Translations under genes and position numbers: made by a program
Notes under the pieces: model-generated
Databases searched by the model: none
Seen by the model: the letters and a program-made list of their open reading frames with translations, nothing else
Told to the model about the DNA's origin: nothing
Virus record (IMG/VR): IMGVR_UViG_641509434_000001
Coordinates: 1 to 64,000 of that record
Reading direction: 5' to 3' (one strand)
DNA: 64,000 nt
Origin: a virus
Lineage: Duplodnaviria > Caudoviricetes
In this document: in pieces, positions 1 to 64,000 of the stretch
Layout of the letters: each line of letters begins with the position of its first letter
How positions within the stretch are numbered: the first letter of the stretch is position 1

Positions 1-137
1 TTTAACATACAAACAAACAAACATATCTTCTTAACCGGTGGGGAGTATGCTTGACTATCGCTGGCCAGATAAGGCTTAAACATCCAGATGAGTAAACATT
101 TGCAAAGTAAAATCAAAGAAAGAAAGAGGTTTAGGAA

Positions 138-266
138 ATGAAACCAAAAGAAATAACGTACTATGACTTGTATCATAATCTAATCACTGACATTTACAGA
201 GAAGGCATACTAGTAGCACGTGTATGTGAAACACCAGATGGCTGGGCTAACTATTATACATATTAA
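138..266 (+). CDS. small early hypothetical protein (42 aa)
   Basis: Translated by hand (MKPKEITYYDLY...); preceded by GAGG/AGGA RBS. Confidence 0.55.
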   Translation: MKPKEITYYDLYHNLITDIYREGILVARVCETPDGWANYYTY

Positions 267-280
267 AGTAGGAGGCTAAA

Positions 281-385
281 ATGAAAGATATTGTCAGTAA
301 AATAGTATATATTACAAGCTATATAGTAGGATTCATTGTTGGCTACACAGATGCAGTAGCTAAGAGAATGCTTAAAGAAAAGTAA
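281..385 (+). CDS. small hydrophobic early protein (34 aa)
   Basis: AGGAGG RBS; MKDIVSKIVYITSYIVGFIVGY... Confidence 0.5.
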   Translation: MKDIVSKIVYITSYIVGFIVGYTDAVAKRMLKEK

Positions 386-396
386 GGAGAATTAAA

Positions 397-663
397 ATGA
401 AAAAGATAGAAGGGCTTATTAAGCCAGCTAAAATCAAAGAAATACTTGAAAACTGTGAAAGTATCATGAAAGAAAATGCTGAGAAAGAAGCAGTAACTAT
501 ATCACAGCGTTATCTAAGAGCAGTAGAAGAAGGATACTCAAAACTCCCCTATTGGACTTCAGAAAATATAGACAATGACTACCTAAGAATAGTCTTGAAT
601 GATAATGGCTATAGCGTAACAGAAGTACAACCTAATGGTGCTTGGCTTATTGGTGTAAAATGA
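397..663 (+). CDS. hypothetical early protein
   Basis: ORF track; AAGGAG RBS. Confidence 0.75.
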   Translation: MKKIEGLIKPAKIKEILENCESIMKENAEKEAVTISQRYLRAVEEGYSKLPYWTSENIDNDYLRIVLNDNGYSVTEVQPNGAWLIGVK

Positions 664-929
664 AGATAGATTATCGTTGACAGTAAAGTCGTTAAAATCT
701 GGAACTAGCCATACTAGCCACAAAATATAAAGGAGGAGATACATTGTTAACTAATAGGAACAACGGAATGTTCAGAGAACTGTTACTAGAATATCTCGTA
801 AAGGTAAAGAAATGCTATCAGAAGTACTTGGACAAATCATTGAATCAACAGCTACAATCATTGGTAAAGCAATTGCAGAAAATGCAAAAGAAATAGCTAA
901 AATGATTATAAAGAATAAGTAATCTAACA

Positions 930-974
930 GGGCTTAGACTGTGTCTTGTAAGTCGATGCGTAAAGCATTAACCC
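930..974 (+). ncRNA. 45-nt structured repeat element, copy 1
   Basis: ggg-ctt-agac/tgt/gtct-tgt-aag-tcga-tgc/gtaaa/gca-ttaa-ccc; three further copies with covarying stems. Confidence 0.7.
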
Positions 975-995
975 ATTAAACTAAGGAGAAATAAA

Positions 996-1382
996 ATGAT
1001 TAAGACTATTAAACGTGAACTATTTGATTAACATGCTGCAGAAATTGTTAGTGCATACATTATAGGTGAGAAAGATATTGCTTGGATCTATGATAAAGAG
1101 TCACCATCACTTGACAAGTTAAAAGCTCATCCTGGAGCTAATCCAGTTATTGAACCAGATCATATTGTAGATATTGACAAAGTAGATGATGACGATGCAG
1201 AATATACTAATGAAGTAGTACCTACTGTCATATATGAAATGTTCTCAGAAGAAGACGATGAATACTTGAATGTACTATGTGACATAATTATCACTGAAGG
1301 TATTCCACTTAAAGATATGGGTCAAATGGGAATTAAGTATGAATATGGTGGCTTAATAAACATGCTTGTAATTGAAGACTAA
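996..1382 (+). pseudogene. acidic 128-codon ORF interrupted by in-frame TAA at 1029-1031
   Basis: AAGGAG RBS and ATG at 996; the frame stays open for 116 codons after the TAA. Confidence 0.6.
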
Positions 1383-1408
1383 CAAATAAAAGAAAGAAGA
1401 GAAATAAA

Positions 1409-1627
1409 ATGGAACAAACAAATTACAAACTTACACAACAAATGGTCGTATCAAAAGAACGTGCACGTAAAGCATTGTTGAGAGCAATTGACAATGCAGG
1501 AGATGGAGGTCGAGTAGAACTTGGAAACGGTATCCGAGTAATCAGTGCAAGCAAAAGTGAAATCACATTAAATGACTTTGGTGAAGAACATCAAATCTTG
1601 AAATTCAATGAAAGAACGGTGAAATAA
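1409..1627 (+). CDS. hypothetical early protein
   Basis: ORF track; tightly packed. Confidence 0.7.
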   Translation: MEQTNYKLTQQMVVSKERARKALLRAIDNAGDGGRVELGNGIRVISASKSEITLNDFGEEHQILKFNERTVK

Positions 1628-1628
1628 A

Positions 1629-2102
1629 ATGACACTTAAACCAATTGAAAATGACATACTCTTAAGAGTTAAACATAGTTTAACATATAGTAATACAGTA
1701 TATCTTGATGAAGCTATGCTTAATAGTGTACTTGAGTTATGGAATGACTATAGTAATTTTGATCCAGATCCTGAATTAATGCGAATTAAACGACTTATAT
1801 TCTATGCTACTACTATTGCAAAGCCAAGTCATGATGACTATAAAATTGAATTAGGTAATGCACATAGAGGAACTATAATGAAAAAGTTACTTAATGTAGA
1901 TCTTAGATATATTACTGATCAAGAAGAACTAGAAAGAAAGTTACTTAAAGTAGGAGAGAAACACAATATGGTAGAAGTAGTAATTAATGATGAAGTAAAC
2001 TTCAAAATGCAAATATCTAAAGGCGACAAACTTACACTGGAAATCACAGACCAAGGTGTAACTAAAGTAAGTCTTAGTGCACCAGAAACTAAAGGAGAAT
2101 AG
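1629..2102 (+). CDS. hypothetical early protein
   Basis: ORF track, 157 aa. Confidence 0.75.
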   Translation: MTLKPIENDILLRVKHSLTYSNTVYLDEAMLNSVLELWNDYSNFDPDPELMRIKRLIFYATTIAKPSHDDYKIELGNAHRGTIMKKLLNVDLRYITDQEELERKLLKVGEKHNMVEVVINDEVNFKMQISKGDKLTLEITDQGVTKVSLSAPETKGE

Positions 2103-2103
2103 T

Positions 2104-2310
2104 ATGTACAAAAATACAAGAGAATTATCACCTGAAATAATTGCATTAGTAAATGACAACTTCAATACTTACTATAACATGCTAATAAGTGATAATAAAT
2201 ATAGTACTATTTCTAGAATTAAGAAAAATGCACCATTTGCATGGTCACTATTGTCAGAAGGTCAAAAGACTAGACTCTATCGCACAGCTAAAAAGCATCG
2301 TAAATTTTAA
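2104..2310 (+). CDS. hypothetical basic protein
   Basis: Start moved to the ATG after AAGGAG. Confidence 0.65.
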   Translation: MYKNTRELSPEIIALVNDNFNTYYNMLISDNKYSTISRIKKNAPFAWSLLSEGQKTRLYRTAKKHRKF

Positions 2311-2320
2311 GGAGAATAAT

Positions 2321-2500
2321 ATGACACTTACACCAGAGACACTCTTTAGACGTGCTAGAAAGAACATGGTTAAAGCATTTGAAAAAGATCATACTAGTAA
2401 AGAACTAGATAAACTTGCTCAACTTAAGTTTGAATCTAACTGGCTTGGACTTACAGTTCAACAAAAAGCAACAGTTATCATGGTACTAGAAGGAGAATAA
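2321..2500 (+). CDS. hypothetical protein
   Basis: Start moved to the ATG after AAGGAG. Confidence 0.65.
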   Translation: MTLTPETLFRRARKNMVKAFEKDHTSKELDKLAQLKFESNWLGLTVQQKATVIMVLEGE

Positions 2501-2501
2501 A

Positions 2502-2849
2502 ATGGCAGACTTAACAAACACAATTAAAAGTGTACTTGGTACACATGATCTATCAAAAATCAACTTAGATGACTTAACATTAATCTTGGTTAATGCTATT
2601 GAAGATTCAGAAACAGATGACAAATCTTCTCATGAACTTGTATTAGAACAAGTAGAAGAATTAGTATTCAAATCTTCAGATAAAGAAGTTCAATTAAAAG
2701 CAGTTGCTAGCTTACCTGTTCCAGTATTTAATATGGTACAAGAAGATCTACACATGAATGGCTTTGAAAGACTTGCTAAAGATAGAGTATATGACTTAAA
2801 AGATGCTAAAGTAATAGTAACAGAAAATGGAGTATTTTATGCAGAATGA
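2502..2849 (+). CDS. hypothetical acidic protein
   Basis: AAGGAG RBS, 115 aa. Confidence 0.75.
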   Translation: MADLTNTIKSVLGTHDLSKINLDDLTLILVNAIEDSETDDKSSHELVLEQVEELVFKSSDKEVQLKAVASLPVPVFNMVQEDLHMNGFERLAKDRVYDLKDAKVIVTENGVFYAE

Positions 2850-3087
2850 AACTAACATTGTGTTTAACACACTAGGTATGACACCAGAAGAACTCAAACA
2901 ATGTGTAGAAGATACATGTAAGTTAACTTCAATTAACTACATAGAAGTACAAATCATTGAACAACCTAACTATAGAGGTAACATCTCTGCAGTTAGATTG
3001 ACTATACCTTATGCTGAGTACATAGATGAAATAGTCTATCAAGTAACAACTGACATTAAACTTGCTGAAAACATGAAGAAAGACTAA
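2839..3087 (+). CDS. hypothetical protein
   Basis: GGAG RBS before ATG 2839. Confidence 0.65.
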   Translation: MQNETNIVFNTLGMTPEELKQCVEDTCKLTSINYIEVQIIEQPNYRGNISAVRLTIPYAEYIDEIVYQVTTDIKLAENMKKD

Positions 3088-3105
3088 ACATGATAATGCA
3101 AAATA

Positions 3106-3114
3106 TGTTATAAT
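3106..3114 (+). promoter_or_regulatory. host sigmaA extended -10 promoter
   Basis: TGtTATAAT; predicted +1 near 3121 coincides with the first base of structured element copy 2. Confidence 0.55.
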
Positions 3115-3120
3115 TAATAT

Positions 3121-3164
3121 AGGCTCTGGAATATCCACTTAAGTCGCTGCATAAGCAATAACCT
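3121..3164 (+). ncRNA. 45-nt structured repeat element, copy 2 (44 nt)
   Basis: agg-ctc-tgga/ata/tcca-ctt-aag-tcgc-tgc/ataa/gca-ataa-cct. Confidence 0.7.
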
Positions 3165-3193
3165 GCCACTATAGTTCAAGGAAGGACTAGAAA

Positions 3194-3367
3194 ATGAAAC
3201 ATCTTAAAACAATCATCGCAGTAGCAACATTAACAGTATGTTTATGGTCATTAGTAACGGCTATACTTCAAGCAGCACTGTTCATTGTAACTATGATAAT
3301 CGTAGGTTTGGCATTGATACAATTAGTATTCTTTGCATTAGTAAAACCAAGAAAAGCAACACATTAA
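3194..3367 (+). CDS. small membrane protein (57 aa)
   Basis: Not in ORF track; AAGGA RBS; MKHLKTIIAVATLTVCLWSLVTAILQAALFIVTMIIVGLALIQLVFFALVKPRKATH. Confidence 0.7.
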   Translation: MKHLKTIIAVATLTVCLWSLVTAILQAALFIVTMIIVGLALIQLVFFALVKPRKATH

Positions 3368-3380
3368 GGAGAGAACAATC

Positions 3381-4796
3381 ATGGCAAATGTTAAAGAATT
3401 ACAAGAAGCATACGAACAAGGGACACCATTAATGACTGATGCAGCATATGATGTATTAGTTGGGGACAATGAAGAATTTACTGAGTTGGAAGATGAAACA
3501 TATGTCATCAAACATGCAGTATTCATGGGAACATGCCCAAAGACACGAAATGTAAAAGAATTTAAGCTGTACTGTAAAGGCTTGCTTGGCACAACTAATG
3601 TAGTATTCCAACCTAAGTTTGATGGAGTATCTGGAGAACTTATCGTTGAACATGGTAAAATCACAGCAATCTCATCACGTGGTAATGGAAACTTCGGTCA
3701 AGACTTATCTGACTTAAAAGACATATTATTCAATGACGTAGTAATTATGCCAACAGTTAGAGCTATCTATGGTGAGTTTGTATGGCGTAATGACAACCCA
3801 TCACAAAAAGATAGAAACTTAGTATCTGGATATCTTAACAAGAAAGTTCATAATAAAGAACCTCATTTGGACTTCATTGCATATAAAGCAATTGATTCAA
3901 ATGGTAGAGTTATGGACTTCATGCAAAGTCAATTATATACAACTGGCATCAAATGGTCTGACTGTGCAATCTTAACAGATGAATTAGAAATTCCTAACTT
4001 CGATGGTAGATACCCAGACATCAAACGTGATGGTACAATTATTAAGAACAGTGTTGATATATTTGCACTTAAGCCAGAACCTGAAGCTGGTATTACTACA
4101 ATTACTGGAGTTACTTGGAAGAAATGTAAATCTAAATTCTCAGCAACTGCTCAACTTGAACCAGTAACTATTGGTGCAGTAAATGTATCTTCAGTAACAT
4201 TGCCACTATCTTACATAAAAGATATGGACTTAATGATTGGCGACAAAGTAATGATTAGTCGTAGAGGAGATGTAATTCCTTGTATTGAATTCTTGGTAGA
4301 ACATACAGAAGAATCAAGTCCAATCATAAATGATTCTAAATGTGAATACTGTGGTGGACACTTCCATTTATATGGTAAGAAATTACTATGTGAAAATGAA
4401 AATTGTGTAAGTTACTTAGTTGACTATGAAAATAAAGTACTAGAAACTATGATGAGTAAAGTCAAAGGTGCTAATACTAAATGGTTCATGACTGAAGCTA
4501 AAGGCAATCCAGGAATGATTCTTGAAAGTATCATGAACAATATGATTCTTGGTAATACAGTTAAACGTAGTGAACAATTTGACAAAGGAGTTAAGTATCT
4601 CACAGATACAGAAGACAAGTACAAACTATCATTGTTATTATTTGATATTGATGGACTATCTGGTAAACGACTTGATAAGTATGCAGCAATGACTACATAT
4701 GAACCAGGAGACAAATACATGGAAGGTGTAGCTCAACAACTAATGAATAACAAAATCAATGAATTTAACAAATTCTTAGTAGGAGAAACTAAATAA
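3381..4796 (+). CDS. ligA: NAD+-dependent DNA ligase (compact)
   Basis: YEQGTPLMTDAAYD (domain Ia), KFDG adenylation motif, SRGNG, GDKVMISRRGDVIP (OB fold), CxxC...CxxxxC Zn finger. Confidence 0.85.
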   Translation: MANVKELQEAYEQGTPLMTDAAYDVLVGDNEEFTELEDETYVIKHAVFMGTCPKTRNVKEFKLYCKGLLGTTNVVFQPKFDGVSGELIVEHGKITAISSRGNGNFGQDLSDLKDILFNDVVIMPTVRAIYGEFVWRNDNPSQKDRNLVSGYLNKKVHNKEPHLDFIAYKAIDSNGRVMDFMQSQLYTTGIKWSDCAILTDELEIPNFDGRYPDIKRDGTIIKNSVDIFALKPEPEAGITTITGVTWKKCKSKFSATAQLEPVTIGAVNVSSVTLPLSYIKDMDLMIGDKVMISRRGDVIPCIEFLVEHTEESSPIINDSKCEYCGGHFHLYGKKLLCENENCVSYLVDYENKVLETMMSKVKGANTKWFMTEAKGNPGMILESIMNNMILGNTVKRSEQFDKGVKYLTDTEDKYKLSLLLFDIDGLSGKRLDKYAAMTTYEPGDKYMEGVAQQLMNNKINEFNKFLVGETK

Positions 4797-5350
4797 TGAC
4801 AAATAAATTACGTATTGCAGAACTTGCTGAAGGCGAGGAACTGGCTAACCCTAATGCAAAAATCTTAGAAGAGATTAATGTAAAAGATCGAGACTTCAGC
4901 AAGTTAGTCTTATTGAAAGGAGATCCATCATATGAACATATTAGCGAGTGGTTAATTAGACATAAAGAAGACAAAGACTTACTTGACTTAATCAAAGTAA
5001 CTCCAACTATTAAGGATAAGATTAAGAAAAGTAAGAATTTTATGTCAGGAACAGTTATATTCGAAGCACGAGATGCAATGGATGAACTAGAATTCTTAAG
5101 ACAAAGAAGTATGAAAGATCTAGTATTTGTAATCTATCGTGCAACACCAAATGGACATAGACCAATGTTGGAATATGGAAATATCTATGAAGGAAGATAC
5201 TATAATATGTCATCTAAAATCATGGAAGACTTAGAAGAATATCTAGGTCGAGTAGAAACAAACAATGCCAATGGGATAGTAACTGTTATGCCAAATAGCA
5301 AATATACATTGGAAGAATTTAAAGACGTGCTTAACAGCTGGGTAAATTAA
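4796..5350 (+). CDS. hypothetical protein upstream of RNA polymerase 1
   Basis: 184-aa ORF coupled to the ligase (TAATG). Confidence 0.75.
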   Translation: MTNKLRIAELAEGEELANPNAKILEEINVKDRDFSKLVLLKGDPSYEHISEWLIRHKEDKDLLDLIKVTPTIKDKIKKSKNFMSGTVIFEARDAMDELEFLRQRSMKDLVFVIYRATPNGHRPMLEYGNIYEGRYYNMSSKIMEDLEEYLGRVETNNANGIVTVMPNSKYTLEEFKDVLNSWVN

Positions 5351-5376
5351 GATAATATTAGAAAGATCATAAGGAA

Positions 5377-7209
5377 ATGACAAGTTATATTGAACTATCA
5401 CTCAAATTTGAAGAAGGCGTAATCAAATCAGGAAGCAATATGGATCTAATCAGAGAAAATGCATTAAATGACTATGATAGATATATTGCTTATACAAAAG
5501 ACATTCATGATATTCGTGCAATTAAGACTCTACAAGAGTTCTCAATTCTTGCCGATTATGATACTGGTGTGGTAACGTCTGTAGTAGATGCAATATATAA
5601 AATATTTGCAAGAAGTGAAGCACGTAGAATCTCAGCATTATATTGCTATCTTAAAGGTCTAGAAGAAAGAGGTATTCATGCAGTACTTGTTACTTCTGGT
5701 AAGAATTATGCAGTATATAACTCAGATACAATTTCATCAGTTTGCTATACATCAGTTGAAAGCGAAAGTAAACTATCTGAAGTATATGACGAACTTGGAA
5801 TTAACACTCGAGTATATGAGGTAATCGCAGATGCACAAGGAACATCAACAGAACTCAGAATAGGTAGCATTGATGCTTGTTATTGTGCAAGAAAAATTCT
5901 TAAAGATTTCTTCCCACATATTATTACTGTAATGTATGTTGCAGGTAAAGAAATTGAACTGTATGATATTCCAGAATTTGGACTTCCAAAAGTGGAACAA
6001 AGAGTAGTTATCAAGAAACCAAAGATCTCATCATCAGTACGAGAACTATTATCAGAATCTTATGACATGGACTTCTTACATCAACTTGAAGATCAAATTG
6101 GGGAGTTTAGTCATAAAGGAACTCCACTAAAAGGTCAATTCTTCTATGACTATCGTGGAAGAATCTACTGGCAAGGTAACATCAACTATCAAGGTGAAGC
6201 AGAAAATCGTGACTTGGAAGTTGAAGGAGGAGAATGCTGGGAATATGATGCAACATGCTCAGGTATTCAACTAGGTTCTCTACTATCTAACAATGTCAAA
6301 ATGATGAAACAATGTAATGTCATAGATACTGGGGAAGGCAAACAAGATGCTTATCACTATATCTCAACTAAGACATGTGAAGACTTCGGATATGGTACAA
6401 ACTTTGGAATCACCAAACCTGTATATCATATTACAGACGAAGAACTCAAAGAGAACAAAGACGGCGAATGGGTAGAACCTAAGAAAATGGCAAGAACTAT
6501 TTGTAAGAAACCTCTTATGTTATTGCCTTATGGTGCAGCTGCTCAAACTCTCATTGGTAGTTCTAAAGCTGCCGCAAGAGAATACTATACTGATGTAAGT
6601 GCAACAGTACATGTATTCTCAGAAGATGATGCTAAACAACTTGCTAAAGATGTCTACAAAACAGTGAAGAAAGAAATCAATCGAGAAGCAACTTATAAAG
6701 TAATTCTTGATAACTTCATTTCAGTAGAAACATTGGAAATCAATGGTAAGGAGAAAGGTCAGTATGTATCTTGGAAAACTCCAGATGGGCTTGAAGTTAA
6801 CTCATATTCTAAAGTGGGAATACGAGAAGTAAGTGCAATGGACAAAGATAGCTTACTGCATGATAAGAAACTTACTAAGATTACACTTATTCTAGACGGA
6901 GTAGAATATAGTAAGAAAGTATCATACACATCTGGATCTAACATCAAGTTCTTCAAGAACAATGTTCCAAATGTAGGACAATTAGTTCCAAACTTTATTC
7001 ACAGCTTAGATGCAACTGCATTACGATTTGTAAGTCGTAAACTTATTGAACAAAAGATTCCAGTTGCAGTTATTCATGACTGTGTAATTGTACCTAAACG
7101 TGTAACACAAGATCATATATCTGCATTGTTCAGAGAAGCATATCAATTCATTGCTGACTACTTCGGAGTAGATGTAACAGTAACTGGAGCGATTGTCTTC
7201 CCAGAATAG
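5377..7209 (+). CDS. T7-family single-subunit RNA polymerase 1
   Basis: DYRGRIY, motif A YDATCSGIQ, motif B RTICKKPLMLLPYG, PNFIHSLDA, motif C VIHDC. Confidence 0.93.
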   Translation: MTSYIELSLKFEEGVIKSGSNMDLIRENALNDYDRYIAYTKDIHDIRAIKTLQEFSILADYDTGVVTSVVDAIYKIFARSEARRISALYCYLKGLEERGIHAVLVTSGKNYAVYNSDTISSVCYTSVESESKLSEVYDELGINTRVYEVIADAQGTSTELRIGSIDACYCARKILKDFFPHIITVMYVAGKEIELYDIPEFGLPKVEQRVVIKKPKISSSVRELLSESYDMDFLHQLEDQIGEFSHKGTPLKGQFFYDYRGRIYWQGNINYQGEAENRDLEVEGGECWEYDATCSGIQLGSLLSNNVKMMKQCNVIDTGEGKQDAYHYISTKTCEDFGYGTNFGITKPVYHITDEELKENKDGEWVEPKKMARTICKKPLMLLPYGAAAQTLIGSSKAAAREYYTDVSATVHVFSEDDAKQLAKDVYKTVKKEINREATYKVILDNFISVETLEINGKEKGQYVSWKTPDGLEVNSYSKVGIREVSAMDKDSLLHDKKLTKITLILDGVEYSKKVSYTSGSNIKFFKNNVPNVGQLVPNFIHSLDATALRFVSRKLIEQKIPVAVIHDCVIVPKRVTQDHISALFREAYQFIADYFGVDVTVTGAIVFPE

Positions 7210-7219
7210 TCTTTAACTC

Positions 7220-7264
7220 AGGCTTTGGTAAGACCATGTAAGTCGATGCGTAACGCACTAACCT
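7220..7264 (+). ncRNA. 45-nt structured repeat element, copy 3
   Basis: agg-ctt-tggt/aag/acca-tgt-aag-tcga-tgcg/taa/cgca-ctaa-cct. Confidence 0.7.
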
Positions 7265-7288
7265 AATAAAGAAAGAAGAGAAAATAAA

Positions 7289-7897
7289 ATGGCAAAACAT
7301 ACTAAACAAACTAACAAATCTAACAAGATGCTTAAAGTACTATCAATTACTATTTGTAGTATTATTGTTGTAACAGCTGGAGTATTTCTAGCTATCAACT
7401 TAACTTCTCCTGGCAAGACTCCAACTAAGTCTTTCCATACTACACAAAGTAGTACTAAACCAAGTTCAACTACTGAAGAATCTAACCCAACTGAGTCTAC
7501 TAATGAAAAGTCAGTTCAATCGCAGGGATCAGATGTAACAACAAGAGAAGAATCTACAGCAGAATCTTCTAAACTTGCTGAATACAAAGACGATGCACTA
7601 TCTACTTATAGTGTTGTCTATACTGATTCTAGATATATTGTATCTGCAAATGGTAAAGGACAATACTTTGTAACATCAGCAACTGGTGAAGATGTACTTA
7701 GAAGTGCTCGAGTACAAGAGTGGGTATTCCTTCTTAAAGAGATGGGAGTACAAGACTTAGGTACTATTGATCAATCTAAAATGAATGATATGGTTACTGG
7801 ACTTTCAGTAAACATAAATGAACCATTTAAACCATCTGCTGGACCTGTATACATCTATACTGATAACACGCCTGCGGCATATTCATTAGAAAATTAA
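7289..7897 (+). CDS. membrane-anchored protein with S/T-rich linker (possible superinfection exclusion)
   Basis: Basic N-terminus, one TM helix, S/T/E-rich spacer; function is inference. Confidence 0.6.
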   Translation: MAKHTKQTNKSNKMLKVLSITICSIIVVTAGVFLAINLTSPGKTPTKSFHTTQSSTKPSSTTEESNPTESTNEKSVQSQGSDVTTREESTAESSKLAEYKDDALSTYSVVYTDSRYIVSANGKGQYFVTSATGEDVLRSARVQEWVFLLKEMGVQDLGTIDQSKMNDMVTGLSVNINEPFKPSAGPVYIYTDNTPAAYSLEN

Positions 7898-7908
7898 GGA
7901 GAATAATA

Positions 7909-8106
7909 ATGACAAAGAAATATACATTAGTTGGAATTAGCAGTAATGCATTTGCAGTAATGGAATATGTAACGCGATGCATGATAAAAGAAGGAAAATC
8001 AAGGGTACAAATAAAAGAATACAGGAAAGATGCAACTAGTTCAAACTATGACCACCTTCTTAGTGTTTCAGTAGCAATGATTACAAGGTTGAATAAAGCT
8101 ATCTAG
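7909..8106 (+). CDS. conserved small phage protein
   Basis: LVGxxxNAF...Y..DA.S.NYDHLL pattern, recognised from phage hypothetical proteins. Confidence 0.65.
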   Translation: MTKKYTLVGISSNAFAVMEYVTRCMIKEGKSRVQIKEYRKDATSSNYDHLLSVSVAMITRLNKAI

Positions 8107-8130
8107 AAACAAAGGTAACTAATAATATAG
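8104..8130 (+). promoter_or_regulatory. phage RNAP promoter (27-bp family)
   Basis: tagaaacaaaggtaactaataatatag; its 3' end overlaps the start of structured element copy 4. Confidence 0.55.
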
Positions 8131-8173
8131 GCTTCAGTTAGACTGTGTAAGTCGATGTGCAACTCACTAACCT
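8129..8173 (+). ncRNA. 45-nt structured repeat element, copy 4
   Basis: agg-ctt-cagt/tag/actg-tgt-aag-tcga-tgtg/caa/ctca-ctaa-cct. Confidence 0.7.
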
Positions 8174-8300
8174 ATTAAATAAAGAGGAGTTAACAAATCG
8201 CAAATGAAAATCAATGCAAAAATTAAATCTCATATTCAAAGAGAAATACTAAACGTTGTCGATAAAATTATTAACAATCAATCAGAAGGAAATAAATGTA

Positions 8301-8531
8301 ATGAAATGTGAAAATTGTAACCATAATAAAATGCTTCATGTAGATGATGGACGACTTGAAAATGGATCAGGTTTCGATAATTATATGTGTCCAGTTTGTT
8401 TAACTAAATGTTATATTAAATTCTTATCAAATAAGATGGTAGCTAAAAATTGGACATTTAAACAACAATATCTAATTCGCAACGAAGATCTTGTCCGTGA
8501 AGCATATCATAATGGTCAAACAGGTTGGTGA
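8301..8531 (+). CDS. small Zn-ribbon protein
   Basis: CENC...CPVC. Confidence 0.65.
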   Translation: MKCENCNHNKMLHVDDGRLENGSGFDNYMCPVCLTKCYIKFLSNKMVAKNWTFKQQYLIRNEDLVREAYHNGQTGW

Positions 8532-8666
8532 AAACCAAGCATTAGTAGTAGAAGTATCTTATGACGAAAACAACAAGCGTACACTTAAGACACAATGCTT
8601 GGATACATTCTTTATGGGAGAAAAGTCATAAGATACATTGGGTATCTACAATACGGAGGAAGTAAA

Positions 8667-8915
8667 ATGAAACTAGAAGAAATAGAACAAGTAGTTAATG
8701 ATATCAGATTTGAAGAAGTTAGAGAGTCTGAACTTGCTCAAATGATTTATGCATTCAACAGTAAACAACTAGATATGGAAGAAAGAACTACTATTACTTC
8801 AAATGGCTATAGCTGCTATGTTTCAACTCAAGCATTCTTAGCATTAGTTACTAGAGAATTAGAAGAAGTCAAAAATAGAATTGTCACACTTAAAGCAAAG
8901 ATTGGAGTAGAATAA
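8667..8915 (+). CDS. hypothetical protein
   Basis: GGAGG RBS before ATG 8667. Confidence 0.65.
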   Translation: MKLEEIEQVVNDIRFEEVRESELAQMIYAFNSKQLDMEERTTITSNGYSCYVSTQAFLALVTRELEEVKNRIVTLKAKIGVE

Positions 8916-8970
8916 TGCTAGTTAGAAAGCTTAAAAGTGCTACTATAGCATGTGAAGGGAGCTTACTGTA

Positions 8971-9150
8971 ATGAAAAAGATCTGGAACTTTATAGCTGTA
9001 TTTGTATTGACACTACTATTCGGTATGTTTTTAACTAATATTACAGACTACTTTGAGGCTCATGCAGACATCTCAGAATGGATAATCTCAATTGCAGTAT
9101 CCGCATATGTAGCTATTTTGTGGATCGTAGAAAATAGAAAGAAGAACTAG
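8971..9150 (+). CDS. small 2-TM membrane protein (59 aa)
   Basis: MKKIWNFIAVFVLTLLFGMFL...WIISIAVSAYVAILWIV; GGAG RBS. Confidence 0.65.
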   Translation: MKKIWNFIAVFVLTLLFGMFLTNITDYFEAHADISEWIISIAVSAYVAILWIVENRKKN

Positions 9151-9334
9151 AATGAACTTATCAACAAATGACATTTACAGTGATGAAACTGTAGCAAAAT
9201 GCTATGTATGTAATAAGCATCAAATTGGAGACAATAGAGAACTATATGAGTCAGGTTGGCTACACTTTGCTGATACAGACGATTATATATGTAAATAATG
9301 TAGGATTAGATTGAGTAAAAAGAGGACAAATAAA

Positions 9335-9577
9335 ATGGACAAATCATTTATGAACATCGCATCGCTTAAACTTGCTGAATATCTTGGCTGTGAACAAGAA
9401 GACATTTATGTAGTATGGATGAGTAAGAATCTTCAAAACATCAAAGGTATGTTCTCAAGTGATGTACCTGCTGCAAAAGGCATGTACTATGAGCTTACTT
9501 ACAATGGAGACAAGAAAGAACTCTACATTGATAGTTATAAGAAACAAAAGAACGAATGCATTAAAGTAGAATTATAG
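9335..9577 (+). CDS. DUF6275-like phage protein
   Basis: YVVW.SK.LQN.KG...GMYYELTYNGDKKELYIDSYKK signature. Confidence 0.75.
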   Translation: MDKSFMNIASLKLAEYLGCEQEDIYVVWMSKNLQNIKGMFSSDVPAAKGMYYELTYNGDKKELYIDSYKKQKNECIKVEL

Positions 9578-9587
9578 GAGAAATGAA

Positions 9588-9890
9588 ATGACTGAATTTG
9601 ATGCACAACAAGAATTGCTGTATGCTATTGAAACTTCAACTATAACAATGACTTCAGCAATCAACCTTCTAGAAAAAACAATGCCAAAAAGGCCAGAACA
9701 AAAAGTTTCTGGATACATAGATTTATTGTCTAGACTTAACGAGTCCGTAGGTCGCAATAATATGCTTGCACAGTTAATTAAGTCTGATGAACGTAAGAAA
9801 ATGGAAGAGAAACTTGAAGCAGAACGTAAGAAGAAAAAGAAACTTGAAGAAGCTGCTATCATTAATAATTTTAAAGAGGGGACTAAATAA
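9588..9890 (+). CDS. hypothetical coiled-coil protein
   Basis: GGAG RBS. Confidence 0.7.
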   Translation: MTEFDAQQELLYAIETSTITMTSAINLLEKTMPKRPEQKVSGYIDLLSRLNESVGRNNMLAQLIKSDERKKMEEKLEAERKKKKKLEEAAIINNFKEGTK

Positions 9891-10189
9891 TGCCAACCAA
9901 TCTACCAAAAGCTAATTTGCCTTACTATGCAAACCAGCATGGTATTCAACTAAAAGAATTCATGACAGAGTATGACAAATTCTTATACACTCAAGGATGT
10001 TATTGGTCTGCATTGAAGTATCACATTCGTGCTGGTAAGAAAGAAGGCGAATCACTTGCTAAAGATATTAAGAAACGTGATGACTACATCAATGACTTGA
10101 TTGCATTGGACTGGTTAAATAATAAAGAAGAAATCATTGAAGAACTTGAATACACCAATAACAAATTTGAGAACTATAGAGGAAAATAA
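9890..10189 (+). CDS. DUF3310-like protein
   Basis: ALKYHIRAGKKEGESLAKDIKK matches the KY..RAGxK...D..KA signature. Confidence 0.65.
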   Translation: MPTNLPKANLPYYANQHGIQLKEFMTEYDKFLYTQGCYWSALKYHIRAGKKEGESLAKDIKKRDDYINDLIALDWLNNKEEIIEELEYTNNKFENYRGK

Positions 10190-10190
10190 C

Positions 10191-10643
10191 ATGAATAATT
10201 CTAATAATGAGGACTTGAGTATAAGTAAATTAAAATTACTGGAAACACATGATTATGTAGCTCCATCCTTAGTAAATGCATATATTGATGATAGAGCTAA
10301 GCGTAAACGCTTCGTAAATTACTGTAATTCAAATCATATACCTACAAATATTTATCACAAGAAAGAATGCAACAAAGAACTAGTAAAACATATTCTTAGT
10401 ACAACTCCAGTAGATATAACTAATCTAATTAAGTCTGAAATAAGCCCGGAACTTATAGATAACTTGACACTAGATCAATATATAGACCTTGCTTTAGATC
10501 CAAATTGCACTAAAGTATATCTTAAGGAGTTTGCTTTTAATGAACACTTCGCAGTAAGTAGCTTTACTCCTAATAGGCTCTCTGTGTTCAATGCAAGATT
10601 CAGGGTACACGATGATATAGTTGACTGGCGACAAAAGCACTGA
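10191..10643 (+). CDS. hypothetical protein
   Basis: GAGG RBS before ATG 10191. Confidence 0.65.
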   Translation: MNNSNNEDLSISKLKLLETHDYVAPSLVNAYIDDRAKRKRFVNYCNSNHIPTNIYHKKECNKELVKHILSTTPVDITNLIKSEISPELIDNLTLDQYIDLALDPNCTKVYLKEFAFNEHFAVSSFTPNRLSVFNARFRVHDDIVDWRQKH

Positions 10644-10668
10644 GATACAAAAATAACTATTATATAAA
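10642..10668 (+). promoter_or_regulatory. phage RNAP promoter (27-bp family)
   Basis: gagatacaaaaataactattatataaa. Confidence 0.6.
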
Positions 10669-10692
10669 TAAAGAAAGAAGAGAATTAATAAA

Positions 10693-11733
10693 ATGGCAGA
10701 ATTAGTAACAGCATCAGTTGAAGAAGCAGTAAATGCAACATTTAAGTACTTCGACGAATTTGAAAACAATGATAATCTTAAGTATAATGAAAGATTTGTG
10801 CCTATCTTCATATCTAGACCTGGAGTAGGTAAGTCAGCATCAATTGCTGCTAAATCAGCAGAACGTGGTCGTAAGTTAATCACATTGAATCTTGCATGTA
10901 TTGAACCAGTAGATATCTTAGGACTTGGTGCACGTGAGAAAATCAATGGTAAATGGATAACTAGAACAGCCTTGCCTGAGTGGGCAATGAGTGCACTACA
11001 AGGCAATTGTGATATTCTTGTTGATGAATTCAACAACTGTCAACCAGAAACTCTTGCAGGTTTCCAAATCATGTTCTCAGCATTTGAAATCAATGGTTGG
11101 CAACTTCCAAAGACAACACACATTATTGGTGCATGCAACCCTCCTGGGGATGATGCATTAGTTGCTGCTAATCAATTATCTGGTGCCTTCCGTAGACGTT
11201 TAAGTTTCATTCCAATTGCTGATACATTTGAATGGGTTGAAACTAAGTACAAATTCAAAGTTCCACTTGACTTCCGTAAACAAGATATGCTACCTATCTC
11301 AGAATACATCAACTATCAAGGGGTCAACTCTGCCAATGTAGATGATATGATGAGAATATGTGAAACTAGCTCACTTACTAACAAAGAGAAATACTTATTA
11401 GTAGAAGGACTTGGATCTAAAGTACGAGCTCTTGCCTCTAAACTTGGTAAACTTACTGAAGAAATGATTGAATATGAAGTACTTCGTTCTGACGACGGCT
11501 TCACTTATAAAGACTGGGTATCTGATCCTGTAGATGAACCTGAAATCATGACTCAAATGGGCTGGATGAATCGTAGACTTACAAGTACTAGTACATATTC
11601 CCGTGCTAAAGGCTTCGTAGGTAGAATCAAGAATGTTCAAGTATATAATGCTGCATTTGACATATTAAATGAAAAATTCGAAGCAGATATTGTAACAGAT
11701 GACACTAAACTGTCTAGAATGGAAACTAAGTAA
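10693..11733 (+). CDS. MoxR-type AAA+ ATPase
   Basis: Walker A SRPGVGKS, Walker B ILVDEFN, sensor-1 GACNP, arginine finger AFRRR. Confidence 0.85.
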   Translation: MAELVTASVEEAVNATFKYFDEFENNDNLKYNERFVPIFISRPGVGKSASIAAKSAERGRKLITLNLACIEPVDILGLGAREKINGKWITRTALPEWAMSALQGNCDILVDEFNNCQPETLAGFQIMFSAFEINGWQLPKTTHIIGACNPPGDDALVAANQLSGAFRRRLSFIPIADTFEWVETKYKFKVPLDFRKQDMLPISEYINYQGVNSANVDDMMRICETSSLTNKEKYLLVEGLGSKVRALASKLGKLTEEMIEYEVLRSDDGFTYKDWVSDPVDEPEIMTQMGWMNRRLTSTSTYSRAKGFVGRIKNVQVYNAAFDILNEKFEADIVTDDTKLSRMETK

Positions 11734-11735
11734 TC

Positions 11736-13550
11736 ATGGCTGTACCGCACGTTAAACGTAACTTTAAATATGGGGATTTATATAATTCAGAAGCTGAGGT
11801 ATTAGATTCGAACAAAGAGGACGTTGTACTCTCTTATGAAGATCTAGCAGCTTACAAAATTGGTAGAGACTATCTTAATTTCATATTTGAAAATGACTTT
11901 ACTATTCATCTTATGTATAAATTCCCAGATGGTGATCCTCAAATCGCTTATACTACATTAGATACAAAAGATATGTATATCAATGGGAACTATCCTACAA
12001 ACATCATATCATCATTGCTGAAACATGAACTAGGTCACTTCATGATATTTGGAACTGACCAACCTTACTCAAAAGACGATTACTCAGTTAGATCCTTAAT
12101 TGTTAAGGAAGTCTACAGTAGATTCAATTTAAAGAAATATTCAGTAGAATTCTTGATGCATATTGAAAATGTAATTCAAGATATTATCATTGAAACGCTA
12201 AACTACCCTGAATGTGTATGTGAAACATTTCATATATATGGTCTAGATAAGAAAGGTGTCAAACATCAACCTTACTTAGATCCAATATCAGATGTAGTTA
12301 AAGAAGCTCTTAAGACTCAACTAGCATTAGCTGAAGATAAAAGATCTTATGTTGACAGTGAAATTGCTCAGAAGATGAAAGATTTCTTGGAAGAAAGCTT
12401 AAATGATGCTATTGCTACTATGAATGGTATCTCAGATAGATATATAAAGAGAGAAGCTAAAGATCAACTTAAAAGTCAAATCACAAGAATTAAGAATAAA
12501 ATCAATAAAAAAGATGATAAACTTAAGGAACTTCAAAGACTTAAAAATGCTGGAAGACCAATACCTGATAAGTTGATAGATAAAGTCAAAAACCAACTTG
12601 AAGAACTTAAAGATAAAGTATCTAATGAAGCACTAAAGGATGAACTTAGAAGAATTGTAGATAGAAATAAGAATAGACGTGATAAGGAAATTGCTAAACT
12701 GGAAGAAACTAAGAAAGCTCTTCAACACAACCCTGGACCACCTGAACATATAGATGAACGTGAGGGAGATGGTCATTCTTGCTCAACTTACATTCCTTCA
12801 AAAGACTCTATCAAAATCTCAAATAAAATGTATAAGATGTCTTATACTAAACTTAAGAACAAATTGTTCAAGTTGAGACAAATCGAGTCTCCTAAGACAT
12901 TTGATAAGGGAATGGCATCTGACAAAGATGGTAATATCTTGACACCTAAGAGAGAAAATACTTACACTAGAACTTCTAAACTTGAATATGACAATACTGA
13001 CATGTTACAAGGTAAGAAGAAGAAACGTTCATCAGGTGTATCTATTTTGATTGGACTAGATGTATCTGGCTCAATGAACAGTCAATGGGTATCTAAATTC
13101 AATGACACTGTTAAACTTATCAAATCTGTGTCTAAGTCACTTCAAATTCAAGAACCTGTAATGTTTACTTATGGTGACAGGCTTGGTACTGTATCTAGTA
13201 GTGAACACACAATTCAAGAAGCTATCAGAGAAAGATCTGGTGGTGGAGGTAATGCCTTCGGTAAAGTATATGAACAACTTATTCGAGAAGCACCAATATC
13301 AACATACACGGAAATCATACTGATAACCGACTGTGGTGACAATCTAGGTTGGGACATTCAATCTCCAATTAAAGGTGTAAGTGAGAAAGAACTTAAGATG
13401 CACTGTTCTGTACTTGACACTGATGGAATGATTGCTGACCGACCAGACCAACTATGGCAAAAAGATAAATGGTCATACTACAATACTAACAACATAAATA
13501 TGTCTTCTATTGCTAAGAATATAGCTAAGACAATCAGAACTAACAAATAA
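11736..13550 (+). CDS. HExxH metallopeptidase-like / coiled-coil / vWA protein (DUF2201-like)
   Basis: LLKHELGH; central K/E coiled coil; MIDAS motif DVSGSM and ITD; adjacent to MoxR. Confidence 0.8.
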   Translation: MAVPHVKRNFKYGDLYNSEAEVLDSNKEDVVLSYEDLAAYKIGRDYLNFIFENDFTIHLMYKFPDGDPQIAYTTLDTKDMYINGNYPTNIISSLLKHELGHFMIFGTDQPYSKDDYSVRSLIVKEVYSRFNLKKYSVEFLMHIENVIQDIIIETLNYPECVCETFHIYGLDKKGVKHQPYLDPISDVVKEALKTQLALAEDKRSYVDSEIAQKMKDFLEESLNDAIATMNGISDRYIKREAKDQLKSQITRIKNKINKKDDKLKELQRLKNAGRPIPDKLIDKVKNQLEELKDKVSNEALKDELRRIVDRNKNRRDKEIAKLEETKKALQHNPGPPEHIDEREGDGHSCSTYIPSKDSIKISNKMYKMSYTKLKNKLFKLRQIESPKTFDKGMASDKDGNILTPKRENTYTRTSKLEYDNTDMLQGKKKKRSSGVSILIGLDVSGSMNSQWVSKFNDTVKLIKSVSKSLQIQEPVMFTYGDRLGTVSSSEHTIQEAIRERSGGGGNAFGKVYEQLIREAPISTYTEIILITDCGDNLGWDIQSPIKGVSEKELKMHCSVLDTDGMIADRPDQLWQKDKWSYYNTNNINMSSIAKNIAKTIRTNK

Positions 13551-13556
13551 GAATTG

Positions 13557-13609
13557 GACTGAACTACCTTCGGGTGGTTCGGTCTTATTCTTTCTTTTTT
13601 TTTTTTTTT
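13557..13609 (+). terminator. intrinsic terminator
   Basis: gactgaactacc-TTCG-ggtggttcggtc stem followed by a long T tract. Confidence 0.9.
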
Positions 13610-13615
13610 AGAACA

Positions 13616-13667
13616 AGTTAATATAATTATACTGCTTATCAAAGAACATAACCGCAGGATAACTGCC
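13616..13667 (-). repeat. 52-bp conserved intergenic element, copy C
   Basis: Reverse complement ggcagttatcctgcggttatgttctttgataagcagtataattatattaact aligns without gaps to 3 other copies. Confidence 0.8.
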
Positions 13668-13686
13668 TGATTATCTTACTATTTTC

Positions 13687-13713
13687 TAGATACTATAGTT
13701 ACTAATACAATAT
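13687..13713 (+). promoter_or_regulatory. phage RNAP promoter (27-bp family)
   Basis: tagatactatagttactaatacaatat. Confidence 0.65.
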
Positions 13714-13735
13714 AATAGATAATTAAGGAGAACCT

Positions 13736-14050
13736 ATGACAGTAGATGTAAATGTTACTATTGACGAGGGAGCTTTTACTGACGAAGAAGTCATGGAAGC
13801 TTTACTTAAAATGAGACCAGCATATTTAACAGATCACAGTGAGCCAGTACCTTACTGTGATATTAAAGATATACACTTTTGCTACCCACCTTCAATTATT
13901 AAATGTGCAATAGACTTTGATGAAGCAGGCAATGTAGCAGAAATAGATTTAAATGAAGAAGTTATCAAGGAATTACTTGAAAAAGAAGATACTTCTGAAG
14001 AAAATAAAGAGGAAAAGGAAGAGGAAGATGAGCATAGGTCTATACATTGA
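13736..14050 (+). CDS. highly acidic hypothetical protein
   Basis: AAGGAG RBS; D/E-rich with poly-E tail. Confidence 0.75.
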   Translation: MTVDVNVTIDEGAFTDEEVMEALLKMRPAYLTDHSEPVPYCDIKDIHFCYPPSIIKCAIDFDEAGNVAEIDLNEEVIKELLEKEDTSEENKEEKEEEDEHRSIH

Positions 14051-15506
14051 TGGCGAAATTAGATCATTAGATACTAAAATTGACAAAATGGTTACAAAAA
14101 CAGGTATTTCTGTTGATAATATTAGTGTAGAAGATACTATTCTTATTCATCCAATTGCATTAAATGCTGCTATTCCACGTAATTTGTCTATAGAAGCAAT
14201 CAGTACAGTTTATGAAGAGAACTTTGAATTACTTAGAGAATTATCTGTTGAAGGAGAAAATGCTTTAGGTGGAGCAATGTTTAATGATGTAACAGGATAT
14301 AGAAATCATAGACTTAGAACATTAAGTGATTCTGTCATATTAAATAGACCTCCTGGTACTGACGGTTTTGATGAAGAAGAAAATAAAGAAGATTATGTCT
14401 GGGAGTATGATTGTATGAATGCTTTCATGCATATTATACCATTCAACTTTACCATTGATAAAGAACCTAAACCTCTAGTAAATACTAATAAAGATGGTAA
14501 AAATGGCGCTTCTTACTCTGATAAATATATTCAAGATAGTTGTATTCTTCCAGAGCCATTAAGAATTCATTTAGTTGATTATAGTAAGAAACAAGATAAG
14601 TCTAAAGTAGAAATGTACTATCATAAAGAAGGTAAATATTACTTAAATGCAACAGTAGCAAGTTACTACCGTTACAGAGAAATGAGAAAAACTGACGGAG
14701 ATCTTAAACAGATTGTAAGTTATTTCAATGAGAAGTATAAGTATCTAGGAGAAAATTTAGATTTTTCTAAGTTAGTATATGGTCTATATCTTTCTGGTAT
14801 ATTCTTGAAATTGCCTAAAGAAGAAGCACAAAAACTTAAAACAGCAATGGACTGCATTTCTACAGTTGTGTCAGAATATATACTGACTAATTCTAGTGTT
14901 AGAAAAGCATACATTAATTTAGATAGCATTGTTACTAAAGAGCCTTGGGATGATGATTTTAAGTACAATTTATATAGAGTAAAACAAAAATATGAACCTC
15001 TTACAGGAGGGAATATCATTGAAAGTTTTAAGAATACTCTCAGAATAAACGAACTACAGTATTTTACAAGAGATGAAAATATTCCCTCTATTATGGGTTG
15101 GTACTCTGCTGATATTGAAAGAATACTTAAGAATTATCCTGACTACAAAGCCTATCATATTGATATTCATGCAGCTTATGTTAATATTGCTAAAGAATTA
15201 GCTAATATTAACATAACTAAAAATGAAACTGGAAAAATCAAGTCAGCTAACCCATATCTGTATCAAGAAATTTGTGATAGAATCTCTAAGAGGAGTATCT
15301 ATCTTACACATTATTTTGAAGATCAAATGACTGTATTCTGGCAAACAGATGGTGGACTTTGCTTAATAAAAGACAACATAGATGTTACAAACATGATAGA
15401 AGAAAATCAAGATGTTGTAATAGAACAAGTTGTAGGTAGAACTGTACATAAACTACCAAGAAGCTATAAACATAGATTTTTTACCACAAACTATGTTGGC
15501 TTCTAA
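14028..15506 (+). CDS. protein with two degenerate PolB-like palm motif sets
   Basis: WEYDCMNAF...YINLDSI and YHIDIHAAY...WQTDGG; start at the ATG after GAGG; family call tentative. Confidence 0.45.
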   Translation: MSIGLYIDGEIRSLDTKIDKMVTKTGISVDNISVEDTILIHPIALNAAIPRNLSIEAISTVYEENFELLRELSVEGENALGGAMFNDVTGYRNHRLRTLSDSVILNRPPGTDGFDEEENKEDYVWEYDCMNAFMHIIPFNFTIDKEPKPLVNTNKDGKNGASYSDKYIQDSCILPEPLRIHLVDYSKKQDKSKVEMYYHKEGKYYLNATVASYYRYREMRKTDGDLKQIVSYFNEKYKYLGENLDFSKLVYGLYLSGIFLKLPKEEAQKLKTAMDCISTVVSEYILTNSSVRKAYINLDSIVTKEPWDDDFKYNLYRVKQKYEPLTGGNIIESFKNTLRINELQYFTRDENIPSIMGWYSADIERILKNYPDYKAYHIDIHAAYVNIAKELANINITKNETGKIKSANPYLYQEICDRISKRSIYLTHYFEDQMTVFWQTDGGLCLIKDNIDVTNMIEENQDVVIEQVVGRTVHKLPRSYKHRFFTTNYVGF

Positions 15507-15702
15507 TAGAATATTTGCTTACTCTATATTTGTAGGAAAATCTAAGAAAGATAGTACAATAAGTCAATATTATGCAAATAACTTCAAACTTTATTTGAAG
15601 AACATAATAAAAAATAATAGTATAAAAGGAGTAGTAGATCTAGACATGTATGGTCTAATTAAGACTATAAGTGAGTTTAGCAATAATAATGATGGAAAAT
15701 AG
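15493..15702 (+). CDS. hypothetical protein
   Basis: ORF track; overlaps neighbours. Confidence 0.45.
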   Translation: MLASNRIFAYSIFVGKSKKDSTISQYYANNFKLYLKNIIKNNSIKGVVDLDMYGLIKTISEFSNNNDGK

Positions 15703-15973
15703 TAAGTCAATAAAAAATGCTAGTAAGATTTTCACCTTAAGGTTTCAACTAGATTTAGATGAAATAAAAGAACTCAATGGTACATCTATTCAAGAAAACA
15801 AAGAATTCGCTTATAGAATTGATCATTCTGATGGGAAACATATTCATTCTGAGTTTTACTTTACTGAAGAATTTCTTAAATATGAAGATTTAATACTTAA
15901 GCATTTTGAAATGGAAGGCCTAGTAAATATACCAATGTATATAATGATAGACATCCTTTCTGGTTACCAGTGA
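15671..15973 (+). CDS. hypothetical protein
   Basis: ORF track; start uncertain. Confidence 0.55.
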   Translation: MSLAIIMMENSKSIKNASKIFTLRFQLDLDEIKELNGTSIQENKEFAYRIDHSDGKHIHSEFYFTEEFLKYEDLILKHFEMEGLVNIPMYIMIDILSGYQ

Positions 15974-15986
15974 TTGGAGGTTATAA

Positions 15987-18449
15987 TTGGTAGATTTAAA
16001 CAAATTATCTGGGTTTGGGCAAAGAACTCTAGATAGCATATTCACAAGATCAAAACTAGAAAGTATGGTTGAAGAATATGAAAAAACAAAAATGAAAGAA
16101 ACTATTGAAGATGCTGTAATTGATGAATTGCTATCTATTAGTAGCGTACCTACAGGAACAGTATCAATTCCTAACTTGAAATTGTCTTCTTCTAAAGTAG
16201 GAGATGAAGAATGGGAAGTAGAGATTAGCGGTGTTATTCAATCAACTATAGTTAAGAAAGGTATATGGTCTCCTTCGATAATGGTAAAACTAGAAGGCGT
16301 AGTCCCTAGAGAAAGACCAGTTATCAATGGTAAAATACCAGCATCTTCAGTAAAAGAAGACGAAGTAAACTCTGATTTATCAAACCCTAGATTAAGTACA
16401 TTAGGTCTGTCTAGAGATGAAGTATCTAACATAAAGAAATTTCTTGACAAAGAGGGCATTAGATATAAAGACAATTCTGACATGGGTCTGAATCAATATA
16501 TTGAATTACGAGACATTCCTATGTCATCTGACTTATCTTCATTAGGTACATATTCAGGTAGAATAACTTACCCAACAACGCAAGATTCTACAGACATGGG
16601 GATTACCCCCTTTGATCCTAGAACCCTTACATTGTCAAACCCCACAATTGAATCTATTGCTGAGGGTAGCAAAGAAAAATTAGCTAACTCAAAAGCAGCT
16701 TCTATTATGTCTGACACGCCATTGAAAGTTTCTGAAGAATATGCAAAATCATTACCAGATGTTGTAAGTGGTAATGCTGATGCTGTACACAGTCAACTGA
16801 CAAAACTTAGGTCTGATGACTTTAAGCGACTTAAGAATGCAGCAACTGAGTTAGAACCTTACATGAAAGATTCTAAATTTGCGGAAGCAGCAAGTAAAGG
16901 TAAGTCATTTGAGTATCAAGAACAACTGTCTGATAGTGACAATAAGAAAATTGAAGCAATTAGAAAAAGATACAGTATTGATGCTGATGATTTGAAGAAG
17001 ATTGCTATGTTTGACAAGAACAATCTTAAACTTTCAGATGGTCGTAATCTTAACATTCTTACTGATACAGAATCTTTTAGTGAGTCTAAATCATTATCAA
17101 ATAATGCAAGACGTAAAAGTGACAATAAGATGAACTTCTCACTTCACACTATTAATGGTGAACGTATGTATGTTTATGGTGGTGACTCATTCTTGGACAA
17201 TACAGACTTACGGGAAAATATTGCATTTGAACCTAATAAGAAAAAAGCAAAACAAATTGCTTTATCTGAGAAAAAGATGAAAGAATATAACAGAAATCTT
17301 AATGAAGCATTAGGTGGAGCTCTTATTGAGGATAAAGTCATCAATGGTGGTAAACATAAATATCGCAGTGATGAACTTGAAAACTTTGCAAAAGACTTCA
17401 TGAAATCTGATATTGACTATGATAATCTTTCTCCACGTATTAAGACACTTATTAATGCTAAGAAGAAAGCAGAAAAAGGTGAGGTTGATACATCTACAGC
17501 AGTCACACTTGATGCGACCTTCTCTGGACTTGTTGTAACGTCAGGTATTCTTGGTCGTAAAGATGGACTTGATAAGGTCAACATTGTACCAGAAGGTGAA
17601 AAAGTAGGAGAAATGCATGACTTATATACTGAAGTCGGTAAAGACTTAATTAAAGATCTTACTGAGTATGGTATGGATAGTCATGCAGCACGTAAATTAG
17701 TTAAACCAGGTGTCATGCCTGCAATGTATAACTCTTCTCAACGTGCACGTGCTACAAAACTTAGGGAAGAACTTAAAGACTATTTCCATGAGAAAACTGA
17801 CATGAGTGAATCTGAGATTAAGGAAGCAATTACTAAATTGAATCCAAACATTCAGAAGACAACTCAAGATGCGACAACTATTCTTATGGGTAAAGTCAAT
17901 CCTAAAAGTATCATTGGTTTGAATAAGAAAGGCATTGTTAAATTATACAAACCAAAAGAAGGTACAGAACATGAAGGAGAAGTAGAAGAAATTAAGAACC
18001 CTACTGAAGATGACTTATTTCAAGTTTCGGCTTATAAGATTAAGCATCCAGATGGCAAAGTTTCATATTCTGCTAGAACTGAAAACAAAGTATCTAGAAC
18101 TGTTGATGGTAAAATCTCAGTATCAAAAGATGCACTTTCAGTACCTTATGCTAAAGTCAATAAGATTGATAAGAATGGTAAAGCAAAATCACGTGATAAT
18201 ATGGGACTATTGATGAACTCAATGGCTCCAGGTATTGCACGTCACATGGACTCATATGTAGCTTCTACAGTTATCGAGAAAATGCATGACAAAGGTGTCC
18301 CAATCGTCACAGTTCATGACGCGATGATTGTTCCAGTATATGCAATGAACACTCTTAAAGATACTTACAATGACGCAGTCAACTCTCTATATAAATATAC
18401 TGGTTCAGATATCAGAGTGGATGCTAGAAATAACTTGAGTGTGGAATAA
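15987..18449 (+). CDS. second single-subunit RNA polymerase (divergent; candidate virion RNAP)
   Basis: GGAGG + TTG start; NGERMY (DxRGRxY equivalent), motif A TLDATFSG, motif B ARKLVKPGVMPAMYN, APGIARHMDS, motif C VTVHDA. Confidence 0.85.
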   Translation: MVDLNKLSGFGQRTLDSIFTRSKLESMVEEYEKTKMKETIEDAVIDELLSISSVPTGTVSIPNLKLSSSKVGDEEWEVEISGVIQSTIVKKGIWSPSIMVKLEGVVPRERPVINGKIPASSVKEDEVNSDLSNPRLSTLGLSRDEVSNIKKFLDKEGIRYKDNSDMGLNQYIELRDIPMSSDLSSLGTYSGRITYPTTQDSTDMGITPFDPRTLTLSNPTIESIAEGSKEKLANSKAASIMSDTPLKVSEEYAKSLPDVVSGNADAVHSQLTKLRSDDFKRLKNAATELEPYMKDSKFAEAASKGKSFEYQEQLSDSDNKKIEAIRKRYSIDADDLKKIAMFDKNNLKLSDGRNLNILTDTESFSESKSLSNNARRKSDNKMNFSLHTINGERMYVYGGDSFLDNTDLRENIAFEPNKKKAKQIALSEKKMKEYNRNLNEALGGALIEDKVINGGKHKYRSDELENFAKDFMKSDIDYDNLSPRIKTLINAKKKAEKGEVDTSTAVTLDATFSGLVVTSGILGRKDGLDKVNIVPEGEKVGEMHDLYTEVGKDLIKDLTEYGMDSHAARKLVKPGVMPAMYNSSQRARATKLREELKDYFHEKTDMSESEIKEAITKLNPNIQKTTQDATTILMGKVNPKSIIGLNKKGIVKLYKPKEGTEHEGEVEEIKNPTEDDLFQVSAYKIKHPDGKVSYSARTENKVSRTVDGKISVSKDALSVPYAKVNKIDKNGKAKSRDNMGLLMNSMAPGIARHMDSYVASTVIEKMHDKGVPIVTVHDAMIVPVYAMNTLKDTYNDAVNSLYKYTGSDIRVDARNNLSVE

Positions 18450-18877
18450 TGGCATTTTTCAGTGGTTTTATGATGAGAGATGATAAGTTCTATGCAAAAG
18501 TTTTTCATGACACAGACTATCTCCTCATTGATATGAATACAGGAAAAGAGTACACATCTAAAGATGATTTCGATTTGTTAGATGAAGAGAGCACAAGAAC
18601 TCTCAGAGGTGGCATATTCGCTTACATTTATAGTGATGTACTTTTTCAAGTAGGTTTAGCTTTGACTAAACAACAATATAGGTTAGCAAAAATGCTACAT
18701 AGTGCTGTATGTAACTACATTGAGCAGGAATACTTTGGATATGAAAGCCTTGTAGAATCATTGAGCATAGACTTCTCAGTTACTGTGTTTGCAGGAACAT
18801 GTAGAATTGTTGATCATAGCAACCCCAAAAAGGAACTAGTAAAAGCATGGAAAAATGCTTGTGACTGGATATCTTGA
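18449..18877 (+). CDS. hypothetical protein
   Basis: Coupled to RNAP2 (TAATG). Confidence 0.7.
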   Translation: MAFFSGFMMRDDKFYAKVFHDTDYLLIDMNTGKEYTSKDDFDLLDEESTRTLRGGIFAYIYSDVLFQVGLALTKQQYRLAKMLHSAVCNYIEQEYFGYESLVESLSIDFSVTVFAGTCRIVDHSNPKKELVKAWKNACDWIS

Positions 18878-18886
18878 GTGGTTTTC

Positions 18887-18913
18887 GAGATACAAAAATT
18901 ACTAATAACATTA
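18887..18913 (+). promoter_or_regulatory. phage RNAP promoter (27-bp family)
   Basis: gagatacaaaaattactaataacatta. Confidence 0.65.
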
Positions 18914-18944
18914 ATTAGCAAAACTACTAGAAAGGAGATTAGCT

Positions 18945-20072
18945 GTGGAAGATAATGATTACTGGTTGATAGAAAATTCCCCTTTTATAGATTTTCCTAA
19001 GATAATGAGTAAAGATTGGATAATTGGAGTATTGATTACTGGACGCAATCAAGGAAAAACATTTGGTTGGTGGCATTATTTTTATAAAGCTGCATTTCCT
19101 ACTAGAGAGGCATTTTGGAATGGTGAAATACATGAAAAGTTTGGTTCTATAGTAGGTAATCTACTAGAAGTAACTACTACAGATATGCAAAAATCAGCAG
19201 AAGATGTGCTGATGCCATATCTTGAAACAGGTCAGCAGGTTGAATTAGTTGTTCGAAAAGCTCAATGCTATTTGAGAATAATTTCTATCAATAATAAAGG
19301 CTTTAAAGAAGTATACTATGAACAAGTCATAGGAGTATATGCTTCTTTATCTCAACCTAATACAATGCGCCGTATTGGTGAACAAGGTATTACACTTGTT
19401 CTTATTGAGGAGTGCAACCCTGAAAAGGAAAATCATCCATTCGTAGGTAATGATACTTCTAAACTTTCATCTATCATAAAATCTATTACAAAAGGTAATG
19501 AAGATGAAAAACCAGTACGTATCCTCGCTATTGGTAACCAACAACTATTCCCATCAACAGTTCTTAAGTTTCTTAAGTTTGACGAAAATGACTTAGGTCT
19601 TAAAGATGGTCGATTATTCTTAATGGTTGACAGGCCTAAGGGGTTTAAGAAGAAATATGAAACTCTTATCTCAGATAATAGTGACTATGATAACTTTTCT
19701 AAACGTAAGTTAAATGATATTACTGAGCTAAAAGCTAAAAAAGAAACATATATTGAAAAATTTAAAGAAGTTCAACCAACAGTGTTTATTACAAACAACC
19801 AAGGAGTTTCTGTTGCTGGTTGGGTAACTCGCTTTGAAGGACGAGATGTACTATTTACAGTTTCTGATATTAAAGACTTATCAGAGTTCAGTGATAGTCT
19901 TGCTTATGAATTAAGTCCATTTACAGCAGAACGTAAACGGTTTGCTATGCAGTTGGATATAGTAAGAAAGTACTACTATATGAACTCAGTTGTTGTAGGT
20001 AAAGACGACCGAGATACTTATTATAGTTTGAACACTCTTGGATGTATTCCAAGCAAGAAAAGAGGAATTTAA
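18945..20072 (+). CDS. phi29 gp16-like DNA packaging ATPase
   Basis: N-terminal Walker A ITGRNQGKT, Walker B VLIEE; size and context. Confidence 0.7.
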   Translation: MEDNDYWLIENSPFIDFPKIMSKDWIIGVLITGRNQGKTFGWWHYFYKAAFPTREAFWNGEIHEKFGSIVGNLLEVTTTDMQKSAEDVLMPYLETGQQVELVVRKAQCYLRIISINNKGFKEVYYEQVIGVYASLSQPNTMRRIGEQGITLVLIEECNPEKENHPFVGNDTSKLSSIIKSITKGNEDEKPVRILAIGNQQLFPSTVLKFLKFDENDLGLKDGRLFLMVDRPKGFKKKYETLISDNSDYDNFSKRKLNDITELKAKKETYIEKFKEVQPTVFITNNQGVSVAGWVTRFEGRDVLFTVSDIKDLSEFSDSLAYELSPFTAERKRFAMQLDIVRKYYYMNSVVVGKDDRDTYYSLNTLGCIPSKKRGI

Positions 20073-20611
20073 TGAAATTAGATTATACAGTAAATTCTTT
20101 GAATGAAATAAAATCTAGTCGTCAAGGTGGAGTATTTAGTAGCATTCCTGACAAACCTTCAATTAAACGAAGTGAGCTAGGTGTTCCTTCAAATTTGCAA
20201 AAAGCAACTATGACTACTAAAGCAACATCATCAAACATGACGATGAAACAAAGAGTAGGGTCTAGCCATGTAGAAAATTCTATTGCTGTAATGACATCGG
20301 ATAAGTCTCAAAGAAATTCAATAAGAAACTTTGGATGGAACCCATATTCTAAGGCTGACTTAGCATTACAAAAAGTAAGAAAGAATTTAAGTAACACAGA
20401 TAGATTGGACTTTGTATCTAAATCTATTCACAACACTGCTTTCCAAAACCTTACTCCTCAAGATAAACAAAACATTCAAAAGATTGCTTACAATGAGGAT
20501 GCGGTTGCTAATATGCAGGCACAGAAAGCTGATACGCCAACTGTGCAAGGTAATATCAAACAACCAAGAAATACTCAACAAAATCAACAAGGAGCAAATC
20601 AAAATGGATAA
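20072..20611 (+). CDS. putative virion protein with DYxV leader and SRQGG motif
   Basis: MKLDYTVNSLNEIKSSRQGG; TAATG coupling. Confidence 0.75.
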   Translation: MKLDYTVNSLNEIKSSRQGGVFSSIPDKPSIKRSELGVPSNLQKATMTTKATSSNMTMKQRVGSSHVENSIAVMTSDKSQRNSIRNFGWNPYSKADLALQKVRKNLSNTDRLDFVSKSIHNTAFQNLTPQDKQNIQKIAYNEDAVANMQAQKADTPTVQGNIKQPRNTQQNQQGANQNG

Positions 20612-21245
20612 CAACTATCAAGTAGATATTAATGCAAATGTAACTAATGGTTCTTCTCGTATGGGTGGTAAATTTGGTGAAACAATTGCTAGACAGCTTA
20701 ATAAAAGCAATGAAAAAACTAAAGCACGACGTGATGCTTGGTCTAAGAAAAACCCACAACAAGCTAAATACATGCATGACCGTGGTAAATCAATCATTAC
20801 GCCAGGTGAACGAGCAGTTAAAGCTGGTGTAGGAGTTGCTATGGGAGCAGCTGGTGCTGTAGCATCAAATGCTATTAAAACTTCTTTAAACAAGAAAGTC
20901 AATGACAAACTTGATGAAGAAGGTGTCACAAATAAGTATGAACGAGACATGATCAACTCAACAGTTAATGGAGCAGTAACTTCTGCAACTAAAACTATTC
21001 CGCAAGGAATTAAAACTATGCGTGGTGGTTCTCGTCTTGGTGCAATTGGTCAAGGACTTATTGGTCGTGTTTATGACAAAAACTCTGAAATCTTTGTTAA
21101 TGGTTTGTCACCAGAACAGTTATCAATCCTGTTGAAAATCATTCCAGAGACAGACATGGATGCTTTACATGAAGCTATTCCTGGTTCAGAAGGTCATGAA
21201 CTTGCTTATATTCCAGTACAAACATTGAATACAATGGGGTTATAA
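20604..21245 (+). CDS. putative virion protein with leader, SRMGG/SRLGA motifs and Gly/Ala hydrophobic segment
   Basis: AAGGAG RBS; MDNNYQVDINANVTNGSSRMGG. Confidence 0.75.
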   Translation: MDNNYQVDINANVTNGSSRMGGKFGETIARQLNKSNEKTKARRDAWSKKNPQQAKYMHDRGKSIITPGERAVKAGVGVAMGAAGAVASNAIKTSLNKKVNDKLDEEGVTNKYERDMINSTVNGAVTSATKTIPQGIKTMRGGSRLGAIGQGLIGRVYDKNSEIFVNGLSPEQLSILLKIIPETDMDALHEAIPGSEGHELAYIPVQTLNTMGL

Positions 21246-21246
21246 T

Positions 21247-22341
21247 ATGAGCAAATATGATTATACAGTAGATATCAATAATGAATTGGTAGAAGAAGGA
21301 CGTCAAGGTAGTTCTAAAACTAGATTACTAGTAGGAGCTGCAGCAGGTGGACTTGCTGTTAATGCTCTTGCAGGTGGTGCTAGTAAGGTCGACAAACATA
21401 TTGAAAGTGAATTTCATCATCCTGACAACCGTCAAGGTGGTTTTGGAGACTTCTTAGGTGGCATCAGGGGAATTGACCCAATTGCTGGCTTTAAAGGTGA
21501 CTACAGTGGAGCTAAACAAGCATCTAAGTCTAGTAACTATCTTAAAGCAAATAAGAGTAGAGCCAACAACTTAAATGTTGACTTGAACCCAAGTGGTACC
21601 TTAGGTGGACCTACTACACAACAAGACTGGAAAGATGCTGACCAAATGACTAACTTAGCTCAAACTGGTCAACGTCGTAGATTGCAAACTAATACTGGTC
21701 GTACTGCTACACAAGGACAAGCTAATGTAGATAATGCAAACATTCAATCACAAGTAGGTGCACAAAATGCACTAAATAATTACAATTCTACTAGTACATT
21801 GAATAATACAAATATACAAAATGCACAACTTGGCTTTGATTCTACAAATTATAGAAACACTGCCAATAGTAATATCGCAAGTAATAACTACGATTCTACT
21901 ACTGCCCAAAATTCTGCTAAAGCTGCTGGAGCTATGAACTCTGCAGGTGTTGATATGTTTAAACAAGTCGCATCTGCTTATGATCCAAATGCTGTTGGTA
22001 CAGATGGTGTTGCTGGTGGAGCATTACCAGACATTACTTCTGCTCTTGAGAAAGGTGCAAATGCACAAACTCAACTTGCACAATCTAATGCTAATGCTCT
22101 TGGTACACGTAACTCTGCATACAACTTGGCAGAATCAAGTAATGCTGTAGCCTATGGTGGAATGAATAGTGATATCCAAAGTGCTAATACTGGTACAGCT
22201 AAAGCATACGGAACTATGAATTCTATAAATAGTGCTCACAACACATACTTAGCTAATGCTCAAACAGGTGCTATCCAAGGTAATCTTAACAATGCCTTGC
22301 AAGGATATGACCTTGATGATTCATATAACTATGGTAAATAA
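21247..22341 (+). CDS. putative internal virion/ejection protein with leader and GRQGS/NRQGG motifs
   Basis: MSKYDYTVDINNELVEEGRQGS; N/A/Q-rich helical body. Confidence 0.75.
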   Translation: MSKYDYTVDINNELVEEGRQGSSKTRLLVGAAAGGLAVNALAGGASKVDKHIESEFHHPDNRQGGFGDFLGGIRGIDPIAGFKGDYSGAKQASKSSNYLKANKSRANNLNVDLNPSGTLGGPTTQQDWKDADQMTNLAQTGQRRRLQTNTGRTATQGQANVDNANIQSQVGAQNALNNYNSTSTLNNTNIQNAQLGFDSTNYRNTANSNIASNNYDSTTAQNSAKAAGAMNSAGVDMFKQVASAYDPNAVGTDGVAGGALPDITSALEKGANAQTQLAQSNANALGTRNSAYNLAESSNAVAYGGMNSDIQSANTGTAKAYGTMNSINSAHNTYLANAQTGAIQGNLNNALQGYDLDDSYNYGK

Positions 22342-22380
22342 TAGTTATAACTAATAATATACTTATGAGGAGAGTTCATA

Positions 22381-22836
22381 ATGATTGAAACTTATTTTGA
22401 AAACGCAAATTCTACCATCGAGAAACTACACTCGATGTTTGATAGAATGATTAGCACAGCAGACTCTATTAGCTTAGAGTTTGTCTCAGATGAAGACTCT
22501 GTAGAGGTAGACATTGATGCTGCTTCTTCAGACAATTCACGATTCCAAGCAGCTTGTGTGGCTGCTAAAGAAGCACTTAATGATATTCAAACTGGTATCA
22601 CACAAACTAAGAACCGGTTTGATACATTATCAAGCACAGTTTCTAGACGTAAAGCACAATTAGAGTTTGTTGATAATTCAATGGCTAAAATTGCTGCTGC
22701 TGAAACCTCTAAAAATGCTGATGAACTTATTGACGAAGTTACATCTCCTAAGAAAGACTTTGCTGCTCTTAAAGCACAATATCCAGACTTTACAGATGAA
22801 CAAATCAATATTCTACTAAATGCAGGAGGTAAATAA
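22381..22836 (+). CDS. coiled-coil protein (possible scaffold)
   Basis: GAGGAG RBS; helical and acidic. Confidence 0.65.
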   Translation: MIETYFENANSTIEKLHSMFDRMISTADSISLEFVSDEDSVEVDIDAASSDNSRFQAACVAAKEALNDIQTGITQTKNRFDTLSSTVSRRKAQLEFVDNSMAKIAAAETSKNADELIDEVTSPKKDFAALKAQYPDFTDEQINILLNAGGK

Positions 22837-22838
22837 TT

Positions 22839-23243
22839 ATGCCTAGTTACTTAACATCAAAAACATTTCCACAAAAATTACAACTTACACCAGATGAAAT
22901 TTATGACATCATCAATGCGCCAATGAAAGAAATGGAAAAATCTGACTTACTCAGTAATGACCAATCTATGATTGACTTAATTGTTGAAACTATGCCACCT
23001 AACTTATCAATGGAACTTTCTCGTGACATTAGTAAAATTCGTGACTTATTCCAACAACTTGTTGAAGATGATGAACGTTATGCTAAACTTGTAAAAGAAG
23101 CAGCATCTCGTGTAGGCTCAGTACGTGAAGCTACTAGAGAAGAAGAAGATGAAGCACAGCAAAAACTTCGCGAAAGTGAAAATATGCAGAAGAAAGCTGA
23201 GGAATTACTGGAGAATGCTCGTAAAGCACGGGAGGGTAAATGA
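22839..23243 (+). CDS. coiled-coil protein
   Basis: GGAGG RBS; ends ...KAREGK. Confidence 0.7.
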   Translation: MPSYLTSKTFPQKLQLTPDEIYDIINAPMKEMEKSDLLSNDQSMIDLIVETMPPNLSMELSRDISKIRDLFQQLVEDDERYAKLVKEAASRVGSVREATREEEDEAQQKLRESENMQKKAEELLENARKAREGK

Positions 23244-23908
23244 TGAACCCAAGATTAGACAGTAAATTTCGTGAAGAACTTCGCCACATGACTCCGAAGA
23301 CTGCTTTGCTTACACACTTAATGGACTATTGGACATCAGAAATCAAGCCCAACTTAGACGATTTTTCCACTATTGGCAAGGAAGTCAAGGTTGTAGGAAA
23401 CAACACTGAAGATTACATCATCCTACATGATGATGGTGTAGTCTTAATTGGGCAAATTGATTACTGCCACTATGGTCCCTTCAATGGATTCTCAAGTGGA
23501 CCTCTTACTCCTCGTCAATTGAGTATTGGTATTGATGTACTCAACAATCCTCGTATTATTCAGTTGATGAATCAGCAAGAAAAACGTAACAAGAAACGAG
23601 TAATTGCAACTACTCTTCCTATAGATTCTATTAATGTTGTAACACGTACGATTATTTCAGGTAACTACAGTTTTCCTATTTCAAATGTTGAAATTGATCA
23701 AGATTCTAAAACATTCATTATCAAAACATTGAAATCACGAGACAACAAACTTTACCAAGATTATCAATTAATTGAAAATATTATGCCTAAGGAGATTATT
23801 ATAGATGAATCCCACAATAGACTTTCTAGTGTCGATTCAGGAGAGTTACAAAATTCCGCTAACAGCATCGGAAATGACCCTACTGAAGACACTCATTCAA
23901 AAGACTGA
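23240..23908 (+). CDS. hypothetical protein
   Basis: GGAGG RBS, 222 aa. Confidence 0.7.
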   Translation: MMNPRLDSKFREELRHMTPKTALLTHLMDYWTSEIKPNLDDFSTIGKEVKVVGNNTEDYIILHDDGVVLIGQIDYCHYGPFNGFSSGPLTPRQLSIGIDVLNNPRIIQLMNQQEKRNKKRVIATTLPIDSINVVTRTIISGNYSFPISNVEIDQDSKTFIIKTLKSRDNKLYQDYQLIENIMPKEIIIDESHNRLSSVDSGELQNSANSIGNDPTEDTHSKD

Positions 23909-24353
23909 TTCTCCTAAAATATTTGACGCACCAGAAGAGTTTGAATTCTTAATTGGAACAGCTGGTGTGGGATATGCTAAAATAAAACAAAGTAGTGATA
24001 AAGGACTATTTGAAGAAGCTCCTCTATCTGGAGTAACTCGTGATGGTTGGGCAAAAACCGGTGGAAAATATAGTTCACCACTTAATGTTGCAACATCATT
24101 GTCTTATTTCTACAATTACTTGAAATACAAGTATGAACAACCTATTTTAGATGTAAGTCCCTATGGTCATCTTCCTAATCATCCTTTAAATTTGTTTATA
24201 AAGAACAACAGCCCCATTGTTAATATTCTACCTGAAGTCATTACTGACTATGTAGAGTATAATAAGTGGTCAATTCTTACAGTGGATAAAACTTACAAAG
24301 CATACATTCCTGTGGAAGATACTAGTAGGAAGGATATAATGGACATCGAATGA
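23805..24353 (+). CDS. hypothetical protein
   Basis: AAGGAG RBS; ~100-nt overlap with the upstream ORF. Confidence 0.65.
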   Translation: MNPTIDFLVSIQESYKIPLTASEMTLLKTLIQKTDSPKIFDAPEEFEFLIGTAGVGYAKIKQSSDKGLFEEAPLSGVTRDGWAKTGGKYSSPLNVATSLSYFYNYLKYKYEQPILDVSPYGHLPNHPLNLFIKNNSPIVNILPEVITDYVEYNKWSILTVDKTYKAYIPVEDTSRKDIMDIE

Positions 24354-25309
24354 CATTTTTAGAAACTGATGCCAGAGAAGTCATTGAAACTTTTACAAAT
24401 CAGAATCTACATAGATTTTATAATATGCTTCCAACTATGATTACTTGGGAGTGTGCTAACAAAGACCCAGACTATAGATTATCTTCAATGCAAGTTGAAA
24501 AGAATTTACGACTAGGTACAGGTCTTTGTGTACTAGGTAGAGATATTGCAAATAACTTTACTTACTTATCTGACAACTTAACTCGCCCATTTCCTGGTAT
24601 TGTCCCTCTTTGTGAGTGGAAACCAGAAAATATGACAATCGCTGGTGCAGAAAACCCAGGTGCACCTCTTATCATTGTGACAAATCAAACTCCAATGATA
24701 TCTCAAAGACTAGCTATGGATATTAGACGTGGTATCATATCAGGTCTATCTTCTGACCTTGCAGCTATTAGAATTGCAAGTGAAGAAATTGGAACTTTAC
24801 AGTACTTACGTTATGCTAATGCAACTCAATTGAACAGACAAGCATTTATCTCTGGTCCATCCAAAGAAGCAGTTCGTGATACTCAAGAACAAATTCAAAG
24901 TTTATCTCCATTTGTAGGAATTGTAACTACTGATGAAACATCTACTAATGCTAGCAATTTTGTAGAAGGCTCAATTACATCTCAGTCAATCAACAGTGTT
25001 GACAGAATGCAATCCTTTACGCAACAAATGGACTCAATTGAAAGAAACTTACTTACTCAGTTAGGTGTTCCTACAATGGAAACTTCTAATGAACGACGTG
25101 TTCAAGCAGAAGTTGAAGCACTTAAGTCTGAACCTCAAGTATATGCAGCAACTTATCAAAAACCTCGAGAAGAATCAGCTCGTCTTATTCTAGAATCTGA
25201 AGGTTACGAAGTTAAGCCTGTATTTACAATGTCATGGCAACAACCAATGTATCCAGGTAGCTCTGCTCTTATGGGACTTGGTCAGTTACCAATGAATCCA
25301 GTTCAATAG
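24350..25309 (+). CDS. portal/connector (phi29 gp10-like upper collar)
   Basis: LLTQLGVPTMETSNERRVQAEV resembles the connector LT.LGI.....KKER...EV motif; 319 aa. Confidence 0.7.
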   Translation: MTFLETDAREVIETFTNQNLHRFYNMLPTMITWECANKDPDYRLSSMQVEKNLRLGTGLCVLGRDIANNFTYLSDNLTRPFPGIVPLCEWKPENMTIAGAENPGAPLIIVTNQTPMISQRLAMDIRRGIISGLSSDLAAIRIASEEIGTLQYLRYANATQLNRQAFISGPSKEAVRDTQEQIQSLSPFVGIVTTDETSTNASNFVEGSITSQSINSVDRMQSFTQQMDSIERNLLTQLGVPTMETSNERRVQAEVEALKSEPQVYAATYQKPREESARLILESEGYEVKPVFTMSWQQPMYPGSSALMGLGQLPMNPVQ

Positions 25310-25389
25310 AAAAAGGGTATTATGACACTAATAATTGCTGGTAGAGACCCAACGTCATTACTAGAATATCTAGAGAAAGGAGAAATTTC

Positions 25390-25572
25390 ATGAACAAGTT
25401 TGATTTTACAGTTTATGCAAAAATCAAAGCTAAACGTGATGAAGCAGTGAAAGATTTGCGAAAAATTAACTTATCAACAGATAAGTCTGTGGATAGAACT
25501 GCTGAAATCTCTGCTATTACTAGCTTAATTTCTGCACTTAATGCTCAACTGCAGGAGATTGTATATGGCTAA
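25390..25572 (+). CDS. small protein with DFTV N-terminus
   Basis: AAGGAG RBS; MNKFDFTVY. Confidence 0.65.
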   Translation: MNKFDFTVYAKIKAKRDEAVKDLRKINLSTDKSVDRTAEISAITSLISALNAQLQEIVYG

Positions 25573-25975
25573 TTTAGATTACTCTGTAGATATACAAGGA
25601 ATAATGACAAAGGATGCTTTGAGTAGAGAAGGTGCCACACTATCTGGCATTGCTCAAGCAGGTAAAGCAGCTTACAAAAAGACACCCGAAATGTTAAATA
25701 AAGCCAAAGGAATGGCTTATGAAAATGTTCCATTTGCTAAAAAAGTAGGTAACTTATCAAAATCTAAAGTAGGCTTAGGAGCAGGTATGACAGCTTTGGC
25801 TGTTGCACCTGTTGCTATTAGTGCTGCTGATTCTGCAACAAGAGTCAGCGATTATGCACCTTATGCTGGAGCATCACAGCCTATGCAAACTGACATTTCT
25901 GCATTAACAAACAATAATACAAACGATGCATACTCTGTAAATACCTCTGGTATTACAAATGCAACTTATCACTAA
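25565..25975 (+). CDS. putative virion protein with leader and SREGA motif
   Basis: GGAG RBS; MANLDYSVDIQGIMTKDALSREGA. Confidence 0.75.
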   Translation: MANLDYSVDIQGIMTKDALSREGATLSGIAQAGKAAYKKTPEMLNKAKGMAYENVPFAKKVGNLSKSKVGLGAGMTALAVAPVAISAADSATRVSDYAPYAGASQPMQTDISALTNNNTNDAYSVNTSGITNATYH

Positions 25976-25996
25976 AATAATAGGAGAAATTCAATA

Positions 25997-26710
25997 ATGA
26001 ACGAATTTGAACAAGGTGTTGAATACACTGATGACAACTTAGTAACTATGGTCCAAGAAGACCAAGCTGCAGTGGAAGCTGCTGCTGGTGGAACTGATAA
26101 AGACTTCGTAGCAGACACAACTGAAGGAGCTAATCCAGAAGGACTCATCGACGAAGATGGTGAAGTAATTCCTGAAGGTGGAGCTCGTGAAGGTGGAGTA
26201 GTAGGCGACTATGCTAAAGCTCAAGGTAAAGCACAAGTAAATGGTGCTATCCACCCATTGAAATCTAAACGTGCTAAAGCCCAAACTAAAGAAGACCGTT
26301 ATGCTAATGGGGAAAACGTTGTAAGTCGTAATGTACGCCCTTACTCTACTTCAGAACTTAACAAACAAGCTGACCTTGTAAGTAAGAAACCTGGCTATGG
26401 TCGTGAAGGTGCAAGTGAAGTAATGGCTCTTGGTGCTAATGGTCGTCCAATTCTTGACGTAACACCTAAAGCTGGTATGTCAGGTAAAGCTAAAGCAGGT
26501 ATTGCTGCTGGTATTGGCGCTGCTGCTGCAGGAGTTGGAGCTGCTGCTTATGCTAAACGCAAACGTGATGAACGTAAAGGCGGAGATGAAGAAATGATTG
26601 AAGAACCATTTGTAGAATCAGCACCAGTAGACTTTAGTGACCCAGTTGAAGCTAACTATGGATCTATTCAAGCCGCTGTCGGTTACGCAATGCAAGACCA
26701 CCGTTTATAA
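25997..26710 (+). CDS. scaffold-like protein with AREGG/GREGA/ERKGG motifs
   Basis: Acidic termini and Gly/Ala segment; immediately upstream of the capsid gene. Confidence 0.65.
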   Translation: MNEFEQGVEYTDDNLVTMVQEDQAAVEAAAGGTDKDFVADTTEGANPEGLIDEDGEVIPEGGAREGGVVGDYAKAQGKAQVNGAIHPLKSKRAKAQTKEDRYANGENVVSRNVRPYSTSELNKQADLVSKKPGYGREGASEVMALGANGRPILDVTPKAGMSGKAKAGIAAGIGAAAAGVGAAAYAKRKRDERKGGDEEMIEEPFVESAPVDFSDPVEANYGSIQAAVGYAMQDHRL

Positions 26711-26731
26711 GAATTATTAATATAGAATAAT

Positions 26732-26783
26732 GTTTAATATAATTATACGTAAAGCCTAGAAACTTAACCTCAGGATAACCGTC
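26732..26783 (-). repeat. 52-bp conserved intergenic element, copy D
   Basis: Reverse complement gacggttatcctgaggttaagtttctaggctttacgtataattatattaaac. Confidence 0.8.
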
Positions 26784-26813
26784 TAATTATATATAATTTA
26801 AGGAGAAAATTAA

Positions 26814-28148
26814 ATGCCATCAATTTCATCAATCGGAGCTGGTTCACAAGCTTCTATCGCACATTCAACTGCTAATGCAAACATCCAATCAGACTGGACT
26901 GATGCATTGTTAATGACACAACATAGCAAACTCTATGTTGACTATGGTTCAAACATGAACCCATTGTCTGACTTCGTTACTCACAACGATACTCAATTCG
27001 GTGGTTTCATCCAAATGTTCGGTCTTAACTTGGCTACTGCTCACTACGCAAACAGCCCATCTAAGATCCGTGACGTAAACCCTGCTGTCCTTGAATCTCC
27101 AAGTATCATTGCAGAAATCGTTAAGAAAGAACGTTCTGCTAAATTCTTGCTTTCAATCGACGAATCAGAAGTTATCAAAATCAACTCTTCACCAGCTGAA
27201 GAAGCTGCCTTCATTGAAGCCAACGTTGCTAACTTGTACAAATCTAACTCATATGACGAATACTTCCACCTTGGTGGTATCTTGCTTGAGTCTGTAACTG
27301 GTCACGTATTCAACGTACAACTTATCAAAGATCCAGCTAAATCTGATGCTGTTGCATTCAAACAAGTAGCTAAATCACTTAATGTGGCTGCTGCTGAAAT
27401 GCTCTTGCCAACTGCAAACTACAACCCTTACGGACGTATTGTTGCAACTGACTCTGTTGATAACCTCCGCTTCATCACTACACCTGGTACTCAATTTGAA
27501 GTTAATGCTTGGCTTGCTGACCGTTACCACAAAACACTTGTTGACATGGGTGTCCAAACTACATTGGTTACTGAAGACCTCTTCGCTGAACGTTGGATCT
27601 ATGCTACTGCACACACTGCAACTGCACAAGACTTCACTGTTCAAGCTGACAGTACTCGTTGGTTAGACCCATTCACATTCGCTGTTAATGATGTTATCCC
27701 TGCTGGTTCATACGCTATGCCAGGTGCTGAAGGAGCTGTCCCAGTTGTTTCAGAAGCTGATGCTAAACGTTTCGTAGGAGCATTGTTAGACGAACGTGCA
27801 TTTGGTCTCCGTGACCGTATCCCTGCTGCATTGTACCCAGAACGTTCAAATCGTGGTTTGGTATCAAACATCTGGTTGCAAGTACGTCAATGGGCTTACT
27901 CAACAGGTCTTGTTAATACTCTTGCATTCTATGCAGAGTTGGATGCAGAACCTAAACTTACAGGTGCGGGTACATGGGTAGACGGTACAGATAATCGTAC
28001 TATCTTGTTCGATGCATCTGCTGTATCTGGTGTTAAAGTAGGTGACTACGTAACATTCACAGTTGATAGTAAAGAAGTTGTCGGCTCAGTAGCTAAAGTT
28101 GACGGTGCCAACTCTTACGCTACAGTAGCAATTGGTCTTAACAAATAG
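26814..28148 (+). CDS. major capsid protein (phi29 gp8-like)
   Basis: NPLSDF...FGGFIQ N-terminal pattern; strongly biased high-expression codons (TTC, ATC, AAC, TAC); 444 aa. Confidence 0.8.
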   Translation: MPSISSIGAGSQASIAHSTANANIQSDWTDALLMTQHSKLYVDYGSNMNPLSDFVTHNDTQFGGFIQMFGLNLATAHYANSPSKIRDVNPAVLESPSIIAEIVKKERSAKFLLSIDESEVIKINSSPAEEAAFIEANVANLYKSNSYDEYFHLGGILLESVTGHVFNVQLIKDPAKSDAVAFKQVAKSLNVAAAEMLLPTANYNPYGRIVATDSVDNLRFITTPGTQFEVNAWLADRYHKTLVDMGVQTTLVTEDLFAERWIYATAHTATAQDFTVQADSTRWLDPFTFAVNDVIPAGSYAMPGAEGAVPVVSEADAKRFVGALLDERAFGLRDRIPAALYPERSNRGLVSNIWLQVRQWAYSTGLVNTLAFYAELDAEPKLTGAGTWVDGTDNRTILFDASAVSGVKVGDYVTFTVDSKEVVGSVAKVDGANSYATVAIGLNK

Positions 28149-28161
28149 ACCTAAAAGAGCT

Positions 28162-28225
28162 TAGGCTCTTTTATCAGCATATGACAACTCTCCTGTCATG
28201 TGTTGGTAAAAGAGCCTATTTTCTT
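28162..28225 (+). terminator. 25-bp stem-loop/terminator after the capsid gene
   Basis: taggctcttttatcagcatatgaca-actctcc-tgtcatgtgttggtaaaagagccta followed by TTTTCTT. Confidence 0.7.
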
Positions 28226-28252
28226 AATATTACATTTTAAGGAGAAATAAAT

Positions 28253-28465
28253 ATGACATATAGCCCATTTGAGTCATTGAACTCAGACAGAATTACAGAT
28301 ACAAAAGAGGCTGCTGACTATCTTATTGCAGATGTCTTAAACCGCCCTGTAACTTATCCAGAATTTGATAGCAAAGGCAATCCAATTCCAAGTTATCTAG
28401 GTCGTGTTTCAGATAAAATTGTAAATGGTCAGGACCGTGCAGTTAAAGTGAAAGGAATGAAATAA
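28253..28465 (+). CDS. hypothetical protein
   Basis: AAGGAG RBS. Confidence 0.7.
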   Translation: MTYSPFESLNSDRITDTKEAADYLIADVLNRPVTYPEFDSKGNPIPSYLGRVSDKIVNGQDRAVKVKGMK

Positions 28466-28914
28466 TGAATAGATTAGATTATCATGTTGACATCACCAAC
28501 AAAATCGAAAAATGTGATGGTCGTGAAGGAGCCCGTCAAGGTGCTTTAGGTGATGTTAAAGATCAAATGATGATTGCTCAACAACAAGCAATGGCTAAAC
28601 AAAAAGCTGAAGCTCAACAGCAAGCTCAAATTTCTACCATTCGTGCAACACAAGCTGCACAAGATATTCCTGTAATCAATCAACAAGAACAACAAATTAA
28701 TGTTCTTACTCAATCATTGCAAGATGCTCAATCACAAAATATGCAATTACAAGGTGCAGTTCAAGAAGCTACTGCAGTAGCACAAGATGCTCAAGCACAA
28801 GCTGACCAAGCTGCCAATGTTATTAATACAGCTAATGTATTGACACAAATGCAAGCAGAGAACCCAGACTCTCCAGTTATCTTGGCTGCTGCCAATGATG
28901 CTACAGGAGAGTAG
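28465..28914 (+). CDS. Q/A-rich coiled-coil protein with leader and tandem GREGA-RQGA motifs
   Basis: MNRLDYHVDITNKIEKCDGREGARQGA. Confidence 0.75.
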   Translation: MNRLDYHVDITNKIEKCDGREGARQGALGDVKDQMMIAQQQAMAKQKAEAQQQAQISTIRATQAAQDIPVINQQEQQINVLTQSLQDAQSQNMQLQGAVQEATAVAQDAQAQADQAANVINTANVLTQMQAENPDSPVILAAANDATGE

Positions 28915-28926
28915 ATAAGGAGACTT

Positions 28927-29148
28927 ATGGATACTCAATCTTTACTTAAAAGAGACGATAATATCTTTGCTACAACTGGTCTCATTATGAATGAGTTTCA
29001 AGACCCTGATGCTCACAGAAGTGTCTATGAGCGTCATTGTGGTAGGCTTGGTGGGGGCTATGCAGGAAGTGGTAGTGTAACAACTTACGCTACTGAAGCA
29101 AGTCCTTGTCAAGACATTATTGATTTCGTTATGAAAGGTGGCATGTAA
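28927..29148 (+). CDS. small protein with GRLGG motif
   Basis: AAGGAG RBS. Confidence 0.65.
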   Translation: MDTQSLLKRDDNIFATTGLIMNEFQDPDAHRSVYERHCGRLGGGYAGSGSVTTYATEASPCQDIIDFVMKGGM

Positions 29149-29196
29149 TATGTCATCTGGAGAGAAACTATAAGAAAGAAATAAAGAAGGAAATTA

Positions 29197-30060
29197 ATGT
29201 TGATTACAGCAGCAGGTAAAATAGGTGCAGGTAAAAGTGCACTAACTGCCATGTTGGCAGATGTTTTAGATACAAAAGCTATATATGAACCAATTGATGA
29301 CAACCCTCTTCTAGAGAAATTCTATGAAGATAAAGATACTTATGGGTTTGTATTTCAAATAGACATGATTAGTCGTAGATTTGAATTGATTCAACAAGCA
29401 TTACTACAAAATAATTCAGTACTTGATAGATCTATCTTGGAAGATTCAATCTTCTTAGACCAACTATTTCTTGAAGGACATGTGAATAAATATGAACATA
29501 GAGCTTATCACAAATTACTCGACAGAATGATGTTAGAACTAGATGTTCTACCAAAGAAACGACCAGATCTTCTTGTTTATATTGATGTCCCCTTTGATAA
29601 GGAAATTGAGCGTATCAATAAAAGAGCAAGAGCATTTGAGAAAGTATCAGAAGGGACAGAACTCTGGGATTATTTTGCAATGCATTCTAAAATGTATGAC
29701 AAATGGATAAACGAATTTAACGAGTGTCCAGTCTATACAATTGATGCAATGAAATATGACTATGTCGAAAACGAACAAGACCGTATCGAAGTTCTTGAAA
29801 ACATTGTTGCTAAACTTGTAACAATTGGAGCATTAAGCTTTAAAGAAGCCACACTTGCATACTGTAAAATAAATAATGCAGCACCTACAATTGTAGCAAT
29901 AACTTTATATAACAAAATTCAGAAATTGCTTGACGGCAAATATGAATATCACAACTTGGCTAATCTATATGACTTGAACATTCAAACCATAGATAGCTTA
30001 CAAGAACTCATTAGAAAAGAAAACGAAGGTAATAAATGTTCAGTCATATCAAACACATAA
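29197..30060 (+). CDS. deoxynucleoside kinase
   Basis: P-loop AGKIGAGKS, YEP, DRSILED, ERINKRARAFE lid. Confidence 0.9.
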   Translation: MLITAAGKIGAGKSALTAMLADVLDTKAIYEPIDDNPLLEKFYEDKDTYGFVFQIDMISRRFELIQQALLQNNSVLDRSILEDSIFLDQLFLEGHVNKYEHRAYHKLLDRMMLELDVLPKKRPDLLVYIDVPFDKEIERINKRARAFEKVSEGTELWDYFAMHSKMYDKWINEFNECPVYTIDAMKYDYVENEQDRIEVLENIVAKLVTIGALSFKEATLAYCKINNAAPTIVAITLYNKIQKLLDGKYEYHNLANLYDLNIQTIDSLQELIRKENEGNKCSVISNT

Positions 30061-30785
30061 CAAAGCATGAAGTCGCAAATAATATCAAACAATTATTCAC
30101 ACTAAGATATTACAAAGATGGTTTATCAGGATGGACACCACAATCAAGAATTTTGTGGTTAATTGGTCTTGCAGTAATCTTTGTAACTGCTGCTCCACAT
30201 GGGTTTGATTCTATCAATGTAATTGCTACATTGGGAGGTATGATTGGCTTTACTTGTACAATGACTATTACTAATGGTAAATCAGTCAACGGTATCTTAG
30301 GTTTTATTAGTGCGATTCTTATATCAACAGTAGCTATCCATTCAGGTAACTACGCTGATGTATCAATGCAATCAATGTATATCTTATTCTTAGACTTACC
30401 AATTATGTTATTTGGTAACCAATGGTCTCAAGCTAAGATTAAAGCATTTGATATGAACGCTGTAAAACTTATTCTTGCTGTTGCTATCATTGGTTTCAGT
30501 CTTATGTATGTATTAGATACAAGCGTATTTCTTAGTCCACGTCCAATGATTGACTCAATATCAGCTACAACAGGTTTTGTTGGATTATTCTTGATGTTGG
30601 GTAAATACAGAGCTCAATATGTAGCATGGATGCTTGGTTCTGTTATCTCCATTACATTGTGGTTAATGACTGCTTTGCAAGGCGATGCAAACTGGGTAAT
30701 GTTTGCTACATATTGTGTATACATGTCATCATCACTGATTGGAATGTTCTGGTCAGTATGGTCACATCCAGAAAAGGTAAACTAA
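30036..30785 (+). CDS. PnuC-family nucleoside transporter
   Basis: Multi-TM; GKSVNGILG, GNYAD...Q.MY, P.IDS, QY.AW patterns; next to the kinase. Confidence 0.75.
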   Translation: MFSHIKHITKHEVANNIKQLFTLRYYKDGLSGWTPQSRILWLIGLAVIFVTAAPHGFDSINVIATLGGMIGFTCTMTITNGKSVNGILGFISAILISTVAIHSGNYADVSMQSMYILFLDLPIMLFGNQWSQAKIKAFDMNAVKLILAVAIIGFSLMYVLDTSVFLSPRPMIDSISATTGFVGLFLMLGKYRAQYVAWMLGSVISITLWLMTALQGDANWVMFATYCVYMSSSLIGMFWSVWSHPEKVN

Positions 30786-31385
30786 ATGTTCGATAAAGAT
30801 GCAATCAAAAAGGACATGCTTAAACTAGCAGAACAATTTGAAGGACATCCTGTTGACTATGATGCAAAGGATGGTCCTCAATGTGCTGACTTTTCTGCAT
30901 TCCTTATTAAAAATACTACTGGTAAAACTATCTGGGGTAATGCAATTGAAACAGATAACAAAGAAAATATCAACATTATCAATGAAAACCCAAATGTTGA
31001 AGCCAAACATGTTGACCCACATGAAATTGCTGAAGGTGACTTGTTAGTCGAATCTAATAGTAACCCGAAGGTCGGTCACGTTTCTCTTATTGATAAAATT
31101 CATGACGATGGTACAGTAACTGTCTATGAACAAAACTTGGATGGTGATGCTACCGGCCCAAACCCACTGGGTGTACAAAAGCATACTAGAAAGTTAGCTG
31201 ACTTTGATGGCTGGGGTAGAGTAATGGGTGCATTACGTATCGAAGCTATACCTGAAGAGAAACAATGGGTACGCAACCCTAATTCTCGTCGTAACGGGCA
31301 ACTGCAACGTGCGGGTAGCCGACAAGGTGGAGCCTATTCTAGTATCACTAGTCTATATGAACAGTTAGGTATGACGTTTAAGTAA
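30786..31385 (+). CDS. CHAP-family cysteine peptidase with C-terminal SRQGG tail
   Basis: DYD..DGPQCADF, IWGNA, GHVSLI, YEQN. Confidence 0.85.
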   Translation: MFDKDAIKKDMLKLAEQFEGHPVDYDAKDGPQCADFSAFLIKNTTGKTIWGNAIETDNKENINIINENPNVEAKHVDPHEIAEGDLLVESNSNPKVGHVSLIDKIHDDGTVTVYEQNLDGDATGPNPLGVQKHTRKLADFDGWGRVMGALRIEAIPEEKQWVRNPNSRRNGQLQRAGSRQGGAYSSITSLYEQLGMTFK

Positions 31386-31388
31386 TCA

Positions 31389-31440
31389 GGCGGTTATTCT
31401 ATGATTAAGTTCATAGATAAGCGGTATAATTATATTAAAA
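31389..31440 (+). repeat. 52-bp conserved intergenic element, copy A
   Basis: ggcggttattctatgattaagttcatagataagcggtataattatattaaaa. Confidence 0.8.
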
Positions 31441-31473
31441 GAGATACTATAAAATTAAATAGAAAGGAATATA

Positions 31474-32196
31474 ATGTGTGATAAAATAGATGGCTGGAAC
31501 CCAGCCGACATTGAAGCAGGTGGTAATGGAATTGAAGGCTATCAAGCCATGAATGGTATGTATGATTTAACTCATTCAGAAGATAGTGCTCGTGAAGGAG
31601 GTATGTTTCGTAAAGCTAAACATCCTATTCCACAAATACAAGCTGATGAAGATGAGTATATGGACGACTTTAAAGCTTATGAAGACTTTATGTCTAATAA
31701 CGAAAGTGAAGACTCAGAAGGTGGTGCCCGTGAGGGTGGTTTCATTAAAGATGCCACAACTGTTGACTCTAACTCAACTGGTGTAGCTGATACAGTCAAG
31801 AAAGGTGTAGATGCTATTGGAATCGGTAAGATTCCATTTGTAGGCGGAGCTGCTAAATTCATTGCTGGCGATGTGGTAGGTGGACTTGCTGATGATGCAG
31901 TAAATGTTGTAGGACATGGTACTGCTGCAGCTGCAGATGCTATCAAAGGAGATACATCAAAGGCTGCTGGTCAACTTAAATCTGCTGCTATGCCTGCTTT
32001 CAACTTAGGTCTTACTGCTGCTACTGCTGGTGCAGGTGGAGCATTAGCTAAAGGTGGAGCTAAAGCTGCTGGTGCAGCTATGGCTAAGACTGCTGCTAAA
32101 GAACCACTTACATTAGTACAAGCTGGTATGTCTGGCTTACAAGACATTCAAGATAGAAATATTGATCAAAATAATTTACAAGACAATTTAAACTAA
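31474..32196 (+). CDS. putative virion protein with two AREGG motifs and Gly/Ala-rich C-half
   Basis: DSAREGG, EGGAREGG. Confidence 0.7.
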   Translation: MCDKIDGWNPADIEAGGNGIEGYQAMNGMYDLTHSEDSAREGGMFRKAKHPIPQIQADEDEYMDDFKAYEDFMSNNESEDSEGGAREGGFIKDATTVDSNSTGVADTVKKGVDAIGIGKIPFVGGAAKFIAGDVVGGLADDAVNVVGHGTAAAADAIKGDTSKAAGQLKSAAMPAFNLGLTAATAGAGGALAKGGAKAAGAAMAKTAAKEPLTLVQAGMSGLQDIQDRNIDQNNLQDNLN

Positions 32197-32206
32197 AGGA
32201 GTCATT

Positions 32207-32710
32207 ATGGTAACAAAATATCAAGTTAAAGATGCTTTGAGAACTAACAAACAAAAAGTAGAAGCAGAACTTAAATATAATCAAACTTTTATTGCACAAC
32301 CAGGTTTAGTAATCTCAGAAGAAACACTTAAGTTTATTCAAGATGAAATTAAGGCAATGCAAGACTACTCTAAAGCATTGGGCAATCTCATTGTAGATAT
32401 TAATACTTCAGACTTTAAAGAGTCAAATAAAGATACTATTAAAGATCCAATTAAAGTAACTAGTGTTATTATCACTCCAGATACAGCTACAATTAAAATA
32501 GGTGAAACAACTAAACTTAACTCTACAGTATTGCCTGATAATGCTGACAACAAAGAAGTAACATTCAAATCTTCAAATGAAGCAGTTGCTACAGTAGATG
32601 GTACTGGTCTTGTAACTGGTGTTTCTAATGGAGAAGCTGACATCACAGTAACAACTACGGATGGTAGCTTTACTAAAACAGCTAAGATTACTGTGAATAC
32701 AGCAGTATAA
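32207..32710 (+). CDS. virion protein with C-terminal Big_2 Ig-like domain
   Basis: VTSVIITP...PDNADNKEVTFKSSNEAVATVDGTGLVTGVSNGEADITVTTTDG. Confidence 0.85.
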   Translation: MVTKYQVKDALRTNKQKVEAELKYNQTFIAQPGLVISEETLKFIQDEIKAMQDYSKALGNLIVDINTSDFKESNKDTIKDPIKVTSVIITPDTATIKIGETTKLNSTVLPDNADNKEVTFKSSNEAVATVDGTGLVTGVSNGEADITVTTTDGSFTKTAKITVNTAV

Positions 32711-32726
32711 TAACAAGGAGTAAACT

Positions 32727-33701
32727 ATGGTCAATGTAATTGGAGGTAATGGTTTCTTCCCATTTGGTGGTGCATCTAACCTAGGTACTGGTTATATGTC
32801 ACAGCCTCTTGAGGGAAATCAAGGACCTCATGAACATCTGGCCCATCGTAGATACGAAACTCGTATGACTACGAGAGACTTACTACTTGGGCTTTCAGAC
32901 TATCCTGATAATAGATTATATGTTCCTACTGAAGAACTCTTAGATGAAGTATTTGACCAACTTATCGAGATTACTAGAATTAAACCTCTAGTAGTCTTCA
33001 ATGATAAAGAAATGGACTCACAACTTACATATAAGATTATGGAAGACATATTTGTATTGACTGAAGATAGAGAAATATTAAAAGACACAGCTGGTGCTTG
33101 GTTTAGAATGTTTGCAGCTACTTGGCATAGATATGCTGAGCTGGATGAACAGCATCTAAGACAAATATTCCAAGGTATTTACCGTGATCACGATAGTACT
33201 AGTAATGCACAAAGTAGCTCTAGTGGCGGTAGTACAAGTACTTCTGAAAATACAAGCAAGAACCAATCAACTAATGATGGGCAATCAGATTCTGATAGTA
33301 AGTCAGATTCTGCTTCTGTTGGTACTACTGACTCTGATGCGAAGAACATATTAAGTACTATGCCTCAAGACAAAGTATTTATTAAGGGCGACCCATTAGT
33401 ACAGGATGTAGAGTATGCAGATAATGTAACAATGAATACAAGCCAGGGTAGAGATAACTCTAGTCAGAAATCATCTAACTTATCAGCATCACATGACTGG
33501 TCTTGGAATGGTAGTAGTTCTGGCTCGTATGGTCGCAATGTAGGCTCTAATACTAGTCATAGTAACAACCAATCTCATTCTCAAGGTATGTCACAATCAG
33601 TTTATAACACTTATAGACAATGGCACGACAGCTCTCTTGATATGACAGGTGGTATGTATTACCAACTAGTACGTGCTGGGCTTTGGTCTATGTTCTGTTA
33701 A
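32727..33701 (+). CDS. lower collar protein (phi29 gp11-like)
   Basis: REI..DT...W.....F pattern, S/T/N-rich tract, STMPQ, C-terminal LWSMF. Confidence 0.65.
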   Translation: MVNVIGGNGFFPFGGASNLGTGYMSQPLEGNQGPHEHLAHRRYETRMTTRDLLLGLSDYPDNRLYVPTEELLDEVFDQLIEITRIKPLVVFNDKEMDSQLTYKIMEDIFVLTEDREILKDTAGAWFRMFAATWHRYAELDEQHLRQIFQGIYRDHDSTSNAQSSSSGGSTSTSENTSKNQSTNDGQSDSDSKSDSASVGTTDSDAKNILSTMPQDKVFIKGDPLVQDVEYADNVTMNTSQGRDNSSQKSSNLSASHDWSWNGSSSGSYGRNVGSNTSHSNNQSHSQGMSQSVYNTYRQWHDSSLDMTGGMYYQLVRAGLWSMFC

Positions 33702-33704
33702 TCT

Positions 33705-33756
33705 TGCGGTTAATCTAAGATTAAGTTCCTTGATTATCCGTATAATTATATTAAAA
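33705..33756 (+). repeat. 52-bp conserved intergenic element, copy B
   Basis: tgcggttaatctaagattaagttccttgattatccgtataattatattaaaa. Confidence 0.8.
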
Positions 33757-33772
33757 GATATGGAGAAATTCA

Positions 33773-33961
33773 ATGTCAATTATAGATCCTATTGCAGGAC
33801 AATCTAAGATAACAACAAGTATAAATAATAAAGACAGAGGTTTTAATGTGGAAATGGAGATAAGTGGACTTCCTACTACTAATCTTATTCCATTTAATAC
33901 TAAAGAAGAAAATACACTTAATGGTGTATATAATTTGTCTTTAGCAGATACAGATAAATAG
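33773..33961 (+). CDS. hypothetical protein
   Basis: GGAG RBS. Confidence 0.6.
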   Translation: MSIIDPIAGQSKITTSINNKDRGFNVEMEISGLPTTNLIPFNTKEENTLNGVYNLSLADTDK

Positions 33962-33969
33962 GAGAGAAA

Positions 33970-35076
33970 ATGCCTCAAGTAACAACAACTTATACTGGAC
34001 AAGGCGTCAATGGATCAATGCAACCAATTGCAAATACTGGAGTAAAATCTATGAACAATGGTTGGTTGCCAGCAATGCTTAACTCAGTTCATACAAACCC
34101 TATTGCAGCATCTAAGTCAAAACGTTGGCTTAAAGAATTAGCTGTCATTGAAGATAACTTCTATGGAGATATCATTCAACAGTATAAAGCTGCATTCCCA
34201 CGTGCTTACAAATTTGATGATGCCAACAAACCTGAGTTCGCTTCAGTTTGGAACCCTATCATAAATGTAAACACAACTCAATATGACTGGCAACGGTTAT
34301 ATGGTGTAGATATTGACGAATCAGAAATCAATAAAATTACACAAAATCAATCTGAAGTAAAAGACTTCACTAGTAATAATATTCAAGAAGCAATCAACGA
34401 AGCCAACATTGATGAACTATCTATGGTAGCTTCTGGAGTTGAGCAAACTGTTAATGGAGTAACCTCATGTGACCAAGATACAATCTTCATGGAACTTGCA
34501 AGCATTGTAGGTAAACACACAGGTTATGTAATCAACAACAGTTTTGTATCAAGTAATGATGTCGTAATTATGATATCTTATGATGACGCTGCACGACTTA
34601 AATCATTGCCTGCTCTTCGTTACATTGACAGAAGCGTACGTGATAAAGTTATTAGTCAATTTGTTGAAGTTCCATTTATTCCTGAAACATGGGTAACCAA
34701 CAAAGAAGTAACAGTAACTCAAGACATGGTAGATAACAATGTACTACTTATGCCATTCAAGGTAGGAGATATTCTTCCTAAAGGTACTATTGTAGTAAAC
34801 CATCAATTCTTTAAGACTGATGACATTAATGCTCCAGTACTTACTACTGAAGGTAAACGTCCAAATATCTTAGTATATGACAAACGTAATATCTTAGTAG
34901 GTATGCGTGCATATTCAGGAGACTGGAAAGGAATCGAAGGAGAAGAAGTTCTCTTCCATTCACAAGCCTTACTACGTGGTCTTGTATACCAACATTCAAT
35001 TGTACGTAGCATGGCTGTAGGTTTCAGCAACATGTTCTTGGCAAATGCTTATAGATTTGATTATATTCCTAAATAA
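33970..35076 (+). CDS. capsid-protein paralog (possible minor/vertex capsid protein)
   Basis: Shares IDESE.xKI...E...F...N and PF.V.D.xP.G blocks with 26814..28148. Confidence 0.7.
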   Translation: MPQVTTTYTGQGVNGSMQPIANTGVKSMNNGWLPAMLNSVHTNPIAASKSKRWLKELAVIEDNFYGDIIQQYKAAFPRAYKFDDANKPEFASVWNPIINVNTTQYDWQRLYGVDIDESEINKITQNQSEVKDFTSNNIQEAINEANIDELSMVASGVEQTVNGVTSCDQDTIFMELASIVGKHTGYVINNSFVSSNDVVIMISYDDAARLKSLPALRYIDRSVRDKVISQFVEVPFIPETWVTNKEVTVTQDMVDNNVLLMPFKVGDILPKGTIVVNHQFFKTDDINAPVLTTEGKRPNILVYDKRNILVGMRAYSGDWKGIEGEEVLFHSQALLRGLVYQHSIVRSMAVGFSNMFLANAYRFDYIPK

Positions 35077-35085
35077 TAGGAGGTA

Positions 35086-35126
35086 GACCGGAATGGTGTA
35101 GCTACGCTCGACTCGTAGCCTGGTCA
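35086..35126 (+). ncRNA. tRNA-like minihelix (acceptor-like stem + T-arm, no anticodon arm)
   Basis: gaccgg-aatggtgta-gctacg/ctcgact/cgtagc-ctggtc-a. Confidence 0.4.
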
Positions 35127-35178
35127 TAATTCTTTACAACAAAAGTAAAGAGTAAAAGAAAGGCTCAAGGAAAACATT

Positions 35179-35427
35179 ATGATTATAAAGAAAAGAATCG
35201 TAACTTCTAGTAAGTATCATTCAAACAACCCAGTAAAACAATTCTCTAGCAATCCTATTGAAGCAGACATCAATGCTAGATTTTTGAATGCTAAAAACAA
35301 TCCTGGAAGTAAACAAGTTGCGTTAGACTATGCTCATAAATTAGCTAAAGCTAATGAATCAGAGCATGAAGTATATGAAACACGTCAAGGTAACTTATGG
35401 AATGACGACAACATAGATATGAGGTAA
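35179..35427 (+). CDS. hypothetical protein with TRQG motif
   Basis: AAGGA RBS. Confidence 0.6.
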   Translation: MIIKKRIVTSSKYHSNNPVKQFSSNPIEADINARFLNAKNNPGSKQVALDYAHKLAKANESEHEVYETRQGNLWNDDNIDMR

Positions 35428-35431
35428 TAGA

Positions 35432-37159
35432 ATGTCAGAAGCTATTTCAGGTAAATATTCATCTACTATGGAATATGGAGATGTATCAACAGAGGTAAAA
35501 GTAACATTTAACCCTGATATCCAACCATTCCCAGTAGACCCTAAAAATGAAACACCTAGCTATGACAATTCAATTACCAACATTCCACTAGGAATACCTA
35601 ACTATGGCAAATTCTTGGGATATGGAGAATGGCTTACTGGTGTAGAAGATGAAGACAAAACACTAATTGATAGACTTGTAAGTAAAGATACTTCATTTGC
35701 TAATATTCTTTCTAAGTACATGATTAGTGACAACTATTTAGTTCAACTAAGAAAAGGACTTACTCAATATGAAGATGTACGTTACGGAGCATTGTTTGAC
35801 TCAATGTTAAAGAACAATATCTTTGTAGATGATATGAATGGTCATTTAGTAAATGGTTATAATAGACCAGGTCTAGTTAAAATGTCTATAAGTGACTTTA
35901 TTCAATTCTTAGTAAATATGAGAGTTTGGAGATATAACTTACTAGACAACCCTCTATCATTTAGAAAGTATATGGCAATTGTAGCCTCAATTTTAGGTAA
36001 CATGCAGTTACCAATTGACTTTCCAGTTCTTATTGATAGACTTACAACTGTTAAAGCAACAAATGCTATTTCAGCATCAGTTCCTTATTCAACTTCAAAT
36101 AGTGATGCTATTGGTTGGGTAACTCAATCTAGTAATTCAGGTTATGGGACTGCTACTATTCAAAATAAAGTATCAAAGACTAATGTAAGAACTAGTCAAC
36201 TTATAGCTAACCTTGTAAGACCAACTGGCACACAAGACGATTTACTAGTAACTCCAGGTTCACGTAGTATCAATATTACTAAGTGTGGTGGAGTTACAAC
36301 AAATGTATATCTTGGCTATCAATTAGACAGAGTAACTGGTACTAGATTAGCATCAGCAACAACTTATCCTAAAGAAGACAAACCTCTATTTGGTTCAGAT
36401 GTTTGGGGCAAAGATGGCTCTGCTAACAATGAAGTAAAAGACAAACCAAAACCAGTAACAAAAGACTATTTCATTGTCTATGTTATGTCTGGTTATGTAG
36501 AACATGCAGTTATCTTCGACTGCTCAGATCCAACTTATAAAGTTGTGGAAGACGATATTACTATGAATTTCCCACCTGACTTTATTTCTTTATTGGAACC
36601 TAAAACAAAGATATTCAGAGATGCTTACCAGTATTATGTCAATGAAAAAGAAAATACTTGGAAAACATTTCCTATTCAAAAAATGTTTGATAGCATGGGC
36701 AAAGTAGTAGAAGCATTTACTATTCTCGACTGTAATTTAGATGAGCCAAGAGCTAACACAATTGATGAAAACTCTCCTAGAATTAATGTCAATTATGGCT
36801 ATAATCAATACTTCAAAATGTACAGTTATGCTAAACAAGCAACAATGCTTAATGTAATGCCTGCTTATGGTGTAACATTTAATAAAGCTTACTACTACAA
36901 TCCTCGTGATTTCTTGACTCTTCAAGATTATGATGAAGCTTGTATTCCTATTCATGGTTCATTTATGCCATCTCATTTACGTTGGTATCAATCAGACGTA
37001 CAAAGACCTTGGTATTCTAGAGGTAGAGATGTATATAGCTATAATGGTGGTTATACAGGTGGCTATCTTGGAGGACCTGGCTGGTATGGCGGATGGTGGG
37101 ACTCACTCTGGGGTGTACCTAGTTTATACCTTGGATGGTACTCAGGTTTCTTCTGGTAA
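35432..37159 (+). CDS. structural protein with Gly/aromatic C-terminal tail
   Basis: 575 aa, GAGG RBS, located in the tail module. Confidence 0.7.
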   Translation: MSEAISGKYSSTMEYGDVSTEVKVTFNPDIQPFPVDPKNETPSYDNSITNIPLGIPNYGKFLGYGEWLTGVEDEDKTLIDRLVSKDTSFANILSKYMISDNYLVQLRKGLTQYEDVRYGALFDSMLKNNIFVDDMNGHLVNGYNRPGLVKMSISDFIQFLVNMRVWRYNLLDNPLSFRKYMAIVASILGNMQLPIDFPVLIDRLTTVKATNAISASVPYSTSNSDAIGWVTQSSNSGYGTATIQNKVSKTNVRTSQLIANLVRPTGTQDDLLVTPGSRSINITKCGGVTTNVYLGYQLDRVTGTRLASATTYPKEDKPLFGSDVWGKDGSANNEVKDKPKPVTKDYFIVYVMSGYVEHAVIFDCSDPTYKVVEDDITMNFPPDFISLLEPKTKIFRDAYQYYVNEKENTWKTFPIQKMFDSMGKVVEAFTILDCNLDEPRANTIDENSPRINVNYGYNQYFKMYSYAKQATMLNVMPAYGVTFNKAYYYNPRDFLTLQDYDEACIPIHGSFMPSHLRWYQSDVQRPWYSRGRDVYSYNGGYTGGYLGGPGWYGGWWDSLWGVPSLYLGWYSGFFW

Positions 37160-37204
37160 ACTTTAACATTAAGATAATATAAATTATAATAAGAAAGGCT
37201 AATA

Positions 37205-40200
37205 ATGGCTAAAAACAACTATAAACCTTCTAGAGAAGATAAGTTTAATAGAGCAAGAAATGACTATAACTATGGAAATGGTTTTAATTCTAGAGGATTG
37301 GCTCCAGCCTACTTAGGTGCTGACAGTTTACCTCAAGCAGTATCTGATGTCCACTGGTCTGAACATGGCTTAGCTAAACGTATTGATGATCTAGAACTTG
37401 AAGTAAATGATATTAATATCAACATTAGTAATGACCAAATTAATGAAGATCAAGTAATCAATGACATTGGTCAACTTACTATTGGTGGTGGAGAAAGTCT
37501 TACTAACTACTCTGGCTACTTAACAAAAGTACTAACTACTCGTCCTCGTATCTTTGCTGATAGCTTTGAAGATGAAACATATATGCAAGCTAATGATAGA
37601 CTTCGTGGGTTTACTACAAACTATCAATGGATTGCTTACAATGAAGACAGCATCAATAGTAAAGGTAAACTTGACAAGCTAATTGACTATACTTTCATTA
37701 CTGATACTCATGTAGAAGACAAAAGTAATTCTCGTTATGTATATAAAGGTCAAATCAGACTTCCACAACTTGGAACAATGAAACGTATCTTTGTTACACA
37801 AATTGGAAACAACATTGTTGTACGTTACTTATTATCAAGCACAATTCCTAATGGAGATGTTGTAGGATATACAGGTACAATTGTACGTGAAGAATATGAC
37901 TTCAAAGGGAATCAAGTATCTAAAGCTAATGAGTCTATTGCTCATACTCCTTTAATTTTACTTGGTGCATTTAATGCAGATTCAAACGACGATTCAGACT
38001 ATATTCAATATATTTCTACAGACTACAAACTCATTCAAAACTATGATAGTAATGACTTAATCATTGGCCCATTGCCTTCTGATGTTATTGACATGATTGA
38101 CCCAGTTAATGAATTGGTATCTGACTCTAAAGTAGCATACATAATGACGTATGATAATAAAGGTCATTTAAAATTCCCACTTAAAGGTTTCACTCTTCTT
38201 GACGTTATCAAAGATGACATCTATAAAAAATCTGAAACTGACGAAGATTCTGATGAACCTATCATTGACAAAACAGGTAAAGCATCATTAGTAGAAGGCA
38301 AAGAGTATGCTAATCTTCATCGTAAGTTTGCTACTGTTGAGTTCACATTTGATTCTGAGCTTATGAAGAAATTTGTAAGCATCACTCCTCGTGTATCAAC
38401 TAAACGTCTTAAAGTAGATAAGTTTGACCAACAAATGTGGAATGAAGGTGGGTTCTATACTGAAGTATATGATTCTGAAGTAGATGATACTACTAAAGAT
38501 TATTTATACCCAGCAGCTTCTCACATCTTCTACATGGCTGATAGCTTGGCATGGCCTGATACTGATTGGTTTGCAGACACAATGTTTGAATACCACACAG
38601 ATTCACCATCTCCATTCTCGTTCTTCCGTGAACGTGACTATATGGAATTTTCAAAGATTACTTTCAACTCTGGTATGCGTAAAATCTATCCAGAAATTCA
38701 ACAAGACTTTGGAATTGGTGACGTGCCATTTACTATTGATTTTGACTGGTCTAAAGCAACAGAAGAAGTTACTGTTCACTTAGTAAAACCTTTCAAACTT
38801 ATGCGTTATTTGCGTGAAAAGGGAAATAATACATTAGTTGGAGGTAAAGCAGTAGCAGTAAATACTCGTCTTGGGTACACTGTAACTCAAAACTCTGATG
38901 CTGTAATTGATGCTGCTAATACTAACATCTTGGCAGTCTACAATAAATTGGACTTTGTAATGCCTGTACATAAAGAAGCACATAACTATGTATCATTACA
39001 ACCTAACTACAACAGCAATGCTTACTTACATCAGTTCGTAAGATATCAAGTTGTATCTCCAATGCCAAATGAAACTACAGGAAAATCTATCTTTGACAAT
39101 GCTGACTCAGTAACTCGTCTTACATATTTTGATACTCGTGGTTCTCAAACAATTGACTTAACAAGTCTTACTGGTGCATTTATAAACAACAGTAACTTCG
39201 ATGAACAGTTTGGAGATATTGTAGGTTCAGCTAATGCAGTGTCACCAGGAAGTACTAATGACTTCTTGTACAACTTGACTAACTCTCGTTTCATCTTTAC
39301 TTCAAATGATAAATACAAAGATCTACCATTTATGTACACAAGTGAAGGAGCTTATGGTAGTACTTTGAACCATACTTTCATGTTGACTAATAATCAAGAT
39401 AGTAAAGGTATGACTCAAATTCTTTGTGTAACAGAATCTAATGCAGACAATGTAGTATCAAGTTTGATGTTTAGACGTACAGTAAGAAAGTCAGGTAATG
39501 CTGTATCTGGAGTATCTGCATGGTTAGGTTCTGGTCACGTTCAATGGGTTCAAGAGTCTGGACTTACTACTCCTCCTTCTGGTAAAACAGGAAAAGACAT
39601 CTTCCAAGTAATGAATACTACTGGTATCTATCACTTGGCTGAAGAAGTAACTCCTGTCACAGCATTCCCTAATACATCTCCTTCGACAGGCAACACTAAC
39701 ATTGGTGATTGGGCTGGACAATATGTAGGAACTGCTCAACCTAAGCATGCAGTATTTGCAAATGCTAAAGATGTAAGATTTGAAGTATACAATGCTAAGG
39801 ATGGCTTACGCCATGTTATGCTTACAGTAACTGATGCATTAGGTAAGTCTATGACTTATCATAATGTGGCTAAAGCTACAGGTAAAACATCTGATGGTGT
39901 CAACCTTGATGCAACTGTAGACAATACTTCAGGTGGCTATACTTATGTATTAGACAAATGGTTGCCAGGAGCATATGTTGGTGATAATGACAACCCATTA
40001 CCACCAGACCTTAATGTTGGAGACAAGGATAACTGGGGCGAAATCGCGTTATCTGAATTGATACGGTCACGGAAACCAGAGGGGTATGATTCGGCGTATC
40101 CAGACCTGCCGGCTAGGCTAGATCAACAAATCGGTAAAACCACTGATTTTAGGTCTTTTGAACAGGACAAATCGTTTATGACTAGGGTTTATAATGAATC

Positions 40201-41518
40201 AGCAGAACGAGGAGTGAATGTCAAATGGTTTGGAGCTAAAGGAGACGGAATAGCTAATGATACTAATTCTATACAAAATGCTATAAATCACGTAAACTCA
40301 ATTGGCGGTGGGACTGTACTTATACCAATAGGCACGTACCTACATGATGGGTTGATTTCTTATACCGGCGTTTCTATTATTGGCGAAAGTTGGAAGAACA
40401 CCTTACTCAAAAATATTAGCATAGATACGGATAGTATTTCTATTCAAGGGTCTGGGTATTTGTGGCCGGAACAATACAAGATAGCTAACCTACACCTTAC
40501 ATCTGACATTGTCGTAAAAGATATGCGTAAGGGTATAAACAACTATATAAACAGATTTTTCCGATATGAAAATCTTAAAATAACCAATCATGGTACTGGA
40601 TTATATGAAAGAGGTTCGTGGTATTCAGAACACATTGGTATAAACATCTCAAATTGTGATATCGGTATAATGATTCCAGCATACTCTATCCCCGGAACGC
40701 CTAACAGTTTTACAGATTGCTCTATAATTTCTTGTCGTATAGGATTGTTAGTCGAACCAGGCGTGGATACCATTGTGTGGAGAGGTGGTCATATAGGCGG
40801 ATGCTCTGAAAAAGCAATTTACTTAGATAGTACCAAAAGTTATAATATGCGAAATCTCTCATTTGATTCGGTTAATATAGAAGGTAACTTAGGTTCGGAA
40901 GATGTTACGATCGGTTACGCTTCAGGTGATAAAACTAATGGCTATATTCATAACGTCATTTTTACTAACTGTCGTTTTGCTCAATGGAATGTTATACCAA
41001 ATAAAGTAGGAGTGGCGATAAATTATGGTTCTGAAATTATCACTCTGATAAATTGTTACTTTATCGGTTATACAACTTGTGTTGTTGACACCTCTACATT
41101 TGCAAATGGTCAAACGCTGATTGAAAACTGTGGTATGACTAACTCATCGAACGGGTTTAATCTTAGAGGTAACATCGGGGAATTTTCTTCTATAAACGGG
41201 CATTACCGGAAAAAGTATTTTTCATATCCAACGGCAATAGAAAATATTTCAAGTATTCTTACAGTTCACGACAATTCAGCGATACTGTTTGCGGAAAAAA
41301 ATGGTAATAATGTTAAAATCGGTTTGAGTATTACCTCAGAAATTCCAGCATTTTCTGACCTTGTTATTTTTTCTAATAATGCTTACATGAGAGCATTGGA
41401 TGTAGTTTTACCAGGTGGACAATATCCTTTATCTTCTTATTTTGCCTCCAAAAGAATAAAAAACAGAACTAAACTTCCGTCAGAAACATACTTGCTCATT
41501 GATTATTTTGTTAATTGA
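37205..41518 (+). CDS. tail fibre/spike with C-terminal pectate-lyase-like beta-helix (depolymerase)
   Basis: VNVKWFGAKGDGIANDTNSIQNAI...GGGTVLIPIGTY followed by beta-helix repeats. Confidence 0.8.
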   Translation: MAKNNYKPSREDKFNRARNDYNYGNGFNSRGLAPAYLGADSLPQAVSDVHWSEHGLAKRIDDLELEVNDININISNDQINEDQVINDIGQLTIGGGESLTNYSGYLTKVLTTRPRIFADSFEDETYMQANDRLRGFTTNYQWIAYNEDSINSKGKLDKLIDYTFITDTHVEDKSNSRYVYKGQIRLPQLGTMKRIFVTQIGNNIVVRYLLSSTIPNGDVVGYTGTIVREEYDFKGNQVSKANESIAHTPLILLGAFNADSNDDSDYIQYISTDYKLIQNYDSNDLIIGPLPSDVIDMIDPVNELVSDSKVAYIMTYDNKGHLKFPLKGFTLLDVIKDDIYKKSETDEDSDEPIIDKTGKASLVEGKEYANLHRKFATVEFTFDSELMKKFVSITPRVSTKRLKVDKFDQQMWNEGGFYTEVYDSEVDDTTKDYLYPAASHIFYMADSLAWPDTDWFADTMFEYHTDSPSPFSFFRERDYMEFSKITFNSGMRKIYPEIQQDFGIGDVPFTIDFDWSKATEEVTVHLVKPFKLMRYLREKGNNTLVGGKAVAVNTRLGYTVTQNSDAVIDAANTNILAVYNKLDFVMPVHKEAHNYVSLQPNYNSNAYLHQFVRYQVVSPMPNETTGKSIFDNADSVTRLTYFDTRGSQTIDLTSLTGAFINNSNFDEQFGDIVGSANAVSPGSTNDFLYNLTNSRFIFTSNDKYKDLPFMYTSEGAYGSTLNHTFMLTNNQDSKGMTQILCVTESNADNVVSSLMFRRTVRKSGNAVSGVSAWLGSGHVQWVQESGLTTPPSGKTGKDIFQVMNTTGIYHLAEEVTPVTAFPNTSPSTGNTNIGDWAGQYVGTAQPKHAVFANAKDVRFEVYNAKDGLRHVMLTVTDALGKSMTYHNVAKATGKTSDGVNLDATVDNTSGGYTYVLDKWLPGAYVGDNDNPLPPDLNVGDKDNWGEIALSELIRSRKPEGYDSAYPDLPARLDQQIGKTTDFRSFEQDKSFMTRVYNESAERGVNVKWFGAKGDGIANDTNSIQNAINHVNSIGGGTVLIPIGTYLHDGLISYTGVSIIGESWKNTLLKNISIDTDSISIQGSGYLWPEQYKIANLHLTSDIVVKDMRKGINNYINRFFRYENLKITNHGTGLYERGSWYSEHIGINISNCDIGIMIPAYSIPGTPNSFTDCSIISCRIGLLVEPGVDTIVWRGGHIGGCSEKAIYLDSTKSYNMRNLSFDSVNIEGNLGSEDVTIGYASGDKTNGYIHNVIFTNCRFAQWNVIPNKVGVAINYGSEIITLINCYFIGYTTCVVDTSTFANGQTLIENCGMTNSSNGFNLRGNIGEFSSINGHYRKKYFSYPTAIENISSILTVHDNSAILFAEKNGNNVKIGLSITSEIPAFSDLVIFSNNAYMRALDVVLPGGQYPLSSYFASKRIKNRTKLPSETYLLIDYFVN

Positions 41519-41587
41519 CTCATACTGTGTGGTAGATGAGCAAAATAAGACTATTTGGTTTTGGCTGAGCAAGTCAAAAATGCGTGA

Positions 41588-41698
41588 ATAGGGGTATCTC
41601 CAATGGTTGGATCAACAGCTGCATTCATTAGACTTCGTGCTAATGTTGCAATCACATCAGGTTCTGCATTTGGATGCTCATTCAGAGTTCCAATATAA
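41588..41698 (+). pseudogene. orphan 3' end of an ancestral tail-fibre gene
   Basis: Open 36 codons IGVSPMVGSTAAFIRLRANVAITSGSAFGCSFRVPI* in phage-like codons, without RBS. Confidence 0.4.
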
Positions 41699-41725
41699 CC
41701 AATAGTTTAGGAGAAGATGAAAGTA

Positions 41726-41775
41726 TATGAGAATACGAGATAGAGTATTGTCATACTGGTTTTGGGATGTATCTT
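41726..41775 (+). repeat. 50-bp direct repeat, left copy
   Basis: tatgagaatacgagatagagtattgtcatactggttttgggatgtatctt, identical to 45720..45769. Confidence 0.9.
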
Positions 41776-41847
41776 TACAAATGCCATGGGAAAACATTCA
41801 CTTTAAGAATACAAGAGATTATATCAAATTTTTAGAAAGGATATATT

Positions 41848-42749
41848 ATGACAGATCATTTTATAACGCTGTCCACAACAGAGCTAATTAGCAATGCCGG
41901 TATTGTTAAATTGAGACATGCTGACGTGAATAGTCAAAACATTGTTGCTCAAATCGTAGAGAACGGTCAGCCTAAAAATTTTGAGGGCTTACAACCGTTC
42001 TTTTGTTTAATGGCGCAAGAAGTCACAGGACAAGGGGTAACAGAAGAAAGTGTCAGATCTTTTGATGCCAAAAAAGGAACATTGACCTATACCCCAAGCG
42101 ATAATGCCTTACAATTTGTTGGACGAAATGAAGCATATTTTAGCTTTAGAAGTCAAGTTGGCGATCAATGGGTGGAGCAATTTTCAACTCGAACTTTCCA
42201 TTATATCGTAGAGAAATCTATTTACTCACAACCTTTCAAAGACTCTAATTACTGGTGGACATTCAAAGAACTTTATCGAATTTTTAATCAGTATATTAAA
42301 GATGGTAAAAAGAGCTGGGAAGAGTTCGTGAAATCAACACGTGAAATTCTTGAATCGATTGACCCAGGTGGAGCTCTCTTAGCTAAAGTAATTGATGTTA
42401 AAAAATTGTTAATGAAAAAGTTCCAGCTGGTTTCAAGTTTGTTATAGAACATGATTCTGAATATCAACCAGAAGTTAAAGTAACTTCATACAAAAATGCA
42501 ATTGGCACTGAAACTGATGGGTTTGGTACAGGTCCAAGTTTTGGTGGAGAAACAATCTACAATGTGCCCATTAGGTTGAGCTATGACCCACAAAAAGTCT
42601 ATGTAGAAATGCCTATATCGTACCAACTTGCTGGGGAAGTTACCATTCCAGTTGATAATACTTTATTAATTATCAACGGTCCACAAGTCTTATGCTTTAA
42701 TATGACAGGGGCAAAAATTACAAAAGGATATCTATTTGAAAATCAATAG
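41848..42749 (+). pseudogene. bppU: upper baseplate protein BppU, copy 1, frameshifted
   Basis: Near-identical to copy 2; A6 at 42400-42405 versus A7 at 43909-43915. Confidence 0.85.
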
Positions 42750-42764
42750 AAATAGGAGAATAAA

Positions 42765-43271
42765 ATGGCTAATATTAAAAAAATCTATCGTGGAATGCAA
42801 AACGGAGCAGAAACGATTAATGAGAATTTGGAAGCAATCAACGCTGAATTAATTAGTGGTGGAAATGTAGTTCATAAAACTGGTGACGAGTCAGTTGGCG
42901 GTAAAAAAACATTTACCGATGATATGACAGTGAAAAATATATCTGCCAGTGGTTCACTTACTTCTAAAATTGTTTCTACAAAAATGGATTCACCAGCAAT
43001 CAAGCATACCTTTATAAGAACAGGGAATACGGTTACACTTACTACAGAAACCAAATCAGGTATTGCTCAAACTACCGCTTATTCTATTCCATCTGGGTAT
43101 AGACCGTTCAATGATGGCACGAACCCTATTTATGAGCAGGTATTATCCGGTGGGAAAAGTGCAATCATTCGTTCTTCCAACGCAAAATGGCAACCTCGTA
43201 AATCTGCAGGATTAGATGGGAATTTATTTGGAACGACTAGTTGGCCGACAAACGATAGTTTCCCAGGTTAA
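42765..43271 (+). CDS. bppL: receptor-binding protein BppL-like, copy 1
   Basis: MANIKKIYRGMQNGAETINENLEAINAEL.SGGNVVHKTGDE matches the TP901-1 BppL N-terminus. Confidence 0.85.
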   Translation: MANIKKIYRGMQNGAETINENLEAINAELISGGNVVHKTGDESVGGKKTFTDDMTVKNISASGSLTSKIVSTKMDSPAIKHTFIRTGNTVTLTTETKSGIAQTTAYSIPSGYRPFNDGTNPIYEQVLSGGKSAIIRSSNAKWQPRKSAGLDGNLFGTTSWPTNDSFPG

Positions 43272-43356
43272 AAGAAATGAAACAAATTGGAGTATCAATT
43301 ATTAGAAAGTAGGGGTCTATGAAATTAAACAGCTCGTATTTTAGAAAGGATCTATT

Positions 43357-44256
43357 ATGACAGATCATTTTATAACGCTGTCTACCACAGAGCTAATTAA
43401 CAATGATTCTATTATTAAATTGAGACATGCTGACGTGAATAGTCAAGCCATTGTTGCTCAAATCGTAGAGAACGGTCAGCCCAAGAACTTTGAGGGCTTA
43501 CAGCCATACTTTTGTTTAATGGCAAAAGAAACCACAGGGCAAGGGGTAACAGAAGAAAGTATCGTATCTTTTGATGCCAAAAAAGGAACATTGACCTATA
43601 CCCCAAGCGATAATGCCTTGCAATTTGTTGGACGAAATGAAGCATATTTTAGCTTTAGAAGTCAAGTTGGCGATCAATGGGTGGAGCAATTTTCAACTCG
43701 AACTTTTCACTATATTGTGGAAAAATCTATATATTCTCAACCATTTAAAGATTCTAACTACTGGTGGACCTTTAAAGAGCTTTATCGAATCTTTAATCAG
43801 TATATTAAAGATGGTAAAAAGAGCTGGGAAGAGTTCGTGAAATCAACACGTGAAATTCTTGAATCGATTGACCCAGGTGGAGCTCTCTTAGCTAAAGTAA
43901 TTGATATTAAAAAAATTGTTAATGAAAAAGTCCCAGCTGGTTTCAAGTTTGTTTTAGAACATGATTCTGAATATCAACCAGAAGTTAAAGTAACTTCATA
44001 CAAAAATGCAATTGGCACTGAAACTGATGGATTTGGTACAGGTCCAAGTTTTGGTGGAGAAACAATCTACAATGTGCCCATTAGGTTGAGCTATGACCTA
44101 CAAAAAGTCTATGTAGAAATGCCTATATCGTACCAACTTGCTGGGGAAGTTACCATTACAGTTGATAATACTTTATTAATTATCAACGGTCCACAAGTCT
44201 TATGCTTTAATATGACAGGGGCAAAAATTACAAAAGGGTATGCTTTTGTAAAATAA
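43357..44256 (+). CDS. bppU: upper baseplate protein BppU, copy 2 (intact, 299 aa)
   Basis: MTDHFITLSTTE...KLRHADVNSQAIVAQIVENGQPKNFEGLQP, as in TP901-1 BppU. Confidence 0.9.
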   Translation: MTDHFITLSTTELINNDSIIKLRHADVNSQAIVAQIVENGQPKNFEGLQPYFCLMAKETTGQGVTEESIVSFDAKKGTLTYTPSDNALQFVGRNEAYFSFRSQVGDQWVEQFSTRTFHYIVEKSIYSQPFKDSNYWWTFKELYRIFNQYIKDGKKSWEEFVKSTREILESIDPGGALLAKVIDIKKIVNEKVPAGFKFVLEHDSEYQPEVKVTSYKNAIGTETDGFGTGPSFGGETIYNVPIRLSYDLQKVYVEMPISYQLAGEVTITVDNTLLIINGPQVLCFNMTGAKITKGYAFVK

Positions 44257-44273
44257 TGAGAAGGAGAAATTAA

Positions 44274-45632
44274 ATGGCTGAATTAACTAAAATTTATGAA
44301 GGAATAGATAATGGAGTTCAAATAACCGATGATAATTTTGGAAAAATTAATGCAGAGTTAACTTCGGGCGGAAATGTTGTTCATAAAACTGGTGACGAAT
44401 CAATTGGAGGAAGAAAAACATTTACCACTGATATGACAGTGAAAAATATATCTGCCAGTGGTTCGCTTAGTTCTAAAATTGTTTCTAGAAAAATGGACAC
44501 ACCAGCAATCAAGCATACCTTTATAAGAACAGGGAATATGGTTACACTTACTACAGAAACCAAATCAGGTATTGCTCAAACTACCGCTTATTCTATTCCA
44601 TCTGGGTATAGACCGTTCAATGATGGCACGAACCCTATTTATGAGCAGGTATTATCCGGTGGGAAAAGTGCAATCATTCGTTCTTCCAACGCAAAATGGC
44701 AACCTCGTGAATCTGCAGGATTAGATGGGAATTTATTTGGAACGATTAGATGGCCGACAAAAGATAGTTTCCCAGATAAATTTCCAATTAATCGGTATAA
44801 ACTGTATGTTGGTCAAGATGGAGCAAAAGTAGGTAACGAATATTGGTTATTTGGTGGGTCATCACCAGACCATAACTCAACAGATTACATCCACAGGATT
44901 AATCCCACAGATTTTAGCGAGATTGGTTTAATCAAGCACAATCTTGGACATGCAAACGGCGTTGATTATCGCAATAATGCATTACTTGTCTATAATGGTA
45001 GTGCATTTCCACCAGAGATTAATTTATATAAAAACCCAGATAATACAAAGACTGAGTTAAAAATACAGGATTCTGCAAACACTCAGATTATATTTAAAGA
45101 AAGTAACAAGCTACTTCCTGGTGATGGATCTGCATGTTTTGGCATTGATAGAACGATTGTTTATTATGCTTATTCTACTGGCGGAACACAAATGGTAATA
45201 TTAAAAATTTTACTAGGTCTTGGCAACAATGATTTATCTGATAAAACTATCGATAAGTCTGATAACCAACATTGGGGTAGTTTTGTAAGCGGCAAAAGCA
45301 GTGATGATTATAATGGCACTGCTCAAATAATTGCGTCTTATACTGGTGACATTTCAGGGAATAATCAGCCTCAAGGAATGGCGTTTGACGGCGATTTATA
45401 TTTAGGCATATCTATTCAGGATCCAAAAGCTTATCAACTACAACTGTTTGATGAGGGTATATTTAAAGTCGTAGACATTTATAATGCAGAAATGACTGAT
45501 AGTGGAAATAATGTTATTCCTTTAGAACCAGAAATTACACTTATAGATCCGACAAGACGACGCTTATTTATCGGCTCAACTGGTGGAGATAATAATAGTC
45601 TATCAAACTTAGCCGAATTTACTTTAGATTAA
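44274..45632 (+). CDS. BppL-like RBP, copy 2, with C-terminal beta-propeller-like extension
   Basis: First ~168 aa paralogous to 42765..43271, then GHANGVDY, QPQGMAFD, LEPE. Confidence 0.75.
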   Translation: MAELTKIYEGIDNGVQITDDNFGKINAELTSGGNVVHKTGDESIGGRKTFTTDMTVKNISASGSLSSKIVSRKMDTPAIKHTFIRTGNMVTLTTETKSGIAQTTAYSIPSGYRPFNDGTNPIYEQVLSGGKSAIIRSSNAKWQPRESAGLDGNLFGTIRWPTKDSFPDKFPINRYKLYVGQDGAKVGNEYWLFGGSSPDHNSTDYIHRINPTDFSEIGLIKHNLGHANGVDYRNNALLVYNGSAFPPEINLYKNPDNTKTELKIQDSANTQIIFKESNKLLPGDGSACFGIDRTIVYYAYSTGGTQMVILKILLGLGNNDLSDKTIDKSDNQHWGSFVSGKSSDDYNGTAQIIASYTGDISGNNQPQGMAFDGDLYLGISIQDPKAYQLQLFDEGIFKVVDIYNAEMTDSGNNVIPLEPEITLIDPTRRRLFIGSTGGDNNSLSNLAEFTLD

Positions 45633-45719
45633 AGGCACTTTTAACAGCACTTTATGAATAACGCATTTAATTTAACTTAGTAGACTTTATATCTACTAAA
45701 CAAATATAGGAGAAATAAC

Positions 45720-45769
45720 TATGAGAATACGAGATAGAGTATTGTCATACTGGTTTTGGGATGTATCTT
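45720..45769 (+). repeat. 50-bp direct repeat, right copy
   Basis: Identical to 41726..41775; covers the start of the next gene. Confidence 0.9.
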
Positions 45770-46118
45770 CACTATCTACAGTGGCTGTTATCACTGTCAT
45801 ATTTACTCAGTTCAATGACCCATTAGTTCATCTGGATCCTCGGGCTTCTGTTATGACATCAGTACCATTTTATATACTTGCAGTATCAACTGGAGTGTTT
45901 ACATCGTGTATATTCACTTTCACACTACCTGGAAGTCATCAAAGGCAAAACATGTAGCAGTAATGATGCTTTCGGCTCTGTGGTCACTAATAGCATTTTC
46001 GTTAGTAACTTCAGACTTGCCAATCATAACTGTTAGAATGGTTATGTGTAGTTTGATGTGGATAGATATACTCTTCCACGCATGGATAGAACCAATTAGA
46101 CGTGGAGGGGTCTTATGA
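45721..46118 (+). pseudogene. multi-TM membrane protein (holin-region), split by an apparent frameshift near 45900-45920
   Basis: Two overlapping hydrophobic ORFs (45721..45957, 45906..46118); only the first has a clear RBS. Confidence 0.45.
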
Positions 46119-46474
46119 CAATAGATGATAATACAAAAGCTGTTATCCAAATACTTATAGGTACAGCAGGTGGATGGCTTGCTTCATGGCTAACATATAG
46201 GGGCAAACGTGGTGATAACAACAAAGATCTAATGACTACAGCCAATGAGAAGTGGTTAGATCGTATAGATGATTTAGAGGAAAAATTTGACAAAGTAGTT
46301 TCAGATAATGCTGAGATAACAAAACAATTGTCTGAGACCTTATTTGAGAATAGCAATCTTAGATCTAAGATTACAGAGCTAAACTCTGAAATCACAGGTC
46401 TTAGAGAAGACCTTGCTAGCTTAAGGACTGAGATGAAAGACGAAAGTTCAAGAAAGGACTATAATGACAATTAA
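46115..46474 (+). CDS. TM + coiled-coil lysis-module protein
   Basis: N-terminal hydrophobic helix followed by heptad repeats. Confidence 0.65.
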   Translation: MTIDDNTKAVIQILIGTAGGWLASWLTYRGKRGDNNKDLMTTANEKWLDRIDDLEEKFDKVVSDNAEITKQLSETLFENSNLRSKITELNSEITGLREDLASLRTEMKDESSRKDYNDN

Positions 46475-46802
46475 TCAAATCATGGAATTAATTCCAAAAA
46501 TTCTTGACACATTAGTATTAATAGGTGTTGCATCTGGGGTGTCTATCCCATTGATTCAAAACCTACTAGCTAGTGTTAAGTCAAAGAAAATTAAACAAGT
46601 AGCTGACTGGGCACTTGAAACAGTTAAATGGGCAGATGTAAATTTCTCTCATTTAGAAGGTGCTGATAGACGTGCTAAAGCTATTGAAGAACTTGGTGGT
46701 ATTATTAATAATACTTCCCAAAAATTCAATATGTCTACTACAGACATCGAACGTAAAATTGATGCTGCATACAAAGACTATAAAGGTTCAAACTTAGATT
46801 AA
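46464..46802 (+). CDS. holin (LL-H-like)
   Basis: Single TM, A...V..AD....G..R..KA...IDAAY pattern; precedes the endolysin. Confidence 0.7.
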   Translation: MTINQIMELIPKILDTLVLIGVASGVSIPLIQNLLASVKSKKIKQVADWALETVKWADVNFSHLEGADRRAKAIEELGGIINNTSQKFNMSTTDIERKIDAAYKDYKGSNLD

Positions 46803-46814
46803 GGAGAATAAATA

Positions 46815-47858
46815 ATGGTTGTATATGACAAAACATTTCAATTAGGAGCAGGCCAAGGAGCATCAGGTCAAGCTTCAAGACAATACATTATCATTCATGA
46901 TACTGCAAATGATGATAACCAAGGAAGTAACTCTGCTTATAATGAAGCAAGTTTCATGCACAATAACTGGCAAAATGCATACACACATGCTATTGCTGGT
47001 TGGGATAAAGTATATATTGTAGGGGAACCTGGATATATTGCTTATGGTGCAGGTAGTCCAGCTAATGAACGCTCACCATTCCAAATCGAGTTGGCACACT
47101 ACAGTGACCCAACAAAACAAAAACAATCTTATGCTAACTACATTAATGCTGTACGTGAGTATGCTAAGATCTTCAATATCCCACTTGCTCTTGATGGAGC
47201 AGGTAATGGTATCAAGTCTCATAAATGGGTATCTGATAACCTTTGGGGAGACCACCAAGATCCTTATGGCTACTTGGCTCGTATTGGTATTTCTAAAGCA
47301 CAGTTGGCTGCTGACTTGGCTAATGGTGTAGGCTCAGATGCTGGTTCAACTCCAGCTCCAACACCTACTCCAACACCAACTCCAACACCAACTCCAAGCA
47401 AACCTGCTCAAAAGGTACCAACTAATGTAGTATATGGATTGCACCAAAAAGGTGGAGGTTGGCTAGGAGAAATCACTAACTTCAACAACAGCGAATCTAA
47501 TGGGTTTGCTGGGTTGCCAAGTCATCAACATGACTTGCTCTATATGCGAGTAACTAATGGTGCATTGAAATACCGAGTACATACTATCGAAGATGGTTGG
47601 CTCGGTTGGGTAACAAATGGTAATAAGAATGATACTGTTAATGGATGTGCTGGTATTTCTGGTCACACTATTGATGGCGTACAAGCTTATTTCTACACAC
47701 CTAGCGGTGAAGTATATCAACAAGCTCATTATCGGTCACAAACGGCTAAACGTTCAGGTTGGTTAGCTCCAGTAGTTGACGATTCAGACTTTGCAGGTAT
47801 CTTTGGAGAACCTTTAGATAGATTGCAAGTAGCAATTAGTAATATAAACCCATTCTAA
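46815..47858 (+). CDS. endolysin, N-acetylmuramoyl-L-alanine amidase (Amidase_2)
   Basis: [18 protein letters not shown]...DHQDP; (PT)n linker; C-terminal binding domain. Confidence 0.9.
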
Positions 47859-47868
47859 ATGGTAAATT

Positions 47869-47895
47869 AAGCATGCCTTCGGGTGTGCTTTTTTT
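47869..47895 (+). terminator. intrinsic terminator
   Basis: aagcatgcc-TTCG-ggtgtgctt followed by a T run. Confidence 0.9.
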
Positions 47896-47896
47896 C

Positions 47897-47923
47897 GAGA
47901 TACAATAGTTACTAATACTATAA
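47897..47923 (+). promoter_or_regulatory. phage RNAP promoter (27-bp family)
   Basis: gagatacaatagttactaatactataa, directly after the terminator. Confidence 0.75.
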
Positions 47924-48071
47924 GGAATAGAAATATTGCTTATAGAATCTAAACAGAACTTAGGAATGATTTAGCTTTAGTGTACTAAGGAAAGTTGAAA
48001 GAAAAGGTAGAAATTTACTACAGTTACAATCATACATGTATTAGAGGCCTACCCAGTTTGAGGAGAACCCT

Positions 48072-48719
48072 TTGAAAAAGACACTACTTACTATCGCAGT
48101 TGCAGTTGCAGCTATTGCAACTCCATCATTAGCTAATGCTGATTCAGCAAATCATACTGAAGAACAAAAGCAAAATGAAGCTTTGGTTGTTATCAATGGT
48201 AATCACAGAAATGGTGAAGACCGTAAGGTATCACTCAAAGCTAATGGTTTTGATTATGATGAAATTCAAAACATTGTAAACCAAATCATTTGGGGAACAA
48301 CTGACGAATCAGTAAATAATGTTCCAGTACAAACCGAAACAACTCAACCTGTACAAGAACAATCTGCACCTGCAGAAGAAACACAGCCAGCTGCAGAAAC
48401 TACAGCTCAACCAGAAGTTACACAACCAGCTCCAGCTACTACTGCTGGACTTGACTTGAATACTACATCTGGATCTGTTGATATCACAGCATTGGCTAAC
48501 TATATGGCTTCAGCACATCCAGTAATGAGTGCTGGTCAATGGGCAAATGTTATCTCACGTGAATCAGGAGGTAGTTTAACTGCAACCAATGCTTCTAGTG
48601 AAGCTTATGGTGTGTTTCAATTGTTGGGCCACGGCGAATATCCTGGCATGACACTTGGTCAACAAATTGCTATGGCAAGTACATTGCCTGCATCTGCTTG
48701 GGCAGAAACTCTTTATTAA
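48072..48719 (+). CDS. secreted CW_7 (Cpl-7) + lytic-transglycosylase-like protein
   Basis: Sec signal; VINGNHRNGEDRKVSLKANGFDYDEIQNIVN (CW_7); WANVISRESGG...AYGVFQ. Confidence 0.75.
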   Translation: MKKTLLTIAVAVAAIATPSLANADSANHTEEQKQNEALVVINGNHRNGEDRKVSLKANGFDYDEIQNIVNQIIWGTTDESVNNVPVQTETTQPVQEQSAPAEETQPAAETTAQPEVTQPAPATTAGLDLNTTSGSVDITALANYMASAHPVMSAGQWANVISRESGGSLTATNASSEAYGVFQLLGHGEYPGMTLGQQIAMASTLPASAWAETLY

Positions 48720-48852
48720 GAGTAGTATGAGGAATGCTTAATTGCAAACCTCATATAAATGGTTACTAGTATATAGTAGCTATCTATATGAGATTTGATA
48801 AAGTCTCAAAAGAAACTATCTAAGGAGAGATAGATAGGTATAAGGAGAAAAT

Positions 48853-50916
48853 ATGACAACATCACTTACGATAGATCCTAGTTTGCTATCAGAAGTAACA
48901 GTTTATAAAAATGTACCAGTATACTCACCAAACAAAGTGGTGTTCTTTAAGAATGCTACTGACAGGTCTGCATACTTTAACATGTTTGAAAAGATATCAG
49001 GTAATGTTATGAACTTCATGAGGTTTGACTCAGAAATGCGTTTTCAAATGCGGTATGAAGATGCCTGGGGGTACAACTACATTTCATTCAAAGATAGAAA
49101 AGATGGAATAGAAATATTTGCTTTCATTAATAACTACGATTATGTTAGACCAGATGTAACTAGATTTTCTATTCAGATTGACGTTATTACTACATTCTGT
49201 ATGGGAGAATTTCTTGCTCCATTTAATAACTTACAAATTTCACGACAAATGATTACTAAGTCTGAGTATGCTTTAAATAGTCTTTATTACAAATCTCAGT
49301 CTTCAGATACTATCTCAGTACCATCTGGTATAGTAGGACAATCATCATATTTGTTTGATGATAAGAGATATGTAAGTACAACATCCCCAGTTGCTAGTCT
49401 ATTTAGTAGTTCATACATAGTTGTATTCAGTATGACTGCAGATATTGAAGCAGACTTTGGTAAAATAGATGCTAATACTGGTCAAGGTACTCCACGTATA
49501 AGTGCATCACCTACAGTAACTTATGACTTGATTACATCAGCCAATGACTTACTAGTATGTGACTATGATAACTGGGTCAAGTTAATTTCAACTAACTTGA
49601 AAGACTATCCTTACATTTCTAAGAATATTCAGAAAGCTGTATTGCTTCCTAAAATGTTCTTTGTAGGTACACCAAACAATACAGTAACTGACAATGACTT
49701 TACTGAAGTTAAAGTAGGTAATAGAACAGGAAGTTGGATAGGTGGAGATAGAGCTAAAGTTTATAGATTTAAGACTAACAGAACCTCTCAAGAATTTGAC
49801 TGGTTTTCTATCTCGTATGCAGATTTGTTAAATAACTCATTTGCAACTCCTATTGAAGAAGAGTTCTTTAGATCTCCTTACTTCTATATTGATACAACTG
49901 ACTGGCATGGCCAAACAGTTCAATTAATGCCTGAGTTACTTAACAACATTACAAACACTGCCTCTACTGGTAAGTTACACTATCATTGTCAAATGGTGTT
50001 AGGCCACTTGAATTCATTTGGTATCTACCCTCTTGATTACAACTCATTTGGTAGAGAAGCTGGTCGATTCAACTATACACCAGCTGGTAATGAAGCAAGT
50101 GCTTCTGACCAAGCAGTCAAATCAGGTCAAGATAAAGGTGAATATCTTAACACAGCTATAATGTATTCTGACTTTAATGAAATTCCTGTACCATATGATA
50201 GCTTTAAACTTTCAGTTGCTGACAAAGCATATGCTAGAGACATGAATTATGCTGGTACTAATATGGGACAAGCAGATAGAGCTGCTGGTCGTAAGATTCC
50301 AGGTATTCGTGATGCACAGAATGATAGATATGTAAATAAGCTCAGAACATATTCTAATTCTGGTATGGAAGCTGCAAATCAAAGTATGCAAAAAGGTTTG
50401 CAAGACAGTGCTAATGGAGACATTGCTGGAATCTACAATGGAGCAAAACAAGCTTATATGGATAGACTTACTGCTAATGCAAATAATCTTACTGAAGCAT
50501 CAGACTTCTGGACTAGCTTAGACAACTCACTTGATTCAGATAGATACTCAAATGGAGCAAATGGTTCAGCTGCTTCATCAACTACAGGTATGGCATTCAA
50601 CATGAAGAATCGTACCTTTGGTATTGGTCTTAAATATAGAGGTCCAGTAAACCAATCTCAATATGACTATATTAAACGCTACTACAGAACAATGGGATAT
50701 TTGTGTAACTACTCTGGCAAAGCACAAAGTCTATTCTCACATAAGTACATGAACTTCATTGCATGTTCAGGTAACTTTACATTGCCAAATATGGATCCAA
50801 ACCTCATGGGTATGATTAGAGCTATTCTTGAATCAGGTGTTCAATTATGGCATTATCAACCAGGAGTTAAAGACCCATTCCAACAAGACTTACTATATAA
50901 TGAAAGGATAGCATAA
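48853..50916 (+). CDS. tail protein (phi29 gp9-like)
   Basis: F.N...R.AYF, NYISF...FAFI...Y......T.F.IQIDVITTF, YY..MGY, ILESGV.LWH. Confidence 0.8.
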   Translation: MTTSLTIDPSLLSEVTVYKNVPVYSPNKVVFFKNATDRSAYFNMFEKISGNVMNFMRFDSEMRFQMRYEDAWGYNYISFKDRKDGIEIFAFINNYDYVRPDVTRFSIQIDVITTFCMGEFLAPFNNLQISRQMITKSEYALNSLYYKSQSSDTISVPSGIVGQSSYLFDDKRYVSTTSPVASLFSSSYIVVFSMTADIEADFGKIDANTGQGTPRISASPTVTYDLITSANDLLVCDYDNWVKLISTNLKDYPYISKNIQKAVLLPKMFFVGTPNNTVTDNDFTEVKVGNRTGSWIGGDRAKVYRFKTNRTSQEFDWFSISYADLLNNSFATPIEEEFFRSPYFYIDTTDWHGQTVQLMPELLNNITNTASTGKLHYHCQMVLGHLNSFGIYPLDYNSFGREAGRFNYTPAGNEASASDQAVKSGQDKGEYLNTAIMYSDFNEIPVPYDSFKLSVADKAYARDMNYAGTNMGQADRAAGRKIPGIRDAQNDRYVNKLRTYSNSGMEAANQSMQKGLQDSANGDIAGIYNGAKQAYMDRLTANANNLTEASDFWTSLDNSLDSDRYSNGANGSAASSTTGMAFNMKNRTFGIGLKYRGPVNQSQYDYIKRYYRTMGYLCNYSGKAQSLFSHKYMNFIACSGNFTLPNMDPNLMGMIRAILESGVQLWHYQPGVKDPFQQDLLYNERIA

Positions 50917-52664
50917 TGTCACTAATTCCAAACGTTGCACTTCGTTGGTATACTTATCGGTATGCAAGAGGAAGTGTTTCATTTTCTCAAGATAGAAATC
51001 AACTAGCTAATACTAATAATAGAGGACCATGTTTCCCTACAGGAGCAATTGTAAGAGCTGTGTCAAATAAAATAGCAGGCAGTTCTATAAATGCTGGTGG
51101 TGTTTTAACCTCTCCAGCTCCTAACTTCTTTAGCTTTCAAACAGATATTCTTGCAAGTCTACCTGATATGGACATCGGAGAACCTATATCTAACCCTGAC
51201 TATGAGGGTAGACAAAAAGGCGATGTTATTATATTAAGTAGTGAAAAGAGTACTGTAGATAAAAATGCTAGATATGATGCTGGTATGATGCTTGATGGCT
51301 ATAATATGATTGCAGTTACTAATGTCTATGACCCAGTAGGTAAAGGTATTAGAATTGTAAACTTACATGACTATTATGCTTCAAGTGGAGCTCAGGGTAT
51401 TGACTACTATAGAGCTAATATAGTAGAGCAATCCTTAGTTGAAACAGGCTTTGAAAAAGATTGGACAGGAGATTATCCAAAGTATTTATCTTATGCTGCA
51501 GCTTTGTATATTGCTTGCTATCTTGAATCACAAACACCAGCTAACATCATCGATGCAGGTAAATCAGAATGGCTTGATTATATGCAAACTAGTTGCTATG
51601 ATCAAAAGTATGCTAATACTTTAGTAGACGAAGACCCAAAGAGTCAACGTGATGCATTTAAAATAGCATACGAAGATGCTAAAGGCTATGGTCTATTCAA
51701 TTTACCAAATGGTAAAGATATGACTATTGAACAACAAATTAACACAGTATTAGAAAATATCAAACTTAGTAGCAACGGAATTACAAACTCTGGACTTAAT
51801 AATGGGGGCGCAAAAGTTACTATTGGTCAGCGAAGAGTAGGTGATCCACAACTAAGAATGAGAATTGATTCTAAGGATGTAAAAAAACAAGAATCAGTAG
51901 TATCTGATGACCACCCTGCTCGTCAAGTTGACACTGAAGGTAATGCATTGCTTTATGTTGCAAATCAATATGTAGAATCAAATTCAATGCTTGTACCTCT
52001 TCATTTGCCTTCTTACTTTAAAGTAGGTGGAGGTAAACCACATAGTACTAGTAATAATACATCTCATAATGGTGGAATATCTCCATCAAGTCCTGCAGGA
52101 ACTGGTAAGTTCATGAATGATGCAGTAAACTATGACTTTAAACTTACAATAGATAAAGTGGTAGACTGGATAATTTCAAATGGCTCAGTTGGTCGATTCA
52201 AAGCTTGGTGCAATAATGATAGAACTAAATGTAAACAAGTTCTTGAAGCAGTACAAGCTGCAGGTATGTCACCTGCTTGGTTTGCTGCTTATGAGTCTCA
52301 AGAAAATGGTAATGGTCGAGCTTCAGCAGATAGTGGTGGTACTTATGACTGGCTTAATGCCCGGTATGTAGGTGGCTCTCTATCTGGTGAACCTCCACTT
52401 ACTGGAGACCCAGTACAAGATGCTGCTAACACAGCTAAGATTCTATTACCTCATGCTTCTTCAACTACACCAGCTGGTGGGTTTGGAGTAAATACTGAAG
52501 CAGCGGCAGCAGCTATGCAACAATTGCCTACTCCAAGTATAGGTAGACTTTATGTTGCAGCTACAGCAGCAGCAGCGGCAGAGCTAATTAATCAAGATAT
52601 TGGATATGGTAAGCCAATGGCAGCATGTTCAGCAGTAATCGTAGCTATGGGAGGTACATTGTAA
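50916..52664 (+). CDS. tail-associated lysin-like protein
   Basis: GMSPAWFAAYE...WLN resembles tail lysins of small Gram-positive podophages. Confidence 0.55.
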   Translation: MSLIPNVALRWYTYRYARGSVSFSQDRNQLANTNNRGPCFPTGAIVRAVSNKIAGSSINAGGVLTSPAPNFFSFQTDILASLPDMDIGEPISNPDYEGRQKGDVIILSSEKSTVDKNARYDAGMMLDGYNMIAVTNVYDPVGKGIRIVNLHDYYASSGAQGIDYYRANIVEQSLVETGFEKDWTGDYPKYLSYAAALYIACYLESQTPANIIDAGKSEWLDYMQTSCYDQKYANTLVDEDPKSQRDAFKIAYEDAKGYGLFNLPNGKDMTIEQQINTVLENIKLSSNGITNSGLNNGGAKVTIGQRRVGDPQLRMRIDSKDVKKQESVVSDDHPARQVDTEGNALLYVANQYVESNSMLVPLHLPSYFKVGGGKPHSTSNNTSHNGGISPSSPAGTGKFMNDAVNYDFKLTIDKVVDWIISNGSVGRFKAWCNNDRTKCKQVLEAVQAAGMSPAWFAAYESQENGNGRASADSGGTYDWLNARYVGGSLSGEPPLTGDPVQDAANTAKILLPHASSTTPAGGFGVNTEAAAAAMQQLPTPSIGRLYVAATAAAAAELINQDIGYGKPMAACSAVIVAMGGTL

Positions 52665-53371
52665 TGGTTCAAGTTGTTCAGTTCTATATGGACAAATCAA
52701 ATGGATATTACTATCCACAAGTATATGAAGACGGTCAAAAATCACCAATTACTTCTACTCCAAGTCCATCAGGAGATGGTTCAAGTTCATTGTCTGGAAC
52801 ACAACCTCCATCAGAAGCAACTCCAGGCAACTGTGACTTAAAAGGTAAAGCACTGGAAGCAGCTAAATGGTGTATGGACGCCAAGAACTGGAATGGTATC
52901 ACTGACTACAACCACCCGGGGTTGGACGTAAGTGGTAGTGACGGACTAGGTCGAGGCAAAGTAAGAGGTTCAGCTCAATGTACTGACTTAGTTTGGGCAT
53001 TTGTAGCTTATCTTGAAGGCACATTAGGAGTTGAAGGTGGAGATACTCCAGCATGGAATGTTGAAGCAGGTGTTCAATCTGTATTTGGCAACTATCCTGG
53101 ATATGCAAACTGGAATACAGTTAGAATAAATAGTATTGATGACTTAAGACTTGGAGATGTAATTCGTGAAGAAGCAACTCCTGGCATGGGAGGTACTCAT
53201 AGTGAAGTTGTAGCTAAGATTGACAAGGCTGCAGGTAAAGTTTACTATCTTACACAAAACCCAGACTCACCTGCTATTAATGAAGTATCAACACCAGTAA
53301 CTGGACCAGTAAAAGGGTCTTGGGGAACAGATAAAATAGCATCAAGAATGCCAACTAAGTATATGAGCTAA
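52664..53371 (+). CDS. CHAP-like tail-associated peptidase
   Basis: AQCTDL, GDVI, THSEVV, LTQN; GGAGG RBS. Confidence 0.7.
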   Translation: MVQVVQFYMDKSNGYYYPQVYEDGQKSPITSTPSPSGDGSSSLSGTQPPSEATPGNCDLKGKALEAAKWCMDAKNWNGITDYNHPGLDVSGSDGLGRGKVRGSAQCTDLVWAFVAYLEGTLGVEGGDTPAWNVEAGVQSVFGNYPGYANWNTVRINSIDDLRLGDVIREEATPGMGGTHSEVVAKIDKAAGKVYYLTQNPDSPAINEVSTPVTGPVKGSWGTDKIASRMPTKYMS

Positions 53372-53380
53372 GGAGAGAAA

Positions 53381-53653
53381 ATGAAAAACGAAGTACCAGC
53401 ATTTATTGCTGACTGGATTGATAAATATGATGTTTACGCATTATGCAACTTATATATGAATGGTTTTGCTTATGTAAATGATGACTTAGATAAAGGTACA
53501 TATCTAGTAGTAGTTGATGAATTCTTTTATAATATTGAAAACTGGCTATCTTTACATGCGACTATTACAGGCTACAAGAAAGTTACTGACTTAATTGCTG
53601 ATCTTAAAGTTATGGGTTATGAAAAAGAACGTAAGTTAGGAGTACTCAAATGA
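53381..53653 (+). CDS. hypothetical phage protein
   Basis: VPAFIADWI N-terminus; AAGGAG RBS. Confidence 0.7.
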   Translation: MKNEVPAFIADWIDKYDVYALCNLYMNGFAYVNDDLDKGTYLVVVDEFFYNIENWLSLHATITGYKKVTDLIADLKVMGYEKERKLGVLK

Positions 53654-53910
53654 TACTAGAAGTAAACTACTTTAAAGCAACATCAGGTAAGTGGAAACAC
53701 ACAAAATCATTTACTATTCCACAACAGTACATTAATGATATGTACATAGTTAAAGACAATGTTGAAGCAATGGCTAAGTTGAATTATGCTTTCAGAGTAT
53801 GGGTAGAAGTTACAATTGCAGATGATGAATTTATTGCTGTACCAGATGTAAATGATAGTCCTATTATTGAAGAACTATTTGGCTTTCCAATGATGGTAAT
53901 GCCTGGATGA
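53650..53910 (+). CDS. hypothetical protein
   Basis: GGAG RBS; YFK..SGKW. Confidence 0.65.
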   Translation: MILEVNYFKATSGKWKHTKSFTIPQQYINDMYIVKDNVEAMAKLNYAFRVWVEVTIADDEFIAVPDVNDSPIIEELFGFPMMVMPG

Positions 53911-54428
53911 GAATACTAGCACTAGACTATTCTTCTGCTAGTACTGGCTTTTGCTGGTATGATACAGAGGATGGCACACTAATTCTAGACAGCATAGTAC
54001 CAGAAGAAGAAAGTAAAGCTGATAGAATACAAAACATAACATATAAGCTACTACGGTTACCCACTCCAGATTATATGGTGGTCGAAGAAGTAAAATCTAT
54101 GATCAATGCTGATACGCTAAGAACCTTATTGCGTGGAGTTGGGTATACTATAGGACAGCTTAATGTATGTTACAGAGACGTCGAATTTGTGGGGCCAGGA
54201 CAATGGCGTAAGTCTGCCTGGGGTAAATCTCCTAGAAAAAGAGACGATGCCAAACAATTAGCAATGGATATGTTGTGGGACTGGTGTATACCTTACAGTA
54301 ATGATGATGAAGCAGAGGCTTTAGGTATCATGCTATACTACATTAAGCATAACTACAAAGAGCACTATGATTACTTCATGGATGCTGAAAATTACAAATT
54401 TGCAATAGAGGATGTATATGAAACATAG
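53907..54428 (+). CDS. RuvC-like Holliday junction resolvase
   Basis: ILALDYS..STG, VVEE, WRK, DDEAEA. Confidence 0.85.
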   Translation: MRILALDYSSASTGFCWYDTEDGTLILDSIVPEEESKADRIQNITYKLLRLPTPDYMVVEEVKSMINADTLRTLLRGVGYTIGQLNVCYRDVEFVGPGQWRKSAWGKSPRKRDDAKQLAMDMLWDWCIPYSNDDEAEALGIMLYYIKHNYKEHYDYFMDAENYKFAIEDVYET

Positions 54429-54588
54429 ACTAATTAAAGACATTGAAGTAGTCAATAAAGGCGAAGATGTCAAGGTCACAATTACTAAGACCAAAGAACA
54501 CCACTTATCTAATGAAGAAGAGGTACAAACTTCATACACAGTCAACCGTGAAAAGTTGAAACAAATACTTGAAGAGCTTATTCTTTAA
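54418..54588 (+). CDS. hypothetical protein (56 aa)
   Basis: GAGG RBS; translated by hand. Confidence 0.6.
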   Translation: MKHRLIKDIEVVNKGEDVKVTITKTKEHHLSNEEEVQTSYTVNREKLKQILEELIL

Positions 54589-54609
54589 GTGAAATATAGG
54601 AGGAATAAA

Positions 54610-54852
54610 ATGATTGCAGTATTTGAAGATTGGCGTTCAGACTCAGAGTATTTATACATATCAAAATATGGCTTAGATACATTAAATAGAGTTTTCATTG
54701 AACTTTCATCTCAAAAATCAATGGCTATTCCTTTTACATCGAACAACATTATCTTATGGCTAATAGATGAAGTTGATATCTTGTGTATTAGAGCTGGAGG
54801 TAGATACTTGAATCTACAAGCAAGAACTCTTTTACATGATTATAAACTTTAA
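54610..54852 (+). CDS. hypothetical protein
   Basis: AGGAGG RBS before MIAVF. Confidence 0.6.
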   Translation: MIAVFEDWRSDSEYLYISKYGLDTLNRVFIELSSQKSMAIPFTSNNIILWLIDEVDILCIRAGGRYLNLQARTLLHDYKL

Positions 54853-54863
54853 CTATTTAAAGT

Positions 54864-54924
54864 GAGATACAATAGTTACTAATACTATAGATTAGTTGAG
54901 ATACAAAAGTTACTAATACTATAG
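54864..54924 (+). promoter_or_regulatory. tandem pair of phage RNAP promoters (34-bp period)
   Basis: gagatacaatagttactaatactatag (54864) and gagatacaaaagttactaatactatag (54898). Confidence 0.8.
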
Positions 54925-54954
54925 ATAAATTCTATAAGTTTTAAGGAGAGAAAC

Positions 54955-55281
54955 ATGAAACCAACAATGAGTCCATTTGAACCAAAAGTATTGACATTAG
55001 ATGATGTTCTAAATGAACATGATAAAGAAGTTAATAAAGAAAAAGTAGGTACAACCATTGATAAAATTATGGTTGTTATTGGTGGAAGTGCTACACTCTA
55101 TTTCTATCCAAACAATATCTACCTTCACTTCCTTCGTTCTAAAGCTGACCGTATTGAAAAAGATGACTTGGAACGTAAACATTACTTTGGCGGTAAATAC
55201 TACAAATTTACTAAAGTTGAAGAATATGAAAAAGATAATAATATCTGGGTTAAAATCATAATGAAAGAAGTGGCTAACTAA
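54955..55281 (+). CDS. hypothetical protein
   Basis: AAGGAG RBS. Confidence 0.7.
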   Translation: MKPTMSPFEPKVLTLDDVLNEHDKEVNKEKVGTTIDKIMVVIGGSATLYFYPNNIYLHFLRSKADRIEKDDLERKHYFGGKYYKFTKVEEYEKDNNIWVKIIMKEVAN

Positions 55282-55399
55282 TGAAAGAACAATTACAATT
55301 AGGCTACTGCAAAGATTGTAAACAAGCAACTTGTTTATATGGAGATAGTAAGTGTGTAACTTGCCATCGTGAACAAGAAAATGATTTGAGAGGGTTATA

Positions 55400-56110
55400 A
55401 TGATTAAAGAAAAAGGCGAAACAACTATTATTGAAGGTAAATCTTCAACATTTGAATTGATGTACAGTGATGATATGAAATGTCATCTTATTGAAGCATT
55501 GGATGATATTCGTGCTAAACATGATTCTATTCTATCTACTGGTATTAAACTTGTATCAAATCAAACAATCGTCATTATTCCACTTAACCCACATCTTCCA
55601 GTAAATATGGGCGTAATTCCAGCAAATCAAAAGACTGAAATTAGCTTGTTGTTCTCACATGATGCTACTATTATCAAAGGTTCTAAATTCATGATGATGT
55701 ATGTAGAAGATCAAGACGAACTTACAACTGAAGATGAATTCAACTCATTTGCTACTGGTAAAGGTTTTGAAATGAAACCAGTTGTTCCTTATGATGTTGA
55801 TGAAAAAGGCAATATTATTGAGGGAGAGCCTTCAAATAAAATCTTTACTATTGAGAAATCAACTCGACCAGATGTAAACTTAACAACTCACATTCGTAGA
55901 CTTAACCCTATCTTCCACATTGTTCCAACGACTCGTTCTTGGAATAGTGGCTTCCAATTTAACGTAAGCGTTGAAGAACTTGCTATTAATCATAAAGATT
56001 ATATTCGCTTTAGCTCAAATGAAGCATTGGAAACAGCAGCAGTTATTATTGGTATCTTTGTGCCAACTACAGACGAATGGTCAGAGGTTGAGAATGAAAA
56101 AGAAAAATGA
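55400..56110 (+). CDS. hypothetical protein with degenerate dUTPase-like N-half
   Basis: STGI...GVIP..Q.TEI.LL....I.KG resembles trimeric dUTPase without the catalytic Asp. Confidence 0.4.
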   Translation: MIKEKGETTIIEGKSSTFELMYSDDMKCHLIEALDDIRAKHDSILSTGIKLVSNQTIVIIPLNPHLPVNMGVIPANQKTEISLLFSHDATIIKGSKFMMMYVEDQDELTTEDEFNSFATGKGFEMKPVVPYDVDEKGNIIEGEPSNKIFTIEKSTRPDVNLTTHIRRLNPIFHIVPTTRSWNSGFQFNVSVEELAINHKDYIRFSSNEALETAAVIIGIFVPTTDEWSEVENEKEK

Positions 56111-56711
56111 TCTTAAACCAGATAAAGATATTCATATTATGATGGACGTTGAAACAACTTCTAACAATCAGTTTGATACAATGTTGCTACAGATTGCTAT
56201 GGTTGCTTTTGATTATGAAACAGGTGAGTATATTGATACATTTAATGCTATTATTGATACAGACATCTATCCTAAGATGACTTTCAATACAGGTACTTTG
56301 AAATTCTGGCTTGAAAATGCAGATGTACTTTTTAATTTACTTACTAAAGATGAGGAATCTGAAGCAATGTATGTATCAGAACCAGCAATGGTACGTAATG
56401 CAGTTACATGGATCCTTGCATTAAAAGAAGAATATCGAGGAGTATATCTCTGGGGCAATGGTGAGAACTTTGACAATACAATCTTCCATCACAAGTGCAA
56501 TGAGTTTAACTTCCCTTATCCAATTGACTATAACAAAGACTTGGATGTTCGTACTCACATGAAAACACTTGCTTCTTTACTTGGCAAACAATCTTCAGAC
56601 TTCAAAGACTTTAGTCTAAATGAAAACTTACATAATGCTATTGCTGATTGTAAATTCCAAATTGACTACTTACTAAAAGTACGTAATGAAGTAAGATTAC
56701 GACTAAAATAG
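56094..56711 (+). CDS. DEDDh 3'-5' exonuclease
   Basis: MMDVET, WGNG..FD, D.RT, HNAIAD. Confidence 0.85.
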   Translation: MKKKNDLKPDKDIHIMMDVETTSNNQFDTMLLQIAMVAFDYETGEYIDTFNAIIDTDIYPKMTFNTGTLKFWLENADVLFNLLTKDEESEAMYVSEPAMVRNAVTWILALKEEYRGVYLWGNGENFDNTIFHHKCNEFNFPYPIDYNKDLDVRTHMKTLASLLGKQSSDFKDFSLNENLHNAIADCKFQIDYLLKVRNEVRLRLK

Positions 56712-56723
56712 GAAGAAGGAAAC

Positions 56724-58440
56724 ATGAATCTATTTAAAGAGCTTAGACATCTATATGGAGGAGAATCAATTGTCTATGTAGGACTGAGAACTGCAAATGG
56801 AATGGAAGACTATGCTGTTTACTGGGACACATTAGAACAGTTTGCTCAAGACAACAAAGAAGAAGGCGATTGCTATATGACATTCGCTAGATTTGAAACT
56901 GTTGAGGGTGGTCGGAAGAAAAGTAATAGTATTGGTTCATGGTGTATTGGAGTAGACATTGATGATGCTCCATTACCAGAACAATACAAACCACAATTAG
57001 TATGGGAATCAAGTCCAAACAAACTTCAAGGGAGTTTATATATTTGACCATGAGTTGTCAGTAGAGGATACTGATGAAATAGCTCGAGGTCTTGCTAAAT
57101 ATATGGGCTTTGATGAAAATACCGACGCTATTCATTTCTTTAGAATACCTGGTTCAATTAATCATAAGTATCCTACAAAACCAGCAGTTGGAGAACCTTA
57201 CATCACAGATGAGAAACAAGGACTATCTCCATATCGTGTATCAGACTTTGCTAAAATTCGAGTTAAGAAAGAAATTAAGCAATCGTCTGAGAACAAACGA
57301 GTTGGTATGGACTTAATTCCATTGTTAGAAGTGATTGACCCAAATGACTTAGAATATCATGACTGGGTTAAAGTTGGTATGGCTCTTAAACAAGAAGGGT
57401 ATCAATTTGAAACTTGGGATACTTGGTCACAGCGCGATGTAAGATATAAGTCAAGTGAGATGCAAGACAAGTGGGATAGCTTCCAAACTGGACAAGGTCT
57501 ATCTGGTGCTACAATCATCATGATGGCTAAAGAAAGAGGTTGGGAACCACCTAAAGCTAAAGGTAGTAATAAAGACAAACGTATACAGTCAGAAGAACTT
57601 ACAGAAAGACCAGCTCTTAAGTTGGAACACATTTCATCTATTGATGATGTTCAACCAGAATGGCTTATTGAAGGACTTTGGGGTAAAGGTAATGTTGGCT
57701 TTATTGCAGCTGCACCTAAGTCATTTAAATCTACATTTGCTTATGACATGGCGATTGCTGTGGCATCAGGTCTGGACTTCTATGGACATAAAGTACATAC
57801 TCAAGGAAGAGTAGTAATTCTACAACTAGAAAATACTAACTTCTATACTAAAGTAGTACTTAAAAGAATGGCAGCAAATCTTGATGACTTACCAATTGAT
57901 TTAATCACAAGTCGGGTAACTTTAGATAGAATTGATGACATTGTAAATATTTGTCCACCAGATACTGTGTTACTTATTATTGACCCATTGTACTTTGCTT
58001 GGGGTAAAGGTGACTTACAATCTGAAGACAGTCGTGTCAAACTTCAGTCTTTAACTGATGCTGTACGTGAACGTGACATTGCATTAATGCTTGTCCATCA
58101 CACGAAGAAGTCATCAGAAGATGTTTCATCATCAGACTTGTATGGTTCACAATTCTTGGTATCTTGGTATGAATCTTTGATTATGCTCAACCGAGTAAAA
58201 GATAATTCTAATGCAGTACAAGTCAATGCCTCCTTCCGGACATTTAGTCCCAAGGTGTACAGGTATGCTGTATATCCGACAGGAATAAATATCTTGTCCG
58301 ATGTAAGTGGAGGCGTTGCTTCATTTGATGTAGGAGAAGTAGTCACTCCAGAGATTGCAGCTAGACATCTAGGTCTTACTTATAAAGACAATAAATTGAT
58401 AACTCAACAAGGAGATATTATCCTTGAATATAGATCTTAA
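56724..58440 (+). CDS. RepB-type primase / PriCT-2 / RepA(AAA_25)-helicase fusion, split by a 1-nt insertion at 57030-57032
   Basis: DID, WESSPN.QG, RIPGS.NHK, YHDWVKVGMALK, AAPKSFKS, IIDP, VHHTKK. Confidence 0.8.
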
Positions 58441-58456
58441 CAGATAAGGAGAGAAA

Positions 58457-59197
58457 TTGAGTTTAGAATTAAAAACACTGGCAGATTCAAATGTCAGAAC
58501 TATGTCTATTATCTATGGACAACCAGGCACAGGTAAGACTTACACATTGTCTACATTAAAAGGTAATACTTTACTTATTGATGTCGATTATGGCACAGCA
58601 AGTCTACCTAAGAATATGCCAATTTCAGTAGTACAACCTGACTCAGTTGAGGAAGTTTTAATGTTCTTGACTAGTCGAGACTTGACAGCATTTGATAATG
58701 TCGTATTGGACAACTTGTCACAATTACAAAACATTTTCATGGCTAAGTATTCAGCACCTGAGATTCAACATTGGGGCAAATGTTCTAAATTGCTTATGCG
58801 TGTAGTTGATGCTTTAGCACGACTTACATCTAAGGGAGTAAATGTAATTGTACTTGCTCAAGAGAAGCTTATTAATGAAGACTCACCAGCTAAAATTATG
58901 TCTACTTTGAATGTCATGGACTCAGTTCGATCTTATGTACAGGCACGGTCACAAATTGTGGGGCGTACTTACTTTACTGAGTCAACTGGATATGGCATCT
59001 CATTTGCACCAACTCAACATGCAATTACTAAGTTGTCTGTATATGGAATGGGTGTAAATGAAGTTCATTCATTAGCAGAGATCTTTGACTTGCTTGAACA
59101 AAATGGTAATACACAGCCAACTGCAATTCCAGAAATTCCAGATGCTTACATTACTCCAGAAAGTGAGGCAGCTGAACTTGCTAAAACTAACAATTAG
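58457..59197 (+). CDS. AAA_24 / Sak4-like ATPase
   Basis: IYGQPGTGKT, LLIDVD.G, VVLDNLS, LAQE. Confidence 0.8.
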   Translation: MSLELKTLADSNVRTMSIIYGQPGTGKTYTLSTLKGNTLLIDVDYGTASLPKNMPISVVQPDSVEEVLMFLTSRDLTAFDNVVLDNLSQLQNIFMAKYSAPEIQHWGKCSKLLMRVVDALARLTSKGVNVIVLAQEKLINEDSPAKIMSTLNVMDSVRSYVQARSQIVGRTYFTESTGYGISFAPTQHAITKLSVYGMGVNEVHSLAEIFDLLEQNGNTQPTAIPEIPDAYITPESEAAELAKTNN

Positions 59198-60215
59198 TGA
59201 ATTGAAAGATATTTCTGGGAAACTATCAATGTTCCCAATTAATAAAATGCCAGGACTTCCACCTATCATTGCATTTCATCCAGGTGATGAACTAAGAATT
59301 ACTACAATTCTAGATGATACTGGTCGTCTTGATATTAAGTTTCCAACTATCAAAGAGTCAGTAGACAACATGGTAGGTATTGACTATGGTATCTTTACTA
59401 ATATTGCAACTGCTTTCAACTCAAATGAAACAATTGAAATTGACCGAGACTTAAAAGTTATCTCACAAAAAGGTAAAGTACTATTGTCTCAAGAATTAAA
59501 ATCAAAAGAAGCTTTAGGTTTCTATGACTTTGAAGTTAAAGCACCTGATGAAGCTATTAAAATTGAGTTCTCTGAAAAGATTAGATTAGCTATTAAAGAC
59601 TCATCTCGTCATTTACGTGACCAACCTAATTTATTATCTTGTGTCTTTATTGATGCAGATGGTAACTTCTTAAGTATATCATCAACATCATATTGGTATC
59701 GTGGAACTCTTGATTATAATACTACTTCAGCTTATACATCTTTGCTTACTAAACTTTCAATGATTGGTGATTCTTATGTCGATAATGGAGAGACAAGTAC
59801 AATTGTATGTGGTATGAATTGGCATGCAGCATGTCGTAGATATGTAGGTGAACTTCCTCATATTCCAATATCTTATACTGAGAATTTTGAACTACCAGAT
59901 AGCGAAACACTTATCTTGACTTCACTTACTTTAGGCGATGTCATTAATAAAGTATCATTACTATTTGATGATCCAAATCTTATGTTATCAACAGATTCAG
60001 TAATCTCAGTAAGTGATGAAACAACTAGCTTTGAGGTTCCAATTGAAACTCAAGGTACTATATCAAAATCTCGTAAAACAGATGTTAAAGCTTATAGTAC
60101 AATCTTTAAAGAGTCTGACTCAGACAGAATTAAACTAGTGTTCACGGATAGAGCATTAGTATATGTAAATGAAACAACTAAAACAGTGTACTTCTTTAGA
60201 CTGATGTATGCATAA
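59178..60215 (+). CDS. DnaN-like sliding clamp (divergent)
   Basis: ~345 aa with three-domain size; SS....QPNLLSCVFI resembles the beta-clamp S...RP.L.GV motif; start uncertain. Confidence 0.45.
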   Translation: MLKLTISELKDISGKLSMFPINKMPGLPPIIAFHPGDELRITTILDDTGRLDIKFPTIKESVDNMVGIDYGIFTNIATAFNSNETIEIDRDLKVISQKGKVLLSQELKSKEALGFYDFEVKAPDEAIKIEFSEKIRLAIKDSSRHLRDQPNLLSCVFIDADGNFLSISSTSYWYRGTLDYNTTSAYTSLLTKLSMIGDSYVDNGETSTIVCGMNWHAACRRYVGELPHIPISYTENFELPDSETLILTSLTLGDVINKVSLLFDDPNLMLSTDSVISVSDETTSFEVPIETQGTISKSRKTDVKAYSTIFKESDSDRIKLVFTDRALVYVNETTKTVYFFRLMYA

Positions 60216-60235
60216 ATAATAGGAGAAAAATATAA

Positions 60236-60769
60236 ATGGCAATTCTTAACTTTGTAAAACCAGGAACATTCCTTTTGGGAACTATCGTAGCTGTAACTAC
60301 TGAACAAATAACAATGAAAAAAGGTAAACCAGGCGAACGTATTGCAGAAAAACTTGTAACAACATTCGTTTCTGATGACGGTGGATCTTACACAGCAGAA
60401 CACTTCATGTCTGACTTCGATACTATTCAAGCAACTTATGCTTCAATTGGTATCAACATTGAATCAGATACAGACTCATGGCTCAATACTCGTGCTTCTC
60501 TTAAACTTGAAGACCCACGTTTTGGACGTGTCGAAATCATTGGCCCTGCGGAAGGCTCATCAATGCCTGCAGGTGGTGGATTGTCTACAGCTAATGCAGT
60601 AGTACCTCCAACACAAACTCAAGTAGCACCAGCACAACCAGTTACTCCAGTACAACCAGCAGGTCAACAACAAGTTGCACTAGTACAATCTCAAGTAGCA
60701 CCAGCTGGACCTTCTACTGAATCTCCATATCCAGAACAACAAGCAACAACTCTTCCAGGATTGGGGTAA
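60236..60769 (+). CDS. putative ssDNA-binding protein with P/Q-rich tail
   Basis: Beta-rich N-domain and low-complexity tail, in the Sak4-nuclease cluster. Confidence 0.55.
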   Translation: MAILNFVKPGTFLLGTIVAVTTEQITMKKGKPGERIAEKLVTTFVSDDGGSYTAEHFMSDFDTIQATYASIGINIESDTDSWLNTRASLKLEDPRFGRVEIIGPAEGSSMPAGGGLSTANAVVPPTQTQVAPAQPVTPVQPAGQQQVALVQSQVAPAGPSTESPYPEQQATTLPGLG

Positions 60770-60776
60770 TTAGTAA

Positions 60777-61907
60777 ATGAAACCATTCAGTGTATCAGAA
60801 GTAAATACTTACACTGCTAACCCATTCAAGCACTTCATTACATACGTAATGGGTATGTGGCCAGAACAGTCCCAAGCTGCGGCTCGGGGCACATCTGTCC
60901 ATGCATTACTAGAAAAAGTAAGTCAACGATTCACTGAAGATTCATTAGAAGTATTTAATGAAATCGCTGAAGAACTTGAATTGGATAAAAAAGCAGAAGA
61001 CTACGTAACAGTGTTACGTTATCTAAAATATTATAGTCATCCAGACACGTCAATCTTTAAGAACTTGTATTCATTACCATGGGCTAACGATTGTGTAAAA
61101 GTGGAGACAGAGTTAAAAGTTATTGTACCTATGGATGGCTTTACATTCAAAGGCTTCATTGACTTAGTAGTTCATCATGAAGATGGCTCAGTAACTTTGT
61201 ATGACTATAAAACATTGTCTAACAAACCTAGTCGAATTGATTATGAAATGGACTATCAAGGGAATATGTACACGATAGCTATGCAAAAGATGGGATATAA
61301 AGTCAGAGAATTTATCTTTGATTGTATGAACCCAAAACTTAAAATTGCATGGAATGGATATCATTTTGAACGTATTAACTTATATCCAGATCAAAACAAA
61401 TTAATGATTATGGAAAATAGTTTCCGTGACACAGTTAAAGAAATTACATCATACCCTAAGTATCACTATAATGGAGGTGGCTGGTATGATTCAAATCAAC
61501 TTGATGCATTTCATGCATTCTGTGCTGGTACTGAAGCATTCAAATCATTCTTGTTAGATCATGGTATTGATTACAACAAAGCAATCACAGCAGCAATGGA
61601 AAAAGGCTATGCTATTCCATATATCTTAGGTCCACAAGTAGCTGACTTAGTTCCAGTTTCACGTTTGTCAGACTTAGATAAAGAACAATATGCACATTCA
61701 GTTGAGAAGGTAGAAGTATCTTGGAGAGGCTCAGCTGAAAACATGCCATTTGACAGAATTGTAGCAACAGGAGCAGATTATGTTTATGCTAAAAGCTCTA
61801 AAGGAGTTATGGTGTTCACTAAAGATGGAGTTAAAGTACCATCATTAATTGAAACATTAGCTGAACTTTATGATAGACCTGATGCAATTTACCAATGCGC
61901 AATTTAA
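60777..61907 (+). CDS. PD-(D/E)XK RecB-family exonuclease
   Basis: FS.S....Y..NP, GT.VH..LE, E...GFIDLV...DYKT, Q..MY. Confidence 0.85.
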   Translation: MKPFSVSEVNTYTANPFKHFITYVMGMWPEQSQAAARGTSVHALLEKVSQRFTEDSLEVFNEIAEELELDKKAEDYVTVLRYLKYYSHPDTSIFKNLYSLPWANDCVKVETELKVIVPMDGFTFKGFIDLVVHHEDGSVTLYDYKTLSNKPSRIDYEMDYQGNMYTIAMQKMGYKVREFIFDCMNPKLKIAWNGYHFERINLYPDQNKLMIMENSFRDTVKEITSYPKYHYNGGGWYDSNQLDAFHAFCAGTEAFKSFLLDHGIDYNKAITAAMEKGYAIPYILGPQVADLVPVSRLSDLDKEQYAHSVEKVEVSWRGSAENMPFDRIVATGADYVYAKSSKGVMVFTKDGVKVPSLIETLAELYDRPDAIYQCAI

Positions 61908-61910
61908 TCT

Positions 61911-61934
61911 AAAACCTCCTTCGGGAGGTTTTTT
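61911..61934 (+). terminator. intrinsic terminator
   Basis: aaaacctcc-TTCG-ggaggtttttt. Confidence 0.9.
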
Positions 61935-61947
61935 CGGGAGAGTAGAA

Positions 61948-62226
61948 ATGATAGATAAAACACAAAGTATGAAATACACATCATATAAAAAGGATAAGCT
62001 AAAATTATCCATTCTTAAACATGGACAATTAGTCCCAATCACAGTAGACAAAGCAACCAAAAATATCATTGATGGTCAACTTCGTATGCAGATTCTTGAT
62101 GAATGTGGAATTGAACCAGTAATCAATTATATTGAAACAGACAACTGGGTTGAAGCACGTAAAGAAGTAATCTCTACACAAGGTTACAGTTATATGAATA
62201 TTGCATGGATGGAGAGCTATGAGTAA
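61948..62226 (+). CDS. stand-alone ParB/Srx-like domain
   Basis: SILKHGQLVPITVD...IIDGQLR. Confidence 0.75.
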   Translation: MIDKTQSMKYTSYKKDKLKLSILKHGQLVPITVDKATKNIIDGQLRMQILDECGIEPVINYIETDNWVEARKEVISTQGYSYMNIAWMESYE

Positions 62227-63184
62227 TAAAATTCTATTGTCAATTATTTCTGGTAAACGTCCAGACAATATGCGACTGACAGAGAAATGGTTAAAGTCTT
62301 CTGGACTTTCAGATAAGTATAGAACTATTCTATTTTCAAATAATAGTGAAGGCTATAATATTCTTGAAGGTCAAGAGCTTATTGACATTCCTCAGGACTA
62401 TCGTGATTATTTTGAAGAACAAAACAAACTTGATATGTTTGGCATGATGGCACCAATGTCTAGATCTTATTCAGATAAGTGGGCATTAGAAAATGGTTAT
62501 GATATTAATATTCAACTTGATGATAACATTGGTAATTTAGGTCTAGTTAATTGCTTTAGTAAAGAACGAGTTAACTCATCTACTAATGATCCAGAAACAT
62601 TTAAGATTATCTTTGAAGAGTTTATTGCTCGAGTGGAAGAATTAATTGCAACAGGTGTTTCTAAGGTAGGTTGTGAGTTACCATTACCACCAGTTAAGAA
62701 ACCACAAGTCAACTTCTCAACATATCCATATTCTATGTTTGCAAATAACTTACATTTGCCATTCCCAGAATATGTAGGATCAACTGAAGATGACATTACT
62801 GATAGTATCAGACGGACACAAATGGGACTACTTACAGCTAAGATTACATATATCACTTATGCAAAACCATCAGCAGTAGGTAGTAAAGACAATACAGGTT
62901 CACGTGCAGCATATGCAGCACTTGATGGACAAAAACATTCACGTGGTTGGGTTCAAGAAAAATACTTTCCAGAACTTTATTCTAGAGGATATTCTTCAGC
63001 ACCGACAGGAGCTAGTCATAAAGACTACACAGTGTTTAAACATTATCTTAAACCTCTACCATCAGTAGAAGAAGTAAGATATATAAAAGATTCAATTGAG
63101 TTAGATGAACTAATTCAAAAGGTTAGAGAATGCAGAACTAAAATCATTAAACGAGAAAGTAAGTTCGATGACTTCGTATTATAA
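62219..63184 (+). CDS. GT-A glycosyltransferase (TET-associated/GREB1-like), probable DNA modification
   Basis: ISGKRP, SR......A, QLDDNI, EDD motifs. Confidence 0.6.
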   Translation: MSNKILLSIISGKRPDNMRLTEKWLKSSGLSDKYRTILFSNNSEGYNILEGQELIDIPQDYRDYFEEQNKLDMFGMMAPMSRSYSDKWALENGYDINIQLDDNIGNLGLVNCFSKERVNSSTNDPETFKIIFEEFIARVEELIATGVSKVGCELPLPPVKKPQVNFSTYPYSMFANNLHLPFPEYVGSTEDDITDSIRRTQMGLLTAKITYITYAKPSAVGSKDNTGSRAAYAALDGQKHSRGWVQEKYFPELYSRGYSSAPTGASHKDYTVFKHYLKPLPSVEEVRYIKDSIELDELIQKVRECRTKIIKRESKFDDFVL

Positions 63185-63193
63185 GGAGAGATA

Positions 63194-63415
63194 ATGGGAG
63201 ACTTATACAAACAACAACGGGATATATTGCTTCCTCATGTGAAACAAAACTTTCCAAACTCAGTAATTGAACAAGATGACTTCTTTTCTTCTTTGATAAG
63301 TAACTATAAAGAAAAGACAGAGTTCACTGTTGGAACACCTATTGCAACTCCTGATGAAATTACATTGGGCTTAATTGAAAATATAGAAGTTGTGGAGGCA
63401 GTGCGTACATTATGA
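63194..63415 (+). CDS. hypothetical protein
   Basis: AAGGAG RBS. Confidence 0.65.
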   Translation: MGDLYKQQRDILLPHVKQNFPNSVIEQDDFFSSLISNYKEKTEFTVGTPIATPDEITLGLIENIEVVEAVRTL

Positions 63416-64000
63416 TGAAGAACTACTTAGGAGAAGATACCCCTTGGAGTGAAATTCCAATGATGGGTGCAGCAGATATTGAAACTACTGGACTTGACTA
63501 TTTCACAGAAAAGATTACATTAGTACAATATGGTACTGATGATGAACATCAACAATGGTACACAGAAGAACCTACAATAGAAGATATTAAAGAACTTAAA
63601 AAGAGAACTTTATTCTGGCATAATGGCAAGTTTGATACTAAATTCATTGCATACCACTTTGGTGTTATGTTGCCAATTCATGGTGACTCAATGGTTCTTT
63701 TACATGCATTAGGCTATTCAGATAGTCTTAGTCTTAAAGTTGCAGCAGCTAAATTACTTGGAGTTGAAAACTGGGATATTGAACATGATCTTAAGTTGAG
63801 TAAAGGACCAGACGAAGAAGCTTCTAAACTTAAGTTCTTTGAATATGGGCTTAAAGATGTTAAGTATACTTATGCATTGATGCGTTTACTTCTTACTGGT
63901 GTCAACAGTCAGAGTGATGATCCAGAAGATAGCAAGAACTTCAATACTATTGATGACTTGCAATATAATGTCTACAACAATGAATTGAAAGCATATTCTG
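63412..64000 (+). CDS. DNA polymerase (family A), N-terminal 3'-5' exonuclease domain, partial
   Basis: ADIETTGLD, WHNGKFD, DSM...LSLK, YGLKDV; open to the window end. Confidence 0.85.
   Translation, partial: MMKNYLGEDTPWSEIPMMGAADIETTGLDYFTEKITLVQYGTDDEHQQWYTEEPTIEDIKELKKRTLFWHNGKFDTKFIAYHFGVMLPIHGDSMVLLHALGYSDSLSLKVAAAKLLGVENWDIEHDLKLSKGPDEEASKLKFFEYGLKDVKYTYALMRLLLTGVNSQSDDPEDSKNFNTIDDLQYNVYNNELKAYS

Follow-up and report, generated by a model that had tools for sequence, protein, structure and literature searches.

A repeated hairpin-forming element ahead of four early genes in a KSY1-type lactococcal phage, with a possible role in the 5′ leader

Four copies of a 45-nt element in the early region

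The window analysed here, a 64-kb stretch of a viral record with a total length of 79,232 bp, carries on its + strand a 45-nt element which occurs four times in the early region, i.e. at 930-974, 3121-3164, 7220-7264 and 8129-8173, at the coordinates that had been proposed from a first inspection; a genome-wide search of the whole record did not reveal a fifth copy. All four copies are located on the coding strand, within intergenic spacers, and end 21-30 nt upstream of a start codon. Two of them were expected to lie just behind stop codons, and this was confirmed: copy 1 is positioned 7 nt past the stop codon of the ORF at 812-922 and is followed, 21 nt downstream, by the ATG at 996, and copy 3 is positioned 10 nt past the stop codon of the RNA polymerase gene (5377-7209), with the ATG at 7289 located 24 nt downstream. 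The start codons that follow copies 2 and 4 are the ATG at 3194 (29 nt downstream) and the ATG at 8204 of a 35-aa ORF (30 nt downstream), respectively.

A covariance model (R1) was built from the four copies, as the original prediction had suggested, and the window was searched with this model with filters switched off. The copies, with scores of 61.5 (copy 1), 57.2 (copy 2), 67.9 (copy 3) and 62.7 bits (copy 4), were well separated from the next-best match (13.6 bits, E 0.31). In the four-copy alignment 22 of the 45 columns show no variation, among them those of GGCT, TAAGTCG and TAACC, and the second hairpin and the linkers are close to invariant; copy 2 is the most divergent and has a length of 44 nt, its hairpin 2 loop being shorter by one base. 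The spaced pattern GGCT-N14-TAAGTCG-N13-TAACC, allowing at most 3 mismatches, returned 5 matches against 0.23 expected, a number reached in none of 100 shuffles. Four of these matches correspond to the copies, and the fifth, with 3 mismatches at 52351, is attributed to chance. The TAAGTCG heptamer by itself occurs 10 times against 3.29 expected.

The element had been thought to fall outside known RNA families, and the searches agree with this: Rfam 15 gave no match in the whole window at gathering thresholds, and when E values of up to 10 were accepted for the region 800-8400, none of the resulting 7 weak matches overlapped any copy. Homologues of the element were sought in viral contigs, prokaryote genomes and phage records, and none was found.

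Covariation and predicted fold

Hairpin 1, the inner stem, consists in every copy of 4 bp enclosing a 3-nt loop, and is formed by positions 936-939 with 943-946 (copy 1), 3127-3130 with 3134-3137 (copy 2), 7226-7229 with 7233-7236 (copy 3) and 8135-8138 with 8142-8145 (copy 4). Pairing is retained in 16 of 16 cells, all of them Watson-Crick, even though both sides change at each of the four pairs, so that the claim of an inner stem which varies in sequence but remains paired is borne out. Neither the observed paired fraction nor the covariation score was reached in any of 500 shuffles, and controls in which the pairing was slid gave 28-50% of cells paired versus 91% observed, the sample in each case being four paralogues of a single genome.

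Covariation had also been claimed for the outer RGG/CCY stem of 3 bp, where it was indeed found in the form of one compensatory change (A-U in three copies and G-C in one). Hairpin 2 is present, but is weaker than had been implied, with 75% of cells paired and zero compensatory changes. The three-way junction into which these helices had been assembled is not supported in the form given: its outer stem comprises 3 bp and shows a single compensatory change in the four paralogues, and folding favours a different structure. In this competing fold the invariant GGCUU pairs with AAGUC below hairpin 1, thereby generating a bulged 9-bp hairpin which begins at base 2 (5 + 4 bp with a 3-nt bulge in between), is preceded on the 5′ side by 0-1 unpaired bases and keeps the UAACCY tail unpaired. 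This bulged hairpin is the RNAalifold consensus and, upon single-sequence folding, the minimum-energy structure of three of the four copies; when both folds were forced, it was favoured over the three-way junction by 1.5-3.8 kcal/mol in all four.

Because the GGCUU/AAGUC lower stem is invariant, covariation neither supports nor refutes its pairing, and in copy 2 one of its pairs is broken by a C at column 6. The pair formed by G3 and U24 in the bulged hairpin is a wobble pair in all four copies, as is consistent with the sense RNA but not with its complement, while the fact that the upper stem has a different sequence in each copy means that a sequence-specific binder of duplex DNA does not provide an explanation. 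The predicted hairpin energies are weak (-5.5 to -10.5 kcal/mol) and no better than those of shuffled sequences (z -1.09 to +0.95).

These structural data bear directly on the proposal that the element is a small self-cleaving RNA, which would adopt the three-way junction, cut at or near its 5′ edge and in this way separate early cistrons. With its 45 nt the element is within the size range of small ribozymes, its invariant junction strands connect varying helices of which the outer one shows a compensatory pair, and two copies directly follow stop codons. We nevertheless regard self-cleavage as highly improbable, since the required junction is energetically disfavoured in 4 of 4 copies, the helices are very short, no Rfam ribozyme family was matched at E values of up to 10, and cleavage would be without obvious use for the two copies at transcript starts. 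Among individual ribozymes, a hammerhead of type III topology was rejected: the order of the helices fits, but TGTAAGTCGA and the nTAA strand are, as judged by eye, unlike the hammerhead core, and there was no match to a hammerhead model.

Position relative to promoters and ribosome binding sites

A host-type promoter-like site is present on the + strand at 3085..3114, comprising TAAACA, an 18-nt spacer and a TG-extended TATAAT. The TGTTATAAT motif at 3106-3114, which ends 7 nt upstream of copy 2, is the sole + strand match in the 64-kb window, and TGNTATAAT likewise has only one + strand occurrence within the window, at this same site. The transcriptional start predicted for this promoter is base 1 of copy 2. 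Ahead of copy 4, a phage-type promoter core (8115..8130, + strand) was found, which differs at 2 positions from the 16-mer common to the repeats at 54875 and 54909; the window holds just 5 + strand sites at 2 mismatches or fewer from this 16-mer, and the core ends at base 2 of copy 4. The placement of two copies at predicted transcript starts, one behind a TG-extended and one behind a phage-type promoter, was thus correctly anticipated.

On the downstream side, each copy ends approximately 10-20 nt ahead of its ribosome binding site (RBS). The spacer, RBS and start codon that follow copy 1 (975..998, + strand) belong to repeat families, and RBS cassettes resembling this one are located behind copies 3 and 4 and also at 1378-1425; copies 3 and 4 are 80% identical over 69 nt, this similarity extending into the RBS. 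The RBSs behind copies 1 and 3 are predicted to be mostly unpaired.

A consensus scan of positions 1-12000 detected no terminator-like site on the + strand, all 5 sites found being on the - strand, and no terminator-like U tract is present in any copy. The first of these results weakens the notion of a put/nut-like antitermination RNA by which the transcribing polymerase would be modified, a notion for which two adjacent hairpins and, in two copies, a nearby promoter could be adduced. Considering that one copy is situated behind a phage-type promoter, which would be used by a single-subunit polymerase, and that four copies exceed what such systems need, antitermination is in our judgement the least probable of the roles considered.

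The alternative that the hairpin acts at the level of DNA is derived from phage N4, whose virion RNA polymerase recognises small hairpins with a 3-nt loop and conserved bases nearby, present as few same-strand copies at the left genome end. N4 hairpin promoters need a stem of 5-7 bp, and their geometry places the loop centre at -11. By analogy, the element would be extruded from single-stranded or supercoiled DNA and be used as a promoter by one of the phage's two single-subunit RNA polymerases. The likeness extends to the 3-nt loop, the conserved bases nearby and the 16 Watson-Crick pairs of hairpin 1, and to the presence of four same-strand copies in the first 8.2 kb, around a polymerase gene; the genome furthermore has two PF00940 matches, the second of which is in ORF 15987-18449 (820 aa, polymerase-like), and a loop centre at -11 would position the start inside the invariant heptamer. 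Against this, the stem is only 4 bp in all copies, conservation runs approximately 20 nt past the putative start and into the second hairpin, conventional promoters already end at the first bases of two copies, and the genome contains a distinct T7-like promoter family. In addition, a comparison of the 820-aa ORF with solved structures did not yield a significant match (the best polymerase row, for a chain named RNAP2, has an E value of 0.8), and no significant similarity to a virion polymerase was recognised. The abstract on KSY1 is said to describe rifampicin resistance only at late stages of infection, which would also argue against an N4-like early promoter. The 4-bp stem and the result obtained for the 820-aa ORF make this part of the original prediction weak, and we consider it very unlikely.

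Conservation of the copies in relatives

In metagenome contig L126 copy 3 is identical at 45 of 45 positions, beside 34 flanking non-coding columns which include 7 mismatches and 3 gap columns. Sequencing run X1 has four indels in this region, at 7211, 7218, 7273 and 7311, and zero within 7220-7264. Together with the pairing data, this supports a real and selected hairpin-forming element with inner-stem covariation. Copy 2 in runs X5 and X1 lacks one base in the loop of hairpin 1, which results in a 10-nt palindrome and a poorer hairpin. Contigs from four sequencing runs follow the window up to 8125 and then diverge, 4 nt ahead of copy 4, implying that this copy is missing there and is dispensable at that place. 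A further relative has a 412-nt deletion from 993 to 1406, both ends of which are within repeated RBS sequence.

The breakpoints at 993 and 8125 thus adjoin copies 1 and 4, in what is a small sample, and this clustering of differences, along with the 80% identity that copies 3 and 4 share over 69 nt into the RBS, is what would be expected if the element were chiefly a recombination cassette, i.e. an intergenic repeat plus RBS which propagates itself and brings about the exchange of modules while doing little as an RNA. It would in that case be comparable to the promoter/stem-loop cassettes of T4-type phages, and would document the exchange of early-gene modules among dairy phages. We consider such a cassette improbable as the main explanation: complementarity would not survive change at all eight stem positions, the element would not remain 45/45 identical next to diverging spacers, exact placement at two transcript starts would not be expected, and the replacement of 2337-2812 seen in relatives does not adjoin any copy.

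A possible 5′-leader RNA module

The role that we tentatively favour, at somewhat under an even chance, is that of a new cis-acting RNA module for stability or processing, which a KSY1-type lactococcal phage would carry in the 5′ leaders of four of its early cistrons. The sense transcript would fold from its second base, forming the GGCUU/AAGUC lower stem, the 3-nt bulge, an upper stem of 4 bp that is free in sequence and the 3-nt loop, followed by the second hairpin, which is small, and by an unpaired UAACCY tail that would end approximately 10-20 nt before the RBS. For copies 2 and 4 the module would represent the extreme 5′ end of the primary transcript, while copies 1 and 3 would be inside a polycistronic early RNA, where a cut just upstream would generate the same 5′ end. 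Such a module could shield the 5′ end from 5′-dependent decay, which in Firmicutes would involve RNase J1 and 5′-end-dependent endonucleases, and the downstream cistron could in this way owe its stability, and perhaps its level of translation, to the module. The 22 invariant bases exceed what simple protection by a hairpin would require, which means that the sequence must be read by something more specific; those invariant bases that are unpaired may offer a recognition surface for a nuclease or a binding protein.

This leader module overlaps with a reading in which a sequence-specific RNA-binding protein of phage or host uses the element as its operator RNA, the covarying stem being the scaffold and the invariant unpaired bases the contacts; the difference is in purpose, which would be regulation (a joint switch of translation or decay for the four early cistrons) rather than protection of the 5′ end. 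Invariant linkers combined with a freely varying stem are typical of protein-recognised RNAs, every copy ends shortly before an RBS, and the weak folding energy suggests that a partner is needed. Conversely, the element does not overlap the RBS, so that occlusion would have to be indirect, and neither RNA-binding nor nuclease families were recognised above cut-off among the early products (Pfam, 18 early ORFs; PHROGs, 10), the matches in early ORFs being confined to the ligase-like gene, the polymerase genes and a single family without known function. We deem an operator unlikely, if still worth serious consideration.

More far-reaching, and quite a long shot, is the idea that the element represents very small phage RNAs of a new class, in which the invariant junction bases would be catalytic or would guide a dedicated nuclease, and which would provide all early messages with the same structured 5′ end, whether started by a promoter (copies 2 and 4) or cut out (copies 1 and 3). 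In a bolder variant, based on an apparent resemblance of the invariant heptamer and pentamer to a stretch close to the 16S rRNA 3′ end that is conserved universally, the leader might mimic that region and capture a ribosome-associated factor.

According to a 2024 review (PMC11476376), KSY1 is the only member of its genus and has two single-subunit RNA polymerases. It is an orphan phage whose control of gene expression has hardly been studied, and a structured, sequence-specific leader common to early messages transcribed by host and phage polymerases would provide a handle on mRNA fate in a Gram-positive host that does not possess RNase E. Should the leader module be real in this sense, it could also supply a compact, portable 5′ module for lactococcal expression.

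Comparison with known systems

T7 has conserved, structured RNase III sites between its early cistrons, one of which directly follows the polymerase gene. RNase III processing sites are likewise described for early mRNA of Bacillus phage SP82 in PMC4838370. Such sites and the element are alike in being conserved and structured and in recurring between the early cistrons of a phage that is lytic, and the sites, once cut, leave a structured message end. They are, however, long hairpins, irregularly double-stranded over about two helical turns, whereas the longest helix of the element is 9 bp and bulged, and two copies of the element coincide with transcript starts and would not require cutting. 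On structural grounds an RNase III processing site is an unlikely identification, the best fold of 5 + 4 bp with a 3-nt bulge falling short of the stem of roughly two turns expected for such sites.

The promoter-early stem-loops (PeSL) of T4-type phages are, according to PMC2839356 and PMC4122927, short regulatory repeats of the early or plastic genome, found at module boundaries and with a mediating role in gene gain and loss. The element resembles them in being a short repeat of the early region that may lie at module boundaries and have such a role, but PeSL are presented as a strong sigma-70 promoter plus a terminator stem-loop, whereas the element has such a promoter in one copy only and no terminator-like U tract. 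A PeSL cassette was accordingly discarded, with a sigma-70 promoter at copy 2 only and no terminator-like site on the + strand of 1-12000.

T7 late-gene leaders and the 5′ stabilisers of Bacillus subtilis are protective 5′-terminal stem-loops, the latter acting against RNase J1. A role of RNase J1 in mRNA 5′ stability is cited in PMC4838370. In 5′ stabilisers, and as predicted also in the element, a hairpin at most one base from the transcript 5′ end precedes an unstructured spacer and the RBS; known stabilisers differ in that their sequence need not be conserved and their stability is usually higher, whereas the element has 22 invariant bases and also occurs within operons. A 5′-terminal hairpin at copies 1 and 3 would depend on the hypothetical cleavage, and copies 2 and 4 would have one if their predicted promoters are used.

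Four copies of a covarying hairpin

The 45-nt hairpin-forming element is present at 930-974, 3121-3164, 7220-7264 and 8129-8173 on the + strand (copies 1 to 4), exactly where the original prediction had placed it, and alignment of these copies shows that 22 of 45 columns never vary and that the only indel is located in the loop of the small second stem-loop (hairpin 2) of copy 2. A spaced pattern returned five matches against 0.23 expected, and a covariance model derived from the two hairpins alone (R1) assigned 57-68 bits to the four copies and at most 13.6 bits to the rest of the window with filters off; no further copies were detected by this model in the remainder of the genome.

Hairpin 1, being an inner 4-bp stem with a 3-nt loop, had been proposed to change in sequence but not in pairing. 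This is what the alignment displays, with four different stems, Watson-Crick pairs in 16 of 16 cells and both sides changed at every pair. The observed values were reached by none of 500 column shuffles, and slid pairings were 28-50% paired versus 91% observed. Complementarity that is kept while the sequence changes requires a folded single strand. The linkers were also correctly described as invariant. Hairpin 2 is present but had been overstated, as it is mostly conserved sequence without any compensated pair: two of its pairs never vary, and two others fail to form in either one or three of the copies.

Choice between two folds

The three-way junction originally put forward requires the outer RGG and CCY segments to pair. 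One compensatory change among the four paralogues speaks for this outer stem, yet the stem is doubtful and a rival pairing is favoured, in which the UC of the invariant AAGUC takes up the same two G's instead, generating a 5-bp lower stem (GGCUU with AAGUC) beneath hairpin 1 and a 3-nt bulge. This bulged hairpin represents the RNAalifold consensus and the minimum-energy fold of three of the four copies, and a forced three-way junction is 1.5-3.8 kcal/mol worse in all four. Since the lower stem never varies, covariation cannot confirm the bulged hairpin; one of its lower-stem pairs is broken in copy 2, and both folds are weak (-5.5 to -10.5 kcal/mol, with z values versus shuffles of -1.09 to +0.95). 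On the basis of this modelling we lean towards the bulged hairpin, the invariant wobble pair of which fits a sense RNA only and thus argues for an element that acts as sense RNA, the rival proposal being a hairpin promoter made of DNA. A kink-turn was rejected by eye, as there are no tandem G-A pairs beside the bulge, and so was a tRNA-like end, as no CCA is common to the copies.

Distribution and conservation

As had been anticipated, the element matches no known family, an Rfam search having returned nothing. A loose pattern of 16 fixed bases with variable gaps identified at least 114 loci in viral contigs, with 78 distinct sequences among the matches listed, one per contig, and most of the listed matches situated within long open frames; the best R1 score on 100 of the 114 listed loci was 22.3 bits despite pre-selection for the invariant bases, and these loci are read as chance matches. 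No matches were obtained with stricter patterns in viral contigs, nor with a stricter pattern in one genome per prokaryote species. A third pattern gave two chance matches, and a search of these two loci and of a locus of Lactococcus phage P162 produced a single match of 10.8 bits. When copy 3 was compared by blastn to 50,697 phage records, two partial matches only (E values of 3 and 9) were retrieved. No relatives of the polymerase protein were found in viral contigs. Megablast of 1-12000 revealed only a 240-bp gene shared with Lactococcus phages P162 and P118, and the element is absent upstream of this gene in P162. Among the titles and abstracts listed for KSY1, none concerned such an element.

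A search of metagenome contigs with the polymerase protein retrieved one contig, L126, which is related to the window from position 6574 onward only. Its copy 3 is identical at 45 of 45 positions, while the spacers on either side differ (five mismatches in 10 nt upstream; two mismatches and three gap columns in 24 nt downstream). By our estimate, which counts a gap as one event, zero differences in 45 of these 79 non-coding columns would be expected about once in 1000 if changes were evenly spread. An unchanged copy 3 between differing spacers shows that purifying selection acts on the element. Positions 1-6600 of L126 carry relaxase, MobC and group II intron reverse transcriptase/maturase genes joined to phage sequence, this junction being either a chimeric assembly or real.

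Relatives were also found in sequencing runs: 14 DNA runs from nine studies (P1-P9), mostly dairy, food and fermentation metagenomes, contain 30-56% of sampled words, and RNA runs X15-X20 only 5-13%. Contigs of four runs, from four studies, were compared with the window and cover copies 1-3. No indels were found within copy 1 or copy 3 in these contigs, and in run X1 four indels closely flank copy 3 (7211, 7218, 7273 and 7311). In run X5 the hairpin 1 loop of copy 2 is one base shorter; the same loss is found in X1, together with, among the changes listed, a T-to-G substitution just before the invariant heptamer TAAGTCG. In all four runs the contigs diverge from the window after 8125 and then present a ribosome-binding site and start codon, so these relatives lack copy 4 at this position. 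The element is real, selected, lineage-restricted and without a known family.

The early region varies in modules among relatives. Approximately 200 nt of 7879-8092, ORF 7909-8106 included, are missing from them, and some 470-480 nt at 2337-2821 are replaced by 215-237 other letters. The element itself could be a recombination cassette, a rival explanation for which two observations speak: breakpoints adjoin copies 1 and 4, and ribosome-binding-site repeats (D5, D7 and D11) are shared. Just downstream of copy 4, positions 8283-8523, encoding a small Cys-rich protein, share 88% DNA identity with phages P162 and P118, a sign of gene exchange.

Genomic context

All four copies reside on the coding strand within intergenic spacers, where copy 1 ends 21 nt before the ATG at 996, copy 2 29 nt before that at 3194, copy 3 24 nt before that at 7289 and copy 4 30 nt before that at 8204 (all +). 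Two copies are, as previously claimed, located at predicted transcript starts, copy 2 at a host-type and copy 4 at a phage-type promoter. Copy 2 starts 7 nt after TGTTATAAT (3106-3114), with TAAACA 18 nt upstream, and the occurrence of TGNTATAAT before copy 2 is the single one on the + strand in 64 kb. The first two bases of copy 4 are also the last two of a 16-mer that has two mismatches to the core of the phage's T7-like promoter repeat D4; by our own count, this promoter-like site agrees with the longer consensus at 21 of 27 positions. This 34-nt family is found at 13686, 18886, 47896, 54863 and 54897, the last two forming a tandem pair, with a weaker member ending at 8130. A T3/SP6-like promoter downstream of copies 1 and 2 was rejected by eye, as its spacing does not hold.

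The other two copies indeed follow stop codons, copy 1 by 7 nt (36-aa ORF 812-922) and copy 3 by 10 nt (polymerase gene). ORF 812-922 looks like the real gene at this locus, since the overlapping frame 744-896 would be stopped in a relative: according to our reading of its contig consensus (loose end at 860), frame 744-896 gains a stop and 812-922 stays open. Downstream of copy 1, a 128-codon open frame (996-1382) with a strong ribosome-binding site has an in-frame TAA at 1029-1031. Contigs from three runs have a G at 1029, which would create a Glu codon, and a fourth run lacks 993-1406 entirely; this acidic early gene appears to carry a nonsense mutation in the window's copy.

A possible role as leader RNA

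Considering that two copies lie at transcript starts, one behind a host-type and one behind a phage-type promoter, and that a ribosome-binding site follows every copy at a short, fixed spacing, we tentatively propose, as the preferred reading but at somewhat less than even odds, that the element functions as a sense-RNA leader module. A hairpin at the message start is a classic means of 5'-end protection in Firmicutes, and a hairpin starting at base 2 of the message would protect the 5' end in this manner. Polycistronic early RNA might be cut at internal copies 1 and 3 to yield the same 5' end, as their position after stop codons suggests; phage T7 cuts its polycistronic early RNA at RNase III sites. 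PMC4838370 indicates that Bacillus phage SP82 likewise cuts such RNA by RNase III sites and, in a reference entry, that RNase J1 attacks mRNA from the 5' end.

The many invariant unpaired bases imply that something reads the sequence, be it a nuclease, a binding protein or a tertiary fold, and no candidate reader protein was found among the early genes examined. Rival readings of such an RNA are a ribozyme and an antitermination RNA; a regulatory operator, a further rival, overlaps largely with the leader-module reading. The element constitutes a new sequence family, its broad kind, namely structured elements in phage leaders and between cistrons, being known; what is unusual is that one element stands at the front of primary transcripts and of internal cistrons alike.

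RNA polymerase genes and further repeats

According to PMC11476376, Lactococcus phage KSY1 is a virulent podovirus that carries two T7-like RNA polymerase genes and alone makes up genus Chopinvirus. This agrees with the pair of PF00940 matches in the window, one in ORF 5377-7209 and one of 31 bits in the 820-aa, single-subunit RNA-polymerase-like ORF 15987-18449; the window is taken here to be KSY1 or a genome nearly identical to it. The latter corresponds to gp033 mentioned in that source, and no significant match to solved structures was found for it. A tandem duplication of approximately 1.5 kb at 41830-44567, with segments 83-98% identical (families D1-D3), may represent the duplicated capsid genes named in PMC11476376. 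A 63-nt repeat with 84% identity (family D10; 31383-31445 and 33699-33761) ends in a TATAAT-containing stretch, and a host-type promoter region may thereby occur twice within the late genome section.

Follow-up and report, generated by a model that had tools for sequence, protein, structure and literature searches.

What a phage gains from two single-subunit RNA polymerases, and what the second of them does, is the question raised by a 64,000-nucleotide window taken from the left end of a 79,232-base viral record. By sequence identity the window is Lactococcus phage KSY1, whose host is a Gram-positive dairy bacterium, and the open reading frames 5377..7209 and 15987..18449 are gp014 and gp033. 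The gp033 product matched the BFVD entry 'Gp033 [Lactococcus phage KSY1]' at rank 1 with 100% identity over 820 aa, and gp014 matched 'Gp014 [Lactococcus phage KSY1]' (610 aa) at rank 26. The BFVD/UniProt label for gp033 is 'Gp033' and nothing more. The bare observation of two T7-like RNA polymerase genes in KSY1 is not new; it was made for gp014 and gp033 in section 2.7 of a 2024 review, according to which Chopin et al. in 2007 knew of only one polymerase (PMC11476376). The sole comparison given in that section for gp033 is a BLAST match to an N4-like phage at E 0.3, and the section says nothing of its role, structure or relatives, nor of a promoter for it or a place in the virion. New here are a model of gp033, its conservation among homologues, the paired contigs, the A promoter family and the cysteine-free composition.

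The first-pass annotation had read both frames as single-subunit RNA polymerases with motifs A, B and C. Exactly two places in the whole record match Pfam PF00940 (RNA_pol; cut-off 22 bits), namely gp014 (63.1 bits, E 2.8e-17, residues 290-572) and gp033 (31.0 bits, E 1.6e-7, residues 487-802), and PHROG RNA-polymerase families 414 and 2051 matched both. All of these motifs, together with a T/DxxGR-type motif, were located by script in each protein. The compact gp014 enzyme (610 aa, 10 Cys, + strand, early left arm) has its catalytic motif region at 6145..7083, comprising YDYRGRIY (6145-6168), motif A YDATCSGIQ (6244-6270), motif B RTICKKPLMLLPYG with the pattern R..K...M...YG (6493-6534), PNFIHSLDA (6988-7014) and motif C VIHDC (7069-7083). 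The key motif residues are invariant in a 12-sequence alignment. Its family profile found T7 RNAP at E 4e-11, the alignment running through WxTPDG, the start of the specificity loop.

The divergent gp033 enzyme (820 aa, 0 Cys, + strand) starts with TTG at 15987, a start backed by GGAGG 8 nt upstream and by a homologue that begins MVDLNKL at the same place. Its catalytic motif region (17148..18323) contains TINGERMY (17148-17171), motif A LDATFSGL (17508-17531), motif B RKLVKPGVMPAMYN (17691-17732), HPDGK (18045-18059), APGIARHMDS (18225-18254) and motif C TVHDA (18309-18323). The annotated YN in place of YG in motif B is indeed present. It is kept, with the other motifs, in 16/16 full-length homologues at identities down to 33%, and the motifs are therefore not due to chance. 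Motif C reads HDA in 14 of these and HDS in 2, and all 16 share the exact C-terminus NLS[VT]E. No gp033 match was obtained among 50,697 phage records. The gp033 profile had one solved relative, the non-virion N4 RNAPII (E 3.9e-6); even at an E limit of 10 it did not reach T7 RNAP, and none of the N4 virion-RNAP Pfam domains matched gp033.

An AF2 model of gp033 reached pLDDT 82.1. Residues 204-817 matched T7 RNAP with Z 22.4 (VIA), followed by human mitochondrial RNAP (Z 22.2), N4 mini-vRNAP (gp50, PDB 2PO4 and 3C3L; Z 16.6), N4 RNAPII (gp15/gp16, PDB 6DT7; Z 15.5) and Pol I (Z 13.6). A second comparison agreed. As modelled, the polymerase part spans residues ~205-818 and residues 1 to ~200 form a beta-strand-rich domain without a match. 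Where T7 has its specificity loop, gp033 shows a PDG motif that leads into a beta-hairpin region. Judged by sequence and model, both gp014 and gp033 are catalytically intact T7-type single-subunit RNA polymerases.

The N-terminal halves had been called unrelated, which holds at the sequence level: BLASTP aligned only residues 533-602 of gp014 with 743-811 of gp033 (21% identity, E 5e-5), and profile-profile comparison only 282-604 with 500-813 (probability 95.9%, E 6e-9). In the tree, the two families formed separate clades with 100% support, whose stems measured 2.15 and 2.64 substitutions per site, so the genes are not recent duplicates. All seven contigs above 60 kb that carry a gp033 homologue match contigs carrying a gp014 homologue in size, and a size of 8814 bases is also common to one contig of each kind. 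The gp014-like and gp033-like genes apparently share the same ~62-kb uncultured contigs.

All KSY1 genes run rightward, and gp033 lies, as first noted, just before the packaging and virion genes. Its stop codon overlaps the ATG of a gp034-like ORF (18449..18877, + strand, 142 aa, no family) in TAATG, which suggests translational coupling. Homologues of this ORF turned up in close relatives alone (at 96% and 73% identity), and one of their contigs has the same size (7216) as a gp033-homologue contig. A terminase-like gene (18945-20072; phrog_2150, E 1.8e-10), the upper collar gene (24350) and the major head gene (26814) follow. The virion block is central, with the replication genes at the right end, namely a primase/helicase (57055-58440; phrog_2597, E 6.7e-39) and a DNA polymerase (63412-66099 of the record; phrog_17, E 2.7e-101).

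Upstream, the left arm is closed by an intrinsic-terminator-like site at 13556-13610 (+ strand; a 13-pair stem, then a 15-T run). It is the only such site on the + strand in 1-20000, so transcription starting past 13610 can run into the terminase gene; a further terminator-like site (47869-47890) ends the virion/lysis block. The gp033 operon (13736-18877) is headed by a family A promoter at 13689 directly behind the first terminator, and synthesis of gp033 should therefore await an active phage polymerase. Some form of the polymerase cascade proposed earlier is thus likely.

Three repeat families had been put forward as candidate cognate signals of the two enzymes. Family A comprises 11 intergenic, co-directional T7-like sites, all on the + strand, which end in ACTATAG/A, like T7 promoters, and are conserved to about 26 nt upstream. 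In a PWM scan (highest score in 20 shuffles, 11.1) sites were found at 8106..8130 (score 29.9; 5 mismatches), 10644..10668 (18.1; the weak eleventh site, upstream of the ATPase gene at 10693), 13689..13713 (37.9; 3 mismatches to consensus, all in the initiation part) and 18889..18913 (35.1). The last precedes the terminase gene and the virion/lysis block, differs from the reference copy at 6/25 positions while keeping TTACTAATA, and is the sole family A site between 18.9 and 47.9 kb. A consensus copy (47899..47923, + strand) stands directly behind the terminator-like site 47869-47890, two tandem consensus copies (54866 and 54900; 54866..54924, + strand) precede the replication genes, and four copies lie beyond the window (67005, 67049, 70676 and 76968 of the record). 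Most simply, family A is a T7-like promoter family assigned to gp014, which would then be the intracellular enzyme; gp014 is cysteine-rich and carries a T7-like specificity-loop signature.

Family B (+ strand copies at 930..998, 7220..7288 and 8129..8197) is built of GGCTT, a 4-bp variable stem with a 3-nt loop, TGT, AAGTC, a conserved GATG...TAACC and a ribosome-binding site. The third copy abuts the family A site 8106, whose predicted +1 is its first base. The stems covary and keep a G-U pair that would be a C-A mismatch on the template strand, and as DNA the hairpins are marginal (-1.4 to -2.6 kcal/mol), no better than shuffles. An RNA leader is a better description of family B than a DNA hairpin of the N4 type. 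Family C, which occurs in the virion block, is present in both orientations and is thus unlikely to be a directional promoter. No cognate early promoter for gp033 was found among the three families.

The composition of gp033 provided a separate argument. At the proteome average 6.4 cysteines would be expected in its 820 aa, and their complete absence has a probability of 0.0016. The probability becomes 0.00016 if the cysteine content of the non-virion arms (1.06%) is used instead, and 0.018 with that of the virion block (0.49%). Half of the 16 homologues also have 0 Cys and the other half have 1. Among 38 KSY1 ORFs of at least 200 aa, the cysteine-free ones were gp033 and 4/20 in the virion-related block (18.9-52.7 kb), with 0/17 in the other arms. 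Other proteins of that block do contain cysteine, including a 1437-aa tail protein with 9, so its absence is a mark rather than a rule. As a positive control, the virion RNAP ORFs of 4/4 N4-like genomes (3422, 3583, 4173 and 3496 aa, identified by PF21867 over cut-off) had 0 Cys, while neighbouring ORFs had 0.9-1.3%. As a negative control, 20/20 non-virion RNAPs from viral contigs (10 T7-like, 3 of a 570-aa group and 7 like the N4 RNAPII large subunit) held 5-18 Cys. With the gp014 homologues (4-15 Cys in 38/38), all 58 sampled non-virion single-subunit RNAPs had 4-18. Cysteine is described as being kept out of exported proteins in Firmicutes (PMC2823432). In our analysis, cysteine content is one new, calibrated argument for the earlier idea of a mini virion RNAP.

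The best reading, which we consider about evenly poised between right and wrong, gives gp033 the candidate role of a polymerase that is made late, packaged and injected. Inside the cell, gp014 from the early left arm would serve the eleven A promoters, and transcription from the one at 13689 would cover the gp033 operon and continue through the terminase and virion genes; gp033 is thus probably made alongside virion parts. It would then enter the particle and reach the next cell together with the DNA, like the 3500-aa N4 virion RNAP, and act as a free-standing 820-aa enzyme, its extra N-terminal domain of ~200 residues perhaps serving packaging or entry. There it might transcribe, or help to pull in, the leading left genome end until gp014 takes over. 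If so, gp033 would be a candidate for the smallest RNA polymerase known to be injected. The reading is favored by several points: PF00940, the model and the 16/16 motifs mark gp033 as a real, selected enzyme; it forms a conserved pair with gp014, of which it is no recent duplicate; it shares the absence of cysteine with N4-like vRNAPs, unlike the 58 non-virion enzymes; and it lies behind a terminator and an A promoter, with read-through possible to the terminase gene. The precedent cited in the annotation agrees with PMC4496689, where N4 is described as using an injected RNAP and, besides it, a T7-like RNAP encoded early.

Several observations argue against packaging and injection. N4 gp50 has large N- and C-terminal domains that gp033 lacks, none of the N4 virion-RNAP Pfam domains matches gp033, its model resembles T7 and mitochondrial RNAP more closely than N4 mini-vRNAP, and its sole solved profile relative is a non-virion enzyme. 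The missing cognate early promoter, the marginal family B hairpins, the cysteines of other virion-block proteins and the uninformative database name also count against it, as does the position of the gene upstream of the A copy 18889, outside the virion block. In addition, rifampicin resistance in KSY1 growth is said to have been confined to late stages in the 2007 work of Chopin et al. in Virology 365:1. Host RNAP would then be needed early and an injected early transcriptase unnecessary.

The rifampicin result (early sensitive, late resistant) fits without extra assumptions if gp033 instead remains in the producing cell and acts as a late or auxiliary transcriptase of a second stage, with host RNAP, gp014 and gp033 working in succession; we regard this as possible but rather unlikely. 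Its task might be to assume transcription of the 29-kb virion/lysis block, or to sustain left-arm genes after host shut-off. The layout of terminator, A promoter and operon before the late genes suits it equally, as does the kinship to N4 RNAPII, and 18889 is among the more divergent of the eleven A copies, with changes in its initiation part, and could need another enzyme. Nevertheless, the upstream A element is retained at this site and should be bound by gp014 too, and the virion block offers no second directional promoter family, family C lying there in both orientations and the PWM scan giving 18889 alone. Residence in the cell also gives no reason for 0-1 Cys across a family diverging to 33% identity. 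No phage is known to use two non-virion single-subunit RNAPs one after the other, which also counts against this reading.

The roles might also be swapped, with gp033 as the main A-promoter enzyme and gp014 bridging host transcription to it, perhaps from family B; this we consider improbable. The first own promoter of T7-like phages sits just past the RNAP gene, and family B copy 2 begins 11 nt past the gp014 stop codon. The A copies upstream of gp033 are all off-consensus and the far-downstream ones all consensus or nearly so, gp033 too has a PDG motif and a beta-hairpin region at the place of the T7 specificity loop, and the authors of 2007 were aware of only one polymerase (PMC11476376). 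However, it is gp014 that is T7-like by profile, whereas the gp033 profile misses T7 RNAP; covarying stems are unlike any double-stranded T7-type promoter; and gp033 would need read-through of the strong terminator at 13556.

Slightly less probable again is a mainly non-transcriptional gp033 that makes replication primers or acts as a motor drawing the 79-kb genome into the cell. N4 polymerases have been implicated in genome injection and replication (PMC4496689), the invariant YN beside the sugar-discriminating tyrosine is unusual, and no promoter family can be assigned to gp033. Against this, the phage has its own primase/helicase and DNA polymerase, motif B retains R, K, M and Y as in RNAPs, and the model is nearer to RNAPs than to Pol I. 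A decaying, inactive paralogue, suggested by the low Pfam score and the lack of matches among phage records, is scarcely credible given an intact reading frame, a confident model and every catalytic motif and the exact C-terminus kept in 16/16 homologues.

A packaged and injected gp033 would place KSY1 beside N4 and the Schitoviridae, which likewise encode two single-subunit RNAPs, one in the early left arm and one beside the virion genes. N4-type vRNAPs are cysteine-free like gp033, and RNAPII large subunits are cysteine-rich like gp014. The three hairpin-bearing repeats of KSY1 and the three early promoters of N4 (PMC4496689) alike occupy the leftmost 10% of their genomes, but the KSY1 hairpins are weak as DNA. 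At 820 aa, gp033 lacks the flanking giant domains of the 3400-4200-aa N4-type vRNAPs. KSY1 also differs in its Gram-positive host, its phi29-like virion genes and its rightward late genes with T7-like promoters, whereas N4 late genes run leftward and use host RNAP (PMC4496689). Compared with T7-like phages (Autographiviridae), which have one early RNAP gene and promoters of about 23 bp, KSY1 adds a second RNAP, conserves its A promoter to about 26 nt upstream, and has a central virion block with replication genes at the right end. Its gp014 is closest to T7 RNAP by profile, yet has 610 aa against 780-860 aa in ten sampled T7-like RNAPs.

A search of BFVD with the AF2 model of gp033 returned 'Gp033 [Lactococcus phage KSY1]' (100% identity, 820 residues) and, at rank 26, the 610-aa 'Gp014' of that phage. 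Both products, encoded at 5377..7209 (+; gp014) and 15987..18449 (+; gp033), passed the PF00940 cut-off of 22 bits, with scores of 63.1 and 31.0 bits, and matched RNA polymerase families of PHROG. They are the only places where PF00940 was found in the whole record, which has 79,232 bases and whose first 64,000 make up the window. At E-values up to 10, PF00940 matched 12 of the 17 rows of the gp033-family alignment, whose rows include fragments. Motifs A and C with both catalytic Asp residues, and motif B with its R, K and Y, are present in both proteins. The YN that replaces YG in motif B of gp033 is invariant in 16/16 homologues. The first-pass annotation had described two divergent single-subunit RNA polymerases (RNAPs) with unrelated N-terminal halves, and this observation was confirmed, motifs and positions included. 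The two proteins can be aligned only from motif A to the C-terminus: BLASTP joined 70 residues at 21% identity, and hhalign paired residues 282-604 of gp014 with 500-813 of gp033 (E = 6e-9). In a tree of 35 RNAPs, built by a quick method that gave long-branch warnings, the 7 gp014-family rows and the 5 gp033-family rows formed separate, fully supported clades on stems of 2.15 and 2.64 substitutions per site, with the deep forks left open. gp033 is therefore no recent copy of gp014.

The presence of two RNAP genes in KSY1 is already known. According to section 2.7 of a 2024 review (PMC11476376), the 2007 genome paper mentions one T7-like RNAP, and HHpred now shows both gp014 and gp033. The review likens gp014 to the enzymes of Autographiviridae and Schitoviridae and finds in gp033 'only minor traces of similarity'. 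That portion of the review holds nothing on the role of gp033, virions, a cascade or promoter assignment. Literature searches beyond it, covering main texts, found nothing on a virion role of gp033 and no paper joining KSY1 with rifampicin. As far as these searches show, a packaged mini-polymerase reading of gp033 is absent from print.

Family A, with the consensus GAGATACAATAGTTACTAATACTATAG/A, has 11 sites (8106, 10644, 13689, 18889, 47899, 54866, 54900, 67005, 67049, 70676 and 76968), every one intergenic and on the + strand. Below these sites, the highest PWM score genome-wide is 8.3, within the range of shuffles. The 3′ end of the consensus, ACTATAG, resembles T7-type promoters, and family A is presumably the published KSY1 promoter set. 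In the four left-hand copies, the initiation part departs from the consensus. Among the seven right-hand ones, five have at most one difference from the consensus, while those at 70676 and 76968 carry 3 and 4 differences, again in the initiation part.

The left arm ends in a 13-pair hairpin with a 15-T run (13556-13610, +), the sole + strand terminator-like site in the first 20 kb. It is followed in order by the A copy at 13689, ORFs of 104/517, 69 and 100 aa, gp033, a translationally coupled 142-aa ORF, the A copy at 18889 and the terminase gene. The second polymerase gene thus lies, as first described, just ahead of the packaging and virion genes, the terminase-like gene being followed by a collar gene and the major head gene. 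The 142-aa ORF (gp034) was examined as a possible partner subunit of gp033, and its homologues were found in close relatives only. A single A copy (18889) serves the whole virion/lysis block from 18.9 to 47.9 kb, which is closed by a terminator-like site at 47869-47890.

Two further features were seen in this block. A 20-pair hairpin with a weak T tail stands directly 3′ of the major head gene (28167-28213, +) and could be an attenuator raising head-protein mRNA over the downstream genes. A tandem duplication of ~1.5 kb (41726-45772; 41830-43058 vs 43339-44567, 83-98% identical) lies between two 53-nt repeats, at 41726 and 45720 (98%). The duplicated genes are minor-head/baseplate-like and tail-protein genes (phrog_8913, phrog_7911), and those of the first copy seem to be cut short (199 and 168 aa vs 299 and 452 aa).

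The chain of gp033 has no cysteine in 820 residues, as against 6.4 expected at the KSY1 proteome rate (P = 0.0016). The probability is 0.00016 at the rate of the non-virion arms (1.06%) and 0.018 at that of the virion/lysis block (0.49%). gp014 has 10 Cys. Eight of the 16 gp033 homologues are Cys-free and eight have one Cys, seven of the latter being near-identical members of a single cluster. Among the 38 KSY1 ORFs of at least 200 aa, Cys-free chains are gp033, 4/20 in the virion-related block and 0/17 in the other arms. The virion-block examples include the major head protein and a transglycosylase. The transglycosylase-like ORF (48072-48719; phrog_4602) is the first of the unit that follows the 47899 A copy, and its lack of Cys fits a virion-borne wall-degrading enzyme.

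The virion RNAP (vRNAP) ORFs bearing PF21867 in 4/4 N4-like IMG/VR genomes have no Cys in 3422, 3583, 4173 and 3496 residues, while the other ORFs at these loci have 0.9-1.3%. Cysteine is present in 20/20 non-virion RNAPs: 5-8 residues in the RNAPII-large-subunit-like proteins of seven N4-like loci, 5-18 in ten T7-like enzymes and 5-9 in three of 570 aa. With the gp014 homologues (4-15 Cys in 38/38), the non-virion single-subunit enzymes have 4-18 Cys in 58/58. The Cys-free state therefore separates injected RNAPs from the rest among those sampled, and by this mark, which is empirical rather than a textbook criterion and has four positive controls, all with hosts unlike Lactococcus, gp033 falls with the injected enzymes. 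The exclusion of cysteine from exported proteins in Firmicutes (PMC2823432) offers a rationale for the mark. Injected polymerases in general may be recognizable in sequence by a Cys-free chain.

In the best reading of these results, gp014 would be a T7-style intracellular enzyme for the A promoters. gp033 would be expressed late from the 13689 A copy, along with the virion parts. Packaged into the particle and carried into the next cell, it would be a free-standing, miniature equivalent of the N4 virion RNAP. The chances of this reading were put at about even. The first-pass annotation had proposed a mini virion RNAP within a cascade. This proposal is partly supported: the gp033 operon, starting at an A promoter behind a terminator, makes some form of cascade likely, and the Cys-free chain, as in N4-type vRNAPs, speaks for a mini virion RNAP. 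Against packaged gp033 are the absence of the N4 flanking domains, a predicted fold nearer to T7 RNAP and the fact that no promoter can be assigned to the enzyme. The abstract of the 2007 genome paper reportedly mentions T7-like promoters, rifampicin-resistant late stages and 14 structural proteins on gels, and resistance confined to the late stages would likewise count against packaging.

The fold was taken from an AF2 model built on the 17-row alignment (pLDDT 82.1, pTM 0.74; single-sequence model, pLDDT 36.9). This model superposes on polymerases over residues ~205-818. T7 RNAP residues ~264-883 gave the highest score (Z = 22.4, 436 aligned, rmsd 5.3), followed by human mitochondrial RNAP (22.2), N4 mini-vRNAP (16.6), N4 RNAPII gp16 (15.5, model residues 433-818) and Bst Pol I (13.6, 290 aligned). 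An all-against-representatives fold search gave the identical order of targets, and Foldseek agreed. The palm and fingers expected of a Pol A fold are predicted, and with the thumb they are nearer to those of RNAPs than to those of Pol I. By sequence profile, the sole solved relative of gp033 is N4 RNAPII (E = 3.9e-6).

The first ~200 residues are modelled confidently as three helices, a beta meander and a small alpha/beta unit. Superposition, a wide fold search, Pfam and BLASTP against the KSY1 ORFs gave no convincing match for them. Residues 132-198 found only generic small alpha/beta matches in the wide search (Z = 5-6.6), and BLASTP of residues 1-205 and 206-500 against all KSY1 ORFs revealed no domain in common. 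A peptidoglycan-binding domain at residues 107-200 (PDB 4xxt, E = 0.49) was considered and rejected, being unsupported by Pfam scans of 17 family members. In the ESM Atlas, which gives leads only, residues 1-480 led to RPOL_N/RNA_pol clusters with a score of 0.93, and residues 1-205 with 0.83. Alternatively, gp033 could be an intracellular second-stage polymerase. The late rifampicin resistance reported for KSY1 would sit well with this role, and the cysteine mark points away from it. It was regarded as possible, if rather doubtful.

The three repeat families had been put forward as candidate cognate signals of the two polymerases. Family A is promoter-like, of T7 type. Family B has three copies (930-998, 7220-7288 and 8129-8197), in which a conserved GGCTT...AAGTC helix surrounds a 4-bp stem that is paired in all copies and has a different sequence in each. 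All 27/27 cells are paired and compensatory changes occur in 4/4 inner pairs, which was equalled by 0/500 shuffles; a relative from sequencing run X1 has a fourth stem variant. The copies lie 20-35 nt upstream of start codons. One starts 11 nt past the gp014 stop codon, and the first base of another is the predicted +1 of the 8106 A copy. The DNA folding energies of the element are small (-1.4 to -2.6 kcal/mol) and do not beat shuffles, and neither do its RNA folding energies. It keeps a G-U pair, which would be a C-A mismatch on the template strand. Family B is read as putative RNA leaders or processing sites, with a promoter role less likely; the weak DNA fold and the kept G-U pair count against promoters. 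It is nevertheless like the three hairpin promoters of N4 (PMC4496689) in number (three) and in place (leftmost 10%). That gp033 is the smallest known virion-packaged RNAP with family B as its early promoters, for an N4-style start followed by a T7-style programme, was judged unlikely; under that reading, injected polymerases could be spotted in sequence data quite generally by their Cys-free composition.

Family C comprises four intergenic copies of ~60 nt (13618-13673, -; 26733-26800, -; 31383-31445, +; 33699-33761, +) with an invariant GTATAATTATATTAA containing the palindrome TATAATTATA. One copy separates the terminator from the A promoter that heads the gp033 operon, and another immediately precedes the major head gene. 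There are two copies per orientation, while all KSY1 genes run rightward, so that family C is unlikely to act as a directional polymerase promoter and is more likely to bind a dimeric protein. It could serve protein binding or be a host-type -10 box that can be read on either strand.

Across 43 intergenic regions, a k-mer search picked out ribosome-binding sites and family A and nothing else. Rfam gave nothing at gathering score in the window and two chance-level matches in 800-8400. Sigma-70 scans were no better than shuffles (94 sites found vs 95.1 expected; 69 vs 73.8), and no transcript ends were seen in contigs of runs X1, X5, X12 and X15. In relatives from X1 and X5, 413 nt are missing between two repeated ribosome-binding-site stretches (986-1398; joint 985 to 1399, 13 shared letters), and the X5 relative has 13 letters in place of 7883-8098, a 65-aa ORF. 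Left-arm indels seem to form at repeated leader sequences. The polymerases might also be assigned to the promoters the other way round. The gp014 family profile finds T7 RNAP (E = 4e-11) and aligns through the WxTPDG segment that opens the T7 specificity loop, and the exchange was considered quite improbable.

Replication genes (exonucleases, primase/helicase and DNA polymerase) lie at the right end, behind consensus A copies. The primase/helicase is at 57055-58440. The DNA polymerase, an 895-aa ORF (63412-66099 of the record, across the window end at 64000), matches phrog_17 with E = 2.7e-101. On this subject the 2024 review (PMC11476376) states only that KSY1 lacks a T7-like or phi29-like DNA polymerase. 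With these two enzymes encoded, gp033 is not needed as the missing DNA polymerase of the phage, and that candidate was rejected. gp033 might also have a part in priming or DNA entry. A primase/helicase is encoded elsewhere and the gp033 model is nearest to RNAPs; such a part was held to be very improbable.

Relatives of gp033 are few. Among 1.84 billion representatives, 11 matches were found at E up to 0.001, three of them full-length, and a profile search added six more at 61-93% identity. There was no match among 50,697 phage records, and relatives were not found in IMG/VR and JGI metagenomes or, via gp014, in GTDB genomes. For gp014, 38 homologues were collected, and in IMG/VR only T7-like and N4-like phages matched, at 22-30% identity. 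Metagenome runs from dairy, fermentation, food and wastewater contain near-identical DNA (24 runs listed, as contigs; RNA runs hold small shares). GERMY, DATFSG, R-K..K...M.AMYN, HD[AS] and the C-terminal NLS[VT]E are kept in 16/16 full-length gp033 homologues. The retained motifs and exact C-terminus indicate that gp033 is under selection and that the odd YN is a family trait. A relic, as its sparse relatives might have suggested, is hardly credible in the face of this conservation.

Seven members of a gp033-homologue cluster lie on contigs of 60,949 to 63,449 bases, and for 7/7 a gp014 homologue is listed whose longest contig is equal to the base. Similarly, the metagenome proteins P0004 (gp033 homologue, 782 aa) and P0045 (gp014 homologue) are both on 8,814-base contigs. 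From equal contig sizes alone, it is inferred that both genes share uncultured ~62-kb phage genomes and, in one relative, lie within 8.8 kb. Another metagenome protein, P0007 (1398-base contig), is a 340-aa ORF with a GIY-YIG-like endonuclease N-terminus in frame with gp033-homologue residues 38-199 and divergent thereafter. This fusion points to the insertion of a homing endonuclease or intron into a relative's polymerase gene.

No role is assigned to gp033 in the literature covered here, and KSY1 is a cultured phage of a harmless dairy bacterium, so the packaged-gp033 reading is directly testable. If gp033 is packaged and injected, the N4 strategy would also exist outside Schitoviridae, in a Gram-positive host, and a phi29-related phage would carry a free-standing 820-aa injected enzyme. 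A form four times smaller than N4 gp50 would then be a tractable 93-kDa model for polymerase packaging, ejection and refolding. gp033 could also provide a new compact orthogonal RNAP for biotechnology, and the cysteine control is a cheap, testable sequence mark for injected polymerases in metagenomes.

Of the two N4 polymerases, RNAPII (gp15/gp16) is described in PMC4496689 as two small subunits, 673 aa together. gp033 is one 820-aa chain that aligns to gp16 only over residues 433-818, and it departs from the RNAPII type, which has two small subunits without a promoter-binding N-terminal domain. The vRNAP of Schitoviridae (gp50) is carried in the virion and injected; it has ~3500 aa, with N- and C-terminal domains flanking the polymerase. 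The sampled N4-like ORFs have 3423-4175 aa (one cut at 2593), far more than the 820 aa of gp033. The vRNAP domains PF21867 (vRNAP_dom_2) and PF21894 (N4_RNAP_helical) gave no match to gp033 at E up to 1 and are not among the 25 families listed for its homologues at E up to 10. The ESM Atlas leads from gp033 to clusters with PF21867 in 12-14% of members, a weak link. The Cys-free chain is common to gp033 (0/820) and the N4-like vRNAP ORFs (4/4).

What the first reader, a model, noticed from the sequence alone, without database searches (positions are those of the whole stretch)
20072..35427. Shared leader peptide and R-x-G cleavage-like motif across many virion-module proteins: candidate cargo-targeting/maturation system
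Seen: five otherwise dissimilar proteins start alike: MKLDYTVNSLNEIKSSRQGG (20072), MDNNYQVDINANVTNGSSRMGG (20604), MSKYDYTVDINNELVEEGRQGS (21247), MANLDYSVDIQGIMTKDALSREGA (25565) and MNRLDYHVDITNKIEKCDGREGARQGA (28465). 25390 has the box only (KFDFTV). The motif small-R-[EQML]-G-[GAS] recurs internally: SRLGA (20604), NRQGG (21247), AREGG and GREGA (25997), GRLGG (28927), SRQGG (30786), AREGG twice (31474), and the variants AREGK (22839) and TRQGN (35179). Codons differ between copies, so selection is at the peptide level. Established analogies: the T4 internal-protein capsid-targeting sequence removed by the prohead protease, double-glycine (GG/GA/GS) leaders, the FNLD box of class I lantibiotic leaders, and Gly-Gly viral protease sites. 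phi29-type capsids are not known to need a maturation protease. Inference: a modular address tag plus protease site that loads and then releases cargo or ejection proteins. Some ORFs would be polyproteins.
Basis: partly seen in the sequence, partly recalled or inferred. Interest (0 to 1): 0.9.

Follow-up and report, generated by a model that had tools for sequence, protein, structure and literature searches.

The report
Shared leader and cut-site code, lactococcal phage
Nine small head-module proteins of a large lactococcal phage with a phi29-type capsid carry a shared Arg-x-Gly-Gly/Ala/Ser boundary motif, and five of them the same short N-terminal tag, which most likely marks them for loading into the head and for cutting into pieces, although neither the cutting nor the enzyme has been shown.

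Summary
Five ORFs (20072, 20604, 21247, 25565, 28465) begin with M-x(1-3)-[LYN]-[DN]-Y-x-V-[DN]-[IS], then 7-10 residues, then [SGA]-R-x-G-[GAS]. ORF 25390 has the box only.

R[EQML]G[GAS] occurs 14 times in 26 module proteins. Shuffles give a mean of 0.68 and a maximum of 5 in 2000. The other 96 ORFs hold 1, in a doubtful N-terminal extension.

Metagenomic relatives at 47-95% identity keep the box and both sites.

New here: the motif marks module boundaries. Whole segments bounded by it are gained, lost or moved between proteins in relatives. This fits polyprotein-like precursors.

Not shown: cleavage, presence in virions, or the protease. Ten Pfam peptidase families are absent from the 79-kb genome. 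The only Cys/His hydrolase is the CHAP protein at 30786. By sequence and fold it looks like a cell-wall hydrolase that gained a site plus a C-terminal tail, so cargo is likelier than protease.

Verdict: a new code for a known principle (T4-type capsid targeting with maturation cleavage) in the phi29 capsid lineage, testable in a cultured phage. The scan has noted shared-leader systems with other codes on other DNA.

The parts
20072..20611 (+). Leader protein 1 (179 aa). Leader is residues 1-20, ending SRQGG (R17, nt 20120-20131). The mature part is 159 aa with pI 10.1.
   Evidence: close homologue P0045 starts at the same Met
20604..21245 (+). Leader protein 2 (213 aa). Leader is residues 1-22, ending SRMGG (nt 20658-20669). 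Internal tandem site RGGS-RLGA (R144, nt 21033-21044). Predicted pieces: 125 aa (pI 10.3, with a Gly/Ala-rich hydrophobic stretch) and 66 aa (acidic).
   Evidence: the homologue P0050 (57% identity) keeps both sites as SREGG and SRQGA; P0048 and P0049 keep the leader
21247..22341 (+). Leader protein 3 (364 aa). Leader is residues 1-22, ending GRQGS (nt 21301-21312). Second site NRQGG (R62, nt 21430-21441). Predicted pieces: 43 aa (Gly/Ala-rich, hydrophobic) and 299 aa (rich in N, Q, A and S).
   Evidence: in 8 of 8 homologues (47-100% identity) D5 Y6 V8 D9 I10 N11 G18 R19 G21 R62 G64 are invariant
25390..25572 (+). 60-aa protein with the box only (MNKFDFTV) and no R-x-G site. Role unknown.
25565..25975 (+). 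Leader protein 4 (136 aa). Leader is residues 1-24, ending SREGA (nt 25625-25636). The mature part is 112 aa with pI 9.4 and a hydrophobic Gly/Ala stretch.
25997..26710 (+). Multi-site precursor without the box (237 aa). Sites: AREGG (R64, nt 26186-26197), GREGA (R136, nt 26402-26413) and RKGG (R193, nt 26573-26584). Predicted pieces: acidic 67 aa, basic 72 aa, basic Gly/Ala-rich 57 aa, acidic 41 aa.
   Evidence: residues 64-139 recur, bounded by the same motifs, inside the 28465 homologue P0046 (61% identity over 76 columns, E 3e-25)
28465..28914 (+). Leader protein 5 (149 aa). Leader is residues 1-23, ending GREGA and directly followed by RQGA (nt 28522-28545). The mature part is 122 aa, acidic and rich in Q and A. 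It is scaffold-like by composition only.
   Evidence: in P0046 a 72-residue cassette sits between the two sites
28927..29148 (+). 73-aa protein with GRLGG (R40, nt 29044-29055).
   Evidence: no homologue search was made
30786..31385 (+). CHAP-domain protein (199 aa). The core is about residues 1-155. A disordered linker holds RAGS-RQGG (R179, nt 31320-31331), followed by a 17-residue tail.
   Evidence: Pfam CHAP, 2.5e-9; the only CHAP in the genome; the linker, site and tail are kept in 2 close relatives and absent from the 128-153-aa cores; AF2 pLDDT is below 50 at residues 167-187; the nearest folds are CHAP endolysins
31474..32196 (+). Multi-site precursor (240 aa). Two acidic N-terminal segments each end in AREGG (R40, nt 31591-31602; R86, nt 31729-31740). 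They are followed by a 151-aa Gly/Ala-rich part.
   Evidence: R86 G88 G89 are invariant in 13 of 13 sequences, and the number of N-terminal segments varies from 1 to 3
24350..25309 (+). Context: upper collar / connector (portal). It has no leader and no site.
   Evidence: phrog_2038, 2e-7; Pfam Phage_connector, below its cut-off
26814..28148 (+). Context: phi29-type major capsid protein. It has no leader and no site.
   Evidence: phrog_2006, 8e-76

Best explanation
Nine proteins encoded among the head genes are precursors built from modules. Each module ends in [small]-R-x-G-[G/A/S].

Five precursors start with a 20-24-residue, mostly acidic leader. Its box (L-D-Y-x-V-D-I) alternates hydrophobic and polar residues, as a strand would.

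Most likely sequence of events:
1. The leader, or in the CHAP protein a C-terminal tail, brings the precursor to the assembling procapsid or to the processing enzyme.
2. An endopeptidase then cuts at or beside the R-x-G-[GAS] motifs.
3. This frees basic pieces (pI 9.4-10.4), Gly/Ala-rich hydrophobic pieces, a cell-wall hydrolase, and acidic spacer peptides.
4. The freed pieces act as internal head or ejection proteins.

Shown: the motifs, their enrichment, their conservation, and their coincidence with module boundaries in relatives.

Inferred: cleavage, the exact bond, packaging in the head, and the roles of the pieces.

The protease is unidentified. It may be a phage protein of no known family, the CHAP protein, or a host enzyme.
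For: 1. Enrichment. The module holds 14 sites against 0.68 expected. The rest of the genome holds 1 against 1.56 expected.

2. Conservation.
- Box and both sites are invariant in 8 of 8 homologues of 21247, down to 47% identity.
- Both sites are kept in the 57%-identical homologue of 20604.
- R-x-G-G is invariant in 13 of 13 sequences aligned to 31474. This includes three (28-31% identity) whose downstream domain is different.

3. Module boundaries.
- The conserved part of the 31474 family always starts right after R-[EQ]-G-G.
- Ahead of it there are 1, 2 or 3 segments, each ending in the motif.
- P0046 is a 28465-type leader, then a cassette 61% identical to residues 64-139 of 25997, then the 28465 mature part at 71% identity. 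The cassette sits exactly where this genome has the tandem REGA-RQGA.
- P0018-P0020 share the first 24 residues of 31474 and then REGG, but continue into a domain with no counterpart in this genome.

4. The leader is always at the very N-terminus. All 7 hits at E<=1e-3 among 1.84 billion representatives match from residue 1, or from residue 7 in one probably over-extended gene call.

5. Context. The genes lie between terminase, portal, capsid and collar genes. The lysis genes are elsewhere, at 46464-48719.

6. The CHAP site lies in a stretch modelled as disordered, between the fold and a short terminal helix.

7. Charge pattern. Leaders and spacers are acidic, and several products are strongly basic. 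I recall the same for T4 internal proteins.
Against: - There is no direct evidence of cutting or of virion location. The paper that listed this phage's structural proteins is not held.
- No protease was found. Ten Pfam peptidase families are absent from all six frames. There are no peptidase families in 55 proteins scanned against Pfam and/or PHROGs. The Cp-1 proteins give no phmmer hit.
- The leader is only moderately better conserved than the rest of the 21247 protein. Identity in the three distant homologues is 0.59 against 0.48, and 60 of 343 windows of equal length do as well or better.
- The CGT bias and the short DNA repeats at sites mean that part of the pattern may come from recombination between modules. 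Recombination could also produce cassette boundaries at the motif without any cleavage.
- The system was found only in close kin of this phage and not in Weissella phage phiYS61, the nearest capsid relative in GenBank. Deep conservation therefore cannot be tested.
Confidence: 0.55

Rival explanations
1. The CHAP protein at 30786 is itself the maturation protease. On this view a papain-like Cys/His fold cuts after Gly-Gly/Ala/Ser and releases itself at its own site.
For: - It is the only Cys/His hydrolase fold recognised in the genome, and it sits among head genes.
- The lysis cassette has its own Amidase_2 enzyme.
- It carries its own site in a disordered linker plus a conserved tail.
- The first-stage note e1-6243343 raised the same idea.
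Against: - Its best sequence and fold matches are all peptidoglycan hydrolases: 5udm at 7e-6; 6ist, 8xyf, 5udm, 4olk and 4csh; streptococcal prophage lysins at about 30% identity.
- About 20 relatives at 51-62% identity are bare 128-153-aa cores without linker, site or tail.
- The leader profile finds no leader outside the close clade.
- So the core exists without the system, and the site looks like an added cargo tag.
- From recalled knowledge, podophages of Gram-positive hosts commonly carry a virion cell-wall hydrolase.
Confidence: 0.15
2. A host (Lactococcus) protease does the cutting, as staphylococcal phage 80alpha uses the host Prp enzyme (recalled). The phage supplies only the sites.
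For: - No phage protease was found.
- The control lines of the same searches report Prp, C39, ClpP, S49 and Trypsin_2 families in Lactococcus lactis.
Against: - No cellular protein among 1.84 billion representatives carries the leader at E<=1e-3. There is thus no sign of a host substrate family of this kind.
- The sites do not fit the recalled Prp or C39 recognition rules (see Membership tests).
Confidence: 0.2
3. Nothing is cut. R-x-G-[GAS] is a flexible hinge or a binding motif between modules of multi-domain virion proteins, and the box is an assembly contact. The cassette pattern comes from recombination at short shared DNA.
For: - Site DNA shares 21-24-nt repeats of 70-87% identity, and R is CGT in 12 of 15 sites.
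- The CHAP site lies in a linker modelled as disordered.
- No protease was found.
Against: - A mere hinge would not need an invariant R and G with a free middle residue across 47-95% identity.
- It would not need a small residue before R in all 14 sites, nor tandem duplicated sites.
- Unrelated mature domains share leaders that stop exactly at the motif.
Confidence: 0.2
4. The leaders are double-glycine export signals. On this view the small Gly/Ala-rich cationic pieces are bacteriocin-like peptides exported through a host C39-type ABC transporter.
For: - The sites end in GG, GA or GS.
- Several pieces are small, cationic and rich in Gly/Ala.
- The C39 family rings in the Lactococcus lactis control.
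Against: - Position -4 is Arg in every site. From recall, double-glycine leaders have hydrophobic residues at -4 and -7.
- Many sites are internal or C-terminal.
- There is no C39 gene in the phage.
- The genes sit among head genes.
Confidence: 0.04

Closest known systems
Phage T4 capsid targeting sequence on internal proteins IPI-III and Alt, removed by prohead protease gp21 (recalled; papers seen only as a search listing)
   Same: Otherwise unrelated small proteins share a short N-terminal peptide that ends in a conserved putative cleavage motif. Several products are basic. The genes lie with the head genes.
   Different: - The code differs: box L-D-Y-x-V-D-I plus R-x-G-[GAS], instead of a roughly 10-residue tag ending in Leu/Ile-x-Glu.
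- There is no Peptidase_S77 gene.
- Sites are also internal and C-terminal, giving multi-piece precursors.
- The capsid is of the phi29 type.
phiKZ / SPN3US-type giant phages, where the prohead protease cuts many head and ejection proteins (abstract starts of PMC5694885, PMC7411985 and PMC10052503 in the listing; motif recalled)
   Same: One motif is used on many head-associated proteins, with propeptides removed from cargo.
   Different: Those phages have a T4-like protease and Glu-ending sites. Here there is no recognisable protease, and the sites end in Gly-Gly/Ala/Ser.
Adenovirus protease sites (M/I/L)-x-G-G|x and the Gly-Gly-x or Ala-Gly-x polyprotein sites of asfarviruses and poxviruses (recalled)
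   Same: The site has small residues at the two last positions. It is used repeatedly on internal, partly basic core proteins and on polyprotein-like precursors of a dsDNA virus particle.
   Different: The fourth-last residue is Arg, not Met, Ile or Leu. No Peptidase_C48-like gene was found. The adenain family itself was not searched. The virus lineage is unrelated.
Double-glycine leaders cut by C39 peptidase domains (recalled)
   Same: N-terminal leaders of about 20 residues ending in GG, GA or GS.
   Different: Arg at -4 and no hydrophobic pattern at -4, -7, -12 and -15. There are internal and C-terminal sites. There is no C39 gene.
Pneumococcal phage Cp-1, a phi29-like phage with its own maturation protease (title only, in the reference list seen; that ORF 13 is the protease is recalled)
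   Same: A phage of the phi29 capsid lineage that processes a head protein.
   Different: The Cp-1 proteins I compared (ORFs 8, 9 and 12-16) give no phmmer hit in this genome at E<=10. There is no Peptidase_Prp match. Here the capsid protein itself has no site.
Other shared-leader systems noted by this scan in large uncultured phages and magroviruses (e1-6065321, e1-6165649, e1-5817233 and others)
   Same: Many unrelated late proteins start with one short tag read as a capsid-loading and cleavage signal.
   Different: Those use other codes (for example K-x-A), and most have a recognisable head protease. This one is in a cultured phage with a phi29-type capsid, and it has comparative evidence for cassette boundaries.

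Membership tests
T4-type capsid targeting sequence / gp21 system | Short N-terminal peptide shared by otherwise unrelated head-associated proteins | tested here: met
   Five full leaders. Pairs of them rank 4, 5, 11, 13 and 16 of 5995 N-terminal pairs. The mature parts are unrelated.
T4-type capsid targeting sequence / gp21 system | Cleavage after Glu in a Leu/Ile-x-Glu motif (recalled definition) | tested here: not met
   The conserved motif is [small]-R-x-G-[GAS].
T4-type capsid targeting sequence / gp21 system | Prohead protease of family S77, or S78 in HK97-like phages | tested here: not met
   No match to PF03420 or PF04586 at E<=1 in six frames of the 79-kb genome.
T4-type capsid targeting sequence / gp21 system | Tagged proteins are packaged in the head and the tag is removed | not testable with these tools
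   This needs virion proteomics. The paper on this phage's structural proteins is not held.
Double-glycine leader / Peptidase_C39 | Leader ends in GG, GA or GS | tested here: met
   All 14 sites do.
Double-glycine leader / Peptidase_C39 | Hydrophobic residues at -4 and -7 of the leader (recalled definition) | tested here: not met
   Position -4 is Arg in every site. In the five leaders, -7 is K, N, E, D or D (read).
Double-glycine leader / Peptidase_C39 | Cognate C39 peptidase gene | tested here: not met
   PF03412 and PF13529 are absent from the phage. The host was not examined beyond the control line.
Prp / ribosomal protein L27-type leader, as used by phage 80alpha (recalled) | Prp cysteine protease gene, or leader ending in the Phe-Phe-Ala type motif (recalled) | tested here: not met
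   No PF04327 match. The box has no such motif. Whether the host enzyme accepts the box was not tested.
Clan CE Gly-Gly-x viral proteases (adenain, Ulp1-like) | Protease of the C48 or C5 type | tested here: inconclusive
   PF02902 is absent.
CHAP domain (PF05257), for the 30786 protein only | Match over the curated cut-off, with a Cys and a His in conserved blocks | tested here: met
   38 bits against a cut-off of 26 and 39.3 bits. C33 is invariant, and H98 is kept in 12 of the 13 aligned sequences; the exception is the broken P0027.

The most novel reading that the evidence does not exclude
These phages use an adenovirus-like Gly-Gly polyprotein processing system run by a protease of a new kind. 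That protease is either the CHAP cell-wall-hydrolase fold turned into a self-releasing maturation protease, or a protein of no known family. Internal cargo is encoded as cassettes that can be shuffled between precursors, because each cassette carries its own cut site.
Probability: 0.15. Interest if true: 0.8.

Novelty: new variant of a known kind. Interest (0 to 1): 0.6.

Why it matters
If the sites are cut, this would be, within what I could search, the first capsid-cargo code in the phi29 capsid lineage. It has a specificity (Arg-x-Gly-Gly/Ala/Ser) unlike the Glu-ending sites of T4-like and phiKZ-like phages, and no known protease. It therefore points to an undescribed maturation enzyme, or to a host enzyme taken over by the phage.

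The cassette behaviour suggests how phages can swap internal or ejected proteins without re-evolving the loading and release signals.

The tag could be used to load foreign proteins into a very long capsid. The review PMC11476376 gives 223 x 45 nm for Lactococcus phage KSY1, whose genome length (79,232 bp) equals that of this record.

That phage has been distributed by a reference collection (passage of PMC3888941), so the idea is directly testable.

Tried and rejected
Relatives' DNA:
- The search for related loci found no relative with the capsid protein (viral), with alignment A1 (viral, metagenome), or with the CHAP alignment A4 (viral, genomes).
None is a leader at an ORF start; one unrelated in-frame match was in L074.
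- megablast of 16 kb against GenBank phages gave no match.
- So the gene neighbourhoods of relatives could not be read. All comparative evidence is at the level of single proteins.

Protease hunt:
- Ten Pfam peptidase families were searched in six frames, with no match.
- Pfam and PHROGs scans of 55 proteins gave none. ORFs beyond 54.4 kb and ORFs under about 150 aa outside the module were not scanned.
- Sequence search of solved structures with 23240 and 23805 gave only E>=0.09.
- The protein atlas gave nothing usable for 23240 (its own model has pLDDT 0.39) or for 23805.
- Cp-1 proteins against all ORFs gave nothing.

Structure:
- AF2 of the 31474 protein with 13 sequences failed (mean pLDDT 36.7), so no fold search was made.
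- I asked complex prediction for the CHAP core with the 21247 leader.

Rejected ideas:
- cis-autoproteolysis by N-to-O shift. The residue after the motif is V, K, I, S, F, T, V, S, R, L, G, A, M or F, not uniformly Ser, Thr or Cys.
- Prepilin-peptidase sites. There is no Glu at +5, and the sites are internal (read; the rule is recalled).
- The 77232 hit as a sixth locus. It lies in a doubtful N-terminal extension.

Literature:
- 'KSY1' with 'lactococcal phage' gave 16 papers. 'KSY1' with 'protease' gave 18 papers, of which 3 concern phages.
- Passages of PMC11476376, PMC4281155, PMC3888941 and PMC3900856 mention no leader, cleavage motif or protease for this phage. PMC4281155 says its authors could not find a scaffolding gene.
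- One search was badly posed (any 2 of 5 terms) and gave irrelevant papers.
- Chopin et al. 2007 (PubMed 17467024) and Martin et al. 1998 (PMC109866) are not held.
- That the 2007 paper identified 14 structural proteins by SDS-PAGE is my recollection of its abstract, not something I saw.
- Supplements are closed. The review's supplementary tables may hold HHpred results for these proteins.
- My statement that the system is unreported rests only on these searches.

Full report
WHAT THE WINDOW IS

The window is bases 1-64000 of a 79,232-bp virus record, G000. All long ORFs are on the + strand and G+C is about 35%.

The review PMC11476376 (passages) gives exactly this length for Lactococcus phage KSY1, with matching features: two T7-like RNA polymerase genes, phi29-like capsid, collar and packaging proteins, and two capsid-protein paralogues. 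I take that as the likely organism and cite the record by its handle.

The region of the finding is the head module:
- 18945: packaging ATPase (phrog_2150)
- 24350: upper collar / connector (phrog_2038)
- 26814: phi29-type major capsid protein (phrog_2006, 8e-76)
- 32207: Ig-like protein
- 32727: collar or adaptor-like protein
- 33970: capsid paralogue
- 37205: tail spike

The lysis genes are elsewhere: holin 46464, Amidase_2 46815 and CW_7 48072.

Five ORFs start with M-x(1-3)-[LYN]-[DN]-Y-x-V-[DN]-[IS], then 7-10 residues, then [SGA]-R-x-G-[GAS]. ORF 25390 has the box alone. Each leader start has a purine-rich ribosome-binding stretch.

In an unbiased comparison of the first 25 residues of 110 ORFs, leader pairs rank 4, 5, 11, 13 and 16 of 5995. 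Only three pairs of paralogues rank above them.

R[EQML]G[GAS] is present 14 times in the 26 module proteins. Shuffles give a mean of 0.68 and a maximum of 5 in 2000. It is present once in the other 96 ORFs against 1.56 expected. That one hit lies in a doubtful N-terminal extension.

The nine proteins with sites are 20072, 20604, 21247, 25565, 25997, 28465, 28927, 30786 and 31474. The capsid protein, its paralogue, the portal, the collar and the tail proteins have none. One exception under the looser pattern R-x-G-[GAS] is an RYGA in 35432.

There are three tandem sites, and an RKGG in 25997. K in the middle position is legitimate: the second site of the 21247 family reads RKGG in 5 of 8 homologues.

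CONSERVATION

Relatives exist only as metagenomic proteins.

- 21247 family. Eight sequences at 47-100% identity keep D5 Y6 V8 D9 I10 N11 G18 R19 G21 and R62 G64 without exception.
- 20604 family. The homologue at 57% identity keeps the leader and both sites, with different middle residues.
- Leader profile. A profile of the five leaders, run against 1.84 billion representative proteins, found 7 proteins at E<=1e-3. All are kin of four of the five leader proteins, and every match starts at the N-terminus.

So the tag is real, positional, and confined to this clade. It is absent from Weissella phage phiYS61, the nearest capsid relative in GenBank at 22.5% identity.

The leader is better conserved than the average of its protein (0.59 against 0.48 in the distant homologues), but 60 of 343 equal-length windows do as well.

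THE MOTIF MARKS MODULE BOUNDARIES (MAIN NEW RESULT)

1. In 13 sequences aligned to the 31474 protein, R86, G88 and G89 are invariant. In the ten sequences that share the 31474 mature domain, that domain begins directly after the motif.

2. Ahead of the conserved domain, the architecture varies by whole segments:
- this genome has two acidic segments, each ending AREGG;
- P0010 has three, each ending in a motif variant;
- P0011 and P0013-P0017 have one short leader ending RQGG or REGG;
- P0012 has a different leader, then RQGG.

3. P0018-P0020 share that other leader (the first 24 residues of 31474), then REGG, and continue into a domain that has no counterpart in this genome.

4. P0046 starts with a 28465-type leader. 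It continues with a cassette 61% identical to residues 64-139 of the 25997 protein, bounded on both sides by the motif. It ends with the 28465 mature part at 71% identity. In this genome the same place reads REGA-RQGA, two sites back to back, as if the cassette had been lost.

Segments that can be added, removed or moved between precursors, always at the motif, are what one expects if each is released as a separate product.

The rival reading is recombination at short shared DNA without any cutting, and it is not excluded. Site DNA shares 21-24-nt repeats of 70-87% identity, and R is CGT in 12 of 15 sites.

WHAT THE PIECES LOOK LIKE

- Leaders and spacers are acidic. Four of the five leaders have pI 4.2-5.5; the 20072 leader has pI 8.3. 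The 67-residue head of 25997 has a net charge of -17.
- Several products are strongly basic: 20072 (pI 10.1), 20604 (pI 10.3), 25565 (pI 9.4), and two pieces of 25997 (pI 9.9 and 10.4).
- Five proteins carry Gly/Ala-rich hydrophobic stretches.
- One product is a CHAP hydrolase.
- The 28465 product is acidic and rich in Q and A.

That these are DNA-associated internal proteins, membrane-active ejection proteins and a scaffold-like protein is inference from composition only. AF2 gave no usable model for 31474.

THE ENZYME IS UNKNOWN

Ten peptidase families are absent from the six-frame translation of the whole genome: S78, S77, ClpP, S49, C39, C39_2, C48, Prp, Trypsin_2 and NlpC/P60. Family scans of 55 proteins found none.

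The two unexplained proteins before the portal, 23240 and 23805, gave nothing in solved-structure or atlas searches.

The CHAP protein (30786) is the only Cys/His hydrolase. For it as the protease:
- its place among head genes;
- its own RAGS-RQGG site in a stretch modelled as disordered;
- a conserved 17-residue tail.

Against it:
- every close sequence and fold match is a peptidoglycan hydrolase;
- about 20 relatives at 51-62% identity are bare cores without linker, site or tail.

So the site looks like a tag added to a cargo enzyme. I put CHAP-as-protease at 0.15, a host enzyme at 0.2, and leave the rest to an unrecognised phage protein.

COMPARISON WITH KNOWN SYSTEMS

By function this resembles the T4 capsid targeting sequence with gp21, and the wider cargo processing of phiKZ-like phages. 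It is not a member of these: the motif and the protease families do not match.

It shares the small-small ending with double-glycine leaders and with adenovirus-type Gly-Gly-x sites. It fails the double-glycine rule on the fourth-last residue, which is Arg in every site, and no C39 or C48 gene is present.

The definitions of those families are recalled, not taken from a tool.

In the held library I found no report of this leader or motif (and passages). The original genome paper could not be read.

The scan has noted shared-leader systems with other codes in other genomes.

VERDICT

The cassette evidence is new. The system is a new variant of a known kind. Confidence that the sites are cut during head maturation is about 0.55. 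Interest is 0.6.

Noticed in passing
window 29197-30785: A deoxynucleoside/thymidylate-kinase-like gene (phrog_761) and a PnuC-like nicotinamide mononucleotide transporter gene (phrog_1880) sit in the middle of the head module, between site-bearing genes. Weissella phage phiYS61 also has an NMN transporter gene just before its capsid genes (L113 5330-6061).
   Followed up: partly
window 31383-31445 and 33699-33761: A 63-nt intergenic element in two copies of 84% identity, each just after a stop codon and before the next gene. It may be a phage promoter or another regulatory element.
   Followed up: no
window 23240-24353: ORFs 23240-23908 and 23805-24353 overlap by 104 nt in different frames. 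The protein atlas holds the second only from its residue 24, so its real start is probably near 23874. Both proteins remain unexplained.
   Followed up: partly
window 41848-45632: Two consecutive pairs of lactococcal baseplate genes (BppU_N then BppL_N, twice). The two BppU_N proteins (41848, 43357) have near-identical N-termini, and the two BppL_N proteins (42765, 44274) have similar ones. A further pair of short ORFs at 41727 and 45721 shares 16 identical N-terminal residues.
   Followed up: no
proteins P0024-P0044: A family of stand-alone 128-153-aa CHAP proteins, 51-62% identical to the core of 30786. They are listed on contigs of up to 70 kb in public assemblies and have no close relative among GenBank phages. 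Their genomes could not be fetched.
   Followed up: partly
window 15987-18449: The second single-subunit RNA polymerase gene lies directly before the packaging and head genes but has neither the leader nor any R-x-G-[GAS]. If it is a virion enzyme, it is not loaded by this code.
   Followed up: partly
window 22839-23243: The 134-aa coiled-coil-like protein ends in AREGK, one residue off the motif, at its very C-terminus. Its stop codon overlaps the start of 23240. No evidence was found that this is a site.
   Followed up: no
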